Part shown: positions 1-64,000 of the stretch, one piece after another
Layout: the number at the start of each line of letters is the position of its first letter
Position numbering within the stretch: the stretch's first letter is position 1
Source of the DNA: Styela clava
Taxonomy: Eukaryota
Direction: 5' to 3'
DNA: 64,000 nt
NCBI RefSeq assembly: GCF_964204865.1
Contig: NC_135250.1
Coordinates: forward strand, 27,776,001-27,840,000
The notes under the pieces: model-generated
Seen by the model: the letters and a program-made list of their open reading frames with translations, nothing else
Told to the model about the DNA's origin: nothing
The model's database searches: none
Translations under genes and position numbers: made by a program

Positions 1-169
1 AAATTGAAACAAAAATATGGCCAAATGGATAAATTTGTCTAATTTTGAGAACGTTCCCTCTTTGATCTTAATAACGTAACTTGCCATATTAAAATCACAG
101 TTCACAGTTCACCGTAGAATATCTCAGCAACAACGAATCTAGGAATTAGTATATTTATCACTATTACTA

Positions 170-375
170 TCGCGCCACTGATTACCCTGCTTGGGATCGC
201 AGGTTCGATTCCGTCGGGGAATAAATTTGTACAAGTGGATTGCTGGATTTCTCGCCGTCGTAGCGTCGTACGGTTCATCAACAAGTCCATACCGATAAAA
301 CAAATAAATGCCTGGCTGATTGAATAATACCCGACATGGACAGGTAACCAGACGAGTGGCGTGGTTCGCCATATG
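170..375 (+). mobile_element. tRNA-derived SINE-like element (degenerate)
   Basis: Pol III B-box-like GGTTCGATTCC at ~203-213. The body (ggattgctggatttctcgccgtcgtag ... ggtaacc ... gttcgccatatg) recurs at ~15640-15835 and ~42040-42240. No cloverleaf can be folded. Boundaries approximate. Confidence 0.5.
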
Positions 376-469
376 CTTGAGCCTCATTAGGGAAATACAG
401 CAAGCGAATCAACAAAAATATCAAAACTTTAAATAATGGTCTCATACCCCCGATGAGATATCGACCTAC

Positions 470-537
470 CTATACCATGAAGTTGATGTTCGGATTAGAA
501 GTCCAACGATGCAAATGAGTAAAATCCTTCCTTGCAT
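470..537 (-). CDS. Signal-peptide exon 1 of class C gene, copy C0 (rest of gene lies left of the window)
   Basis: ATG at 537 gives MQGRILLICIVGLLIRTSTSWY followed by an AG|gtaggt donor. It is paralogous to the 68-nt exons at 16314-16381, 42719-42786 and 60979-61046. Confidence 0.55.
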
Positions 538-669
538 TATGTAGATTATGATATATAAGTTCTTGCAAAAGAATCCACAACTGATTTATCTATACTTTTA
601 TAAGCTAGACGTAAGTCGCTAAACAAGAACATAAAAAATACAAAAGTTTTACTACTGCTTTTACCAAAT

Positions 670-735
670 TAATTATTTATTTATTATTTTATTAATATTT
701 ATTTATTATTATTATTTATTTATTTAATTTATCAA
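670..735. repeat. AT-only low-complexity (TTA/TTTA) tract
   Basis: Direct reading: aattatttatttattattttattaatatttatttattattattatttatttattt. Confidence 0.8.
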
Positions 736-914
736 TTTTTGAGTATTTATGTCTAATTTGCCTTACGTTGGAATGATAGCCTGCTTGTTTGGCCTAACGT
801 GCAACTAAGAAATCACAGGCGCCGTCTCACCAAGGTTGTAATATATATTCATTAGCATATGCTTGACAAAAAATTCCGGAATTTTTAAAACATAGCAGAT
901 CGCTGCGTATTACA

Positions 915-1765
915 AGCAAGATGGAAAATACCAATGGTAATTTAGGTGTCTTGATGATGATAGTCATTTTTCATCGACATATGGGCGCTGTTTTAGCGCT
1001 GATTTAAAGCAACGTGCGAAATATCAATGATATTTTTGGGGTGACTTGATGATGATAAACCATTCTCCACTGACATATGGGCACTGGTTAATCGCTGATT
1101 CAAAGCAAGGTGGGAAATACTGGTGCTAAATCAGGTGTCTTGATAATGATAAGTCATTTTCCACTGACATATGGGCGCTGGTTGATCGCGCCTCCGTCGT
1201 ATTTGTACGTAATTTGTAGGCATTTTCACTAGAACACAAATTTTATTAGAACAATTTTTACAATTTTTATTAGAACATTTATTAATAAATCAAAATTTGG
1301 TGTGGATTGAACATGATACGGCAATGCTATCGTCATATGATTTTTTCGCTATTTAATAGCAACAAGGATGCAGTTTAATAAAGGGGAACAACAACATCGT
1401 ATTTTTATATCACAGCAGCTCGCTGCGTATTCTAAGCAAGATGGGAAATACCAATGATAATTAGGTTGACTTAATGGTGATAAATCATTTTCCACTGACA
1501 TATGGGGGCTGATTCGAAGCGAGGTTGGAAATATCAAAGGTATTTTGGGTGACTTAATGACGATAAAACATTTAAAACTGTCATATGGACGCTGATTCGA
1601 AGCAAGGTGGAAAATATCTATGGTATTTTTGGGTGTCTTGATGTCTGATAAAGCATTTTCCACTGACATATGGGCGTTGATTCGAAGCAAGGTGGAAAAT
1701 AACAATGGTATTTTTGTGTGACTTATTGATGATAAAACATTTTCAACTGACATATGGGCGCCTGT
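915..1765. repeat. Diverged 84/85-bp satellite monomers (about 3 + 4 units)
   Basis: Repeated ctgacatatgggcg...aagcaaggtgg(g/a)aaata...ggtgtcttgatg...ataa motif, the same monomer as the 17390-20420 array. Confidence 0.85.
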
Positions 1766-2616
1766 TGATCGCTTCATCGCCGTATTTGTAGGCATTTTTA
1801 CTTCATTTTTTACTTTCAGTTTTCATTTTCATCACATCACATATTCTTCAATAAAATACGATAATCACAAAAGAGCTTCACCCACAAACAGTTCAAATTC
1901 GAATATTTGTTAACCAGCCATTATATGATTAATCACTCACTGGAGCAAATATGATGAATCATGATGTTTATTCACTTTGTGATTATAACATATTTCTGCG
2001 TCACAGTTTGCGTTAATAAGTGATTGTACAAGAAATATTCTGAAAATTGAAATCATTCCCAGAATAAGTTTCTTTGAAGGTTCATATAGAAACCGATCCT
2101 TGAACAAAAGAAAACTCATTTATATGTCACTTACATGCAAATATAATAAGTACAAGTTAAAGCCTAACTATGTATAAAAATATTTAGGAAAAAAATAGTG
2201 TTACATTCAAAAGTTTTTGAAAATTTAGTTCGAAAAGATTTTGTGAAATATAAAAAACGCGTATACATCGGTTGGGCTAAATATTAAGATGCACGCTCCT
2301 CGTTTTCCGTAGTTGTATTGTTAAATTAAAGTATTTTTGAGATAGAATGAATGCTATTGAATGATAAAATTCAGTATATGTACGTCACTTATATAACACG
2401 TGAAAAGAAAACCTAGATATATATATGTACAATAGTGTTCAAAGAGAGAAAAAGCCATTGGATAAAAGAAAACAGTGTAACAGATCAAAGTCTTCAGGAT
2501 TCTGTAAATTGATAAAGTTTGCTGTTACGCTAGTAACACTATATATTAAAAACACGTTTTTAGTTGTTCGAAGTAATATTATCAAATCTGAGTGTTTTGA
2601 GATACAATGAATGCAT

Positions 2617-5546
2617 CTACATATTATAAAGCACGTTGTCTACCATTTCTATTTCAGACTCAGCGTTTTTGGAAGTTTTTGCGTTTTTGTTGACGACGCT
2701 ATACATATCTTCAATGTTTTCGGGGTTGTTTGCTTCCTTTGTCTCCTCGTTCTCTTGCTGCATTTCGTTCTCTTGCTGCATTTCGTTCTCTTGTTGCATT
2801 TCGTTCTCTAGCTGCGGTTCCTTCTCTTGCTGCGGTTCAGATTCCAGAGACATTTTCGAGGTTGTAGACAATAATTGACGATACTTTGCCAGTTTGCGGT
2901 GAAATCTGCAACATATAAAGCAGAGATAACGACGAGCCTAAAGACGTACGAATGAGTGGTAGACTACTACTATTTATACTAACGTTGATATCAATTTTTG
3001 CTTGGAAGTGGTTCAAAAGTCGTTTATACATCACACACTTGAAATTTATCTTGTATCATTGGTATGAACTGAACTATACTTCCTACAATTTGTAAAAAGG
3101 TTACCAAGTTATTAAAAAATTTTTAAAAGAATTCAGCGCTGTTTGTAAAAATTTGAGGCTGGAACCAAGCAGAATTGAAAAAACTCAAGGATGGCTGATT
3201 ACCTCAATGTTAGGGTGATTATGAGAAGTACTGCTAAACCAAGCAAGACTGTTGGAACAATGATCAAAATTGTGTTATTCTTTGTATTACAGTTTCCATC
3301 AAAACCGTTGGATGTTTTTAAACTTTCTTCACCCGTAGACACTGGAATTAATGTTATGTCATTTTGTGTATTGTTCATCAAATAAACAGGTTGAGTTTCC
3401 GTCGGCCCATTCTCTGAATTTGTTGTGTGATAGTTAGGTGTGGTGGGAACATTATTCCTTGCCGTAGTTTGTTGATGTTCTGCAAATAGGTACCGTTCAG
3501 TTTTATTGGTGGTAACTCTTTTTTATATTCAAGTATGTGCATATATCAAAAATCGCCTCTAAATTTAAGATTTATATAAGAAATTATGGTATCAAATATT
3601 TAAAAGTTTTCTTTTGAAAAGTGCGTTTGTCTCGTTTTCATTAATCTAAAATTACATTCCCTAATGTAATTATTGACTAGTTGAGTATGCTAATGTACTG
3701 TATATTTAAAATATTGTATATACTTTACTATTCTACAGAATTAGCAAATTATATTATTGTTGCAGCTCCGCAAGCATACAAGTTACTTCCCTAAAAAATA
3801 TATGTTTTTAGTTTTCGCGGTTATAATATTTTCTACTTCAGATTACTGCAGAAGTTGAAAGAGGCTAATTAAATTTGCTTATACCTAATTTGTTGCTTTT
3901 ACCTGTGTTGTTTAATATTCCGTATATTGAAAAGATGGAGAATTCTTGAAACTTATGAGAGTATCCATTCTCTGTTGTATATGTTAAATTAAGTGGAAAA
4001 ACTTTATTTTTAATAATATGATGGTGTATCCCATTACATCCGTCAGTAATAATTTCATCAGATACAGTTTTTGTGGCAAAAAGGAAACAGCCGTTGAGTT
4101 TGGAATCACACAGTTCTGTATCGACTAATCCAGCTGAAACATAGTGCTTAGTTGTTGCCTTTACATGATAACACCTCCTATAATTTACCATATACGGCAC
4201 TAATGTGAGTATCGGGTCTTAATTTCACATATTGTATCCGATATATTGGTTACCTATGTAGAGATATCGACAATAAAACAGCATATCGCAAGCAACGTTC
4301 GTTGTATTAAACAAATAAAGTGATACATTCTATGACTGCTAATATGATGAATGGCGGGAACATTATCACTTGTAATTTTGAGGGAAATAATTTATTCTTT
4401 CGAAGTTTGAAATACGTAACTGAGACTAACACATTTGTAATTCCTAATTAACGCAACAGGAGGTCATAAAGACAACTATTAAACTATTAAAAACTAGAAA
4501 AGTAGTGCATTTCAGCAACGTATAACACATAAACATGTTTCGAGAGAAATAACCACATGATGAAACAAAATTACCTGGAGACAAATTAATCGAAACAAGC
4601 CTTGAAGGCGAATACAAAACAATATTTTTATATTAAATAAAAGTTGCTTAATTGTTACAAATAAACACAAAAAATATATTCACTTTGAATACCAGTAATT
4701 TTCAGAGATCCAATGCACTGACTGGTTTGACTGAGATTATTTTTAGTAATTTTAACTAACAAGAAGCTGTTAACAGATGTGCAACTATCGGTTTTGAATT
4801 CCCAAATACTGTGAATATCCCCTACTCTTCTGAAAAATAAATTTTTAAAATGACTATTCAAACTATATTTTCATGTTCATATAAAGCTGAGTAATCATAA
4901 AATTTTATTTCATCATTTTTTAAAGTTTTTCTAAGTTTTACATCATTATGTTGATTATTATTCATGTTGATTTTTTTATAGAACTGGATGCTTTATTTGC
5001 ATCAATTTTCATCAAAACTTAATCAAAAATAGAGAAATGTTTACTTTACACTTGCTCCTACTTCAGGTGTAGAACATAAATCAACGTTAATCTGACTCAG
5101 ACCAATAGATTGGTGAAGAATTGCTGCCACTATCGGATAACAAAAAGGAATATTAATTGCGTTGAATATTTTTTCTCAGACCAACAAGTCATAAATCCGA
5201 TCTGAGTGTTTGGGTTTTAAATACGGGGTTTGAGCTTTAATTAAAGATGAGTTCGTTACTGTAAACGTACAGTTATATACAGTGCTAATGTAAACTATCT
5301 CACTTGGTGCTAATATATTATAAATAAAAAGTCAATATTGAAAAATTCATATCACTCACTCTAGAAAATTCGGAATTTATTCAAATTTGAATGAGGCATT
5401 TTAACTCAACAAATTTATTCACCGTACTTATCGAAGTAGACAACATTTATTCACTTATATACATTATTGAGAGTCACTAATGAAAAATTATATATATAAA
5501 CAAATTACTCACCTATAAGTAACAATACCCGCGTATTGAAATGCAT
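2617..5546 (-). CDS. Class A receptor A1: type-I membrane protein with signal peptide, CUB-like ectodomain, Thr-rich stalk, TM and Q/E-rich Tyr-motif tail (~350 aa, apparently intact)
   Basis: Six exons, all GT-AG and phase-consistent (1,2,1,1,2): 5546-5513, 5129-5045, 4829-4693, 4133-3903, 3479-3203, 2905-2617, totalling 1053 nt. Starts MHFNTRVLLLIVAAILHQSIG; TM ILIIVPTVLLGLAVLLIITLTL; tail ends EDMYSVVNK...MVDNVLYNM*. The exon 3 donor could alternatively be 9 nt further (4684). Confidence 0.85.
2745..2835 (-). repeat. Coding 18-nt minisatellite (QQENEM-type units) in the class A tail
   Basis: Tandem catttcgttctcttgctg units on the + strand; variant arrays are present in A2, A3 and A4. Confidence 0.85.
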
Positions 5547-6313
5547 GTTTTTCAAATATGTCAGCTCCCGTCTCTTGCAACTACACCGAAGAACTTCATA
5601 TGGTTATTCCAAAGTATATATTCGAAAACGTAAATGTCGGCCAAGGCAACAGTTGTTACGCATGCGTTCATCTGAGTACCCATGTACCTATTCATTTATT
5701 ACGTGTACTGAAGCAATGAATAATGAATGCCAAATGCAGACACGTAATGGTAAAGTACGTTCTATGTTCATTAGTAATGTGAGATATCACTGCCTCGTGC
5801 ACGAACGATCATCTGCAACAGTATACTAAGGTTCGTTTTTTGAAATCATGATCTGACTAATGTAAACCAATGATTGAGATCGAGTCTTCCGAACACAATT
5901 TTGAATCGGAAATATTGCTAATTTAGTTCCTGAACACTTTGGATATTTTTAATTTACTTAGATTACTCTTCACCCATTATGTATTATTAAAGTGAATTGG
6001 CCAAATTATTAACACTGATATGAAACAAGAGAGCGATGGTCAAATATATGAACACGAAATGGTACAGGTATTCAATTTGTCACAATTTGGCACCGTATTA
6101 AAGCTGAGCACATATTTTAACTTACGCAAAAGCAAAACCATCACAAGGAGTGCAATTTTTAATTTTGACGACGTCATCGCACACAAAAAATAAGTCTCAT
6201 AGAGACCACACATACTTTTGAGAAAGAGCAATGCCCAAATATGTGGCCGGAAAGGTTGGTATTGGTACTGGTAGGGTAAGTCTTAAGCTTAGCAGGACTT
6301 TGACTGAAAGATT

Positions 6314-7262
6314 ATTCTATATGAAATAGATATTGATAAAATGAGATATAACTTGTAATCTTAATTGTAATCTCAGAATATAACGTTCAGATTAAGATTA
6401 TTTTTAATCGCATATTAAACATCAATAGAAAGTGATGAATCGCGTGACTTCTCAAATTACGTTAAGTATTTCGTTATCATGGTTTCGTTTTCTGATCACT
6501 ATGAAGAAGCAATTTATGTACCTATTGCTCTCAGAACATAATGACAATATTTCATGTTAAAAATAAGAAATTTTTTTTATCTTTGGATATCACAGGCCTG
6601 CAGTAAAATTAAAACGGCTATTCAGTGATCTCCAGGAACATTTATTAACATGTTATTCGTGAAATTCTGCTTAAGTATGCTATTATTCCTGATAGAATTT
6701 AATTTAAAATATGCGACAATATATAATTATATGAATCAAAAGAAAAATGTTGAAACAAATTAGTGTTTGTTCATGGCAAAAATCGTTATCAATTAACTTA
6801 TGTGTCTGTAGGTATGTTCTTAGATATACAATTATATTTTTTGTTGGCTTGATTGATTAGGATTCCAAAGTTGAAACACAAGATCACAATAATTTACGTC
6901 CATGCTTTCTAATAATTGTTTGTTATAAAGTTGCTCTTTGAGTTTCTATAAATTACAATTCAGATCCGGGAAAGAAAGGACGATGTGCCGCACTATCATT
7001 CCAGGTTAAATAAAAATATCTCTTTGCAACTAAAATGTTTTCCCACATTTGTAATTGAGCCAGCATTTGATCATGCAAACCCACAAGATGCCAGATCGCC
7101 AATACATTTTTTCAATATTTAAAATTATGCAGTGAGATAGTCGTTGCAGACAAGCGTTTAATATGCGATTAAAAATAATCTTAATCTGAACGTTATAGTT
7201 TGAGATTACAATTAAGATTACAAGTTATATTTAATTTTATCAATATCTATTTTATATAGAAT
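6314..7262. repeat. ~105-bp inverted repeat pair (6314-6420 / 7156-7262) with a locally inverted segment
   Basis: 6314-6420 is the near reverse complement of 7156-7262. 6421-6888 is inverted relative to the paralogous spacer at ~33200-33710 and ~50957-51470. Confidence 0.8.
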
Positions 7263-7564
7263 AGATGAAAATATTTACAAAATAATAAAAAAGTTTAAAT
7301 TCAATTGAAAATGTATACAGCAATTTACATATAAAATTGTTTAAGCCAAAACTCTTTTTTTCTAAAGGTATATCAAATATATATTTATTACACACTATAC
7401 TTTCCCAAATTTCTCTATGTCTACAGTCTTCTAGACATTTAACTTGGCTCATTTAAATTTCAAGTTAAATGAGAACAAATACTGAATGAAATGGCAAAAT
7501 AAAATACACGAAGGAGTACATGGAACATCAAAATAGTCTCTAAAATACGTATTGAGAAAAAAGG

Positions 7565-7805
7565 GGTACTTCCGTAGTATGTGCAACAAGATGGTGGACA
7601 CCGGAACGCAGTATGTGTATCAGGTTAGAGTTAGGCATTAATTCAGGTACAAATACTACACGAGTCACGGGCTACAGGCTAGTCCCCGAACTCATAATAG
7701 AGCTAAAATAAGGAAAATTGGAATAAAATGATGGTCTAACCCTAGCCTGGTACACATACTATGTTCAGGTGTCCGACATCTTGTTACACATACCACAGGA
7801 GAACC
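7565..7805. mobile_element. MITE with long (~70-bp) terminal inverted repeats containing GGTTAG-like motifs
   Basis: The left arm ttccgtagtatgtgcaacaagatggtggacaccggaac...caggttag mirrors the right arm ctaaccctagcctggtacacatactatgttcaggtgtccgacatcttgttacacatac. It lies 3' of each complete class B gene. Confidence 0.75.
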
Positions 7806-7968
7806 AAAAAAGGAATCTTAACTCAGGTTGCTAAAGTTAGCTGTTAAATATATGTATGATCATATTGTTTGTCTATACTCTATTATAGCAAGGTCTGACA
7901 GTGAATGACGTGAAGAAGAACTTAAAGAATGTTTAAGAAATAAACAGGTAGGTAGGTATAAGGTAAAG

Positions 7969-10900
7969 TCAATATTCAATATCATGATACGGGTAAAAAT
8001 TAGTCGGTTCGTATACAGATGATCCATAAGGTTGTTGCAATGAATCGCTCGTTAAATATTTAATCTGATGCCTTGGATCGGGATGAGAAGTCATTGCAGA
8101 ATGCTCGTGACAAATAGGCAATTCGTATCCAGAAGTTTCGGTAGAGCTGGTTGTCTTTGATTGTTTAATAGTGTTGTTTTCGTAGATTCCGTGTTCACAT
8201 TCAAACTGAGCTTTTGACATATTTGTCATACTTGGTTTCTCATTATTCCGGATAGCAGTTGTATTCCTGTTGTTTTTCATCCTAAAATAATAAAAAAAAG
8301 TGTAGATTTTCAAGCTTCGGTGGTATCTCAATTTTTTGCAAGTCTATCTATTTCGGCGCCTGAGCCATGTAGATACAACAGTGATGCGAACATTTCGACA
8401 ATGCTAACGAAAGCAAGTTCGACAATTAATGAATTTAATGTTTCTTGATTATGATTTTGACCTACTACTACCGATCCCTGATGTCGTACTAACAACTCAA
8501 CCACTTTTGAATCAGCTAAAAATAATACCTCTCTAACACAGTTTATATTATTCAAAATAGAAAATCCATTTTTTTAAAACTGCTTTGTTGATATGTGATA
8601 CGAATACCCATATGGACATCTGAAAGCCGTTAGATTACGAGAGTTTCCAGATTCGAAAACAATAGGAAATAATTTGGATGCTAGCTCTTTTAAATCAATG
8701 CCCTTGTCTGTGCAACAGACACATGTGTGACATCACGATGACCAGTGTTCACCAAAATACGCGTAAAACATAGAATGAGCATTTTAGTTAAGCGTTAATA
8801 AAATGACATATGAGCCACAATAAAATATGAGCCACGCTACAAAAACGAAATGTTGCAACTGCGCGAGAAGGAGATTTTACTGCGCAAATGTTCTGGTGGT
8901 ACTGCGCAATTGCGCAATTGCGCAGCTTAGAGGGAACCTTGCTGATGTGTAATGCGGATATTTATATGAACATCAGAAAGCGGGCAGAGTCCGAGAGGAG
9001 TCCTTGTTTGTAAAATGTTTATCCAACATCCAATAGTGATTTGAATCTTACCTGTTAGCAAGAACAATGATAATGATCACTGCATTAACGAAAAGAATGC
9101 CAAGTACAATAGTAGAGATGAAGAGGATTTTATAAGTTTCTCTGCCAAAGTCGTTGCTACTGGTAGTTGGTTTTGTTAATTTCTCAACTTCAGTTTGTTC
9201 AAACGACGAAGATGTTGCGTCATTTGGGGATAGGTGCCTGTTGCCTTTAGTAGTTGCATTTTCATCATCTTTAAAAGCTGCAAAGTTTATATAATTCACC
9301 ATATTTGATTAATAACATTCATTACAACATTCTCAATTCTGATATTGACAGCATTAAAGTTTAGGAGATAAAATTCACACGAATTTTAATTTTGTTCTAT
9401 TTAATTTTTTCCTAAAGTATTTTGTCGATTTTAGTAAAGCCTGAAAATGTGTTTGTCATTTTATTTATATTATACAAAAGCAATAACTAAGTCGTGCTAA
9501 TGAATGATCGCTCAAAACGCCATAACTATTCAGTTTGGTCTAAATTAGAATAAATTCCTTGTTTATCATTAGCTTATTTGTTTTACCTTTGCTGCTTGTT
9601 TTTACATATATTGAAGGAATGCGAAAATCTTGGAAATGATCATAGAAACCATCCTCTGTCTTATAAGTAATATTTACTGTAAATATATTGCCTTCAATGA
9701 TATGAGGAAATACCCTAGCACATCTATGGGTAATAGTTTCATTATTCAAATTTTTTGGAGTAAAAGGGAAACAGTCGTTTGGTTGGGAATCACGTAGTTC
9801 TGTGCTAATTCGATGAAAAAATTTGCTATTTGCTGTACGGAGCATTTTATATAAATAGATTGATAAACATTGAATACAATAGGAAGAACTTAAGTTGAAA
9901 GAGACTAATTATATTCGCTTATACCTAATTTGTTGCTTTTACCCGCGCTGTTTAATATCCGGTGTATTAACTGGATATTGAATTCTTGTACTTCACGAGA
10001 GTAACCATCTCCTGTCTTATATGTCAAATTAATTGGAAAAACATTATCTCCAATGATAGGCATCCGTCAGTAATAGATTCATCAGATACAGTTTTTGAGG
10101 CGAAAAGGAAACATTCGTTGAGTTTGGAATCACACAGTTCTGTATCCACTAATCCAGCTGAAACATAGTGATCAATTGGTGACTTTACACAACAGTACAT
10201 AAAATACCTCCTATAATTTACCATATACGACACTAATTTGAGTATCGGGCCCTAATTTCACATATTATATACGATATATTGGTTACCTACGTGGAGATCT
10301 CGACAAAAAAACTGCAAATCCCAAATATATTTCGGTTTTTTTTAAACAGACAAAGTGGTACATTCTATTAGTGTTTATATGGTTAATGGTGGGAACATTA
10401 TCGCTTGTAATTTTGAGGGGAATTTATTTATTTTTGCGAAATTTGATGTGCATAACGGAGACTAACACAGTTGTGATTCCTAATTAACGCAACAGCAGAT
10501 CATAAAAACAACTATTAACCTTTAAAAACTATATAAGTTGTGCATTTATGCAACGTATAACACATAAACATGTTTTGAGAGAAATAACCACATGATGAAA
10601 TAAAATTACCAGGACACAAATCAATCGAAACAAGCCTTAAAGGCGGATACAAAACTATATTTTTATAATAAATTAAAGTTGTTTAATTGTTACAAATAAA
10701 CACGAAAAATGTATTCACTTTGATTACCAGTAATTTTCAGAGATCCAATGCACTGACTGTTTTGATTGAGATTATTTTCAGTAATTTTAACTAACAAGAC
10801 GCTGTTAACATATGTGCAACTATCGGTTTTGAATTTCCAAATACTGTATGTATCCCCTATTCTTCTGAAAAATACAATTTAAAAATGACTATTTAATCTA

Positions 10901-11640
10901 TATTTTTATGTTCGTATACGGCTGGGTAATCATGAAACTTCATTTCATAATTTTTAATAGTTTACCAAAATAAAATGGTTCTAGATTATTCATCATTCTG
11001 TTGATTATTATTCATGTTCAATTTAAATTTTATTGGATTGGATGCTTTATTTGTATCAATTTGTTATCAAAACTTAATCAAAAAATAGAGAATTGTTTAT
11101 ACCTAAAACTTGCTCCTGATATAGGGGTAGAACATAAATCAACGTTAATCTGGTTCTGGCCAATAGATTGGTGAAGTATTGCTGCCACTATATATTAACA
11201 AGAAAGAATATTAGTTATGTTGAATATTTTCCCTCAGAACCGACAAGTCATAAATCCGCTCTATGGGTTTGAGTTTAAAATACGCGTCATATTATTAAAG
11301 ATGACTCAGTCAAGTCTGCGAGCAGTTATATGCAAGTGCAGATGTCAACTGTTTCACTTAGTACTAATTAGTTATATATTTGTTAAAAAAGTTATAAAAC
11401 GTTGAAGTTCCGATTTTCTCAAAACCTCGATGGATTTCTAGATTTCATATCATTCACTCAAAATGGTTTTGGATTCATTCAAATTTGAATGAAGCATTTT
11501 AACTCCACAAATTTATTCACTGTACGTAGTGAAGTAAATAAAACATATCCACTTATCTACATTATTGAGAGTAACTAATGAAAAATGATACGAACTAATT
11601 ACTCACCTATAAATAACAATACGCGCGTGGAAAGATGCAT
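7969..11640 (-). CDS. Class B receptor B1 (~346 aa only if exon 4b is used; exon 4a is frameshifted)
   Basis: Exons 11640-11607, 11187-11103, 10864-10728, 4a 10157-9943 (215 nt, net 16-nt deletion), 4b 9832-9587 (246 nt, open, AG/GT intact), 9277-9052 (stalk + TM ILFISTIVLGILFVNAVIIIIVLA), 8281-7969 (tail IYENN, GYELP, VYEPT, PYHDIEY*). Confidence 0.7.
8716..9001. mobile_element. B1-specific intronic insertion containing a probable hAT-type fragment
   Basis: Absent from the same intron in B2-B5. It is flanked by an imperfect duplication ccttgtctgtgcaa / ccttgtttgtaaaa. The internal ends cagtgttc... and ...ttagagggaaccttg resemble hAT TIRs. Confidence 0.45.
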
Positions 11641-12259
11641 GTTTTTCTAATATGTCAGTTCCAGTCTCTTGCAACTACACCGAATGACTTTATATATATG
11701 ATTATTTCAGGGTATAGATTTTCAAAACGTAAAACTTTTTCAAAGCGAGAGTTGTTACGTTGCATTCATCAGATTGTAACTCTACTCATTTATTACGTGT
11801 ACAAATGCGATGAATCTTACTTGCCAAATGTAGATACGTAATTGTAAAGTAAGTTCTATGTTTATTAGTAATGTGTGAAATCACTTTCTCGTGTATAGAC
11901 GATCACCTGCAACAGTTTACTAAGGTTTGAAATTATGATCTGACCAATGTAATTCAATGATTGAGATCGAATCTTCCAAACTAAATTTTTAATTAGTAAT
12001 ATCCATCATAAGATCCCAAGCATATTTTGTGGGCTTCTTAGTTTATTTAGAATACTATCCACAAATTATGTATTGGAAATGAAAAAATCAAATGACTAAA
12101 AAAGAGAAAAATGCTGAAATATATGGAAACGAAGGCGAGAAAACGTAAAACAAAATATTTTATCCACAATTTCCCTAAAACTACACTCCGAAAAAAGCTG
12201 GAACTATGGAACGACTGCCGTAAATGGGTCTAGGTATGGTTTAGGACCACAAGTACCTC

Positions 12260-12483
12260 TGGTGGGCGTGGCGTAATAAATTTTGCATATGCCATTCCTT
12301 AGACCCACCTAACCACGTCATCTCAAATTCACGTCAGTACTGCGTGCGCCACAATCACGCAATATAGCTTGCCGAAGCCAGATATCTCTCCCGCATTGAT
12401 GTGATTGTGACGTCGCAGTGACTTTTTTGTATGACGTTGTGAGGTGGGACAGGAATGTAATATGCAGAAATTGCACCGGCACT
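12260..12483. mobile_element. Palindromic MITE-like element between the class C tail and the class B 5' flank
   Basis: Arm ttttgcatat..cattcct..cccacct..acgtcat mirrors atgacgt..aggtggg..aggaatg..atatgcagaaa. Copies at 38636-38858 and 57338-57560. Confidence 0.55.
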
Positions 12484-14871
12484 ATTGACTATTCCAGGTT
12501 CCGAGAATTGCTAGAAATTTGTCGGTTCGTATTCGGATGATCCATCAGGTTGTTGCCATTGCTCATTAGGTATCCCAATTGATCTGGATGAGTAGTCGCC
12601 CCAGAATGATCGTCTAAAATAGGTATTTCGTATCCAGAGGTCGCGGTTTGTATAGCAGATTGTATTTGTTCATTAATGATATTGTTTTCGTAGATGCTTG
12701 GATTATTTTGAAACTTTAGGAAAATTTGCGGTATGCACATCTGGTTTCATTGTTCTTGGGAGTAGAAGCAGTCTTGCGGTTTCGCTGTCTAAATCAAAAT
12801 TCATATATTTTCTAGTATGTTTACATATAGGTTTAATGCCGAATCAAATTTGGGAAGTATGTCTTCGGGTTTACCAAACCCAGGATTGTTCACGTTGGGT
12901 ATAGAATAGTGCACATCCGCTTATAGCTTGTCGGTGTAATTTTACGACGTTTCGAATCTCTATGCAAAAACAACTTAACAATTTGATGTCGAAATCCTAA
13001 GCAAACGAACTCCAGCCCACCAAATCAGCAAATATATCGTTCTGCTAACACCGATTGTGCTCCATACCCCCGACACGAAAAAAGCGGCAATCGTGCGCCA
13101 TGTGTTAAGTAATTTTAACAAGACTTCTTAAAGTAGCCCAGATGCGTCATTATGTCTATTTATTAAATCTGTATCCATATTAAAATCCTAATCTCAGGCA
13201 ATGTCCATACAATTTCATACATTTGAGACAAAAAACGGTTTCAATATCTGACTAGGACCGGTGATGGGAGTATGAGGCCGTGGTTAGTCATATAGTCAAA
13301 AGCTGGCTCCGTGACTTCCCTTTTTCGAGATATAAACATGAAATACCTTGTCTCTCACCTGTCGTATTTATGCCCCCAATGAATCCAAGTCAAATAGGCT
13401 ATTCGAATAGTAAATTGCTGATATTTGGATATTTTGCTAGCACTAATCGGTAACCAGTAAATAATTAATTTTATTTTATTTTATGTTACCGAAATAATCT
13501 TGCGTGTTAGGTAATATGTAAATTCTTTTAAAATCAGCTTGGCTGGTATTAAAGTTTGGTACAAACGTTTCCGGCCCGTATTGAATTTCGTCATGTGGAA
13601 GTGGCCCGTGAAACAAAAAAGGTTGGGCAGGCCTGGTGCAAGGAGTGGCTAGAAGGGTATTTTCTGGAATTTTGTTGAGCTCTGTGGTTGGGCCCGAATT
13701 TGTTATGCTCTGAATATGAAACCTCCGTGTCATCTGAGCTTTGAATTTTAGTTTTTATAGAATCTTATTGTTGATGCAAAAAATATTACAATATATGTAC
13801 TACGGTAACTAAGCCATATTGCCAAGTATTGTAATGGCAAAATCAATAGTGACAAGGCTGTATCATTTTAACAAATTCGACTTCGCTGGTGGCGATATTT
13901 AGGCAACCGTGCTAAAAACGTTATGAAAGTAGGTGAATTAATGATGATAATTTGCCCGATGTTTTGCTGGCTGTTTTTAAAATCAAGCCTGGGTCTTATC
14001 TGATTGCCAAGTCAATTCAGAAAGCCTGTACCATCTTGTTAGTGTGGTTGGCGACTTTTCTTTCTTTCTTCACATTCCCTCTAGGCATGGAATAAAGAAA
14101 ATGGCCTTCTCACTTGATCTCTATAGAATTTGCGTTTGAATGTCGCAGTAATTTGCACGGTATTTTTCTGGCTAGTTTTACTGGCTGGACGTGAGTGATT
14201 TTCATTATATTCCTTCTAGGAATTGTAATGATGTAAATTCCCTTCTAATTTGATATCTATGCAATTTACATTTGAATAACGAATGTTGTAGTAATGAATG
14301 TATTTCCATATTAAAACGTTACACGGAAAAGAGGCTAAGAATACACACAAGAAAAAGAAACATGCACAAGCATTGTGCAAGTCAACGAAATGTTCATATC
14401 TATACTTGAAAAACAGTTCTTTTGGAGTGGCTGCATTTGTTGCTTTAGCTTCTTATTCGAAAGAAAAATCTGCCAAATCTTCGTCTGCAGAATCAGATAG
14501 GAATCCTGTGTATATAAACGTCAATCATGAGATACATGTTCTACATTGTCTGTCTTTAGCTATCTCCGGCTAGATGAATATATAGATGTGTATATTTATT
14601 CACGATATTAACATTTCTAAGTTTATTTTCCTATGCGTTTTCGCTTCAAGATCTATCGGGATGTGCACTCGTTACTTCGAGGTTTCAACTCCAGATTACC
14701 ACGTTCCACTGGCTCAATCTCCAATCTAAAATGATTTATTTTTGCGGATTAGTCGTCTGAAAGCATTGTTTCAATTTAATTCAAATATTAGGCATCTTAT
14801 TAAATAAATCTGTACCGACCTGGACTCCGACATCCAGGATTCCAAAATGCCTCAATGGAGCATAGATAAAT

Positions 14872-14983
14872 GGCGCTCCCGTAGTACGTGTACCAAGATG
14901 GCACACAACCCGATAAACCTAACCTGGTACACATACTATGTTCAGGTTGTGCGCCATTTTGGTACACATACTACGGGAGCAAC
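14872..14983. mobile_element. Short MITE related to the 7565-7805 family
   Basis: Inverted ends gctcccgtagtacgtgtaccaagatggcacacaacc ... ggttgtgcgccattttggtacacatactacgggagc. Confidence 0.75.
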
Positions 14984-15639
14984 AAGTAAATATAGCATTA
15001 ACACACGTATAAAACCAGCTAGCAACTGTAGATTCGGCTTCCCAATTTCTGGTCAATAGGAAAATTGTAATTTCCTTGAGCGCTGTCAATTGACAAATTT
15101 AGCGGGTTGTTCTTACCCTTTACATTCCCTTTCCTTGGATGGTAATAGGTTTTCTTCACATCCCCTTCCACTGAACGGAAATAGTTTGTCTTCACACCCC
15201 ATTCCATTGGACTGTAATAGGTTGTTCTGAAAAATAAAATCGCTTTGAAATACAGATATCGCTCATTGTAGAACACACAAGTCTGTGGTGAGCAGTGCCG
15301 GATATACCCTTAGCCTAGGTGCCCGTCCTCTAAATTGTAATGGCTTCAGAATGAAGCCTGTTTAAAATGTTACAAAACTGATATTTGTTTATTGTTTTAG
15401 CCAGGTTAATATTCCTTGTCCCAAATTAGGTTAAAATAGTTTAAAACAAACATACGGTCGAATGAATAAATTTGTTTAATTCTGAGAATCGCTACCTTTT
15501 TAATCGTTATTTTAAAATTTAAAATGACATTTCACCGTAATAATGCCTTTTTTTGAAAAGATAATAAAAATACCTCGACTAAAACCAATTTAAAAATTAG
15601 TATATTTATTACTATTTCGTATCGGTATACACGCTCGGC

Positions 15640-15835
15640 AGCATACACCTGCTTGGTTTCGCTTGTTCAAATCCCTCGGGAGATAATTATGTGAGAGAGG
15701 ATTCATGAACTCCTTGCTGCCGCAGGAGGCCATCGCCAACAAGTACATGCATATGGAACAAATAACTGGCTAATTAATGGGATTAATCGAGATCCGGACA
15801 AGAACTGGTAACGGGGCGAGTTCGCCATATGATTA
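15640..15835 (+). mobile_element. tRNA-derived SINE-like element in class C intron 1
   Basis: Degenerate B-box gttcaaatccc; body homologous to 170-375. Confidence 0.45.
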
Positions 15836-17389
15836 TCTTCAACCTGGGGTTAAATATGTAAAATCCTAACCTATCCAATTTTTGATAATCCACTGAACAT
15901 TTTATGTATCGATAATTGGTCCATGCGCGCCTTCTATTGTGACTATGAACAGGTCCTATGAGTAAGGGATTTCTGTTGGTCTGGTGATGTTTTATCACAG
16001 TCTTAATTTCTTAGTTTTTTTCAATTCAACGTACTATCAAATCCACACGTACTATCTTGTCTGCAACTAAAATTTCGTATTTCGCGCTGGTCAATATTAA
16101 AATTATGACGTCATATCACCAGAGGTTGTTTTGACTTCATTATCGCTTGAAGTACAAAGAGTAATGCATGTTTTGCATTACAGTTTAACAATTACAGAAG
16201 CTTTCAGTCGTTACCAACACAATTTAGGAAAGACATCAATGGAATCGGGAAAAATAATAAAACTGTCCTAATTTGAATACTGTCTTCATAACCCTGATGG
16301 CATATTCACCTACCTATACCATGAAGTTGATGTTTGGATTAGAAGTCCAACAATGAAAATGAATAAAATCATTCCAGGCATTATGTAGCTTATGATCTAG
16401 TTAACAAAGAAATCCGCAGCTGAATTATCTCCACTTTTATAAGCTAATCTTACAGTACTAAACAACGACATGCAAAAATACACTAGTTTTACTAGTGCTT
16501 TAACTTCATAATTTTATTCAACCTAATCGAATTTTAAAATGGGGACCGAACCGAATCGAGTTTTTTTCTTATATGTTCTGGTTTCATTGCCTAAATATGG
16601 TGTTATTGTCAGCTCGGTCGGCTCAACGTGTCCCTAAAAAATCACAGTCCCACCAAGGTTGTAATATATTCAGTAGCATATGCTTGACAAAAAATTCCGG
16701 AATTTCCAAAACATAGCAGATCGCTGCGTATTACAAGCAAGATGGAAAATACCATCGGTAATTTAGGTGTCTTGATGATGATAGTCATTTTCCAATTACA
16801 TATGGGCGCTGTTTGAGCGCGTCTCCGTCCTATTTGCAGATAATTTGTGGGCATTTTTACACTATTTTCAACAGAATATTTTTAAAAGACAAAAAATTTG
16901 GTGTGGATTGAATGAAATTCCAGCAATGCTATCGACATATGTTTTTGTCGCAATTTAACAAGGGTAGCATGCAGTATAATGAAGGGGAACAACAACAACA
17001 ACGGTATTTCCAAATCATAACAGCTTGCTCCGCCAATGATAATTTAGGTGACTTGATGATGATAAACTATCTTCCACTGACATATGGGCGCTGTTTGAGC
17101 GCTGATTCAAAGCAAGATGGGAAATTTAAAGGCAAATAAGAGGTCTTGATGATGATAAACCATTTTCCATTAACATATGGGCGCCGGTTGATCGCGCCTT
17201 CGTCGTATTTGCACGTAATCTGTAAGCATTTATTCTCAATTTTTATTTGAATATAGTAATTAATGGATCAAAATTTGGTGTGGATTGAATATGCTATCGT
17301 CATATAATTTTTTCGCTATTTAAAAGCAACAAGGATGCAGTTTAATAAAGGGGCACAACAACAACGTATCATCAACGTATCTGCTAGCA

Positions 17390-20300
17390 AAGGTATTTTT
17401 GGGTGTCTTGATGTCTGATAAAGCATTTTCCACTGACATATGGGCGCTGATTCGAAGCAAGGTGGAAAATATCAATGGTATTTTTGGGTGTCTTGATGTC
17501 TGATAAAGAATTTTCAACTGACATATGGGCGTTGATTCGAAGCAAGGTGGAAAATAACAATGGTATTTTTGGGTCTCTTAATGATGATAAAGCATTTTCA
17601 ACTGACATATGGGGGTTGATTCGAAGCAAGGTGGAAAATATCAATGGTGTTTTTGGGTGTCTTGATGTCTGATAAAGAATTTTCAACTGACATATGGGCG
17701 TTGATTCGAAGCAAGGTGGAAAATAACAATGGTATTTTTGGGTGTCTTAATGATGATAAAGCATTTTCAACTGACATATGGGCGTTGATTCGGAGCAAGG
17801 TGGAAAATATCAATGGTATTTTTGGGTGTCTTGATGTCTGATAAAGCATTTTCCACTAACATATAGGCGTTGATTCGAAGCAAGATGGAAAATAACAATG
17901 GTATTTTTGGGTGTCTTAATGATGATAAAGCATTTTCAACTGACATATGGGCGTTGATTCGAAGCAAGGTGGAAAATAACAATGGTTTTTTTGGGTGTCT
18001 TAATGATGATAAAGCATTTTCAACTGACATATAGGCGTTGATTCGAAGCAAGATGGAAAATAACAATGGTATTTTTGGGTGTCTTAATGATGATAAAGCA
18101 TTTTCAACTGACATATGGGCGTTGATTCGAAGCAAGGTGGAAAATAACAATGGTATTTTTGGGTGTCTTAATGATGATAAAGCATTTTCAACTGACATAT
18201 GGGCGTTGATTCGAAGCAAGATGGAAAATAACAATGGTATTTTTGGGTGTCTTAATGATGATAAAGCATTTTCAACTGACATATGGGCGTTGATTCGAAG
18301 CAAGGTGGAAAATAACAATGGTTTTTTTGGGTGTCTTAATGATGATAAAGCATTTTCAACTGACATATGGGCGTTGATTCGAAGCAAGGTGGAAAATAAC
18401 AATGGTATTTTTGGGTGTCTTAATGATGATAAAGCATTTTCAACTGAAATATGGGCGCTGATTCGAAGCAAGGTGGAAAATATCAATGGTATTTTTGGGT
18501 GTCTTGATGTCTGATAAAGCATTTTCCACTGACATATGGGCGTTGATTCGAAGCAAGGTGGAAAATAACAATGGTATTTTTGGGTCTCTTAATGATGATA
18601 AAGCATTTTCAACTGACATATGGGGGTTGATTCGAAGCAAGATGGAAAATATCAATGGTATTTTTGGGTGTCTTGATGTCTGATAAAGAATTTTCAACTG
18701 ACATATGGGCGTTGATTCGAAGCAAGGTGGAAAATAACAATGGTATTTTTGGGTGTCTTAATGATGATGAAGAATTTTCAACTGACATATGGGCGTTGAT
18801 TCGAAGTAAGGTGGAAAATATCAATGGTATTTTTGGGTGTCTTGATGTCTGATAAAGCATTTTCCACTAACATATAGGCGTTGATTCGAAGCAAGGTGGA
18901 AAATAACAATGGTATTTTTGGATGTTTTAATGATGATAAAGCATTTTCAACTGACATATGGGCGTTGATTCGAAGCAAGGTGGAAAATAACAATGGTATT
19001 TTTGGGTGTCTTAATGATGATAAAGCATTTTCAACTGACATATGGGCGTTGATTCGAAGCAAGGTGGAAAATATCAATGGTATTTTTGGGTGTCTTAATG
19101 ATGATAAAGCATTTTCAACTGAAATATGGGCGCTGATTCGAAGCAAGGTGGAAAACATCAATGTTATTTTTGGGTGTCTTAATGATGATAAAGCATTTTC
19201 CACTGACATATGGGCGTTGATTCGAAGCAAGGTGGAAAATAACAATGGTTTTTTTGGGTGTCTTAATGATGATAAAGCATTTTCAACTGACATATGGGCG
19301 CTGATTCGAAGCAAGGTGGAAAATAACAATGGTATTTTTGGGTGTCTTAATGATGATAAAGCATTTTCAACTGACATATGGGCGCTGATTCGAAGCAAGG
19401 TGGGAAATATCAATGGTATTTTTGGGTGTCTTGATGTCTGATAAAGCCTATTCCACTGACATATGGGCGCTGATTCGAAGCAAGGTGGGAAATATCAATG
19501 GTATTTTTGGGTGTCTTGATGTCTGATAAAGCATTTTCCACTGACATATGGGCGCTGATTCGAAGCAAGGTGGGAAATATCAATGGTATTTTTGGGTGTC
19601 TTGATGTCTGATAAAGCCTTTTCCACTGGCATATGGGCGCTGATTCGAAGCAAGGTGGGAAATATCAATGGTATTTTTGGGTGTCTTGATGTCTGATAAA
19701 GCCTTTTCCACTGACATATTGACGCTGATTCGAAGCAAGGAGGGAAATATCAATGGTATTTTTGGGTTATGGGTGTCTTGATGTCTGATAAAGCCTTTTC
19801 CATTGACAACTGGGCGCTGATTCGAAGCAAGATGGGAAATATCAATGGTATTTTTGGGTGTCTTGATGTCTGATAAAGCCTATTCCACTGACATATGGGC
19901 GCTGATTCGAATCAAGGTGGGAAATATCAATGGTATTTTTGGGTGTCTTGATGTCTGATAAAGCATTTTCCACTGACATATGGGCGCTGATTCGAATCAA
20001 GGTGGGAAATATCAATGGTTTTTTTGGGTGTCTTGATGTCTGATAAAGCATTTTACACTGACATATTGGCGCTGATTCGAAGCAAGGTGGGAAACACAAT
20101 GGTATTTTTGGGTGACTTGATGTCTGATAAAGCCTTTTCCACTGATATATGGGCGCTGATTCGAAGCAAGGAGGGAAATATCAATGGTATTTTTGGGTTT
20201 TGGGTGTCTTGATGTTTGATAAAGCCTTTTCCATTGACATATGGTCGCTGATTCGAAGCAAGGTGGGAAATATCAATGGTATTTTTGGGTGTCTTGATGT

Positions 20301-20420
20301 CTGATAAAGCATTTTCCACTGATATATGGGCGTTGATTCGAAGCAAGGTGGAAAATAACAATGGTATTTTGGCTGTCTTAATGACGATAAAACACTTTCA
20401 ACTGACATATGGGCGCCTGT
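17390..20420. repeat. 84/85-bp tandem satellite array, about 36 units
   Basis: Monomer ctgacatatgggcgttgattcgaagcaaggtggaaaataacaatggtatttttgggtgtcttaatgatgataaagcattttcaa (84 bp) plus an 85-bp variant with cttgatgtctgataaag. Units are head-to-tail with no unique spacers. Diverged monomers also occur at ~16735-17185. Confidence 0.95.
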
Positions 20421-21452
20421 TGATCGCGTCATCGTCGTATTTGTAAGCATTTTTACTCCATTTTTTATTAGAATATTTTCGATAGAATATAATTTGGATG
20501 CAATATTCTACGGGCATTGCTTACAATATGTTTTTTTTTTCTATTTAACAACAAGAGTGGCACGCAATATAATGAAGAGTTACAACAGCACATATTCTTC
20601 AATAAAATACGATAATCACAAAAGAGCTTCACCCACAAACAGTTCAAATTTGAATATTTGTTAACCAGCCATTATATGATTAATCAGTCACTTGAGCAAA
20701 TATGATGAATCATGCTGTTCATTCACTTTGTGATTATAACATATTTCTGCGTCACAGTTTGCGTTAATAAGTGATTGTACAAGAATTATTCTGAAAATTG
20801 GAATCATTCCCAGAATAAGTTTCTTTAAAGGTTCATATGGAAACCAATCCTTGAGCAAAATCAAACTCATTTATGCGTCACTTACATGCAAATATAATAT
20901 ACAAATATAAGTACAAATAATAAGCAAATATAAGTACAAATTAAAGCCTTACTATGTATAAAAAATATTTAGGAAAAAAATAGTGTTACATTCAAAAGTT
21001 TTTGAAAATTTAGTTCGAAAAGATTTTGTGAAATATAAAAAACGCGTATACATCGGTTGGGCTAAATATTAAGAGGCGCGCTTTTCGTTTTCCGTAGTTG
21101 TATTGTTAAATTCAAGTGTTTTTGAGATATAATAAATGCTATTGAATGATAAATAACAGTATATATAAGTCACTTATATAACACGTGAAAAGAAAACCTA
21201 GATATATGTACAAAAGTGTTCAAAGAAAGAAAAAACAATTGGATAAAAGAAAACAGTGTAACAGATCAAAGTCTTCATCATTTTGTGTATTGATAAAGTT
21301 TGCTGTTACGCTAGTAACACTATATATTAGAAGCACGTTTTGTGTTGTCCAAATTAATAATCAAATCTGAGTGTTTTGAGATTAAATGAATGCATCTACA
21401 TATTGTAAAGCACGTTGTTTACCATTTCTTTCTCCGACTCGGCGTTTTTTTA

Positions 21453-24360
21453 TTAAGTTTTTGTGTTTTTGTTGACGACACTATACATAGCTTCAATGTT
21501 TTCGGGGTTGTTAGCGTCTTGTGCCTCTTCTTTCCTTTGCTGGACTTTGTTCTCTTGCTTAATTTCGTTCTCTTGTTGAACTTTGTTCTCTTGCTGCACT
21601 TCGTTATCTTGCTGCGCTGCCATCTCTTGCTGCGGTTCAGATTCCAGAGACATTTTCGAGGTTGTAGACAATAATTGACGATAGTGTGTCAGTTTGCGAT
21701 AAAATCTAAAACACATATGGCAGAGATAACAAGAGCTAAAAAAAATAAGAACAAGTTGTACTACTGTTTAGACTATCGTTGATATCAATCTTTTGCTTGA
21801 AATTGGTTCAGGAGTCTTTTATACTCACACACTTGAAATTTATCTTGTATGATTGATATGAACTGAGCTATACTTCCTACAATTTATAAATAGTTCTTCG
21901 CCAAGTTATTACAATTTTTCCAAAGAAGTTAGCGCTATTTGTAAAATTTGAGGCTAGAACCATACAGAATTAAAAACAAATCGAATGACGGCACTGTAAT
22001 TTTTTATGCAAATTACCTCAATGTTAGGATGATTATAATGAGTACACCTAAACAAAGCAAGACTGCCAAAAAAATAATCAAAGTTGGTATATCTTTTGTT
22101 TTACAATATCCATCATGACCGTTGAGTGTTTCTATATCTTCTTTATCCGTAGCCAGTGGAATTAAGGTTTTGTCATTTTGTGTATTGTTCATCAAATAAC
22201 CAGGTTGAGTAGCAGTCGATCCATTCTCTGAATTTGTTGTGTGATAGTTAGATGTGATGGGTACACTATTCCTTGCTGTAGTTTGTTTAGGTTATACAAA
22301 TAGGTACAGTTCAGTTTTTTTTATTGGTGGAATCTCTTTTTAAATTCAAGTATGTGCATATATCAAAAATCGCCTCTCAATTAAAAATATTTATAAGAAA
22401 TTATGGTATTAAATATTTGAAAATTTTCATTTGAAAAGCGCGTTTGTTTCGTATTCGATAAACGAAAATTACATTCCCTAAGAGATTATTAACTAGTTGA
22501 GTATGCCAATGTATTGTATATTTAAAATAATGTATATACTGTACTATTCTACAGAATTGGCACATTATAATATTGTTGCAGCTCAGCAAGTATACAAATT
22601 ACTTCTTTATGTAATATATGTTCACAGTTTTTACAGTAATATTATTATTTTTTTCAGATTACTGCAGAATGCAATGCGAAGAACTCAAGTTGAAAGAGAC
22701 TAATTAGATTCGATTATAACTAATTTGTTGCTTTTACCTGTGTTGTTTAATATCACGTATATTGACAGGATGTAGAAATGTTGATATTCAGAAGAGTAAC
22801 CAGCCCCTGTCTTAAATGTCAAATTAATTGGAAAAATATTATCTCGAATGATATGATGGTGTATTCCATTACATCCGTAAGTAATAGATTCATCAGATAC
22901 AGTTTTTGAGGCAAAAAGAAGACAGTCGTTGAGTTTGGAATCACACTGTTCTGTATCAACTAATCCAGCTGAAACATAATGAAATTGGTGCCTTTACATG
23001 ATAATACCTGCTATAATTTACCATATACGACACTAATCGGGTATCGGGTCCTAATTTAACATATTATATCCGATATATTGGTTACCTACGTAGAGATCTC
23101 AACAAAAAAACAGCATATCCCAAGCATCTTTCGTTTTAATAAACAAATAAAGTGAAACATTCTATTAATGTTTATATGTTGAATGGTGGGAACATTATCG
23201 CTTGTACCTTTCAGAGAAATTATTTATTTTTTGCAAAATTTGAAATACATAACTAAGACTAACACATTTGTAATTCCTGATTAACGCAACAGGAGATCAT
23301 AAAGACAACTATTAAACTATTAAAACTAGATAAGTAGTGCATTTATGCGACGTATAACACATAAACCTGTTTCGAGAGAAATAGCTACATGATGAAATAA
23401 AATTACTAAGACACAAAATAATCGAAACAAGCCTTGAAGGCAGATACAAAACTATATTTTTATAATAAATAAAAGTTGTTCAATTGTTACAAATAAACAC
23501 GAAAATGTTTTCACTTTGATTACCAGTAATTTTCAGAGATCCAATGCACTGACTGTTTTGATTGAGATTATTTTTAGTAATATTAATTAACAAGACGCTG
23601 TTAATAGATGTGCAACTATCGGTATTAAATTCCCAAATATTGTGAATATCTCCTATTCTCCTGAAAAATACAATTTAAAAATGAATTTAGCCTATATTTT
23701 ACATCATTCTGTTGAATATTATTTATGTTTAAATTATATTTTATTGGATTGGATGCTTTATTTGCATCAATTTTTATCAAAACCTAATAAAAAACATAGA
23801 TAAACGTTTTACTTTACACTTGTGCCTTGTTTAGGTGTAGAACATAAATCAATGTTTATCCGGTTCTGACCAATAGATTGGTGAAGTTTTGCTGTCACTA
23901 TCTGTGAACAAAAAAGAATATTAGTTGCGTTGAATATTTTTCCTTAGAACCGACAAGTCATAAATCCGCTCTAACGGTTTGAGTTTCAAATACGCGATAA
24001 TATTATTAAGTATACGTGCTGTACAGTTATATGTACTGCAAATGTCAATTATCTCACTTATTCCTAATTAGTTACGTACTTTTTTAAAAAAAAGTCAAGT
24101 TATAAAACGTTGAAGTCCCGAATTTCTAGAAGAATCCAACTCTCCATGGTTTTCTAGAATTCCTATTACTCGCCCATTACTATTTTTGAATTATTCAAAT
24201 TTAAAAGAGGTATTTTAACTCAACAAATTCATTCCCTATATACGTAGTGATGTAAACAACACGTATCCACTTATATGCATTTTGAGAGTCACTGATGAAA
24301 AATGATACGAACAAATAATTACTTACCTATAAGTAACAATATCAGCGCAAAGCTATGCAT
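21453..24360 (-). CDS. Class A receptor A2 (tail truncated; exon 5 acceptor mutated; possibly a pseudogene)
   Basis: Exons 24360-24327, 23897-23813, 23660-23524, 22968-22738, 22275(or 22293)-22017, 21705-21453. The canonical acceptor at 22294-22295 reads AT; an in-frame CAG lies 18 nt downstream. TAA TAA after YSVVNKNTKT removes the NVLY motif. Confidence 0.6.
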
Positions 24361-24670
24361 GTTTTTTCGAATATGCCAGCTCCCGTCTCTTGCAACTACA
24401 CCGAAGAACTTTATTTGGTTATCCAAGGTATAAAATTGAAAACGTAAGGATAGGCCAATGCAACAGCCAATGCAACAGCATACATTTATCAGAGTATTCA
24501 TGTAACTAATCATTTAGTACGTGTTTTGAAGCGATGAATATTGCTTGCCAAAAAAATTTAAATTTCAATTAAATGAGAACAAGTTTTGAATAAAAAGGCA
24601 AAATAAAATACACGAAAGAGTACATGAAACATTAAAATAGTCTCTAAAATACGTATTGAGAAAAAAAGGT

Positions 24671-24883
24671 GTGCTCCCGTAGTATGTGCAACAAGATGGC
24701 GGTCACCGGAACGTAGTATGTGTATCAGGTTAGGATTAGGCTCCAATTTCAGGTACAAACACTACGGAAGTCACTTGGCTAGTCCACGAACTCATAATAG
24801 AACTAAATAAAGGGAAATTAGAATAAAATGATGATCTAACCCTAACCTGTATCCGCCATCTCGTTGCACATACTAAAGATAAC
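24671..24883. mobile_element. Long-TIR MITE copy 3' of B2
   Basis: Homologous to 7565-7805; right arm partly deleted. Confidence 0.7.
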
Positions 24884-25059
24884 AAAAAAGGAGTTTTAAC
24901 TCAGTTTGCTAAAGTTATTTGTTAAATATATGTATGATCATTTTTTATGTCTATATATACTCTATTATAGCAAGATCTGATCACTCAATCAGGAGTGACC
25001 ATACTCAATCCTGTCTAACTGAAATTGATGTTCAACAAATAACCAGATATAAGGTGAAG

Positions 25060-28000
25060 TCAGTATTCAATATCATGATACGGGTGAAAATTTGTCGGTT
25101 CGTATTCAGATGATCTATCAAGTTGTTGCAATGAATTACTCGTCAAGTACTCAATCTGATGCTTTGGATTGGGATGAGGAGTCATTGCAGAATGCTCGTG
25201 ACAAATAGGCAATTCATATCCAGGAGTTTCGGTAGAGCTGGTTGTTTTTGATTGTTTAATAGTGTTGTTTTCGTAGATTCTGTGTTCACATTCAAACCGA
25301 GCTTTTGATATATTTTTCATACTTGGTTTCTCATTATTCCGGATAGCAGTTGTATTCCTGTTTTTTTTCATCCTAAAATAATAAAAAAAGTATAAATTTC
25401 CAAGCTTCGGTAGTATCTCAATTTCTTGCAGGTCTAACTATTACGGCGCCTGAGCCTTGTAGATACAACAGTGATGCGAACATTTCGACAATGCTAACAA
25501 AAGCAAGTTCGACAATTAATGAATTTAATGTTTCTTGATTATGATTTTGACTTACTACTACCGATCTCTGATGTCGTACTAACGACTCAACCACTTTTGA
25601 ATCAGCTAAAAATAATACCTCTCTAACACAGTTTATATTATTCAAAATAGAAAATCCATTTTTTTAAAACTGCTATGTTGATATGTGATACGAATAACCA
25701 TATGGACATCTGTAGATTCCGAGAGTTGTTCCGGCATATTCCGAGAGTTTCCAGATTTGAAAACAATAGAAAACAAATTGGACGCTAGCTCTTTTAAATC
25801 AATGCCCTTGTCTGTGCAATTTTTATCCAACATCCAATAGTGATTTGAATCTTACTTGATAGTGATGACAATAATGATGATCACCGCAATAACGAGAAGA
25901 ATGACAAGTACAATAGTAGAGATGAAAAAGATTGTCTCTGTTTCTCTGCCAAAGTCGTCGCTAATTGTAGTTGGTTTTGTTATTTTCTTAACTCCAGTTT
26001 GTTCAAATAACGCAGTTATTGCTTCATTTGTGGGCAGGCGCGTGTTGCTTTCAGTAGTTGCAATTTGAACATCTTTATGAGCTTATTGAAAGTTTACATA
26101 ATTCAATATATTTAAATATTACCAATTATCAAAACAAGCACAATTACAATATTGACAGCATTGGAGTTTATGAAATAAAAAACACACTAATTTTATTTGT
26201 TCTAATTATTTTTTTTAAATATGTCGTTGATTTTGGTAAAGCCCAAAAATGTGTCAAGTGTTTTTGTTTATAATATATAAAAGCAATAACTAAGTCGTGC
26301 TAACGAATAACCGCTCATGAGGACATAACTATTCAGTTCGTTCTAAATTACAATAAATTTCATGTTCCATGTTCCATTAACGTATTTGTTTTCCCTTGTT
26401 TGCTGCTTGTTTTTACATAAATTGAGGGAATGCGAAAATCTTGGAAATGATTATAGAAACCATCCTCTGTCTTATAGATAATATTTATTGTAAATATAAT
26501 GCCTTCAATGATGATATGAGGAAATATTCTATCACATCCGTCAGTAATAGAATCATTAGATACATTTTTGAAGTAAAAAGGAAACTGTCGTTTGATTGGT
26601 TCTGTGCTAATTTGATAAAAAAAAATTGCTAATTGCTATACGGAGCATTTCTTATAAATAGATTGATAAACATTGAATACAATACGAAGAACTTAAGTTG
26701 AAAAGACTAATTATATTCTCTCATACTTTCTTGCTTTCACCTGTGTTGTTTATGATCCGGTATATCAAATGGATTCTGAATTCTTGAAATTCATGAGAGT
26801 AACCATTTCCTGTCTTATATGTCAAACTAATTGGAAAAATATTATCTTCAATGATATGCTGGTATATCCTATTACATCCGTCAGTAATAGATTCATATGA
26901 TACTGTTTTTGGGGCAAAAAGTAAACAGTCGTTGAGTTTGGAAGCACATAGTTCGGTATCAACCAATCCAGCTGAAAAATAGTGATGAATTGGCGCCCTT
27001 ACATTATAGTACATGATAATACCTCCTATAATTTACCATATACGTCACTAACATGAGTATCAGGTCCTAATTTCACATATTATATCCGATATATTGGTTA
27101 CCTACTTGGAGACCTCGGCAAAAAACGCATATCCCTCGTATTTGCGTTTTTTTTTTGAATAAAGTGATAAATTCTATTACTCTTTATATGGTGAATGGTG
27201 GGTACATTATCGCATGTAATTTTGAGGTAAATTATTTATTTTTGTGAAATTTGAAATACATAACTGAGACTAACACATTTGTATTTCCTAATTAACGCAA
27301 CAGCAGACAACTATTCATAAAGATAACTATTGAAAACTAGATAAGTAGTGCATTTATGCAACGTATAACATATAAACATGATTTGAGAGAAATAACCACA
27401 TGATGAAAAAAAATTACCAAGACACAAATTAATCGAAACAAGCCTTAAAGGCGGACTATATTTTTATAATAAATAGAAGTTGTTTAATTGTTAAAAATAA
27501 ACACGAAAAATATATTCACCTTGATTACCAGTAATTTTCAGAGATCCAATGCACTGACTGTTTTGATTGAGATTATTTTCAATAATTTTAAATAACAAGA
27601 CGCTGTTATCAGATGTGCAACTATCGTTTTTGAATTCCCAAATACTGTATGTATCCCCTGCTCTTCTGAAAAATACAATTTAAATATTATTTATTTGAAC
27701 TATATTTTCATGTTCATATACGGCTGGATGATCATAAAATTTCATTTCATCATTTTAAAAGTTTATCAAAGTAAAATAAATATTTTACATCATTCCGTTG
27801 AATATTATTCATATAAAAATTAATTATTAATGGATTTGATGCTTTATTCGCATCAATTTTCATCAGAATTTAATTAAAAAAAGGCAAAATATTTACCTTG
27901 CATTTACTCCACTTTCAGGTGTAGAACATAAATCAACGTTAATCTGACTCAGACCAATAGATCGGTGAAGTATTGCTGCTACTATTGGTAAACAAAAAAG

Positions 28001-28387
28001 AAGATTAGTTGCGTTGAATTGTTTTCCTCAGAACTGACAAGCCGTAAGTCCGCTCTGAGGGGTTTATGTTTCAAATACGCGATATTTTATTAAAGATGAC
28101 TTCGTTAAGTATACGTACATTTATATGCAAATGCACTAATTAGATATATTGAAAAAAAAGTCAAGGTATAAAATATTGAAGTCCAAAATTTCTAAAAGAC
28201 TCAAACCTTCAATGGATTTCTAGAATCCATATCACTCAGTCTAAAAGTTCCGAAATCATTCAAATTTGAATCATTTCCTGTATGTAGTGAAGTAAACAAC
28301 ACCTATTCAAATATATACAATATTGAAAGTCACGATATAAACAAATTACTCACCAATAAGATACAATACCCAGGTATTGAAATGCAT
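25060..28387 (-). CDS. Receptor B2: chimera with class A 5' end and class B stalk/TM/tail, apparently intact via exon 4a
   Basis: Exons 28387-28354, 27981-27897, 27665-27529, 26971-26741, 26072-25856, 25372-25060, all open and in phase. The exon 4b remnant (~26394-26635) has a stop and a GG donor. The 5' flank and exon 2 (LSQINVDL) match A1 rather than B1/B4/B5. Confidence 0.8.
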
Positions 28388-29271
28388 GTTTTACAAATAT
28401 GCCAGCTCCCGTCTTTTGCAACTACACCGAAGAACTTTATATGGTTATCCCAATGTATAAAAATTGAAAATTTGTCAGGCTAACAGTTGTTATGTATGCA
28501 TTCATCAAAGTATTTATGTATCTACTCTTTTATTACGTGTACTGAAGCGATGAATATTACTTGCCAAATGGAGATACGTAATTGTAAAGTACGCTCTTTG
28601 TTAATTGATATTGTGTGATATCATTTCCTTGTGCACAGACGATCACCTGCAGCAGTTTACTAAGGTTGTTAAATTGTTATCATGATCTGACAAATGTAAT
28701 TCAATAATTGAGATCGAATCTTCCGAACCAAATTTTGAATTGGAAATATTGCTAATTTAGTTCCCAAACACTTTGGCCAAGTTATGAACAATGCTATGAA
28801 AGAAGATAGCGATGGTCAAATATATATGGACACGAAATGGTATGGGTATGCAATTTGTCACAATTTGTTGTATCTACAACGCTTAGGCGCCGAATTAGTT
28901 AACACTGATGCGAACATTTCGACAATGCTAACAAAGTTGTACAATTAATTAATTTAATGTTTCTTGATTATGATTTTTACCTACTACTACCGTTCATAGA
29001 TGTCGTACTAACGACTCAACCACTTTGTTTATATTGTTTATATTTAGTTTATATTATTCAAAATAGAAAATCCATTTTTTGAAAACTGCTTTGTTGATAC
29101 GTGATACGAATACCCATATGGACATCTGAAGATTCCGAGAGTTGTTCCGGCAGACTCCGACAGTTTCCAGATTTGAAAACAATAGAAAACAAATTGGACG
29201 CTAGCTCTTTTAAATCAATGCCCTTGTCTGTGCAATGTTTATTCAACATCCAATAGTGATTGGTATCTTAC

Positions 29272-31660
29272 TTGATAGTGAGGACAATAATGATGATCAC
29301 TGCAATAACGAGAAGAATGCCAAGTACAATAGTAGAGATGAAAAAGATTTTCTTTGTTTTTCTGCCAAAGTCGTTGCTACTTGTAGTTGGTTTTGTTATT
29401 TTCTCAACTCCAGTTTGTTCAAACGACGCAGTTGTTGCTTCATTTGTGGGCAGGCGCGTGTTGCTTCCAGTAGTTGCAATTTGAACATCTTTATAAGCTT
29501 ATTGAAAGTTTACATAATTCAATATATTTAAATAATACCAATTATCATAACAAGCACAATTACAATATTGACAGCATTGAAGTTTTTGAAATAAAAACCA
29601 CACTAATTTTATTTTGTTTTAATTTTTTTTTAAATATGTCGTCGATTTTGGTGAAGTCCAAAAATGTGTCAAGTTATTTTGTTTATAGTATATAAAAGCA
29701 ATAACTAAGTCGTGCGAACGAATAACCGCTCATAAGGACATACCCATTCAGTTCGTTATAAATTACAATAAATTCCATGATCCATTAGCGTATTTGTTTT
29801 CCCTTATTTGCTGCTTGTTTTTACATAAGTTGAAGGAATGCGAAAATTTGGAAATGATCATAGAAATTCATCCATCCTCTGTCTTATAGGTAATATTGTA
29901 ATATAGGTTTGGTTGGGAATCACAAAATTCTGTGCTAATTTGATAAAAATATTTCTATTTGCTATATGGAGCATTTTATAATATAGATTGATAAACATTG
30001 AATACAATCCAAAGAACTTAAGTTGAAAGAGACTAATTAAATTCGCGTATACCTAATTTGTTGCTTTTACCTGTGTTGTTTAATATCCGGAATATTGACC
30101 TGATGTTGAATATTTGTACTTTATGAGAGTAACCATCCCCTGTGTTATATGTCAAATTAATTGAAAAAACTTTATCTCCAATGATATGCTGGTGTGCCCC
30201 ATTACATCCGTCAGTAATAGATTTATCAGATACAGTTTGTGGGGCAAAAAGGACACAGTCGTTGGGTTTGGAATCACATAGTTCTGTATCAACCAATCCA
30301 GCTGAAAAAGAGTGATGAATTGGCGCCCTTACAATATAGTACATGATAATACCTCCTATAATTCACCATATACGTCACTAATATGAGTATCAGGTCCTAA
30401 TTTCACATATTATATCCAATATATTGATTACCTACTTAGAGATCTCGGCAAAAAATGCATATCCCTAGTATCTACGTTTTTTTTCTGAATAAAGTGATAA
30501 ATTCTATTACGCTTTATATGGTGAATGGTGGGTACATTATCGCATGTAATTTTGAGGTAAGGTATTTATTTTTATGAAATTTGAAATACATAACTGAGAC
30601 TAACACATTTGAATTTCCTAATTAACGCAACAGCAGACAACTATTCATAAAGATAACTATTGAAAACTAGATAAGTAGTGCATTTATGCAACGTATAACA
30701 TATAAACATGATTTGAGAGAAATAACCACATGATGAAAAAAAATTACCATGACACAAATTAATCGAAACAAGCCTTAGAGGCGGACTATATTTTTATAAT
30801 AAATAGAAGTTGTTTGATTGTTAAAAATAAACACGAAAAATATATTCCCCTTGATTACCAGTAATTTTCAGAGATCCAATGCACTGACTGTTTTGATTGA
30901 GATTATTTTTAATAATTTTAAATAACAAGACGCTGCTAACAGATGTGCAACTATCGGTTTTTAATTCCCAAATACTGTGAATATCCTCTGCTCGTCTGAA
31001 AAATACAATTTGAAAATAAATATTTGAACTATATTTTCATGTTCATATACGGCTGGATGATAATAAAATTTCATTTCATCATTTTAAAAGTTTATCAAAG
31101 TAAAATTTTCCTATATTTTACATCATTCCATTGATTAATATTCATATAAAAACTAATTATTAATGGATTTAATGCTTTATTCGTATCAATTTTTATCAGA
31201 ATTTAATTACAAAAAGGAGAAATGTTTACCTTGCACCCACTCCTATTTCAGGTGAAGAAAACAAATCAACGTTAATATGACTCAGACCAATAGATCAGTG
31301 AAGTCGTGCAGCAACTATCGGTAAACAAAAAGAAGATTAGTTGTGTTGAATATTTTTTCTTCAGAACTGACAAGTCCTAAATCCGCTCTAAGGGTTTGAG
31401 TTTCGAATACACGAAATAGCAAAAAAGATGACTATGTTAAAAAGTATACTCAAAGTTCTAATATTCATATCACTCATTCTAAAAAGTTTCGTATTTATTC
31501 AAATTTAAATGAGGCATTTTACCTCAACAAATTCTTTCCCTGTACGTATTGAAGTAAACAACACTTATCCGCTTATATACTTTAGTGAGAGTCACCAATG
31601 AAAAATGACATGAACAAATTACTCACCTATGAATAACAATACCCGCACAAAGAAATGCAT
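29272..31660 (-). pseudogene. Receptor B3 pseudogene (A/B chimera, nonsense codon, tail exon deleted)
   Basis: Exons 31660-31627, 31314-31230 (TGA at 31295-31297; conserved Cys lost), 30995-30859, 30301-30071, 29488-29272. The last exon is missing: intron 5 is fused to the B2 upstream region at ~28867-28901. Confidence 0.85.
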
Positions 31661-34312
31661 GTTTTTCAAATATATCAGTTGCCGTCTCTTGTACATACAC
31701 CAAATAGATTTATTTGGTTATCCCAAGGTATAAATTTGAGAACGTAAAGGTCGGCCAAGGCAATAGTTGTTACACATGCGTTCATCACAGTATTCATGTA
31801 CCTATTCATTTATTACGTGTACCAATGCGATGAATATTATTTGACAAATGCAGATTAGTAATTGTAAAGTACGCCCGATGTTAATTGGTAATGCGTGGGA
31901 TCGCTTCCTCGTACGTAGACAATCACCTGCAACAGTTTACTAAGGTTCGTTATTTGAAATCATGATCTGACTGATGTTATTCAATGATTGAGATCGAATC
32001 TTCCGAACAAAAATTTTGAATCGGAAATATTGCTAATTTAGTTCGTGAACACTTTGGATATTTTTAATTTACTTAGATTACTCTTCACCCATTATATATT
32101 TTTAAAGTGAATTGGCTAAATTATGAACAATGCTATGAAACATGAGAGCGATGGTCAATGCGATGGTCAAATATATGGACACGAAATGGTACGGGTATGC
32201 AATTTGTCACAATTTGGCACCGTATTGCAGCTGAGCACATATTTTACCTTACGCAAAAGCGAAACCACCACAAGGAGTGCAGTTTTTAATTTCGATGACG
32301 TCATCGCACAAAAAAAAATCTGTTAGAGGCCACACATATTTTTGAGAAAGAGCAATGGCCAAATATGTGGACGTAAAGGTCGGGCATTGGTACTGATACG
32401 GAAAGTCTTAAGCTTAGCAGGACGTTGACTGAAAGATCGTCGGACAAGCGTGGCGAAGTGAAGTCTCACTAGAACAACCATCTGTACGATGTTTGGGTAT
32501 ATCCACTTGGTATATCACCTTCCTAAAACAAATATAAAGATCCAATACCTAACTGCAGTACCTATGCAAACTAAACTGAAATCTAATCATTCAAAAGCAT
32601 CAAATGGCAGTAAGCATCGTTACAGGTCATGCTTTAGTTGTTTAGCTGAACAGTGAACAGCAGCGGTGTCAAAAGTCACGTGGTCGCGCAATATTTGTGA
32701 TAATAAAAAGACAGTGGATGAAATGTAGAACCCAACAAGGCTCGAAGGATATTTGAAAAAATATAAAAGTAATTCTCTTCTGGAAACTACTACCACCTTC
32801 ATGTCATCAAGATTTGAAATTGATTAGTCCATTGGTTTTGTTCATAATAATTTCAGGTGTAAATAATTCTAACAATTTTTGTTTCAGTCTTGTTGCTGCA
32901 TTTTGATTTGGGTATGTATCGGGCAACGAATTTTCTGATGAGACTCGGTAGTGTTTTAGTTTTGATTATTTGTTTAATATTTTCTCATCTTATTGATATT
33001 CCGTAGTATTTTTGGGTTTATTGGTATTGAATTATTTTTCAATCCTTTACGATATTACTTTTCCAACCGCAGATTTTCCCATTTCATAAAAATTGAACGT
33101 TGGTGAACTTGCGTTTTCTTAATTACAATATTACGACATAGAGTTAGCCGTCTAGGACCAAATGCCGAGGTAAAAATCGTTAGCGAACGATCTTTCTCTG
33201 GTGTGATCTTGTTTCAACTTTGGAAGCCTAATCAATCAAGCCAACAAAAATTATAATTGTATATCTAAGAACATAACTACAGACACATTATTTAACTGAT
33301 AATGATTTTTGCCATGAACCCACTAATGTGTTTATTTTATTTTTTTTGATTAATACATTTAAAACTTGTCTCATATTTTTAATTAAATTCTATCAGAAAG
33401 AATAGCACATTTAAGCAGAATTTTATAAATAACATGTTGATAAATGTTCAAGGAGATCACTGAATAGCTATACATTGTCCTGCAGGCCTGTGATATCTAA
33501 AGTTAAAAAACCTGTCTTTACAACCTGTAATTTTGTCATTATGTTCTGAGCAATAAGCACCTCAATTGTCTCGTCAACGTGATCAGAAATTGAAACCATG
33601 ACAACAAAATACTTTATCGTAAATTGAGAAGTCACGCGAGAATAATAAACGATCTATTACATCCTGTTTGTTGCACTCTTGTATTTCTTGTCATCAATTT
33701 CTATTGGTGCAATTTATTTCCAATAGATTACGTCCATGATTTCTAATAATTGTTTGTTATAAAGTTGCTCTTTAAGTTTCTATGAAATATAAATCAGATC
33801 CGGGAAAAAAACAACAATATGCCGCACTATTATTTCAGATCAAATATAAATATCGCGTTGCAACTAGAATGTTTTTCCACAATTGTAGTTGAGTCAATAT
33901 TGCAGACAAGCATTTAATATGCGATTAAAATAATCTTAATCTGCACGGTATAGATTGTGATTTCAATTAGTATTACAAGTTATATTTCATTCTTTCATCT
34001 ATTTCATATAGCTGAATCTATATACAAAAAAATATAAAAGTTTAAATTAAATTCAAAATGTATACAGCAATTTACTTAAAAAATTGCATAAGCCTAAACT
34101 CGTTTTTTCTACATGTATATCAAATATATATTGATAACCCTCTATACTTCCCCAAAAATTCTCTATGTCCACCCTAGACATTTAACTTGGCTCATTTAAA
34201 TTTCATGTTGAATGAGAACAAATATTGAATAAAAAGGCAAAATAAAATACACGAAAGATTACATGAAACATCAAAATAGTCTATAAAATACGAATTGAAA
34301 AAATAAATAAAA

Positions 34313-34531
34313 TACTCCCGCAGTATGAGCAACAAGATGGCGGACACCAGAACGTATCAGGTTAGGGTTAGGCCCTAATTTCAGGTACAAATACTACGGG
34401 AGTCACTTGGCTAGTCCACGAAATCATAATAAAAGAAGGAAAATTGGAATAAAATATTGATCTAACCATAACCTGATACACATACTATGTTCAGGTGTCC
34501 GCCATCCTGTTGCACATACTACAAGAGAACC
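34313..34531. mobile_element. Long-TIR MITE copy 3' of B4
   Basis: Homologous to 7565-7805; contains caggttagggttagg. Confidence 0.7.
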
Positions 34532-34734
34532 AAAAAAGGAGTTTTAACTCAGTTTGCTAGAGTTATTTGTTAAATATATGTATGCTCATTTTGTATGTCT
34601 ATATATACCTATTATAGCAAGATCTGATCTCTTAATCAGGAGTGACTATACTCAGTTCTGTCTAGTCACAAGGGGTCAACGAGATGAAGAAAAACTGAAA
34701 TATTGTTCAACAAATAAACAGGTATAAGGTGAAA

Positions 34735-37700
34735 TCAATATTTAATATCATGATATGGGTGGAAATTTGTCGGCTCGTATTCAGATGATCCATCAGGCTG
34801 TTGCAATGAATCGCTCGTCAAGTATTCAATCTGAAGCCTTGGATCGGGATGAGAAGTCATTGCAGAATGCTCGTGACAAATAGGCAATTCGTATCCAGCA
34901 GTTTCGGTAGAGCTGGTTGTCTTTGATTGTTTAAGAGTGTTGTTTTCGTAGATACCGTGTTCACATTCAAACTGAGTTTTTGACATATTTTTCATACTCG
35001 GTTTCTCATTATTCCGGATAGCAGTTGTATTGCTGTTGTTTTTCATCCTAAAATAATATTAAAAAGTATAGATTTTCAAGCTTCGGTAGTATCTCAATTT
35101 CTTGCAGGTCTAGCTATGTCGGCGCCTAAGCGTTGTAGATACAACATTGATGTGAACATTTCGACAATGCTAACGAAAGCAAGTTCAACAATTAATGAAT
35201 GTAATGTTTCTTGATTATGATTTTGACCTACTACTACCGATCCCTGATGTCGTACTAACGACTCAACCACTTTTGAATCAGCTAAAAATAATACATCTCT
35301 AACACAGTTTATATTATTCAAAATTGAAAATTCGTTTTTTTGAAACTGCTTTGTTGATATGTGATACGAATACCGGCAGATTCCGAGAGTTTCCAGATTT
35401 GAAAACAATTAGAAAATAAATTGGATGCTAGCTTTTTTAAATCAATGCCCTGGTCTGTGCAATGTTTATTCAACATCCAATAGTGATTTGAATTTTACTT
35501 GATAGTGAGGACAATAATGATGATCACTGCAATAACGACAAAAATGCCAAGTACAATAGTAGAGATGAAAAAGATTTTCTCTTTTTCTCTGCCAAAGTCG
35601 TCGCTACTTGTAGTTGGTTTTGTTATTTTCTCCACTCCCGTTTGTTCAAACGACGCAGTTGTTGCTTCATTTGTGAGTAGGCGCGTGATGCTTCCAGTAG
35701 TTGAATTTTTATCGTCTTTATGAAAAATCACTATGTTTAAATAATACCAATCATTTTCACAATTCCGATATTGACAGCATTGAAGTTTAGGAGATAAAAA
35801 ACACACGAATTTCAATTTTAAATTTGTTCTAATTAATTGTTTTTCTAAAATTTGTCGGATTTTAGTAAAGCTCAAAAATGTGTCAAGTTATTTTGTTTAT
35901 ATTATATAAAAGCAACAACTAAGTCATGACCACTCATAAGGTCATAACTATTCAGTTCGATCTAGATTACAATAAATTCTATGTTTATTATTAGCGTATT
36001 TATTTTACCTTAGCCGTTTGTTTTTACATAATTTGAGATAATGCAAACATTTTGAAATGATCATAGAAAATATCCTCTGTCTTATAAGTAATATTTATTG
36101 TAAATAAATTGTCTTCAATGATATGAACAAATATCCTAGCAAACTCGTCGGTAATAAAATCATCAGATTCATTTTTTGAAGAAAAAAGGAAACAGTCGTT
36201 TGGTTGGCAACCACAAAGTTCTGTGCTAATTTGATACAAAAATTTGCTATTTGCTATACGAAGCAATCTATACAAATAAATTGATACACATTGAATACAA
36301 TCCGAAGAACTTATGTTGAAAGAGACTAATTAAATTGACTCATACTTAATTTGTTGCTCTTACCTGTGTTGTTTATTATCCGGTATATTGACCGGAATCT
36401 GAATTCTTGTAATTCAGAAGAGTAATCATCCCCCGTCTTATATGTCAAATTAACTGAAAAAATATTATCTCCAATGATGTGATGTTGTATCCCATTACAT
36501 CCGTCAGTAATATATTCATCAGATACAGTTTTTGAGGCAAAAAGAAAACAGTCGTTGAGATTGGAATCACACAGTTCTGTATCTACTAATCCAGCTGAAA
36601 CATAGTGATAAATTAGTGTTTCTACAATCTACAGTTCCACATGATAACACTTCCTATAATTTACCATATACGGCACTAATATGAGTATCGAGTCCTAATT
36701 TCACATATTATATCCAATATATTGGTTACCTACGTAGAGATCTCGGTAAAAAACAACATATACCAAGTATGTAATTTTGAGGGAAATTATTTATTTTTGC
36801 AAAATTTGAAATACGTAACTGAGACTAACACATTTTTAATTCCTAATTAACGCAACAGGAAATTATAAAGACAACTAACAGGATATTAAACAGAAAAACA
36901 GGATATGTAGTGCATTTATGCAACGTATAACACATAAACATGTTTCGAGAGAACTAACCACATGATGAAATAAAATTACTAGAACACAAATTAATCGAAA
37001 CAAGCCTTGAAGATGGATATGAAACTATATTTTTATATTAAATAAAAGTTGTTTATTTATTACAAATAAACACAAAAAAATATATTCACTCTGATTACCA
37101 GTAATTTTTACAGATCCAATGCATTGACTGGTTTGATTGAGATTATTTCTGGTAATTTTAACTAACAAGACGCTGTTAACAGATAAGCAACTATCGGCTT
37201 TTAGTTCCCAAATAGTGTGAATATCCCCTCTTCTTCTGAAAAATACAATTTAAAAATGACTATTTAATCTATATTTTTATGTTCATATACGGCTGGGTAA
37301 TCATGAAACTTCATTTTATAATTTTTAATAGTTTACCAAAATAAAATGTTTCTAGATTTTTCTTCATTCTGTTGATTATTAATCATGTTAAAATAATTTT
37401 TTATCGAAGTGGATGCTTTAATTGTATCAATTTTTATCAGAATTTATTAAAATGGAAAAAAAAATAGACAAATGTTTACTTTACAGATGGCCCTGATACA
37501 GGGGTAGAACATAAATCAACATTAATCTGGTTCTGGCCAATAGATTGGTGAAGTATTGCCGCCACTATAGGTGAACAAGAAAGTATATTAGTTATGTTAA
37601 TAATTTTTCCTCAGAACCGACAAGTCATAAATCCGCTCTAAGGGTTTTAGTTTCAAATACTCAACATATTCTTGAAAATGACTTCGTTAAAAGTATACGA

Positions 37701-38021
37701 CCAGTTATATGCAAGTGCAAATGTCAACTATCTCATTTGGTACTAATTTAGTTATATTCTTGTTAAAAAAGTCAAGTTATAAAACGTTGAAGTCCCAAAT
37801 TTCTGAAATATTCAAACCCTCGATAAAAATTCTAGAATTCATATCATTCACTCAAAAAATTTTGGATTCATTCAAATTTGAATGAGGCACTTTAACGCAA
37901 CAAATTCATTCACTGTACGTAAAACATATTCACTTATATACATTATTGAGAGTCACTAATGAAAAATGATGCGAACTAATTATTCACCTATAATTAACAA
38001 TACCCGCTCGAAGAGATGCAT
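34735..38021 (-). CDS. Class B receptor B4, apparently intact via exon 4a
   Basis: Exons 38021-37988, 37564-37480, 37235-37099, 36594-36364, 35715-35499, 35047-34735, all in phase. Exon 4b 36253-36009 keeps AG/GT but is 245 nt (-1 frameshift near its end). Confidence 0.85.
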
Positions 38022-38635
38022 GTTTTTCAAATATGTCAGTTCCAGTCTCTTGCAACTACACCGAAAAACTTTATATATATGATTATTCCAGGGTTTAACT
38101 TTCTAAAACGTAAAACTTTGTTAAAGCGACAGTTGTTACGTTGTATTCATCAGAGTGTATCTATACTCGTTTATTACGTGTATAAAAGCCAAGAATCTTA
38201 CTTGCCAAATGCAGATACGTAATTGTAAAGTACGTTCTATGTTCATTAGTAATGTGTGAGATCACTTTCTCGTGTATAGACAATCACCTAGTTTACTAAG
38301 GTTTGAAATTATGAACTGACTAATGTAATTCAATGATTGAGATCGAATCTTCCAAACTAAATTTTTAATTAGTAATATTGATCATATAATCCCAAACACA
38401 TTTTGTGGGCTTCGTAGTTTATTTAGAATACTCTCCACGAATTATGTATTGAAAATGAAAAGATCAAATAACTAAAAAAGAGAAAAATGCTGAAATATAT
38501 GGAAACGAAGGCGAGAAAACGTAAAACAAAATATTTTATTCACAATTTCCCTAAAATTACATTACGAAAAAAGCTGGAACTATGGAACGACTGCCGCAGA
38601 TGGGTCTAGGTATAGTTCAGTACCACAAGTACCTC

Positions 38636-38858
38636 TGGTGGGCGTGGCGTAATAATTTTTGCATATGCCATTCCTGAGACCCACCTAGCTACGTCATCCC
38701 AAATTTACGTCAGTACTGCGCCACAATCACACAATATAGCTTGCCGAAGCCAGATATCTCTTCCGCATTGATCTGATTGTGACGTCGCAGTGACCTTTTT
38801 TTGTATGACGTAGTGAGGTGGGACAGGAAGGAAATATGCAAAAATTGTACCGCCACTA
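38636..38858. mobile_element. Palindromic MITE-like element copy
   Basis: Homologous to 12260-12483 with the same inverted arms. Confidence 0.55.
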
Positions 38859-41274
38859 TTGACTATTCCAGGTTCCGGGAATTGCTGAAAATTTGTCGGT
38901 TCGTATTCAGATGATCCATCAGGTTGTTGCAATTGCTCATCAAATATCCCAATTGATCTGGGTGAGTAGTCTCAGAATGATCGTCTGAAATAGGTATTTC
39001 GTATCCACAGGTCGCGGCTAGTTTATCGGATTGTATTTGTTCATTAATGATATTGTTTTTGTAGATTCTTGGATTATTTTGAAACGTCAGGAAAACTTGC
39101 GTTACGCACATTTGGTTTTTCATTGTTCATGGGAGTAGAAGCAGTCTTGCGGTTTCGCGGTCTAAATCAAACTTCATATATTTTCGAGTTTGTTTACATA
39201 TAGGTTGAATGCCGAATCAAATTTGGGTAGTATGTCTTCTTAATGTTTGCATGCTCAGGTATCAATGGTAATTTGCGAGTTTACCAAATCCAGGATTCAC
39301 GTTGGGTATAGAATAGTGCACGACCGCTTATATCAGGTCGGTGTGATTTTCCGACGTTTCGAATCACTATGCAAATACAACTTAACAATTTGATGTCGAA
39401 TTTCTAAGCTGACATACTCCAGCTCACTAAGTCAGCCAATTATATCGTTCTGCTAACACCGATTGTGCTCCAAACCCCCGACACAAAAAAGTGCAAATCG
39501 TGCGCCATGTGTTAAGTAATTTTAACAAGACTTCTTAAAGTAGCCCAGATGCGTCATTATGTGCATTTATTAAATCTGTATCCGTATTAAAATCCTCATC
39601 TCAGGCAATGTCCATACACTTTCATACATTTAAGACAAATAACTGTTTCAATATCTGACTAGGACCGGTGATGGGACTACAAGGCCATGGTTAGTCATAT
39701 AGTCAAAGCTGGCTCCGTGACTTCTTATTTTTGAGATATAAATATGAAATACCTTGTCTTTTACCTGTCGTATCCATGCCCCCAATGAACCCATGCCAAA
39801 TAGACTATTCGAATAGTAAACCTCTGATATTCGAATATTTTGCCAGCACTAATCAGTAACCAGTAAATAATTATTAACTTGTTTAATTTCATGTTACCGA
39901 AGTAATCTTGCGTTTTAGGTAATATGTAAATTCTTTTGAAATCAGCTTGGTTAGTTTTAAAGTTTGGAACAAACGTTTGCGGCCCGTAATGAATTTCGTC
40001 ATGTGGAAGTGGCCCGTGAAACGAAAAAGGGTATTTTCTGAAATTTTGTTGAGCTCTCTGGTTGGGCCCGAATTCGTTATGCTTTGAATATGAAACTTCC
40101 GTGTCATCTGAGGATTGAATTTTAGTTTTTATAGAATATTATTATCACTGCAAAAAATATCACAATACACGTACTAAGGTAACTAAGCCATATTGCTAAG
40201 TACTGTAATGAAGAAATCAATAGTAATGAGGCTGCATCCTTTTATTAAATTTGGATTAGCTGCTGGCGATATTTAGGCAACCGTGCTAAAACATTATGAA
40301 AGTAGATGATTTAAGATTATAATTGGCCCGATGTTTTTTTGCTGGCTGGTTTTAAAATCAAGCCTGGGTTTTGCCTGATTGTTATCAAGTCAAATCAGAG
40401 AGCCTGTAACATCTTGTTTGTGTGGTTGGCGACTTTTCTTTCTTCCTTCACATTCTCTCTAGGCATGGGATAAAGAAAAAACCCTTCTCATTCGATCTCT
40501 ATAGAATTTGCGTTTGAATGTCGCAGTAATTTGAACGGTGTTTTTCTGGCTGGTTTTACTGGCTGGACGTGAGTGGCTTTCAATATATTCTTTCTGGGAA
40601 TTGTAATGATGTAAATTCTCTTCTTATTTGGTATCTATGCAATTTACATTTGATTAACGAATGTTGCGGTAATGAATGTATTTCCATATTAAAACGTTAC
40701 ACGGGAAGAGGCTAAGAATACACACAAGCAAAAATAACATGCACCAGCATTGTGCAAGTCAACGAAATGTTCATATCTATACTTGAAAAACAGTTTTTTT
40801 GGAGTGGCTACATTTGTTGCTTTAGCTTCTTATTCGAAAGAAAAATCTGCCAATTCGTTGTCTGCAGAATCAGATAGGAATCCTGTGTATATAAACGTCA
40901 ATCATGAGATACATGTTCTACATTGTCTGTCTTTAGCTAGCTCCGGCTAAATGAATATATAGATGTATATATTTATTCACGATATTAACATTTCTAAGTT
41001 TATTTTTCTATGCGTTTTCGTTTTGCATGAGTATTTTCATGAGCACGAGATCTATCGAGATGTGCACTCGTTACTTCGAGTTTTTCAACTTCAGATTACC
41101 ATGTTCCACTGGCTCAATCTCCTATCTAAAATGATTTATTTTTGCGGATTAGTCGTCTGAAAGCATTGTCTCCATTTAATTTGAAAGTTAGGCATCTTAT
41201 TAAATAAATCTGTACCGACCTGGACTCCGACATCCAGGATTTCAAAATGATGCATCAATGGAGCATAGATAAAT

Positions 41275-41386
41275 GGCGCTCTCGTAGTATGTGTACCAAG
41301 ATGGCACACAACCCGATAAACCTGACCTGGTACACATACTATGTTCAGGCTGTGCGCCATTTGGATACACATACTACGGGAGTTCC
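41275..41386. mobile_element. Short MITE copy (paralog of 14872-14983)
   Basis: Same inverted ends: ctctcgtagtatgtgtaccaagatggc ... gccatttggatacacatactacgggag. Confidence 0.7.
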
Positions 41387-42039
41387 AAGTAAATATTGCC
41401 TTAACACACGTAAAAAAACAGATAGCAACTGTAGATTCTGTTTCCAATTTCTGGTCAATAGGAAAATTGGAATTTCCTTGAGCGTTCTCGATTAACAAAT
41501 TTTTGCGGGTTGTTCTTACCGTTTACATTCCATTTCCTTGGATGGTAATAGGTTTTCTTCACATCCCATTCCACTGAACGGTAATAGGTTGTCCTCACAC
41601 CCCATTCAATTGGACTGTAATGAGTTGTTCTGAAAAATAAAATCGCTTTGAAATACAGATATCGTTCATTGTAGAACACATTATGAAGTCTGTGGTGAGC
41701 AGTGCCGGGTTTACCCTTAGCCTAGAGGCCCGTCCTCTAAATTGTAAAGGCTTCATAATAAAGCCTGTTTAAAATGTTACAAAACTGATATTTGTTTATT
41801 GTTTTAGCCAGGTTAATAATTCTTGTCCCAAATTAGATTAAAATAGTTTAAAACAAAAATACGGTCGAATGAATAAATTTGTTTAATTCTGAGAATCGCT
41901 ACCTTTTTAATCGTTATTTTCAAATTTAAAATGACATTTCACCGTAATAATGCCTTTTTTTGAAAAGATAAAAAAATACTTCGACTAAAACCAATTTTAA
42001 AATTAGTATATTTATTACTATTTCGTATCGGTATACACG

Positions 42040-42240
42040 CTCGGCAGCATACACCTGCTTGGGTTCGCTTGTTCAAATCCCGTGGGGGAGATAATTATGT
42101 GAGAGAGGATTCATGAACTCTTCGCTGCCGCAGGAGGCCATTGCCAACAAGTACATGCATATGAAACAAATAACTAATTAATGGGATTAATCGAGATCCA
42201 GACAATAACTGGTAACGGGGCGAGTTCGCCATATGATTAT
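42040..42240 (+). mobile_element. tRNA-derived SINE-like element copy
   Basis: gttcaaatcccgtggggg B-box-like motif; paralog of 15640-15835. Confidence 0.45.
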
Positions 42241-43789
42241 ATTCAACCCGGGGTTAAATATGTAAAATCCTAACCTATCCAATTTTTAATAATTTGAGGA
42301 ACATTTTATGTATCGATAATTGGTCAATGCCCGCCTTCTATTGTGACTATGAACAGGTCTTATAAGTAAGGGATTTCTGTTGGTCTGGTGATGATTTAAT
42401 ACATTCTTAATTTCCTAGTTTTTTTCAATTCAACTTACTATCAAATCTACTCGTACTATCTTGTCTGCAATTAAAATTTCGTATTTCGCGCAGGTCAATA
42501 ATAAAATTATGACGTCATATCACCAGGGGTTGTTATGACCTAATTGTCGCTTAAGGTACAAAGAGTAATGCATGTTTTGCATTACAGTTGAACAATTACA
42601 GAAGCTTTCAATCGTTATCAACCCAATTTAGGAAATACATCAATGGAATCGGCAAAAATAATAAAAACTGTCCTCATTTGAATACTGTCTTCATAAACCT
42701 GATGGCATATTCACCTACCTATACCATGAAGTTGATGTTTGGATTAGAAGTCCAACAATGAAAATGAATGAAATCATTCCAGGCATTATGTAGCTTATGA
42801 TCTAGTTACCAAAGGAATCCGCAGCTGAATTATCTCCACTTTTATAAGCTAATCTTACAGTACTAAACAACGACATGAAAAAATACACTAGTTTTACTAC
42901 TGCTTTATCTTCATAATTTTATTCAACATATTCGAATTTTAAAATGGGGACCGAACCGAATCGAGTTTTTTTTTATATGTTCTGGTTTCATTGCCTAAAT
43001 TTGGTGTTATTGCCAGCTCGGTCGGCTAAACGTGTCCCTAAAAAATCAAAGTCCTACCAAGGTTTTAATATATTCAGTAGCATATGCTTGACAAAAAATT
43101 CCGGAATTTCTAAAACATAGCCGATCGCTGCGTATTACTAGCAAGATGGAAAATACCATCGGTAATTTAGGTGTCTTGATGATGATAGTCATTTTCCAAT
43201 GACATATGGGCGCTGTTTGAGCGCGTCTCCGTCCTATTTGCAGGTAATTTGTGGGCATTTTTACACTATTTTCAACAGAATATTTTTAAAAGACAAAAAA
43301 TTTGGTGTGGATTGAATGAAATACCAGCAATGCTATCGACATATGTTTTTGTCGCAATTTAACAAGGGTAGCATGCAGTATAATGAAAGGGAACAACAAC
43401 AACAACAACGGTATTTCAAAATCATAACAGCTCGCTCCGCCAATGATAATTTAGGTGACTTGATGATGATAAACTATCTTCCGCTGACATATGGGCGCTG
43501 TTTGAGCGCTGATTCAAAGCAAGATGGGAAATTTAAAGCCAATTAAGAGATCTTGATGATGATAAACCTTTTTCCACTGACATATGGGCGCTGGTTGATC
43601 TCGCCTTCGTCGTATTTGTACGTAATCTGTAAGCATTTATACTCAATTTTTATTTGAATATAGTAGTTAATGGATCAAAATTTGGTGTAGATTGAATATG
43701 CTATCGTCATATAATTTTTCGCTATTTAACAGCAACAAGGATGCAGTTTAATAAAGGGGCACAACAACAACGTATCATCAACGAATCTG

Positions 43790-44605
43790 CTATTTTTGGG
43801 TGTCTTGATGTCTAATTAAGCATTTTCCACTGACATATACTCGCTGATTCAAAGGAAGGTGGAAAATAACAATGGTATTTTTGGGTGTTTCAATGATGAT
43901 AAAGCATTTTCCACTGACATATGGGCGCTGATTCGAAGCAAGGTGGAAAATATCAATGGTATTTTTGGGTGTCTTGATGTCTGATAAAGCATTTTCAACT
44001 GACATATGGGCGTTGATTCGAAGCAAGGTGGAAAATAACAATGGTATTTTTGGGTGTCTTAATGATGATAAAGCATTTTCAACTGACATATGGGCGTTGA
44101 TTCGAAGCAAGGTGGAAAATAACAATGGTATTTTTGGGTGTCTTAATGATGATAAAGCATTTTCAACTGACATATGGGCGTTGATTCGAAGCAAGGTGGA
44201 AAATAACAATTGTATTTTTGGGTGTCCTAATGATGATAAAGCATTTTCAACTGACATATGGGCGTTGATTCGAAGCAAGGTGGAAAATACCAATGGTATT
44301 TTTGGGTGTCTTAATGATGATAAAGCATTTTCAACTGACATATGGGCGTTGATTCAAAGCAAGGTGGAAAATATCAATGGTAGATTTGGGTGTCTTGATG
44401 TCTGATAAAGCATTTTCCACTGACATATGGGCGTTGATTCTAAGCAAGGTGGAAAATAACAATGGTATTTTTGGGTGTCTTGATGTCTGATAAAGCATTT
44501 TCCACTGACATATGGGCGTTGATTCTAAGCAAGGTGGAAAATAACAATGGTATTTTTTGGTGTCTTAATACTGATAAAACATTTTCAACTGACATATGGG
44601 CGCCT
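43790..44605. repeat. 84/85-bp satellite array, about 10 units
   Basis: Same monomers as 17390-20420, at the paralogous position. Confidence 0.95.
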
Positions 44606-44712
44606 GTTGATCGCGTCATCGTCGTATTTGTAGGCATTTTTCTACATTTTTTATTAGAATATTTTCGATAGAATATAATTTGGATGGAATATTCTACGGG
44701 CAATGCTTACAA

Positions 44713-45570
44713 CAGGCCTGCACAACTCAAATAACCACGAGGGCCGCAATAAATATGAAGCCCAGGCGGGCCGCAAACTTCGCCACATTCGTATTTCACA
44801 AGATGAACTACAAATCAAAATAATATTGTGAAACAATTAAATTTAATGAAACACTTTCATTACTGAGGAGCTTAAAAATTTGAAGAATCTTATTTTCTTG
44901 AGTAAAAACAAGTTACAGTATTTTTGCATATGAGATGGCACATTAGATAGAATCTGGTATTGCGTGTTGCAGAATAAACTGACTGCAGAAAAATGGTTTA
45001 CTCAGGTTCAGTTTTGTAAAATCGTCCCAAATATATGTATGACAATTTATTTAGTCATATCTACCATTATTGGATATTTCCATTGTAGGCTAGACAAACA
45101 ATACGTTTAGTAGCAATAAATCTTCCTCTGTTGTACTTTTTTGACTGTTAAATTACATTTTTCTACAAAATCTGCTCCAATTTACAATAAATAGCAAAAT
45201 TATTTGTGGAAGAATTTCTGCATCATTCATAAATAAATTAAGTTTTTTAAGTTCTAAATTTGAATCAAAATAGAAACTTCGGTTTCATAAACTTCTAGTA
45301 AAAAATAATGGGATATTGATAGGTTGCTAATATGCTAATATATTGGTGGCACACCAATTTCACACTAAGTTCGATATTTATTGAAACTAGTGCAAAACAT
45401 AAATACTGTATCAAGATTTCGAATATGATCGGAGTAGCGGCGCGCTTGCATAATAATGCCGGCTTTGATTGTTGGACCCGAGAAGTGGCGGGTTCCAAAT
45501 CACCCGCGGGCCGCACAGAAGTATCTAGCGGGCCGCATGCGGCCCGCGGGCCGTATGTTGTGCAGGCCTG
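44713..45570. mobile_element. Non-autonomous hAT transposon (858 bp) with 8-bp TSD
   Basis: Perfect 14-bp TIRs caggcctgcacaac / gttgtgcaggcctg. TSD gcttacaa at 44705-44712 and 45571-45578. Subterminal gcgggccgc repeats. The empty site has a single gcttacaa at ~20519 and ~62202. Confidence 0.93.
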
Positions 45571-46446
45571 GCTTACAATAGTTTTTTTTCTTTCTATTTA
45601 ACAACAAGGGTGGTATGCAATATAATGAAGAGTTACAACAGCACATATTCTTCAATAGATACGATAATCACAAAAGAGCTTCACCCACAAACAGTTCAAA
45701 TTTGAATATTTGTTAACCAGACATTATATGATTAAACAGTCACTTGAGCAAATATGATGAATCATGCTGTTCATTTACTTTGTGAATATAACATATTTCT
45801 GCGTCACAGTTTGCGTTAATAAGTGATTGTACAAGAATTATTCTGAAAATTGGAATCATTCCCAGAATAAGTTTCTATAAAAGTTCATATGGAATCCGAT
45901 CCTTGGGCAAAAGAAAACTCATTTATGCGTCCCTTACATGCAAATATAATATACAAATATAAGTACAAAAAATAAGCAAATATAAGTACAAATTAAAGCC
46001 TAATCATGCATAAAAATATTTAGGAAAAAAATAGTGTTACATTCAAAGGTTTTTGAAAATTTTAGTCCGAAAAGATTTTGTGAAATATAAAAAACGCGTT
46101 TACATCGGTTGGGCTAAATATTAGGATGCACGCTTCTCGTTTTCCGTAGTTGTATTGTCAAATTAAAGTGTTTTTGAGATAGGATGAATGCTATTGAATG
46201 ATAAAATTCATTATATTTAAGTCACTTATATAACACGTGAAAAGAAAATCTAGATATATGTACAATTGTGTTCAAAGAAAGCAAAGCAATTGGATAAAAG
46301 AAAACAGTGTAACAGATCAAAGTCTTCAGCATTCTGTAAATTGATAAAATTTGCTGTTACGCTCGTAACACTATATATTAGAAGCACGTTTTGTGTTGTC
46401 CGAAGTAATAATCAAATCTGAGTGTTTTGAGATAAAATGAATGCAT

Positions 46447-49400
46447 CTACATATTGTGAAGCGCGTTGTCTACCATTTCTTTTTTCGACTCAGCGTTATT
46501 TTGAATTTTTGCCTTTTTGTTGATGACGCTATACATAGCTTCAAGGTTTTCGTGGTTATTTGCTTCCTGTGCCCCGTCGTTCTCTTGCTGCACTTCGCTC
46601 TGTTGGTGCTCTTCGTTCTCTTGCCGCATTTCGTCCCCTTGCTGCGGTTCCTGTTGCGGACAAATTTTCAAGTTTGTCGATACTAACTGACGATAATATG
46701 CCAGTTTACGGAGAAATCTAAAACACAAGAGCCAGAGATAACGACCAGCTAAACGAAATCCGAACGATTAGTAGGCTACAAAATATTTGACTGTCGGTTA
46801 TATTCTGTTGCTTGAAAATTGATGCAGATTCTCGTGTACAAATTCATCTTGAAAGTTTGGCATGATCTAACCTAAAATTTATATATAATATTGTTTTTTT
46901 TTCGTGTGTTTACTAAATTTTTATAAATTTATATGCAAATTACCTCAATGTTAGGATGATTATGAGAAGTACTGCCAAACCAAGCCAGATTCCCGGGACG
47001 ATTATCAAAGTTGGAATATCCTTCGTTTTACAGTTTCCATTATAACCAATGTGTGTTTTTAAATCTTCTGCAGTCGTAGACAGTGATATTGAGGTTACGC
47101 CATTTTGTGTATTATTCCAAAAATCACCAGATTCTGTCGCAGTCGGTGCATTCTCTGAATATGTTTTGTGATAGATTGCGTTAGATGTGGTGGGAACAGT
47201 ATTCCTTGTTGTGGTTTGTTGAATCCCTACGAATAAGTACAATTTTGTTTTTATTGGTGATTTCATTTGTTGTATAACTTTAATCAAGTGTGTTGAGGCT
47301 GCACAAATAGGTACAGTTCAATTTTTATTAAGGATTTTATTTGCGTATTGTCATATTCAATCCCGGTTTTATTTCATTTTATCAAATTTGTTTTTTTGAA
47401 ACCAAAAATATTAGTAATAGTAATTTGAAGATGTTAGATCTGACGAAGTCACAGAATAGAGTCCTTTGCGCTTCTTGCGTATTGGGATAAAACCCAATTA
47501 TGTTCAGTTTTTATTGGTGTGAACTCTTTTTAAATTCAAGTATGTGCATATATCAAGAAATCGCCTCTCCTTTCGAGTTTTTTATAAGTAAAATATGACA
47601 TCAAATATTTGAAAATTTTCATTTGAAAAGCGCGTTTGTTTCGTATTCGATAAACTAAAATTACATTCCCTATTGAGATTATTAACTAGTTGAGTATGCC
47701 AATGTACTGTATATTTAAAATAATGTATATACTGTACTATTCTACAGAATTGGCGCATTATAATATTGTTGCAGCACTTTTTTAGGTGATATATGTTTAC
47801 AGTTTTTGCTTGCAGTTACCATATTTTCTACTTCAGATTAATGCAGAAGTTTAAAAAGACTCATTGAATTCGCTTATTCTTCATTTGTTGCTTTTACCTG
47901 TGTTGTTCAATATCTTGTATATTGATTGGATGTAGAATTCTTGTAATTCAGAAGAGTAGCCATCTCCTGTCTTATATGTCAAATTAATTAGAAAAATATT
48001 GTCTCCACTGATATGACGGTATATCCCATTACATCCGTCAGTAATAGATTCATCAGATACAGTTTTTGAGGCAAAACGGAAACAGTCGTTGAGTTTGGAA
48101 TCACACAGTTCTGTATCCACTAATCCAGCTGGAACATAATGAAATTGGTGTCCTTACATGATATTACCTCCTATATTTACCATATACGCACTAATAGGAG
48201 TATCGGTTCCAAAAAATCACATTTTGTATCCGATATATTGGCTACGTACGTAGAGATCTTGGCAAAAAACAGCATATCCCAAGTAAGTTTCGTTTTATTG
48301 AACAAATAAAGTGATACATTTCATTACTGCTCTTATGGTGGATGGTGGGAACATTATCGCTTGTAATTTAATGGGAAAATATTTATTTTTTTGCGAAATT
48401 TGAAGTACATAACCAAGACTAACATATTTTTAATTAATTTAACGCAATTAACGCAACAGGAGAGCATAAAGACAACTATTAAAAACTAGATGAGTAACGC
48501 CTTAATGCAACGTATAACACATAAACATGTTTTGAGAGAAATAACCACATGATGAAATAAAATTACTAGGACACAAATTAATCGTAAAAAGCCCTAAAGA
48601 CGGATACAAAACTATATTTGTATAATAAAATAAGTTGTTTAATTGTTACAAATACACACGGAAAATATATTCACCTTGATTACCAGTAATTTTCAGAGAT
48701 CCAATGCACTGACTGTTTTGATTGAGATTATTTTTAGTAATTTTAACTAACAAGACGCTGTTAACAGATGTGCAACTATCGGTATTTAATTTCCAAATAA
48801 TGTGAACACCCCCTGTTTTTCTGGAAGATACAATTTAAAAAGGACTATTTAAACTATATTTTCTTGTTTATTTACCTCTGGATAATCATGAAACTTCATT
48901 TCAAAATAAATTTAGTCTATATTTTACATCGTTCTGTTGAATATCATTTATGTTAAAAGTATATTTTATTGGATAGGATGATTTATTTGTATCAATTTTT
49001 ATCAAAACTCAATAAAAAAAAATAGAGAAATTTTTTACTTTACACTTGTGCCTTGTTGAGGTGTAGAACATAAATCAACGTTTAACCATTTCTGACCAAT
49101 AGATTTGTGAAGTGTTGCTGTCACTATCGGTGAATAAAAAAGAAAGTCATAGATCCTCTCTAACGGTTTGAGTTTCAAATACGCGATAATGTTATTAGGT
49201 ATACGTACCATACAGTTATATGCAATGCAAATGTCAATTATATCATTTATTCCTAATTAGTTACGTACTTTTTTTTAAAAAAAAGTCAAGTTATAAAACG
49301 TTGAAGTCCCGAATTTTTAAAAGACTCAAGCCCTCCATGGATTTCTGGCATTCATATTACTCACTCTAAAAAGTTTTGGAAATATTCAAATTTAAATGAA

Positions 49401-49541
49401 ATTTGAATGAGGCATTTTAACTCAACAAGTTCATTCTTTATACGAAGTGATGTAAACAACACGTATCCACTTATATACATTTTGAGAGTCACTGATTAAA
49501 AATGATGATATAAGTAACAATATCAGCGCAAAGCTATGCAT
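46447..49541 (-). CDS. Class A receptor A3 (exons open but exon 1 splice donor deleted; possible pseudogene)
   Basis: ATG at 49541 gives MHSFALILLLI, but the G|gtgagt donor is missing (~49505-49510). Exons 49123-49039, 48820-48684, 48128-47898, 47226-46944 and 46717-46447 are open and in phase. The tail has YSVI, but the last motif is NALH instead of NVLY. Confidence 0.6.
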
Positions 49542-52146
49542 GTTTTTCGAATATGCCAGCTCCCGTCTCTTGCAACTACACCGAAGAACTTTATTTGGTT
49601 ATCCCAAGGTATAGATATGAAAACGTAAATGTCGGCCAATGCAACAGTTGTTATGCATACATTTAGCAGAGTATTTATGTAACTACTCATTTATTACGTG
49701 TTTTGAAGCGATGAATATTGCTTGCCAAATGAGGATTAGTAATTGTAAAGTGAGCCTTATGTTAATTGGTAATGTGTGAGATCACTTCCTCGTGCACAGA
49801 CAATCACCTGCAACAGTTTACTAAGGTTCGTAATTTGAAATCATGACCTGACTGATTTTATTCAATGATTGAGATCGAATCCTTCCAATTATCCAAACAA
49901 AATTTTGAATTGGAAAAATTGCTCATTTAGTCCCTAAACACTTTGGATATTTTTAATTTACTTAGATTACTCTTCACGAATTATGTACTTTGAAAGTGAA
50001 GTGGCCAAATCATAAACAATTCTATGTATATATATATATTGAAACAAGAGAGGAATGGTCGAATACATGGATACGCAGTGTAATTTGTCACAGCAGCCAT
50101 ACAGGCACTATATCGCAGCTGAGCACCATAATTTAATTTACGTAAAAGCGGAAAGGTCTGGCATCGGCACTGGTACGGTAAGGCTTCAGCTAAGCAGCAC
50201 ATTGACTGAAAGATCGTTGGACATGCGTGGCAGAATAAAGTCTCACCAAAACAATCATCTGTGCGATGTTTGGACATATTCGCTTGGTATATTACCTTCA
50301 AAAAACGAATATATATATCCAATAACTAACTGCAGTACACATCCAAACTAAACTAAAATTAAATATCTGATCATTCACAAACACCAAATCAATCGTAATA
50401 AGCATCGTTACAGGTCACGCCTTAGCTAAACAGTGATCAACAGCTGTGTTAAATTTTGTGATAACAAAAAACATTGGATGAAATGTAGAACCCCACAGAA
50501 CCACACGGCTCAAAGATATTTGATAACATATAAAAGTAACACTTTCCCGGAAACTACCTTCATGTCATCAAGATTTGAAATCTATTGGTCCATTACTTTT
50601 GTTCACAACAATTTCAGGTGTAAATATTTCTTACAATTTATTTCCGTCTTGTTGCTGCATTTTGATTTGGGTGTGTATCGGCCGACGCATTTTTTTGATG
50701 AGACTCGCTAATGTTTTTGTCTCACTTTAAAGTTTTGGATACTTAATTTCCCATTTTATTTGATATTCAAGCAAAAGTATTTTCGTACTGAATTTTTTTT
50801 CAATCCTATACGATTTTACATTTCCAACCGCAGATTTTCCCGTTCCATAAAAAAAGAGCGTCGGTCAACTTATGTTTGCTTTATTACAATATAACCATTG
50901 GGTTAGCGGTCTAGGACCAATTGCCGAGATAAAAATCGCAAGCGATCTTTCTCGGGTGTGATTGTGTTTCAATTTTGAAGCTTAATCAATCAAGCCAACA
51001 AAATTATAATTGTATATCTAGGAATATACCTACAGACAAATTAGGTAATTGTTGATAATGATTGTTGCCACGAACTTAAACTAATATGTTCCAACATTTT
51101 TGTTTTGGTTTATACAATTATAACTTGTCTCATAATTTTAATTAAATTCTAACAGAAAGAATAGTATATTTAAGCAGAATTTTACAAATAACATGTTAAT
51201 AAATGTTAATGGTAAATAATAATCACTGAATAGCCGTTTTAATTGTACTGTGGTATCTGAAGATAAAAAATATCTTATTTATAACCTTAAATTTTGTCAA
51301 TATGTTTTGAGATAGAAACACCTCAATTGCCTCGTCAGAGTGATCAAAAACCGAAACCATGACAACAAAATACTTTAACGTAAATTGAGAAGTCACGCGA
51401 GAATAATAAACGATCTATTACATCCTGTTTGTTGCACTCTTGTATTTCTCATCACAAATTTCTATTGATCCAAATAATACCCTAATAAATTATGTCCATG
51501 CTTTCTAATAATTGTTTGTATCAAAGTTGCTCTTTAAGTTTCTATAAATTATAGTTCAGATCCGGGAAAGCAAGGACGATGTGCCGCACTATTATTTCAG
51601 ATTAAAAATAAATATCGCATTGCAATTAGAAGTTCGTTCCACACTTGTAATTGAGCCAGCATTCATTCGATCATGCAAACCCACAATATTACAGATCGCC
51701 AATACATTTTATCAATATTTATTATTATGCAGTGGGATAATCGTTGCAGACAAGCATTTAATATGCGATTGAAAATAATCTTTATCTGAACGTTGTGGTA
51801 TGAGATTGCAATTAAGATTACAAGTTATATTTCATTTTTTCAATATCTATTTCATATATATGAATTTATTTACAAAAAAAAAAATTAAATTAAATTCAAA
51901 ATGTATATAGCAATTTACTTAAAAAATTGTTTTAGCCTAAACTCGTTTTTTCTACATGTATATCAAATATATATCGATAACCCACCATACTTTCCCAAAA
52001 TTTCTATATGTCTCCTCTAAACATTTAACTTGGCTCATTTAAATTTCAAATTGAATGAGAACAAATATTGAATAGAAAGGCAAAATAAATATACGAAGAG
52101 TACATGAAACATCAAAATAGTCTATAAAATACGAATTGAAAAAAAG

Positions 52147-52378
52147 GGTACTCCCGTAGTATGTGCAACAAGATGGCGGACACCGGAACGTGGTATGTGT
52201 ATCAGGTTAGGATTAGGCCCTAATTTCAGGTACAAATACTACGGGAGTTACTTGCTAGTTCACGAACTAATAGATCTAAATAAAGGAAAATTGGAAAAAA
52301 AGAATAGTCTAACCCTAACCTGGTACACATACTATGTTCAGGTGTCCGCCATCTTGTTGCGCATACTACGAGAGAACC
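52147..52378. mobile_element. Long-TIR MITE copy 3' of B5
   Basis: Best-preserved arms: ctcccgtagtatgtgcaacaagatggcggacacc / ggtgtccgccatcttgttgcgcatactacgagag. Confidence 0.75.
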
Positions 52379-52583
52379 AGTTTTAAGAGTTTTAACTCAG
52401 TTTGCTAAAGTTCTTTGTTAAATATGTGTATGGTCATTTTGTATGTCTATATATACTCTATTATAGCAAGATCTGATCACTTAATCAGGAGTGACTATAC
52501 TCAATCCTGTCTAGTCTCAAGCAGTCAATGACACGAAGAAGAACTTAAAGAATGTTCACCAAATAAACAGGTATAAGGTGAAT

Positions 52584-55500
52584 TCAATATTGAATATCAT
52601 GATACGGGTGGAAATTTGTCGGCTCGTATTCAGATGATCCATCAGGTTGTTGCAATGAATCACTCGTCAAGTATTTGATCTGATGCTTTGGATCGGGATG
52701 AGAAGTCCTTGCAGAATGCTCGTGACAAATAGGCAATTCGTATCCAGCAGTTTCAGTAGAGCTGGTTGTCTTTGATTGTTTAATAGTGTTGTTTTCGTAG
52801 ACTCCGTGTTCACATTCAAACTGAGCTTTTGATATATTTTTCATACTTGGTTTCTCAATATTCCGGATAGCAGTTGTATTCCTGTTGTTTTTCAACCTAA
52901 AATAAAAATAAAGTATAGATTTTCAAGCTTTCGTATTATCTCAAATTCTTGCAGGTCTAACTATTTCGGCGCCTAAGCCAGGGTCGGCCAACCTTTTTAG
53001 CCAACGGGCCACATTTAGTTTACTAATAATTGCACGGGCCACTTAACATGGTAAATATTTTCCAGTTTTGCTACACTGACTAAAAGTTAATGAAAATGCA
53101 AACAAAACCCTCGAATCAAACTTTCTCAATAATAAGAACATTAAAAAAACGAAGATACTGTAAAGTCAACAAAGGTATTTCTACGCGTAGATATTTTGGT
53201 GTGAAGTTTGACAAAATTTCAATATTCGCTGAAATGGACGATGTAGCTATGCGAAGCCAATTGTTTATATGACTGTCATAAATTAGTGATTTCACAGGTA
53301 ATTCAAAGCGCCAAAGCAATCCAAAGTTGTCAACTCATCAATATTTTGCTTCATTGCTAAAACATCAAGGATTTTATGCATGCACATACCACGCCTAAAC
53401 ACACAGCATTGGCAATTATCATTTATGTCCCCAGCAGATTTGACCAAGTAATATTTGGTTGGTGCTACATTTGAACGAGAGACCACGTGATAAAATAAAA
53501 GAAGATTGTCTCACAGATGAGATAACGTTGAAGAGAGTAGTAGAAGACCCAAGTGTGTAAGCGACTATTTAAGTATCGATATCTTCCAGTTGGTTTCGAT
53601 TCCAAATGGTACTCATCGCTCGTTTGAAAGGGCTAGCAGAGCGCATTTCAGGATAATGAACAAATTTTGTGTATCAAATCTTTATATTAACTACATCACT
53701 TGAAAATTAGAAATTTTACGCAATTTTTTTTATTTATTTTCGAAAATACAGGGCGGGCCACTCGAAACTCCTCGGTGGGCCAAATGTGGCCCCGCGGGCT
53801 ACGGGTTGGACGACCCAGGCCTAAGCCTTGTAGATAACACCGTGATGCCAACATTTCAACAAGGCTAACGAAAGCAAGTTCAACAATTAATGAATTAAAG
53901 CTTTCTTGATTATGATTTTGACCTACTACTACCAATCCCTGATGTCGTACTAACGACTCAACCACTTTTAAATCAGTTAAAAATATTACCTCTCTAACAC
54001 AGTTTATATTATTCAAAATAAAAAATCCATTTTGTTTTAAACTGCTTTGTTGATATATGATACGAATACCCATATGGACATCTGAAACCCGGCAGATTCC
54101 GAGAGTTTCCAGATTTGAAAACAATAGAAAATAAATTGGATGCTAGCTCTTTTAAATCAATGCCCTTGTTTGTGCAATGTTTATTCAACATCCAATAGTG
54201 ATTTGAATCTTACTTGATAGTGAGGACAATAATGATGATCCCTGCAATAACGAGAAGAATGCCAAGTACAATAGTAGAGATGAAAAAGATTTTCTTTGTT
54301 TCTCTGCCAAAGTCGTCGCTACTTGTAGTTGGTTTTGTTAACTTCTCAACTCCAGTTTGTTCAAACGACGCAGTTGTTGCTTCATTTGTGGGCAGGCGCG
54401 TGTTGCTTTCAGTAGTTGCAATTTGAACATCTTTATGAGCTTATTGAAAGTTTACATAATTCAATACTAAACATCACAACATGCACAATTACAATATTGA
54501 CAGCATGAAAGTTTATGAAATAAAAACCACACTAATTTTATTTTGTTCTACTTTTTTTTTAATATGTCGTCGATTTTGGTAAAGCCCAAAAATAAGTCAA
54601 GGTATTTTGTTTATAGTATATAAAAGCAATAGCTAGTGCTAACGAATAACCGCTCATAAGGACATAACTAATCAGTTCGTTTTAAATTACAATAAATTCC
54701 ATGTTCCATTAGTGTATTTGTTTTCCCTTGTTTGCTGCTTGCTTTACATAAATTGAGGGAATGCGAAAATCTTGGAAATGATCATAGAAACAATCCTCTG
54801 TTTTATAGGTAATATTTATTGTAATTATATTGCCTTCAATGATGATATGAGGAAATATTCTAGCACATCCGTCAGTAATAGAATCATTGAATACATTTTT
54901 GAAGTAAAAAGGAAACAGTCGTTTGGTTGGGAATCACAAAGTTCTGTGCTAATTTAATCAAAAAAATTGCTAATTGCTATATGAAGCATTTTATAAAATA
55001 GATTGGTAAACATTGAGAACTAACATAATAACTAGAGACTATTTAAATTTACTTATACCTAATTTGTTGCTTTTACCTGTGTTGTTTATTATCCGGTATA
55101 TTGAATGGATGTGTATTTCTTGTAATTCAGAAGAGTAACCATTCCCCGTCTTATATGTCAAATTGATTGGAAAAATATTGTCTCCACTGATATGACGGTG
55201 TATTCCATTACATCCGTCAGTAATAGATTCATCAGATACAGTTTTTGAGGCAAAAAGGAAACAGTCGTTGAGTTCAGAATCACACAGTTCTTTATCCACT
55301 AATCCAGCTGTAACATATGTATCAATTGGTTTCTTTACATGATAGTACATGATAATACCTCCTATAATTTACCATATACGGCACTAATGTGAGTATCGGG
55401 TCCTATTGTCAAATAATATCCGATATATTGGTTACCTACGTAGATATCTCGGTAAAAAACAACATATTCCAAGTGTGTAATTTTGAGGAAAAATATTTAT

Positions 55501-56718
55501 TTTTTCAAAATTTGAAATGCGTAACTGAGACTAACACCTTTATAATTCTTAATTAACGCAACAGGAAATCATGAAGACACCTATTAAACAGCATATTAAA
55601 CCGAAAAATAGGATACGTGTGCATTTATGCAACGTATAACACATGAACATGTTTCGAGAGAAATAACTACATGATGAAATCAAATTACTAGGACACAAAA
55701 TAATCGAAACAAGCCTTGAAGGCGGTTACAAAACTATATTTTTATAATAAAAAGAAGTTGTTCCATTATTACAAACAAACACGAAAGATGTATTAACTTT
55801 GATTACCAGTAATCTTCAGAGATCCAATGCACTGATTGTTTTGATTGAGATTATTTTCAGTAATTTTAACTAACAAGACGCTGTTAACCGATGTACAACT
55901 ATCGGTTTTTAATTCCCAAATACTGTAAATATCCCCTGCCCTTCTGAAAAATACAATTTGAAAATGACTATTTAATGTATATTTTCATGTTCATATACGG
56001 CTGTGTAATCATAAAATTTCATTTCATCATTTTTAAAAGTTTACCAAAGTAAAATTTTCCTATCTTTTACATCATTCCGTTGATTATTATTCATATTAAA
56101 ATTAATTATAAATGTATTTGATGCTTTATTCGTATCATTTTTTATCGTAATTTATTAAAAAATAGTGAAATGTTTACCTTACATTTGCTCCTGATTTGGG
56201 CGTAGAACATAAATCAAGGTTGATCTGGTTCTGGCCAATAGTTTGGTGAAGTATTGCTGCAACTATCGGTGAACAAAAAAGAATATTGGTTATGTTAAAT
56301 ATTTTTCCTCAGAACCGACAATTCATAAATCGCTTTATGGGTTTGAGTTTAAAATAAGCGTCATATAATTCAAGATGATTCCGTCAAGTATGCGAGCAGT
56401 TATATGCAAGTGCAGATGCCAACTATCTCACTTAGTACTAATTATTTATATACTTGTTAAAAAGTCAAGTTATAAAACGTTGAAGTTCTGATTTTCTCAA
56501 AACCTCGATGGATTTCTAGAATTCATATCATTCACTCAAAAATGTTTTGGATTTATTCAAATTTGAATGAAGCATTTTAACGCAACAAATTCATTACCTA
56601 TACGTAGTGAAGTAAATAAAACATATCCACTTATATACATTACTGAGGGTTACTAATGAAAAATGATACGAACTAATTACTCACCTATAAATAACAATAC
56701 CCGCGCGAAGAGATGCAT
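52584..56718 (-). CDS. Class B receptor B5, apparently intact via exon 4a
   Basis: Exons 56718-56685, 56262-56178, 55943-55807, 55307-55077, 54430-54214, 52896-52584, in phase. The exon 4b remnant (~54726-54976) has an early TAA and a GG donor. A hAT element sits in the last intron. Confidence 0.85.
52979..53818 (-). mobile_element. Non-autonomous hAT (Charlie-like) element, 840 bp, 8-bp TSD
   Basis: TIRs cagggtcggccaacc / ggttggacgacccag. TSD gcctaagc at 52971-52978 and 53819-53826. The minus-strand remnant HINNWLRIATSSISANIEIL resembles the C-terminus of Charlie-type transposases. Empty sites are present in B1, B2 and B4. Confidence 0.88.
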
Positions 56719-57337
56719 GTTTTTCAAATATGTCAGTTCCAGTCTCTTGCAACTACACCGAAAAACTTTATATATATAATTATTCCAGGGTATAAATTTT
56801 GAAAACGTAAAACTTTGTCAAAGCGACAATTGTTACGTTGCATTCATCAGAGTGTATCTATACTCATTTATTACGTGTACAAAAGCGATGAATCTTCCTT
56901 GCGAATGCAGATACGTAATTGCAAAGTACGTTCTATGTTCATTAGTAATGTATGAGATCACTTTCTCGTGTGTAGACGATCACCTGCAACAGTTTACTAA
57001 GGTTTGAAATTTTGATCTTACTAATGTAATTCAATGATTGAGATCGAATCTTCCAAACTAAATTTTTTTTTAGTAATATCCATCATAAGATCCCAAACAC
57101 ATTTTGTGGGCTTCATAGTTTATTTAGAATACTATCCACAAATTATGTATTGAAAATGAAAAGATCAAATAACTAAAAAAGAGAAAAATGCTGATATATA
57201 TAGGAAACGAGGGCGAGAAAACGTAAAACAAAATATTTTATCCACAATTTCCCTAAAACTACATTCCGAAAAAAGCTGGAACTATGGAACGACTGCCGTA
57301 AATGGGTCTAGGTATAGTTTAGTACCACAAGTACCTC

Positions 57338-57560
57338 TGGTGGGCGTGGCGTAATAATTTTTGCATACGCCATTCATGAGACCGCCCTAACTACGTCATC
57401 AAAAATTTACGTCAGTACTGCGCCACAATCACGCCATATAGCTTGCCGAAGCCAGATATCTCTCTCGCATTGATGTGATTGTGACGTCGCAGTGACCTTT
57501 TTTTGTATGACGTAGTGTAGTGGGGCAGGAATGAAATATGCAAAAATAGCACCGCCACTA
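57338..57560. mobile_element. Palindromic MITE-like element copy
   Basis: Homologous to 12260-12483. Confidence 0.55.
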
Positions 57561-57564
57561 TTGA

Positions 57565-60500
57565 CTATTCCAGGTTCCGAGAATTGCTGAAAATTTGTCG
57601 GTTCTTATTCAGATGATCCATCAGGTTGTTGCAATGAATTGCTCATCCAGTATTCCAATTGATCTGGATGAGTAGTCGCCTCAGAATGATCGTCTGAAAT
57701 AGGTTTATCGTATCCACAGGTCGCGGCTAGTATAGCTGGTTGTATTTGTTTATAAATGATATTGTTTTCGTAAATGCTTGGATTATTTTGAAACTCTAGG
57801 AAAACTTGCGTTATGCACATTTGGTTTTTCATTGTTCTTAGGAGTAGAAGCAGTCTTGCGGTTTCGCTGTCTAAATCAAAATTCATATATTTTCTAGTAT
57901 GTTTACATATAGGTTTGATGCTGAATCAAATTTGGGAAGTATATCTTGCGGGTTTACCAAACCCAGGATTGTTCACGTTGGGTATAGAATAGTGCACGTC
58001 CGCTTATAGCAGGACGGTGAAATTTTACGACGTTCTCATCTCATGCAATGTCCATACAATTTCATACATTTGTGACAAAAAACTGTTTCAATGTCTGACT
58101 AGGACGGATGAAGGGACTACGAGGCCGTGGTTAGTCATAATATAGTCAAAAGCTGGCTCCGTGACTTCCTATTTTTGAGATATAAATATGAAATACCTTG
58201 TCTCTTTCCTGTCGTATCCATGCCCCCTATGAATCCAAGCCAAATAGGCTATCTGAATAGTAAACTGCTGATATTTGAATATTTTGCCAGCACTAATCAG
58301 TAATCAGTAAATAATTATTAACTTGACTGATTTTATGTTATTGTGATAATCTTGCGTTTTATATAATATGTAAATTCTAATGAAATCAGGGCTTGGCTGG
58401 TATTAAAGTTTGGTACAAACGTTTGCGGCCCGTAATGAATTTCGTCAGTTTGGGCAGATCTGAGGCAAGGAGTTGCTAGAAGGGTATTTTCTGAAATTTT
58501 GTTGAGCTCTGTGGTTGGGCCTGAATTTGTTATGCTTTGAATATGAGACCTACGTTTCATCTGAGCATTGAATTTTAGTTTTTGTAGAATCTTATTGTTA
58601 CTCCAAAAAATAATACAATACACGTACTAAGGTAACTGAGCCATATTGCAAAATCAATAGTGACAAGGCTGTATCAATTTATCAAATTCGACTTTGCTGG
58701 TGGCGATATTTAGGCAATCGTGCTAAAAACGGTATGAAAGGAGATGAATTAAGATGATAATTTGCTGTTTGGTTTTAAAATCATGCCTGGACTTTGTCTA
58801 ATTGTTATCGAGTCAATTCAGAAAACCTTACCGACATGCTACCGGGGTTGGTGACGTGAGTGTCTTCCATTATATTCCTTTTATGAATTATAATGATGTA
58901 AATTCATTCTTATTTGATATCTATGCAATTTGCGTTTGAATAGCAAATGTTGCAGTAATTGCACGGTGCTTTACGGGTTGATTTTAAATTCAAGCCTGGA
59001 CTTTGTCTAACTATTATCAAGTCAATTCATAAAGCCTGGACCGTCTTGTACGATATTGCTGTTGGTGACCTGATTGTCTTTCACTAATTACATTCTTTCT
59101 AGGCATTCTATATATATGTAATTTGCGTTTGAATACCGAATGTTTCAGTATGAATGTATTTCCATATTAAAATGTTACACAGAAAAAAACTAAATATACA
59201 CACAATCATAAGAAAAACGCACTAGCATTATGCGTGTCAACGAAATGTTCATATCTATACTTCGATTTGAAAATACAGGTCTTTTGGAGTGGCTGCAATT
59301 AGTACTTTAGCTTCTAATTCGAAAGAAAAATCTTCCAAACCTTCGTCTGCAGAATCAATTTCGACGTCCCACCGAGATAACCGAGATAGGAATCCTGTGT
59401 ATATAAACGTCAATAATTAGATAAATGTTCTACATTGACTGTCTTTAGCAAGCTCCGCCCCAAGAACACTTTGTCATTATGAGAAGATATCCCTTCTATA
59501 GATGTATATAATTAGTCACAATATTAATATTTCTAAGTCTCTTTTTCTGTGCGTTTTCGACCTCATAAATAATGTTTTCCATGAGTATTTTCAAAAGCAC
59601 ATGATCTATCGAGATGTGCACTTCGAGTTTTTTTTTGGATTTCCTTGAGCGACCACTGTTAATCCGTTATTTGAACACAATCTTTATCGTTCTTGCATGG
59701 ATCATTTATCTTTGTTCTTTTGCTGAAAAATGAAAAAGCTATTGAATACAGATATATATTGTTCGTTTGTGGAACACATAATTAAGTCTGTCGTGAACAG
59801 TGCCGGATTTACCTTTAGTCTAGGGACCCCATGTCATGTAAATTAATAAAGAATAATGCCTGTTTAAAATGTTACAAAACCTGTTATTTATTGTTTGGGT
59901 CATTTCATTAATTCTTATCCCAAATTACTTAGAGTTCGAAAGATTAAAACAAAAATAATCCCAAAAGCGTAATATGCTGTTTCAAATTGACAGTTTTAAC
60001 GCGATAAGGCCTTTATTTTTTGAATAGAAATAATACAAAAATACTACGTATTGGTATCTAAGATTGCACCGCAATTTTCAACGTTTATTTTTCGTGAAAT
60101 ATGGCATCCAAGAAAAGAACTTGGTTAGATGACTATATGCAGTATGGCTTTAGCTGCTCAACTGAACGTGACTCCAACGCGAAAATGACATGGGAATTGG
60201 TCTTTCTGAAACGAAGCCACGTATCTCTCAGTTGGGAACCGAAAAACAGCAGCAGAAGGGTCACTAACAAATCTATTTAATGAATAAAGTCTACTGTTTG
60301 TTGCAATTTATTCAACCAGGGGTTTTTCGGTTGTAGATACTCTTTTGACAAAGCATGTCATTCAAATTTAACCCGAAAAATTAATCTATCCCAACAGTAA
60401 GGCAACGAATTCAAATTCTATCATTTGGAGACGGTTAAATTTTTTATAAATTTGTACAAAACCGGCTTACCTTTAATAAATTCAGGATGCGCTCTTACTT

Positions 60501-61046
60501 CAAAAATGTGGGGTTCGAGAAGAGCTTGCGGAATAGCGTAGGGGTTCGACAGGCTCACAAAGATTAAGAACCACTGCGCCAGGGGAAACGTAAGGAAAAT
60601 ATTTCAGTGAAGTAAAAAGCAGACTTTCATTCAAGGTTCGATGGATGTACCCGAGTTATTGTGCCTGACGAATGACAACGACGAATATTCTGGGTAGTTT
60701 GAACACCGTCTCCGACCTACATGCCAAGTTTTGTCCGGGTTCGGCCCGACAGTTTTCAGGGAAATGCTCATTTGCGCTCTCTGATCATCCAGTCACGCAG
60801 ATATAATGACAACACTTCGCCGCACAGATTGTCGGCTAAAATTCTGAAATGGCGCAAGTTAAGCATACTGCTGTATTTGTACGGTAGGGGTAATAGCGCT
60901 TTTGGGAATTCAATTTTGGGAAAACGATACCACTGTTTTAAATACTGGCCTCATAACCCCGATAAGATATCGACCTACCTGAACCATGAAGTTGATGCTT
61001 GGATTAGAAGTCCTACAATGCAAATGAATAAAATCATTCTGTGCAT
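57565..61046 (-). pseudogene. Class C decayed receptor paralog C3 (more divergent 5' half)
   Basis: Signal exon 61046-60979 (MHRMILFICIVGLLIQASTSWF). The next exon, from ~59722, reads KRTKINDPCKNDKDCVQITD then TAA. Open exon-like GFLSRLSRWDVEIDSADEGLEDFSFELEAKV at ~59280-59394. TM-like stretch at ~58574-58650; B-like tail remnant at 57605-57870. Confidence 0.5.
60101..60576 (+). mobile_element. Internally deleted hAT/Buster transposon remnant
   Basis: ATG at 60101 gives MASKKRTWLDDYMQYGFSC (Buster/Charlie-type N-terminus), followed within ~50 bp by LSETKPRISQLGTEKQQQKGH* (typical C-terminus, stop 60265-60267). Right TIR-like end aagattaagaaccactg at 60560-60576. Left TIR not found. Confidence 0.7.
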
Positions 61047-61699
61047 TATGTAGCTTATTATATAAAAGTTCCTGTAAAAGAATCCACAACTGAATTATAT
61101 CCACCTGTATAGAAGCTAGTCCTATTGTGCTAAACAATTAAGGACATGAAAAATTACACTAGTTTTGCTGATGTTTACTTAATAATATTTATTAAACATA
61201 GTCGACTTTTTTCAAATCGGGGAACGAATGACCAAATCGAGTTGTTTTTTTCAATGTTTTGGTTTCATTGCCTAAGATTGGTATGGTGGCCAGCTCGTTT
61301 GGCCTAACTTGCAACTAAGAAATAACGGGCACCGTCGCCTCAAGGTTGTAATATATTCAGTAGCATATGCTTGACAAAAAATTCCGGTATTTTCAAAACA
61401 TAGCAAGATGGAAAATACCATCGGTAATTTAGGTGTCTTGATGATGATAAGTCATTTCCATTTGCAGGATATTCTCCGTCCTATTTGCAGGATATTTGAA
61501 GGCATGTTTACTCTATTTTTAATAGAATATCTTCGAAAGAATAAAAATTGGTGTGAATTGAATATGATACGGGCAATGCTATCGACATATGTTTTGTCGC
61601 TATTCAGCATCAAGGGTAGCATGTAGTATAATGGAGGGGAACAACAACAACAACAACAACGATATTTCCAAATCATAGCAGCTCACTGCACCAATGGCA

Positions 61700-62100
61700 A
61701 TAATTTAGATGTCTTGATGATGATAAACCATTTTACATGGACATATGGGCAATGTTTGAGCGCTGATTCAATTAAGGTGGAAAATATCAATGGTATTTTT
61801 GGTGTCTTGATGTCTGATAAAGCATTTTCCACTGACATATTGGCGCTGATTCGAAGCAAGGTGAGAAATATCAATGATGTTTTTGTGGGTGTCTTGATAT
61901 CTGATAAAGCATTTTCCACTGACATATTGGCGCTGATTCGAAGCAAGGTGGGAAATACCAATGGTATTTTGGATGTCTTCATAATGATAAACCATTTTCA
62001 ACTGACATATTGGCGCTGATTCGAAGCAAGGTGGGAAATACCAATGGTATTTTGGATGTCTTCATGATGATAAACCATTTTCAACTGACATATGGGCGCC
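61700..62100. repeat. 84/85-bp satellite, about 4-5 diverged units
   Basis: Same monomer at the paralogous position 3' of gene A4. Confidence 0.85.
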
Positions 62101-62942
62101 TGTTGATCGCGTCATCGTCGTATTTGTAGGCATTTTTACTTTATTTTTTATTAGAATATTTTTGATAGAATATAATTTCAATAGAATATTCTACGGGCAA
62201 TGCTTACAACATGTTTTTTTCTATTTAACAACAAGGGTGGCATGCACTATAATGAAGGGTTACAACAGCACATATTCTTCAATAAAATACGATAATCACA
62301 AAAGAGCTTCACCTACAAACAGTTCAAATTCGAATATTTGATTGTACAAGATCTATTCCAAAAATTGGAACCATTACCAGAATAAGTTTTTTAAAAGGTT
62401 CAATTGGAAGCCGATCCTCGAGAAAGAAAAAAACTCTTTTATACGTCACCCACTGGCAAATATATTAAAAACAAATTAAAGCTTGTATGGGAAAAATCTA
62501 AGAAAAAATAGGGTTACAATTGATAGTTCAAAGTTTTTGAGCATTCACTTGGAGAAAATATTGTGAAATATATTTGAAAATGCATATACATTGGTTGGGC
62601 TAGATATTAAGATGCTCCTCGTTTTCCGCAGTAATATTGTTATACATTATAGTGTTTTTGAGATAAAACGAATGCTTTTGAATGATAAAATACAGTATAT
62701 GTACGCCACTGATATAAAAAAAATAGAACTAAAGCCTAGATATCTGTACAACAGAGTTTAAAAAAAAAAAAAAAACATTTAGATAAAAGAAAACAACAGA
62801 TCAAAATATTTAAAAGTCTTCAGCATTATCTAAATTACTAAAATTTGCTGTTACGTCAGTAACGCTAAATATTAAAAAAACGTATGTGGTTGTCCGAAGT
62901 AATATCATCAAATCTGAGTGTTTTGAGATAAAATGAATGCAT

Positions 62943-63700
62943 CTACATGTTATAAAGCACGTTGTCTACCATTTTTCTTTCCAACTCAGCTTTTTTTGAA
63001 GTTTTTGCGTTTTTGTTGACCACGCTATACATATCTTCAATGTTTTTGGAGTTGTTTGTTCCATGTGTTTCCTCGTTCTCTTGATGCACCTCGTTCTCTT
63101 GCTGCGTTTCGTCCTCTTGCTGAGGTTCGTGTTGCGGACAAATTTTCGAGCTTGTAGATACTAACTTGCGATAATATGCCAGTTTACGGAGAAATCTTAA
63201 ACACAGAAGCTAAAGATAACGACCAGAGAAAAAAATCCGAATGAGTAGTAGCCTACTGGAGATTTGACAGTCGGTTGCATGAAAATATAGGCAGAATCTT
63301 GTATAATAATCTATGCTGAAAAATTGGCATGAACTAAATCAAACTTCCTACAATTTATAAAAAATAATTTTTTTTTCAAGTGTTCACTAATATTTTATAA
63401 ATTTATATTCAAATTACCTCAATGTTAGGATGATTATAAGGAGTATTGCTAAACCAAGCAAGATTCCCAGAACGATTATCAAAGTTAGAATATTCTTCGT
63501 TTTACAATTTCCACCATAACCTTTGGTTGTTTCTAGAACTTCTGCGGTCGTAGACAGTGATATTGAGGTTAAGCCATTTTGTGTATCATTCCCCAAGTTA
63601 TCAGATTCTGTTGCAGTCGGTCCATTCTCTGAATATTTTGTGTGGTAGATTGCGTTAGATGTGGTGGAAACAGTATTCCTTGTTGTAGTTTGTTTAATCC
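62943..63700 (-). CDS. Class A receptor A4, last two exons (5' part lies beyond the window)
   Basis: Exon 63700-63418 (stalk + TM ILTLIIVLGILLGLAILLIIILTL) and exon 63195-62943 (FLRKLAYYRKL...EDMYSVVNK...MVDNVLYNM*), both open and in phase. Confidence 0.85.
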
Positions 63701-64000
63701 CTACAAATAAATACAATTTTGTTTTATTGGTGATTTAATTTGTTGCATTACTTCAATCAAGTTTGTTGAGGCTACTCAAATAGGTACAGTTCAACTTTTA
63801 TTACTGATTTATTTTATTTAATAAAGTTTGCTTTTTTGAAACAAAAATATCAGTAATAGAAAATTTAAGATGTCAGATCTGACGGAGTCTTTTGTGCTTC
63901 TTGCGTATTGGAATAAAACCCAAATATTTTCAGTTTTTATTGGTGTGAACTCTTTTTAAAACAAGTATGTGCATATATCAAGAAATCGCCTCTCAATTAA

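Follow-up and report, generated by a model that had tools for sequence, protein, structure and literature searches.

A stretch of 64,000 nucleotides of the Styela clava genome (the window; G000:C1:27.776-27.840 Mb) contains nine copies of a six-exon gene for a type-I membrane protein, all on the minus strand, in which one ectodomain family is combined with one or the other of two unrelated cytoplasmic tails. This paired-receptor architecture is real. The explanation that on balance we think probable, if not by a wide measure, is that these genes belong to a multigene family of this ascidian that is confined to one lineage and encodes type-I membrane glycoproteins with a single pass, that their ectodomain is a divergent, CUB-like beta-sandwich, and that the two tails would connect one recognition event to two outputs. 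We infer that the cluster may have a role in self/non-self or pathogen recognition.

The genes fall into two classes, A and B, defined by exons 5 and 6, and self-BLAST combined with exon mapping places them along the window in the order A1, B1, A2, B2, B3, B4, A3, B5 and A4 (four of class A, five of class B). Exons 1–4 are homologous in the two classes and have the same sizes in both—34, 85, 137 and 231 nt—and these sizes are retained in 16 of 21 copies from the wider cluster. The product of A1 comprises, in order, a signal peptide, a Cys-containing domain of ~140 aa, a stalk rich in Ser, Thr and Asn, a transmembrane (TM) helix, and the tail. The last two exons measure 277 and 289 nt in A1, and 226 and 313 nt in class B. 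Exon 6 shows no similarity between the classes at E <= 100; exon 5 shows weak similarity in its membrane-proximal and TM part (BLASTP E 0.007). RefSeq models of sister copies have the matching architecture. An earlier, sequence-only reading had described nine six-exon type-I copies with shared exons 1–4, and open frames and canonical splice sites confirm it; its statement that exons 5 and 6 cannot be aligned between the classes holds for exon 6, and for exon 5 apart from this weak similarity. Exons were joined for checks of frame and for dN/dS, and database searches were run with exons and with database proteins.

Four of the nine copies (A1, B2, B4 and B5) are intact, and A4 has open exons in the part seen. 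A2, A3, B1 and B3 are damaged; 4–5 of the nine, roughly half, count as impaired. A1 (2617..5546) has an open frame of 350 codons with AG/GT borders, and consists of exons 1–4 at 5546-5513 (34), 5129-5045 (85), 4829-4693 (137) and 4133-3903 (231), a stalk/TM exon at 3479-3203 (277) and a tail A exon at 2905-2617 (289). A2 (21396..24360) has lost the acceptor of exon 5 (AG to AT) and carries two stop codons in the tail, 16 codons ahead of the normal end; a near-identical copy, 1.3% different, lies 111 kb away. A3 (46447..49541) is open in all six exons, has lost the GT donor of exon 1, and has His in place of the last tyrosine. A4 is represented by its 3' part (62943..64000), with the stalk/TM (63700-63418) and tail (63195-62943) exons both open; its exons 1–4 lie past the end of the window, and are open in locus L023.

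Among the class B genes, B1 (7969..11640) is frameshifted by a 16-nt deletion in exon 4 (10157-9943), and has intact 3' exons (stalk/TM, 9277-9052; tail, 8281-7969). B2 (25060..28387) has a frame of 341 aa, with exon 4 at 26971-26741, stalk/TM at 26081-25856 and tail at 25372-25060. B3 (29272..31660) is a pseudogene: its exon 2 is interrupted by a stop codon, and the tail exon is missing. The frame of B4 (34735..38021), 343 aa, is open only if splicing to exon 5 uses position 35730, which is 4 nt upstream of where the acceptor normally lies. B5 (52584..56718) has a frame of 341 aa in exons 56718-56685, 56262-56178, 55943-55807, 55307-55077, 54439-54214 and 52896-52584. Class B genes alone also carry a degenerate second exon 4, termed here exon 4', on the minus strand: at 9607..9803 in B1, where it is open, and elsewhere at 26436-26592, 36072-36224 and 54767-54947; in B3 it is mostly deleted. 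Frameshifts and a missing donor rule it out as a working alternative exon in B2, B4 and B5, and leave B1 as the one possible candidate for such use. Upstream of B1 on the minus strand lie the remains of a tail exon of class B (12512..12695, ~72% identical and frame-shifted), and similar relics occur at 38888-39068 and 57590-57775. An 84-bp satellite lies 3' of each A gene and bounds the repeat units; its largest array spans 17388..20415, and shorter ones 914-1761, 43791-44602 and 61760-62099. Each satellite-bounded unit holds one A gene and from one to three B genes, much as the sequence-only reading had it when it placed both classes side by side in every repeat unit. A search of the window against Rfam gave no match.

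Spliced transcripts of the family support the gene models. Contigs from probable RNA runs (the nature of the runs was guessed) confirm four junctions: exon 1 to exon 2, exon 3 to exon 4 (22968|23524), exon 4 to class A exon 5 (26741 to 22293), and class A exon 5 to exon 6. One contig, from run X9, joins the exact exon 1 of A1 to exon 2; another spliced contig matches the class A copy of locus L015; and contigs map to the stalk/TM exon and exon 4 of B2. The junction between exons 4 and 5 of class B, absent among the contig joints, is based on splice-site logic and on the RefSeq models P0006 and P0012. Expression is low across the four runs examined; depth in the DNA runs is ~1x. The sequence-only reading had named a lack of spliced transcripts as the first thing that would count against it, and since spliced transcripts exist, that objection falls.

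The ectodomain, of ~140 aa, contains six conserved cysteines, the first two of which are 26 residues apart, a CUB-like spacing. AlphaFold models were obtained for two members that are ~24% identical, with ectodomain pLDDT of 60–84 and 82–93. For both models, the CUB domain of Kremen1 was the top match (Z 9.1 and 8.7 over 99–106 residues, rmsd 2.5–2.7; VIA-align), followed by the CUB domains of cubilin, neuropilin, MASP, C1s, TSG-6 and spermadhesin, and some 20 of the top 25 fold entries are CUB domains. Fold scores of Z 8–9 are only slightly above the background of 7–8 usual for unrelated models, and it is the agreement between the hit lists of the two models that makes the case for a CUB-like fold. 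The top Foldseek matches are likewise CUB domains, at E about 1e-3, and leads from ESM features concur. Sequence searches identified no such domain: exons 3 and 4 and 11 full-length family members gave no match to the Pfam CUB clan at E <= 1; single exons and the 11 full-length relatives gave only sub-threshold matches to TM or low-complexity Pfam entries; and a family profile searched against PDB sequences matched TM segments and nothing in the ectodomain. The earlier suggestion of a CUB-like, non-Ig scaffold thus finds its support in the models, for both of which CUB domains are the best match.

The two tails differ in composition and in motifs. Tail A is acidic and rich in Gln and Glu, and contains YSV[VI], followed 20–25 residues on by a C-terminal NxLYN[ML]; YRQL is a further motif. 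Tail B contains six conserved tyrosines, including those of YEN, YE[LI]P and a C-terminal Y[HY]DIEY. Both types are retained in members whose ectodomains are just 24–27% identical. None of the 16 tails scanned contains an ITIM or ITSM ([SILV]xYxx[ILV], TxYxx[VI]), and canonical ITAM and hemITAM motifs are also absent from the tails scanned. No charged residue occurs in the TM helix of either class, nor in those of three short-tailed relatives, P0018, P0008 and P0004, in the sequences seen. The usual signature of inhibitory and activating receptors is therefore missing, and known motifs give no indication that the two classes signal in opposite ways. The YxxPhi and NxxY motifs of tail A fit endocytic sorting equally well. 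Of the two unrelated 'tyrosine-signalling' tails proposed earlier, then, the two classes and their conserved tyrosine motifs stand; a signalling role is suggested by these motifs only, as canonical ones and a charged TM residue are absent.

Substitutions have accumulated in these genes as fast in exons as in introns (p-distance 0.142 versus 0.140). Indels, in contrast, are 35-fold rarer in exons (0.47 versus 16.5 per kb in introns), and at ~14% divergence 15 of the 16 ectodomain frames remain open. The dN/dS ratio is 0.70 for the ectodomain, ~1 for the stalk, and 0.37 for the B tail, which keeps all six of its tyrosines. Over the whole ectodomain the ratio is below 1, and it exceeds 1 in local windows at codons 32–46, 52–76 and 142–151. 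Trees built separately from the two halves of the ectodomain, 5' and 3', conflict with 100% support, and the 5' tree requires no fewer than three changes of class. In the B copy L019, for example, the 5' half groups with A2 and A3, and the 3' half with B2; in B4, the 5' half groups with the A copy L011. This is clear evidence, drawn from sequence comparison, that A and B genes have exchanged the 5' half of their ectodomains, as would fit the dynamics of paired receptors. A private conversion tract shared by A3 and B5 was also considered, and is weak (an identical run of 51 nt, against a median of 40).

Beyond the window, the cluster comprises at least 27 copies across ~370 kb, analysed here from 3.2-kb loci around exon 4, and a second cluster lies on a different chromosome; together the two bring the family to at least 37 genes. 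Duplicated units and pseudogenised copies bear out the birth-and-death organisation first proposed. At the sensitivity used, at which short A-like tails in the second cluster were missed, tails A and B are confined in the genome to the C1 region; short-tailed members (P0018, P0008 and P0004) occur in the second cluster and in another species, and nowhere else. A profile search of 1.84 billion representatives returned ten matches. Two of these, P0005 and P0010, were discarded; both are long proteins full of repeats, with matches to numerous Pfam families that are not related to one another. When P0001, the family alignment and P0004 served as queries in word-based protein searches, nothing beyond S. 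clava proteins and P0004 itself came back. The relatives found are S. clava proteins annotated as 'uncharacterized' and one contig of another species, nothing else, and most copies—all four intact genes of the window among them—are missing from the protein databases searched. We found no paper that mentions any of the six RefSeq locus names searched; the family is not described in the parts of the Styela genome paper available to us, nor in a paper on Halocynthia haemocytes. The author of the sequence-only reading had not recognised the family, and neither Pfam, PDB-sequence nor protein searches assign it to a known one; a one-to-one orthologue of known function, which that reading had listed as counter-evidence, was not found.

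A and B genes alternate in satellite-bounded tandem units, which multiply through duplication of units and of larger segments, and decay through pseudogenisation. Because the two classes exchange the 5' half of their ectodomains, both display related candidate binding domains, each keeping its own tail. These features suggest how the system might work. The CUB-like domain would bind an extracellular ligand; the A and B tails, once phosphorylated on tyrosine, would engage sorting machinery or SH2/PTB adaptors that differ between them; and one and the same recognition event would in this way lead to two distinct outputs inside the cell, much as paired receptors do.

Alternatively, the family may be real and yet consist of endocytic, scavenger or adhesion receptors that sense neither self, non-self nor pathogens, tail A serving in sorting (through YxxPhi and a C-terminal NxxY, like the tails of the LDL receptor and integrins), tail B being a scaffold for Grb2/Crk-type adaptors, and the expansion a reflection of ligand diversity in diet, tunic or development. 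We judge this rather unlikely, and take it seriously: YSV[VI], YRQL and NxLY in the A tails, YEN and YE[LI]P in the B tails, and the lack of any immunoreceptor motif all suit it, and cubilin, neuropilin and Kremen—endocytic or matrix receptors—are among the top fold matches. However, substitution at the rate of introns, rapid turnover, exchange between classes and restriction to one lineage are more typical of recognition families engaged in conflict than of housekeeping uptake. Recognition might also take place between gametes, in self-sterility or sperm–egg binding, rather than in somatic immunity. Ascidians are hermaphroditic and possess polymorphic loci for gamete recognition (PMC7018956). 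Spermadhesin CUB domains appear among the fold matches, and the clusters evolve fast. Against this, the ascidian self-sterility genes known to us belong to other families, and long, tyrosine-bearing tails are not, to our knowledge, a feature of those systems; we think a gametic role improbable.

Least credible of all is that the array is for the most part the decaying repeat of a once-functional gene, leakily transcribed and now without function. The damaged copies in the window, the ectodomain dN/dS of 0.7, the low contig depth in the runs examined, and the absence of most copies from protein databases point that way, but the rarity of indels in exons, the open ectodomain frames, the constraint on the B tail and its six tyrosines, the persistence of both tail types in distant paralogues, and the correct splicing of transcripts all argue against it.

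The two-tail, CUB-like receptor family that we favour resembles several known systems. CDCP1 and DCBLD1/2 are CUB-domain membrane receptors with tyrosine-phosphorylated tails, and these, together with neuropilin and Kremen, share with the Styela proteins a single-pass, type-I topology, a CUB-type ectodomain and a Tyr-rich tail, which in class B includes a YxxP motif and may be comparable to those of CDCP1 and DCBLD. The Styela family differs in matching neither the CUB nor the CDCP1 entry of Pfam at E <= 1, in its single domain with six cysteines instead of four and ~30 extra residues, and in forming a large, two-tail tandem cluster. With KIR, LILR and Siglec-5/14 it shares near-identical ectodomains on different tails, tandem clusters, duplication with pseudogenisation, and exchange of ectodomain sequence between the two classes. 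It is not homologous to them. Its scaffold appears CUB-like rather than Ig or lectin, both of its classes are long-tailed, and the C1 cluster has neither an ITIM nor a short-tailed member with a charged TM helix to engage an ITAM adaptor. The paired-receptor comparison drawn in the sequence-only reading therefore survives in organisation—matched ectodomains, two tails, tandem cluster, inter-class exchange—and not in the ITIM/ITAM/hemITAM/charged-TM signature.

Closer in kinship of host is the Fester/FcoR system of Botryllus schlosseri, also one of the Styelidae, with large, clustered, type-I families and conserved tyrosine motifs (PMC12582321). FcoR proteins are described as IgSF members, and their core-2 motif as a pair of [A/D]VYxxV, 29–33 residues apart, at the C-terminus (PMC12582321). 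The core-1 motif (YxxI/L/V) occurs in the Styela tails, and tail A, like the core-2 tails, has two tyrosine motifs at its C-terminal end. These are 20–25 residues apart rather than 29–33, and no Styela tail has an exact [A/D]VYxxV; the nearest, DMYSVV, is the first A motif only. The Styela tails differ also in having no ITIM or hemITAM, and the ectodomain, predicted to be CUB-like, differs from the Ig-like/sushi ectodomain of FcoR. It is conceivable, if doubtful, that the A/B pairs of this solitary styelid are independently evolved, polymorphic receptors that send opposing signals through non-canonical tyrosine motifs in haemocyte allorecognition (graft rejection and contact reactions), and so parallel the FF/FcoR system of Botryllus on a non-Ig scaffold.

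Botryllus, a colonial styelid, uses Ig-type FF/FcoR receptors; for the allogeneic reactions of solitary ascidians we know of no receptors. The C1 cluster and its relatives supply concrete candidates: at least 37 genes, with a defined fold, two conserved tails, and few tyrosines to mutate. Even if their role should prove to be non-immune, they would present a CUB-type domain that serves a large, two-tail family of receptors as its variable part.

The candidate receptor genes of Styela clava, a solitary styelid ascidian with a genome of 377 Mb and 33% GC, occur in the window (G000:C1:27,776,001-27,840,000) as nine copies, as the sequence-only reading had counted, all on the minus strand and in repeat units that are 6-26 kb long by self-comparison. 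Their order is A1 B1 A2 B2 B3 B4 A3 B5 A4. In A1, exons 1-6 lie at 5546-5513, 5129-5045, 4829-4693, 4133-3903, 3479-3203 and 2905-2617 (minus strand), have canonical AG/GT borders, and measure 34, 85, 137, 231, 277 and 289 nt, the first four being identical to the sizes originally proposed. Joined, they form an open frame of 350 codons that specifies, in order, a signal peptide, a domain of ~140 aa with six cysteines, a stalk rich in Ser, Thr and Asn, a transmembrane (TM) helix, and a 95-aa tail. In class B, exons 1-4 are shared with class A, and the last two exons measure 226 and 313 nt. Exons 5 and 6 had been described as unalignable between the classes. The tails give no BLASTP match, and the exon-5 products match only weakly, in their membrane-proximal and TM part (BLASTP, E 0.007).

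The gene models of A1, B2 and B5 give open frames. B4 does so when its acceptor is taken 4 nt farther upstream, and A4 is open as far as it is covered by the window together with the exon-4 locus L023. The others are damaged: B1 by the loss of 16 nt from exon 4; A2 by a lost acceptor and two late stops; B3 by a stop in exon 2 and the absence of the tail exon; and A3 by loss of the exon-1 donor and a change of the last Tyr to His. Sequence comparison shows that class B genes contain exon 4 a second time, in degenerate form (9607-9803 in B1; also 26436-26592, 36072-36224 and 54767-54947). In B2, B4 and B5 this copy is frame-shifted and without a donor; it is open only in B1, the gene whose regular exon 4 is broken, where it has usable splice sites and the right phase, and is missing the exon's first Cys. 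Upstream of B1, B4 and B5 there are remnants of B tails. An 84-bp satellite, 3' of each A gene (914-1761, 17388-20415, 43791-44602 and 61760-62099; 4 to 36 copies per array, with a 169-bp higher-order period), delimits units of one A and one to three B genes, which bears out the earlier claim that A and B occur together in each repeat unit. The spacers that precede the first B gene in every unit (12700-17300, 38500-43700 and 57100-61700) have a raised GC content, 0.36-0.38. They contain no open frame longer than ~96 aa, and probably hold transposon remnants. Each also holds a frame-shifted B-tail relic.

The family extends well beyond these nine genes. The exon-4 search found 21 close copies (66-75% aa identity) at 27.76-27.95 Mb on the same contig, one further copy at 27.950 Mb, and a divergent sub-cluster (41-50% identity) at 27.585-27.62 Mb. 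The main cluster and the sub-cluster each have both tail types, and class order in the former runs A B A B A B B B A B A B A B? A B? B A B B B A and onward. On another chromosome (C6, 18.19-18.51 Mb), ten or more copies make up a second cluster, in which the tails either resemble A or are short and lack tyrosines (database relatives P0018 and P0008). Intron layout also differs there, residues 12-87 falling within one exon. In the main cluster, A2 (locus L014, G000:C1:27,798,739) differs by ~1.3% from a copy 111 kb away (L026, 27,909,814). Because the difference is so small, the same acceptor is lost in both, and the A-B-B-B-A order occurs again, the sequences indicate a segmental duplication, recent and tens of kb long, although the pair may represent a haplotype copy retained in the assembly.

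A tree of the region from exon 2 to exon 4 mixes A and B. The 5'-half tree groups the B copy L019 with A2 and A3 (support 100/100) and B4 with the A copy L011 (100/99), and forces at least three class changes. The 3'-half tree separates A and B better, and places L019 beside B2 (100/98) within a B-only clade. From this conflict it follows that the tail-adjacent half tracks the tail and that the N-terminal half has passed between A and B genes. Among 19 copies, p-distance is 0.142 in exons and 0.140 in introns, and indel events number 0.47 and 16.5 per kb, respectively. dN/dS (Nei-Gojobori) is 0.70 for the mature ectodomain, 0.93 for exon 3 and 0.58 for exon 4; in class B, it is ~1 for the stalk/TM exon and 0.37 for the tail. 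Ten-codon windows fall to 0.1 in the core (codons 77-96) and exceed 1 at codons 32-46, 52-76 and 142-151, the last with alternating positions that carry five to seven different residues. Ectodomain frames are open in 15 of 16 cases, and the B tail retains every one of its six tyrosines. The ectodomain, then, is fast-evolving yet frame-protected, and the tail is conserved.

A profile built from 16 exon-4 peptides drew ten matches from 1.84 billion representatives, eight of them genuine; two were rejected as repetitive artefacts. Seven of the eight are S. clava RefSeq proteins, all named 'uncharacterized protein'. The remaining one, P0004, is the unnamed product of a 965-nt contig, to which the best identity of the S. 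clava genome is ≤43%, so it comes from another species. Word-based protein searches returned only additional S. clava paralogues, and no intact gene of the window is present in the protein databases searched. Pfam gave no ectodomain match for single exons or for 11 full-length members, in keeping with the initial failure to recognize the family, nor did the family profile match any ectodomain among solved structures by sequence. AlphaFold2 predicts an all-beta domain for P0001 (class A, main cluster; pLDDT 60-84), and the same strand order for P0009 (second cluster, ~24% identical to P0001; pLDDT 82-93). When these models were compared with 48,161 chains by VIA-align, the CUB domain of Kremen1 ranked first both times (P0001: Z 9.1, rmsd 2.7, 106 residues; P0009: Z 8.7, rmsd 2.5-2.6, 99 residues). 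CUBs of cubilin, TMPRSS6, Gpr126, neuropilin-1/2, meteorin, enteropeptidase and TSG-6 came next, then those of MASP, C1s, PCPE-1, spermadhesin and Neto2, and, below the CUBs, SID1, GOLD and PliG sandwiches. Foldseek returned the same CUBs (E ~1e-3 to 1e-2); ESM-feature searches gave CUB and CRF-BP clusters at 0.82-0.86, as leads only. Because the models match CUBs and the sequences do not, the CUB-like ectodomain first suggested is supported at the level of the predicted fold, short of demonstrated CUB membership by sequence. CUB domains have four conserved cysteines, whereas the S. clava ectodomain has six, and ~30 extra residues.

None of the runs recorded as RNA contains the stretch. Logan contigs from four same-species runs, presumed to be RNA, were mapped at 82% likeness so that paralogues also align, and these span several of the splice junctions anticipated from sequence. 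One joins exon 2 to letters identical with exon 1 of A1; another bridges 22968 and 23524, where the exon 3/exon 4 border had been predicted; another runs from the final base of an exon 4 (26741) into the class A stalk exon at its first bases (22293; six letters unaligned); and one spans the class A exon 5/exon 6 border, and matches the class A copy in locus L015 exactly. Contigs also cover the class B stalk/TM exon. No class B exon 4/exon 5 joint is among those listed for the four runs; the class B exon-5 acceptor and exon 5-exon 6 join are consistent with RefSeq models P0006 and P0012. Contig depth on the receptor genes is low in these runs. At L016 (G000:C1:27,760,941; LOC144425764, the source of P0001), the usual exon-3 donor is GC, and the RefSeq model splices instead at a GT located 9 nt farther downstream, adding three residues. 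A1 has this GT too, which makes alternative 5' splice sites possible. Each class B gene is closely followed, on its 3' side, by a MITE-like repeat of ~200 nt that bears terminal inverted repeats (7536-7749, 24640-24880, 34279-34475 and 52120-52322). Contigs on it reach a summed depth of 10^3-10^4 in all four runs, with many opposite-strand joints, and it is therefore a very abundant element genome-wide, transcribed or multi-copy.

In the A tails, YR[QK]L lies next to the membrane, and a Gln/Glu-rich repeat varies between copies (exon 6, 253-310 nt); distally comes E-x-[MV]-YSV[VI], followed 20-25 residues on by [MV]VxNxLYN[ML] at the C-terminus. The second cluster, with ectodomains only 24-27% identical, retains both of the latter motifs. 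The Gln/Glu-rich segment is an imperfect short repeat (2740-2830, 21500-21620, 46560-46640 and 63040-63110) whose length varies by copy; one presumed-RNA contig skips 40 nt of it relative to A2. The B tails carry IYE[NS]N, GYE[LI]P, [KG]YL[TM]S, EYEPT and a C-terminal Y[HY]DIEY, tyrosine motifs that are kept in P0012. The TM helices of both classes are uncharged, and scans of both tails found no ITIM, ITSM, ITAM, hemITAM or YxNM, and no exact FcoR core-2 motif. By class, the motifs are YxN and YxxP in B, and YxxPhi and NxxY in A, which are putative sites for Grb2, Crk, PTB or AP-2. Botryllus, of the same family as Styela, expresses the relevant adaptors; it uses receptors of the IgSF with ITIMs, hemITAMs and 'core' tyrosine motifs in their tails, some of these last being paired at the C-terminus (PMC12582321). 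Inhibitory/activating receptor pairs have a canonical motif signature, whereas the S. clava tails lack it.

The sequence-only reading thus proved correct in detail, and the paired-receptor layout it proposed is supported: a common, exchanging, fast-evolving ectodomain is joined to two conserved tails in a tandem cluster that evolves by birth and death. The S. clava proteins are not assigned to any named family, and may serve in immunity, allorecognition or pathogen sensing, with the A and B tails as candidates for opposite signalling.

What the first reader, a model, noticed from the sequence alone, without database searches (positions are those of the whole stretch)
25060..31660. Chimeric genes: class A promoter and N-terminus fused to class B tail
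Seen: B2 and B3 have B-type exon 4b/stalk/TM ends but A-type 5' flanks (ccgaac.aaattttgaat.ggaaatattgctaatttagttc versus ccaaactaaattttt in B1/B4/B5) and the A1-like exon 2 signature gactcagaccaatag. They are followed by the spacer that normally follows A genes. The order A2-B2-B3-spacer-B4 is what repeated unequal crossing-over between A and B inside the shared exons would give. Inference: the cluster reshuffles recognition ends, promoters and signalling tails.
Basis: partly seen in the sequence, partly recalled or inferred. Interest (0 to 1): 0.7.

Follow-up and report, generated by a model that had tools for sequence, protein, structure and literature searches.

The report
Sea-squirt receptor genes swapping heads, tails
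In a sea squirt, a tandem array of more than twenty genes for a surface protein with a predicted CUB-like outer domain and two kinds of tyrosine-bearing inner tail is a patchwork, likely made by repeated unequal recombination that re-pairs upstream DNA, outer domains and tails, much as in human KIR immune receptor genes.

Summary
The window lies in a Styela clava tandem array of type I membrane-protein genes (22 copies modelled over about 190 kb) with a predicted CUB-like ectodomain and two tail classes, A and B. B2 and B3 do carry the 5' flank of A1/A3/A4, not that of B1/B4/B5. That flank is not class A, however. It sits on 7 A-tailed and 8 B-tailed copies and tracks the neighbour's tail (13 of 15). 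B2's promoter and domain are nearest to other B-tailed copies, and the exon-2 signature occurs in 1 of 9 A copies. The heads form a recombining pool (PHI p=0.001). The reciprocal product (A5) and a cleaner A-to-B hybrid (B10) lie outside the window. 'Exon 4b' is a relic of a lost B-type head, so every array B gene is likely an old A-head/B-tail fusion. B2 is an intact 341-aa ORF. B3 is a pseudogene, and the B2/B3 join is a deletion with a 35-bp inversion, not a homologous crossover. Hybrid genes of this kind are known (KIR, Botryllus FF/FcoR), but I found no description of this family. Its function is untested.

The parts
25060..25372 (-). B2 last exon: B-type cytoplasmic tail with six tyrosines (YENN, YELP, YLTS, YEPT, YHDI, terminal Y) and stop codon
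   Evidence: a TM-to-tail joint in an RNA contig of a related copy (X11 record 13); the same join in RefSeq model P0002
25856..26081 (-). B2 stalk and transmembrane exon (B type)
   Evidence: 0.99 identical to B10, 0.94-0.95 to B6/B5/B3
26395..26674 (-). B2 relic 'exon 4b' plus the end of intron 3 of a lost B-type head; acceptor lost, donor GG
   Evidence: exon 4b groups with exon 4 of LOC120326597 (97/88) and keeps about 40 nt of that gene's intron-3 end
26674..26675 (-). old fusion point shared by the array B genes: A-type intron 4 (first ~66 nt) joined to the B-type relic
   Evidence: A and B copies are alike up to GTATTGTATTC after the exon-4a donor and diverge there
26741..26971 (-). B2 exon 4a (second half of the CUB-like domain)
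   Evidence: 0.98 to B10, 0.94 to B6; donor used in an RNA contig of a related copy (X10)
27020..27870 (-). tract of B2 (intron 2 to intron 3) 90-99% identical to B3; from ~27490 downwards 96-100% identical to B10; exchange or conversion tract
27529..27665 (-). B2 exon 3
   Evidence: exon 3 to exon 4a join in an RNA contig of a related copy (X7 record 23)
27897..27981 (-). B2 exon 2 (contains gactcagaccaatag on + at 27946)
   Evidence: 0.88 to A1 and 0.88 to B11
28354..28387 (-). B2 exon 1 (ATG, signal peptide start)
   Evidence: exon 1 to exon 2 join in an RNA contig of a related copy (X11)
28388..28865 (-). B2 5' flank, type P ('A-type'), cut off at about 480 bp; diagnostic block near 28720-28773
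   Evidence: 0.90-0.93 to B6/Bm1/B9, 0.81-0.85 to A1-A3; clade with B6/Bm1/B9 99/97
28866..28900 (.). 35-bp inverted piece of the B last intron at the deletion junction that removed B3's tail exon and B2's spacer (about 3 kb, by comparison with B3-B4)
   Evidence: reverse complement matches the adjacent intron segment at 32 of 35 bases in B4 and B6
28901..31660 (-). B3, pseudogene: stalk/TM 29272-29497, part-deleted relic 4b 29803-29929, exon 4a 30071-30301, exon 3 30859-30995, exon 2 31230-31314 with TGA at codon 18, exon 1 31627-31660; no tail exon
   Evidence: short-read contigs match 29659-30039 and 31077-31666 without a difference
31661..34734 (-). B3 5' flank (type P) and full spacer leading to the B4 tail
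24361..25059 (-). A2 5' flank and spacer remnant: about 190 bp of proximal flank, a ~2.3-kb deletion at ~24553, then the spacer end before B2's tail
   Evidence: the same deletion is in A8

Best explanation
B2 and B3 are two B-tailed copies in a tandem array of Styela clava membrane-protein genes whose shared heads (exons 1-4a, a predicted CUB-like domain) are mosaics, likely because misaligned recombination inside the heads re-pairs two intergenic modules: P (flank, spacer, B tail of the next gene) and Q (flank, dead tail, long spacer, A tail of the next gene). Shown: flank type follows the neighbour's tail, not the gene's own tail; the heads are recombinant; both hybrid directions exist (P flank on B tail, Q flank on A tail); B2 is an intact ORF and B3 is not. 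Inferred: (1) an old deletion put an A-type head onto a B-type gene and left 'exon 4b' as a relic, so all array B genes are old hybrids; (2) unequal crossing-over and gene conversion in the heads then produced runs of P modules such as A2-B2-B3-B4; (3) later non-homologous deletions trimmed A2's and B2's flanks and removed B3's tail. Likely function, by analogy only: cell-surface recognition receptors whose variable domain binds a non-self or allelic ligand, with A and B tails recruiting different phosphotyrosine-binding partners, so that exchange alters which domain drives which signal.
For: Flank against own tail: P on 7 A and 8 B copies, Q on 1 A and 5 B, Fisher p=0.34 (A9 unclassified). 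Flank against neighbour's tail: P leads to a B tail in 13 of 15, Q to an A tail in 6 of 6 (read from the map). The P/Q signal is confined to the upstream 480 bp (p<=0.0045), and no window from exon 1 to exon 4a groups by flank or tail at p<0.05. PHI p=0.001 for 21 heads and for exons alone. Segment trees conflict: B10 goes with A2/A3/A8 (100/100) from the ATG to intron 2 but with B2 in exon 3-4a; B8 goes with A1 (100/100); A7 goes with B1/B4/B5/B7 (95/97); A5's flank lies inside the Q clade. Exon 4b groups with exon 4 of LOC120326597 and keeps its intron-3 end. The tail remnants in Q flanks group with that gene's tail, 100/100. Fold: AlphaFold pLDDT mostly 79-95 over residues 21-160; top matches are CUB domains, Kremen1 Z 11.3 (rmsd 2.4, 104 aligned) and TSG-6 Z 10.5. 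Spliced RNA contigs of related copies support five joins. dN/dS is 0.38 (0.21-0.72) for the B tail and 0.68 (0.49-0.93) for the domain.
Against: Only 6 of 210 pairs show a significant identical tract, and 2 of those are A-B pairs, so most exchanges are old and breakpoints are not sharp. One haplotype only; no crossover was seen as a polymorphism. Near-copies (A2/A8, B4/B12, B2/B10) inflate the tail clustering in exon 3-4a. Domain dN/dS is below 1, so diversifying selection is not shown. Only 8 of 22 modelled copies have a full ORF with canonical splice sites. No transcript of B2 itself was seen; the listed RNA contigs are 80-96% alike. Neither tail has a canonical ITIM or ITAM. The exon-4b grouping rests on 231 columns with support 97/88.
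Confidence: 0.72

Rival explanations
1. One reading: A and B are two whole-gene classes, and B2 and B3 are products of A-by-B crossovers that gave a B tail a class-A promoter and N-terminus.
For: B2/B3 flanks are excluded from the B1/B4/B5 clade; exon 2 of B2 is 0.88 to A1; A5 is the reciprocal and B10 and B8 fit this pattern; an alternating A-B ancestor cannot be excluded.
Against: The P flank is on 8 of 13 B-tailed copies; B2's flank groups with B6/Bm1/B9 (99/97); B2 and B3 heads group together and with no A gene; B2's nearest domains are B10, B6, B5, B7; the exon-2 signature is in 1 of 9 A copies.
Confidence: 0.15
2. P-flank/B-tail genes are simply the ancestral B lineage, multiplied by whole-unit tandem duplication; the mosaic heads come from short gene-conversion tracts, with no crossover that re-pairs tails.
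For: Q flanks form one young clade on a long branch while P flanks are an unresolved background; the B2/B3 tract is bounded on both sides, as a conversion tract would be; the block holding A2 and most of B2 recurs at 95-99% identity 111 kb away.
Against: B10, A5 and B6 switch partners once and stay switched through kilobases of flank or tail, which conversion tracts do not easily give.
Confidence: 0.1
3. The mosaics are assembly errors in a repeat array.
For: Copies reach 98-100% identity over hundreds of bases; no listed contig bridges 28866-28900 and depth is low in that bin.
Against: No N in 244 kb of a 32.7-Mb contig; most copies differ by 5-25%; short-read contigs match B3-specific stretches of 381 and 590 bases exactly (these runs may be the assembly's own source); both hybrid directions recur many times.
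Confidence: 0.03

Closest known systems
Human KIR hybrid genes (KIR2DL1/2DS1, KIR2DL5A/3DP1 and reciprocal; PMC2816608, passages read)
   Same: Tandem array of near-identical receptor genes; unequal crossover makes hybrids with switched promoters or altered tails; reciprocal products; pseudogenes among the copies.
   Different: KIR are Ig-domain MHC receptors with ITIM or DAP12 signalling. Here the domain has a predicted CUB fold, both tails are long, neither has a canonical ITIM or ITAM, the TM has no charged residue, and ligand and cell type are unknown.
Botryllus schlosseri Fester family and FcoR genes (PMC12582321, passages read)
   Same: Ascidian type I receptors in clusters; ectodomain and intracellular trees conflict through intergenic recombination; tyrosine motifs. 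The A tail's (A/D)MYSVV resembles FcoR core-2 [A/D]VYxxV, and distant Styela paralogues P0008/P0009 read DAVYSV.
   Different: FF/FcoR have Ig-like and Sushi domains and occur as cognate pairs. This family has one CUB-like domain, a single core-2-like motif, and no relative was named outside Styela clava among 12 hits.
CUB-domain fold (Kremen1, TSG-6, neuropilin, spermadhesin, C1r/C1s)
   Same: Ten-strand beta-sandwich; Z 9-11 over 101-116 aligned residues; the top 18 rows are CUB-containing proteins (family names recalled).
   Different: 6-13% identity; no Pfam CUB match at E<=1 in the listed rows; six cysteines; about 140 residues on three exons.

Membership tests
Hybrid genes from non-allelic homologous recombination (KIR type) | 5' and 3' parts of one gene have different nearest paralogues | tested here: met
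   B2, B10, B8, A7, A5 in segment trees and sliding identity
Hybrid genes from non-allelic homologous recombination (KIR type) | reciprocal hybrid exists | tested here: met
   A5: Q flank 0.90-0.96 to B1/B4/B5 with an A tail
Hybrid genes from non-allelic homologous recombination (KIR type) | both parents identifiable, with one breakpoint, for B2 and B3 (an A-class 5' parent) | tested here: not met
   no A-tailed 5' parent; several switches; nearest copies mostly B-tailed
Hybrid genes from non-allelic homologous recombination (KIR type) | gene content varies between haplotypes | tested here: inconclusive
   run X5 of another sample gave almost no cover at 92% likeness, but it is a Hi-C library and no single-copy control was laid
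Paired activating/inhibitory immune receptors | closely related ectodomains on two different tails, clustered | tested here: met
   domains 67-84% identical among 15 in-frame copies of both tail classes
Paired activating/inhibitory immune receptors | canonical ITIM on one class; ITAM or charged TM residue on the other | tested here: not met
   A: (A/D)MYSVV and DNVLY; B: YENN, YELP, YLTS, YEPT, YHDI; uncharged TM; consensus motifs from PMC12582321 passages and recall
Paired activating/inhibitory immune receptors | opposite signalling and expression on immune cells | not testable with these tools
   contigs show spliced family transcripts only
Botryllus FF/FcoR | Ig-like and Sushi domains | tested here: not met
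   single domain with CUB-like fold
CUB domain | CUB beta-sandwich fold | tested here: met
   predicted model; Z 11.3 to Kremen1 CUB, rmsd 2.4, 104 aligned; ESM Atlas leads at 0.81-0.85 to CUB clusters
CUB domain | Pfam PF00431 sequence match | tested here: inconclusive
   no match for single exons; none among the 25 of 41 families shown for 12 whole proteins

The most novel reading that the evidence does not exclude
An undescribed Styela family of CUB-fold signalling receptors forms a KIR/FcoR-like recognition system, built convergently on a non-Ig, non-lectin scaffold. Its array shuffles one pool of variable domains between two tyrosine tails and two promoters, its whole B class was born from an A-head/B-tail fusion, and haplotypes differ in gene content. 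It would be a candidate for self/non-self or pathogen recognition in a solitary ascidian.
Probability: 0.3. Interest if true: 0.72.

Novelty: new variant of a known kind. Interest (0 to 1): 0.47.

Why it matters
Head-tail shuffling in receptor clusters is known from KIR and from Botryllus allorecognition receptors. Finding the same genomic grammar on a CUB-like scaffold in a related, solitary ascidian would extend the case that tails and array structure recur while recognition domains are recruited anew. The locus also keeps a readable record of how one tail class acquired another gene's head (the relic exon), and it offers intact natural hybrids (B2, B10) for tests. If the genes are not recognition receptors, it is an ordinary birth-and-death array.

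Tried and rejected
Pfam on 7 single exons and 12 whole proteins gave only weak hits, mostly to transmembrane or low-complexity parts. Three searches of the large protein set returned 1, 2 and 2 proteins, all S. clava, so no second haplotype was found that way. No RNA holder was listed for 24400-32400. Laying four guessed-RNA runs at 80% gave family-level joints only, not B2 transcripts. Run X7 and parts of the stretch had little or no cover, which says nothing on expression. Run X5 gave almost no cover, which is uninterpretable without a control. No listed contig bridged 28866-28900, but that table was cut. A 12-nt micro-exon between TM and B tail was considered and rejected: the contig has 153 letters where direct splicing gives 150 and the micro-exon 162, and RefSeq P0002 joins directly. 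Inclusion of exon 4b was considered unlikely: it would add half a domain, and only 4 of 12 copies (B1, B2, B9, B10) read open from a weak acceptor, 3 of them with a non-GT donor. The up480-350 window is uninformative for B2 because it spans the junction. Positive selection on the domain was not shown. Literature searches found no description of this family: (listings only); one search gave no paper. PMC9546547 passages were reference-list hits only. Paper supplements were not read; the FF/FcoR trees cited are in them. Look-ups of earlier findings by place and by sequence were empty. No complex was predicted, as no binding claim is made.
Full report
Setting. The window is G000:C1:27776001-27840000 of a 377-Mb animal genome. 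Proteins from the same 32.7-Mb contig are named Styela clava. I fetched 40 kb on the left and 140 kb on the right and mapped 17 probes across the 244 kb. The array runs from about -16,300 to +174,800 in window coordinates, all on the minus strand. I modelled 22 copies: 9 A-tailed (Am1, A1-A5, A7-A9) and 13 B-tailed (Bm1, B1-B12). Fragments Am2, Bm2, A6, F1, X1 and the divergent end gene B13 (LOC120326597, P0014) were not modelled. An older group of paralogues lies about 150-190 kb to the left, with further copies on other contigs.

Gene structure. Exon 1 (34 nt coding), exon 2 (85), exon 3 (137), exon 4a (231), a stalk/TM exon and a tail exon. Contigs of four guessed-RNA runs, 80-96% alike in the listed pieces and so from other copies or alleles, join exon 1 to 2, exon 3 to 4a, exon 4a to an A stalk, A TM to A tail, and B TM to B tail. 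RefSeq models P0001 (Am1) and P0002 (B11) agree except at one donor each. B2 gives a 341-aa ORF with canonical splice sites. B3 has TGA at codon 18 and no tail exon. Eight of 22 copies are clean: A1, A4, A7, Bm1, B2, B5, B9, B10. Four of the five clean B copies carry the 'A-type' flank.

Protein. Signal peptide, one domain of about 140 residues, Thr/Ser-rich stalk, uncharged TM, tail. An AlphaFold model from 12 sequences is confident over the domain. Its best structural matches are CUB domains: Kremen1 Z 11.3, TSG-6 10.5, neuropilin-2 10.2. Foldseek mixes CUB domains with other jelly-rolls at E about 2e-4. Pfam finds no CUB. A search of 1.84 billion representatives gave 12 proteins; 11 are named S. 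clava and one is unnamed. The A tail has QQENE repeats, (A/D)MYSVV and DNVLY; the B tail has six tyrosines. dN/dS is 0.38 for the B tail (6 copies) and 0.68 for the domain (15 copies), so purifying selection is seen and positive selection is not (pairwise counts, recombination ignored).

The observation. Only B3 is followed by the spacer. B2's flank stops at about 480 bp and meets B3's last intron through a 35-bp inverted copy of neighbouring intron sequence (32 of 35 bases), so about 3 kb with B3's tail exon was lost by a non-homologous event. A2's flank has a separate 2.3-kb deletion, shared with A8.

What the flanks are. Call the 'A-type' flank P and the 'B-type' flank Q. Of 21 classified copies (A9 left out; A2 and A8 assigned by their distal spacer), P is on 7 A and 8 B tails and Q on 1 A and 5 B tails (Fisher p=0.34). 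P leads to a B tail in 13 of 15 cases (B6 and B9 are the exceptions) and Q to an A tail in 6 of 6. The inherited unit is therefore flank plus spacer plus the neighbour's tail, and the exchange points lie in the heads. P/Q structure is significant only in the 480 bp upstream of the ATG. In eight windows from exon 1 to exon 4a neither label reaches p<0.05 (20 copies, A8 and A9 dropped). In trees the tail label needs 6 changes on the flank (shuffled 5.3), 5 from ATG to intron 2 (7.0) and 3 on exon 3-4a (7.3), the gradient expected from crossovers spread along the head, though near-copies inflate the last figure. PHI gives p=0.001 for 21 heads and for exons alone; 6 of 210 pairs have a significant identical tract, three of them among B2, B3 and B10.

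B2 and B3 in particular. B2's proximal flank is 0.90-0.93 identical to B6/Bm1/B9 and 0.81-0.85 to A1-A3. Exon 1 with the start of intron 1 is nearest to A5, Am1, A7 and A1 but only at 0.82-0.85. Exon 2 is 0.88 to A1 and to B11. Intron 2 to intron 3 is 90-99% to B3, and from about 27490 through the tail B2 is 95-100% to B10. Its domain is nearest to B10, B6, B5 and B7 (0.84-0.78), against 0.70-0.74 for A copies. The exon-2 signature is in A1, B2, B3 and B11 only. So B2 is a mosaic, mostly of B-tailed copies with P flanks, and no class-A N-terminus exists. Cleaner cross-class hybrids lie outside the window: B10 (intact; 5' with A2/A3/A8, 3' with B2), B8 (5' with A1; broken) and the reciprocal A5 at 83,900-86,725 (Q flank, A tail; frameshift near its end).

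A deeper layer. A and B copies share about 66 nt after the exon-4a donor and then part. What follows in B copies aligns with the end of intron 3 and exon 4 of B13, and all 11 exon-4b sequences in the tree (B3's part-deleted one and B7's left out) group with B13's exon 4 (97/88). The ancestral acceptor is lost, and 8 of 12 relics have stops or frameshifts. The simplest reading is that one deletion joined an A-type head to a B-type gene that lost its own head; every array B gene descends from that fusion. Q flanks hold a dead tail of the B13 type (100/100). This step is inference from one tree and one alignment. It leaves open which flank the first fused gene carried, so B1/B4/B5 may be the derived combination.

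Assembly. Short-read contigs of one study match B3-specific stretches exactly. They may be the assembly's own source, are too short to link flank to tail, and none listed bridges the junction. An artefact is unlikely, not excluded.

Comparison. KIR hybrids arise by unequal crossover, with promoter switching, altered tails and reciprocal products (PMC2816608, passages). Botryllus FF and FcoR genes mix ectodomains and intracellular regions by intergenic recombination (PMC12582321, passages). This array works like them at the DNA level but belongs to neither family: the domain differs and canonical ITIM/ITAM motifs are absent. An unreviewed note from this scan reports a similar CUB-receptor hybrid in abalone (not checked). 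Four searches found no paper on this family.

Verdict. The feature is real and the mechanism broadly right, but the class assignment of the N-terminus is wrong, one of the two genes is dead, and the cleanest hybrids are elsewhere in the array. The process is known; the family appears undescribed and its role in recognition is an analogy. Interest 0.47.

Noticed in passing
window 24674-24875 (similar sequence in the same spacer position before other B tails): A high-copy element with 30-nt inverted arms (24680-24709 and 24846-24875), MITE-like, with very high depth in all runs laid.
   Followed up: partly
window 17388-20415, 43791-44602, 1429-1761, 61760-62099: An 84-bp tandem repeat downstream of A tails with 35.7, 9.6, 4 and 4 copies; long open frames run through it but look like a by-product of the repeat.
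   Followed up: no
L008 (window-relative 83,900-86,725), gene A5: Reciprocal hybrid with a Q flank and an A tail; it ends at the same frameshifted C-terminus as Am1.
   Followed up: yes
L013-L014 (window-relative about 131,700-138,700): A8 plus the 3' part of B10 repeat A2 plus B2 at 95-99% identity, 111 kb away; B10's 5' end is A2/A3-like instead.
   Followed up: yes
L015 8896-10000 and L016 1-1234 (B13, LOC120326597): Intact divergent B-like gene at the end of the array with its own head; best model of the lost B head and source type of the dead tails in Q flanks.
   Followed up: yes
G000:C1:27584300-27622000 (L019-L023): Older paralogue group, mostly on the opposite strand, with both tail types; two loci have an A-type stalk remnant or A-type TM exon followed by a B-type stalk and tail, suggesting earlier tail swaps.
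   Followed up: partly
window 9943-10157 and 9587-9799 (B1): B1's exon 4a has a 16-bp deletion while its relic exon 4b is open with a GT donor; splicing exon 3 to 4b could in principle give a whole domain. Untested.
   Followed up: no
window 6440-6888: Part of the spacer after A1 is inverted relative to other copies.
   Followed up: no
window about 52980-53819 and 8716-9001: Copy-specific insertions in the last introns of B5 and B1.
   Followed up: no
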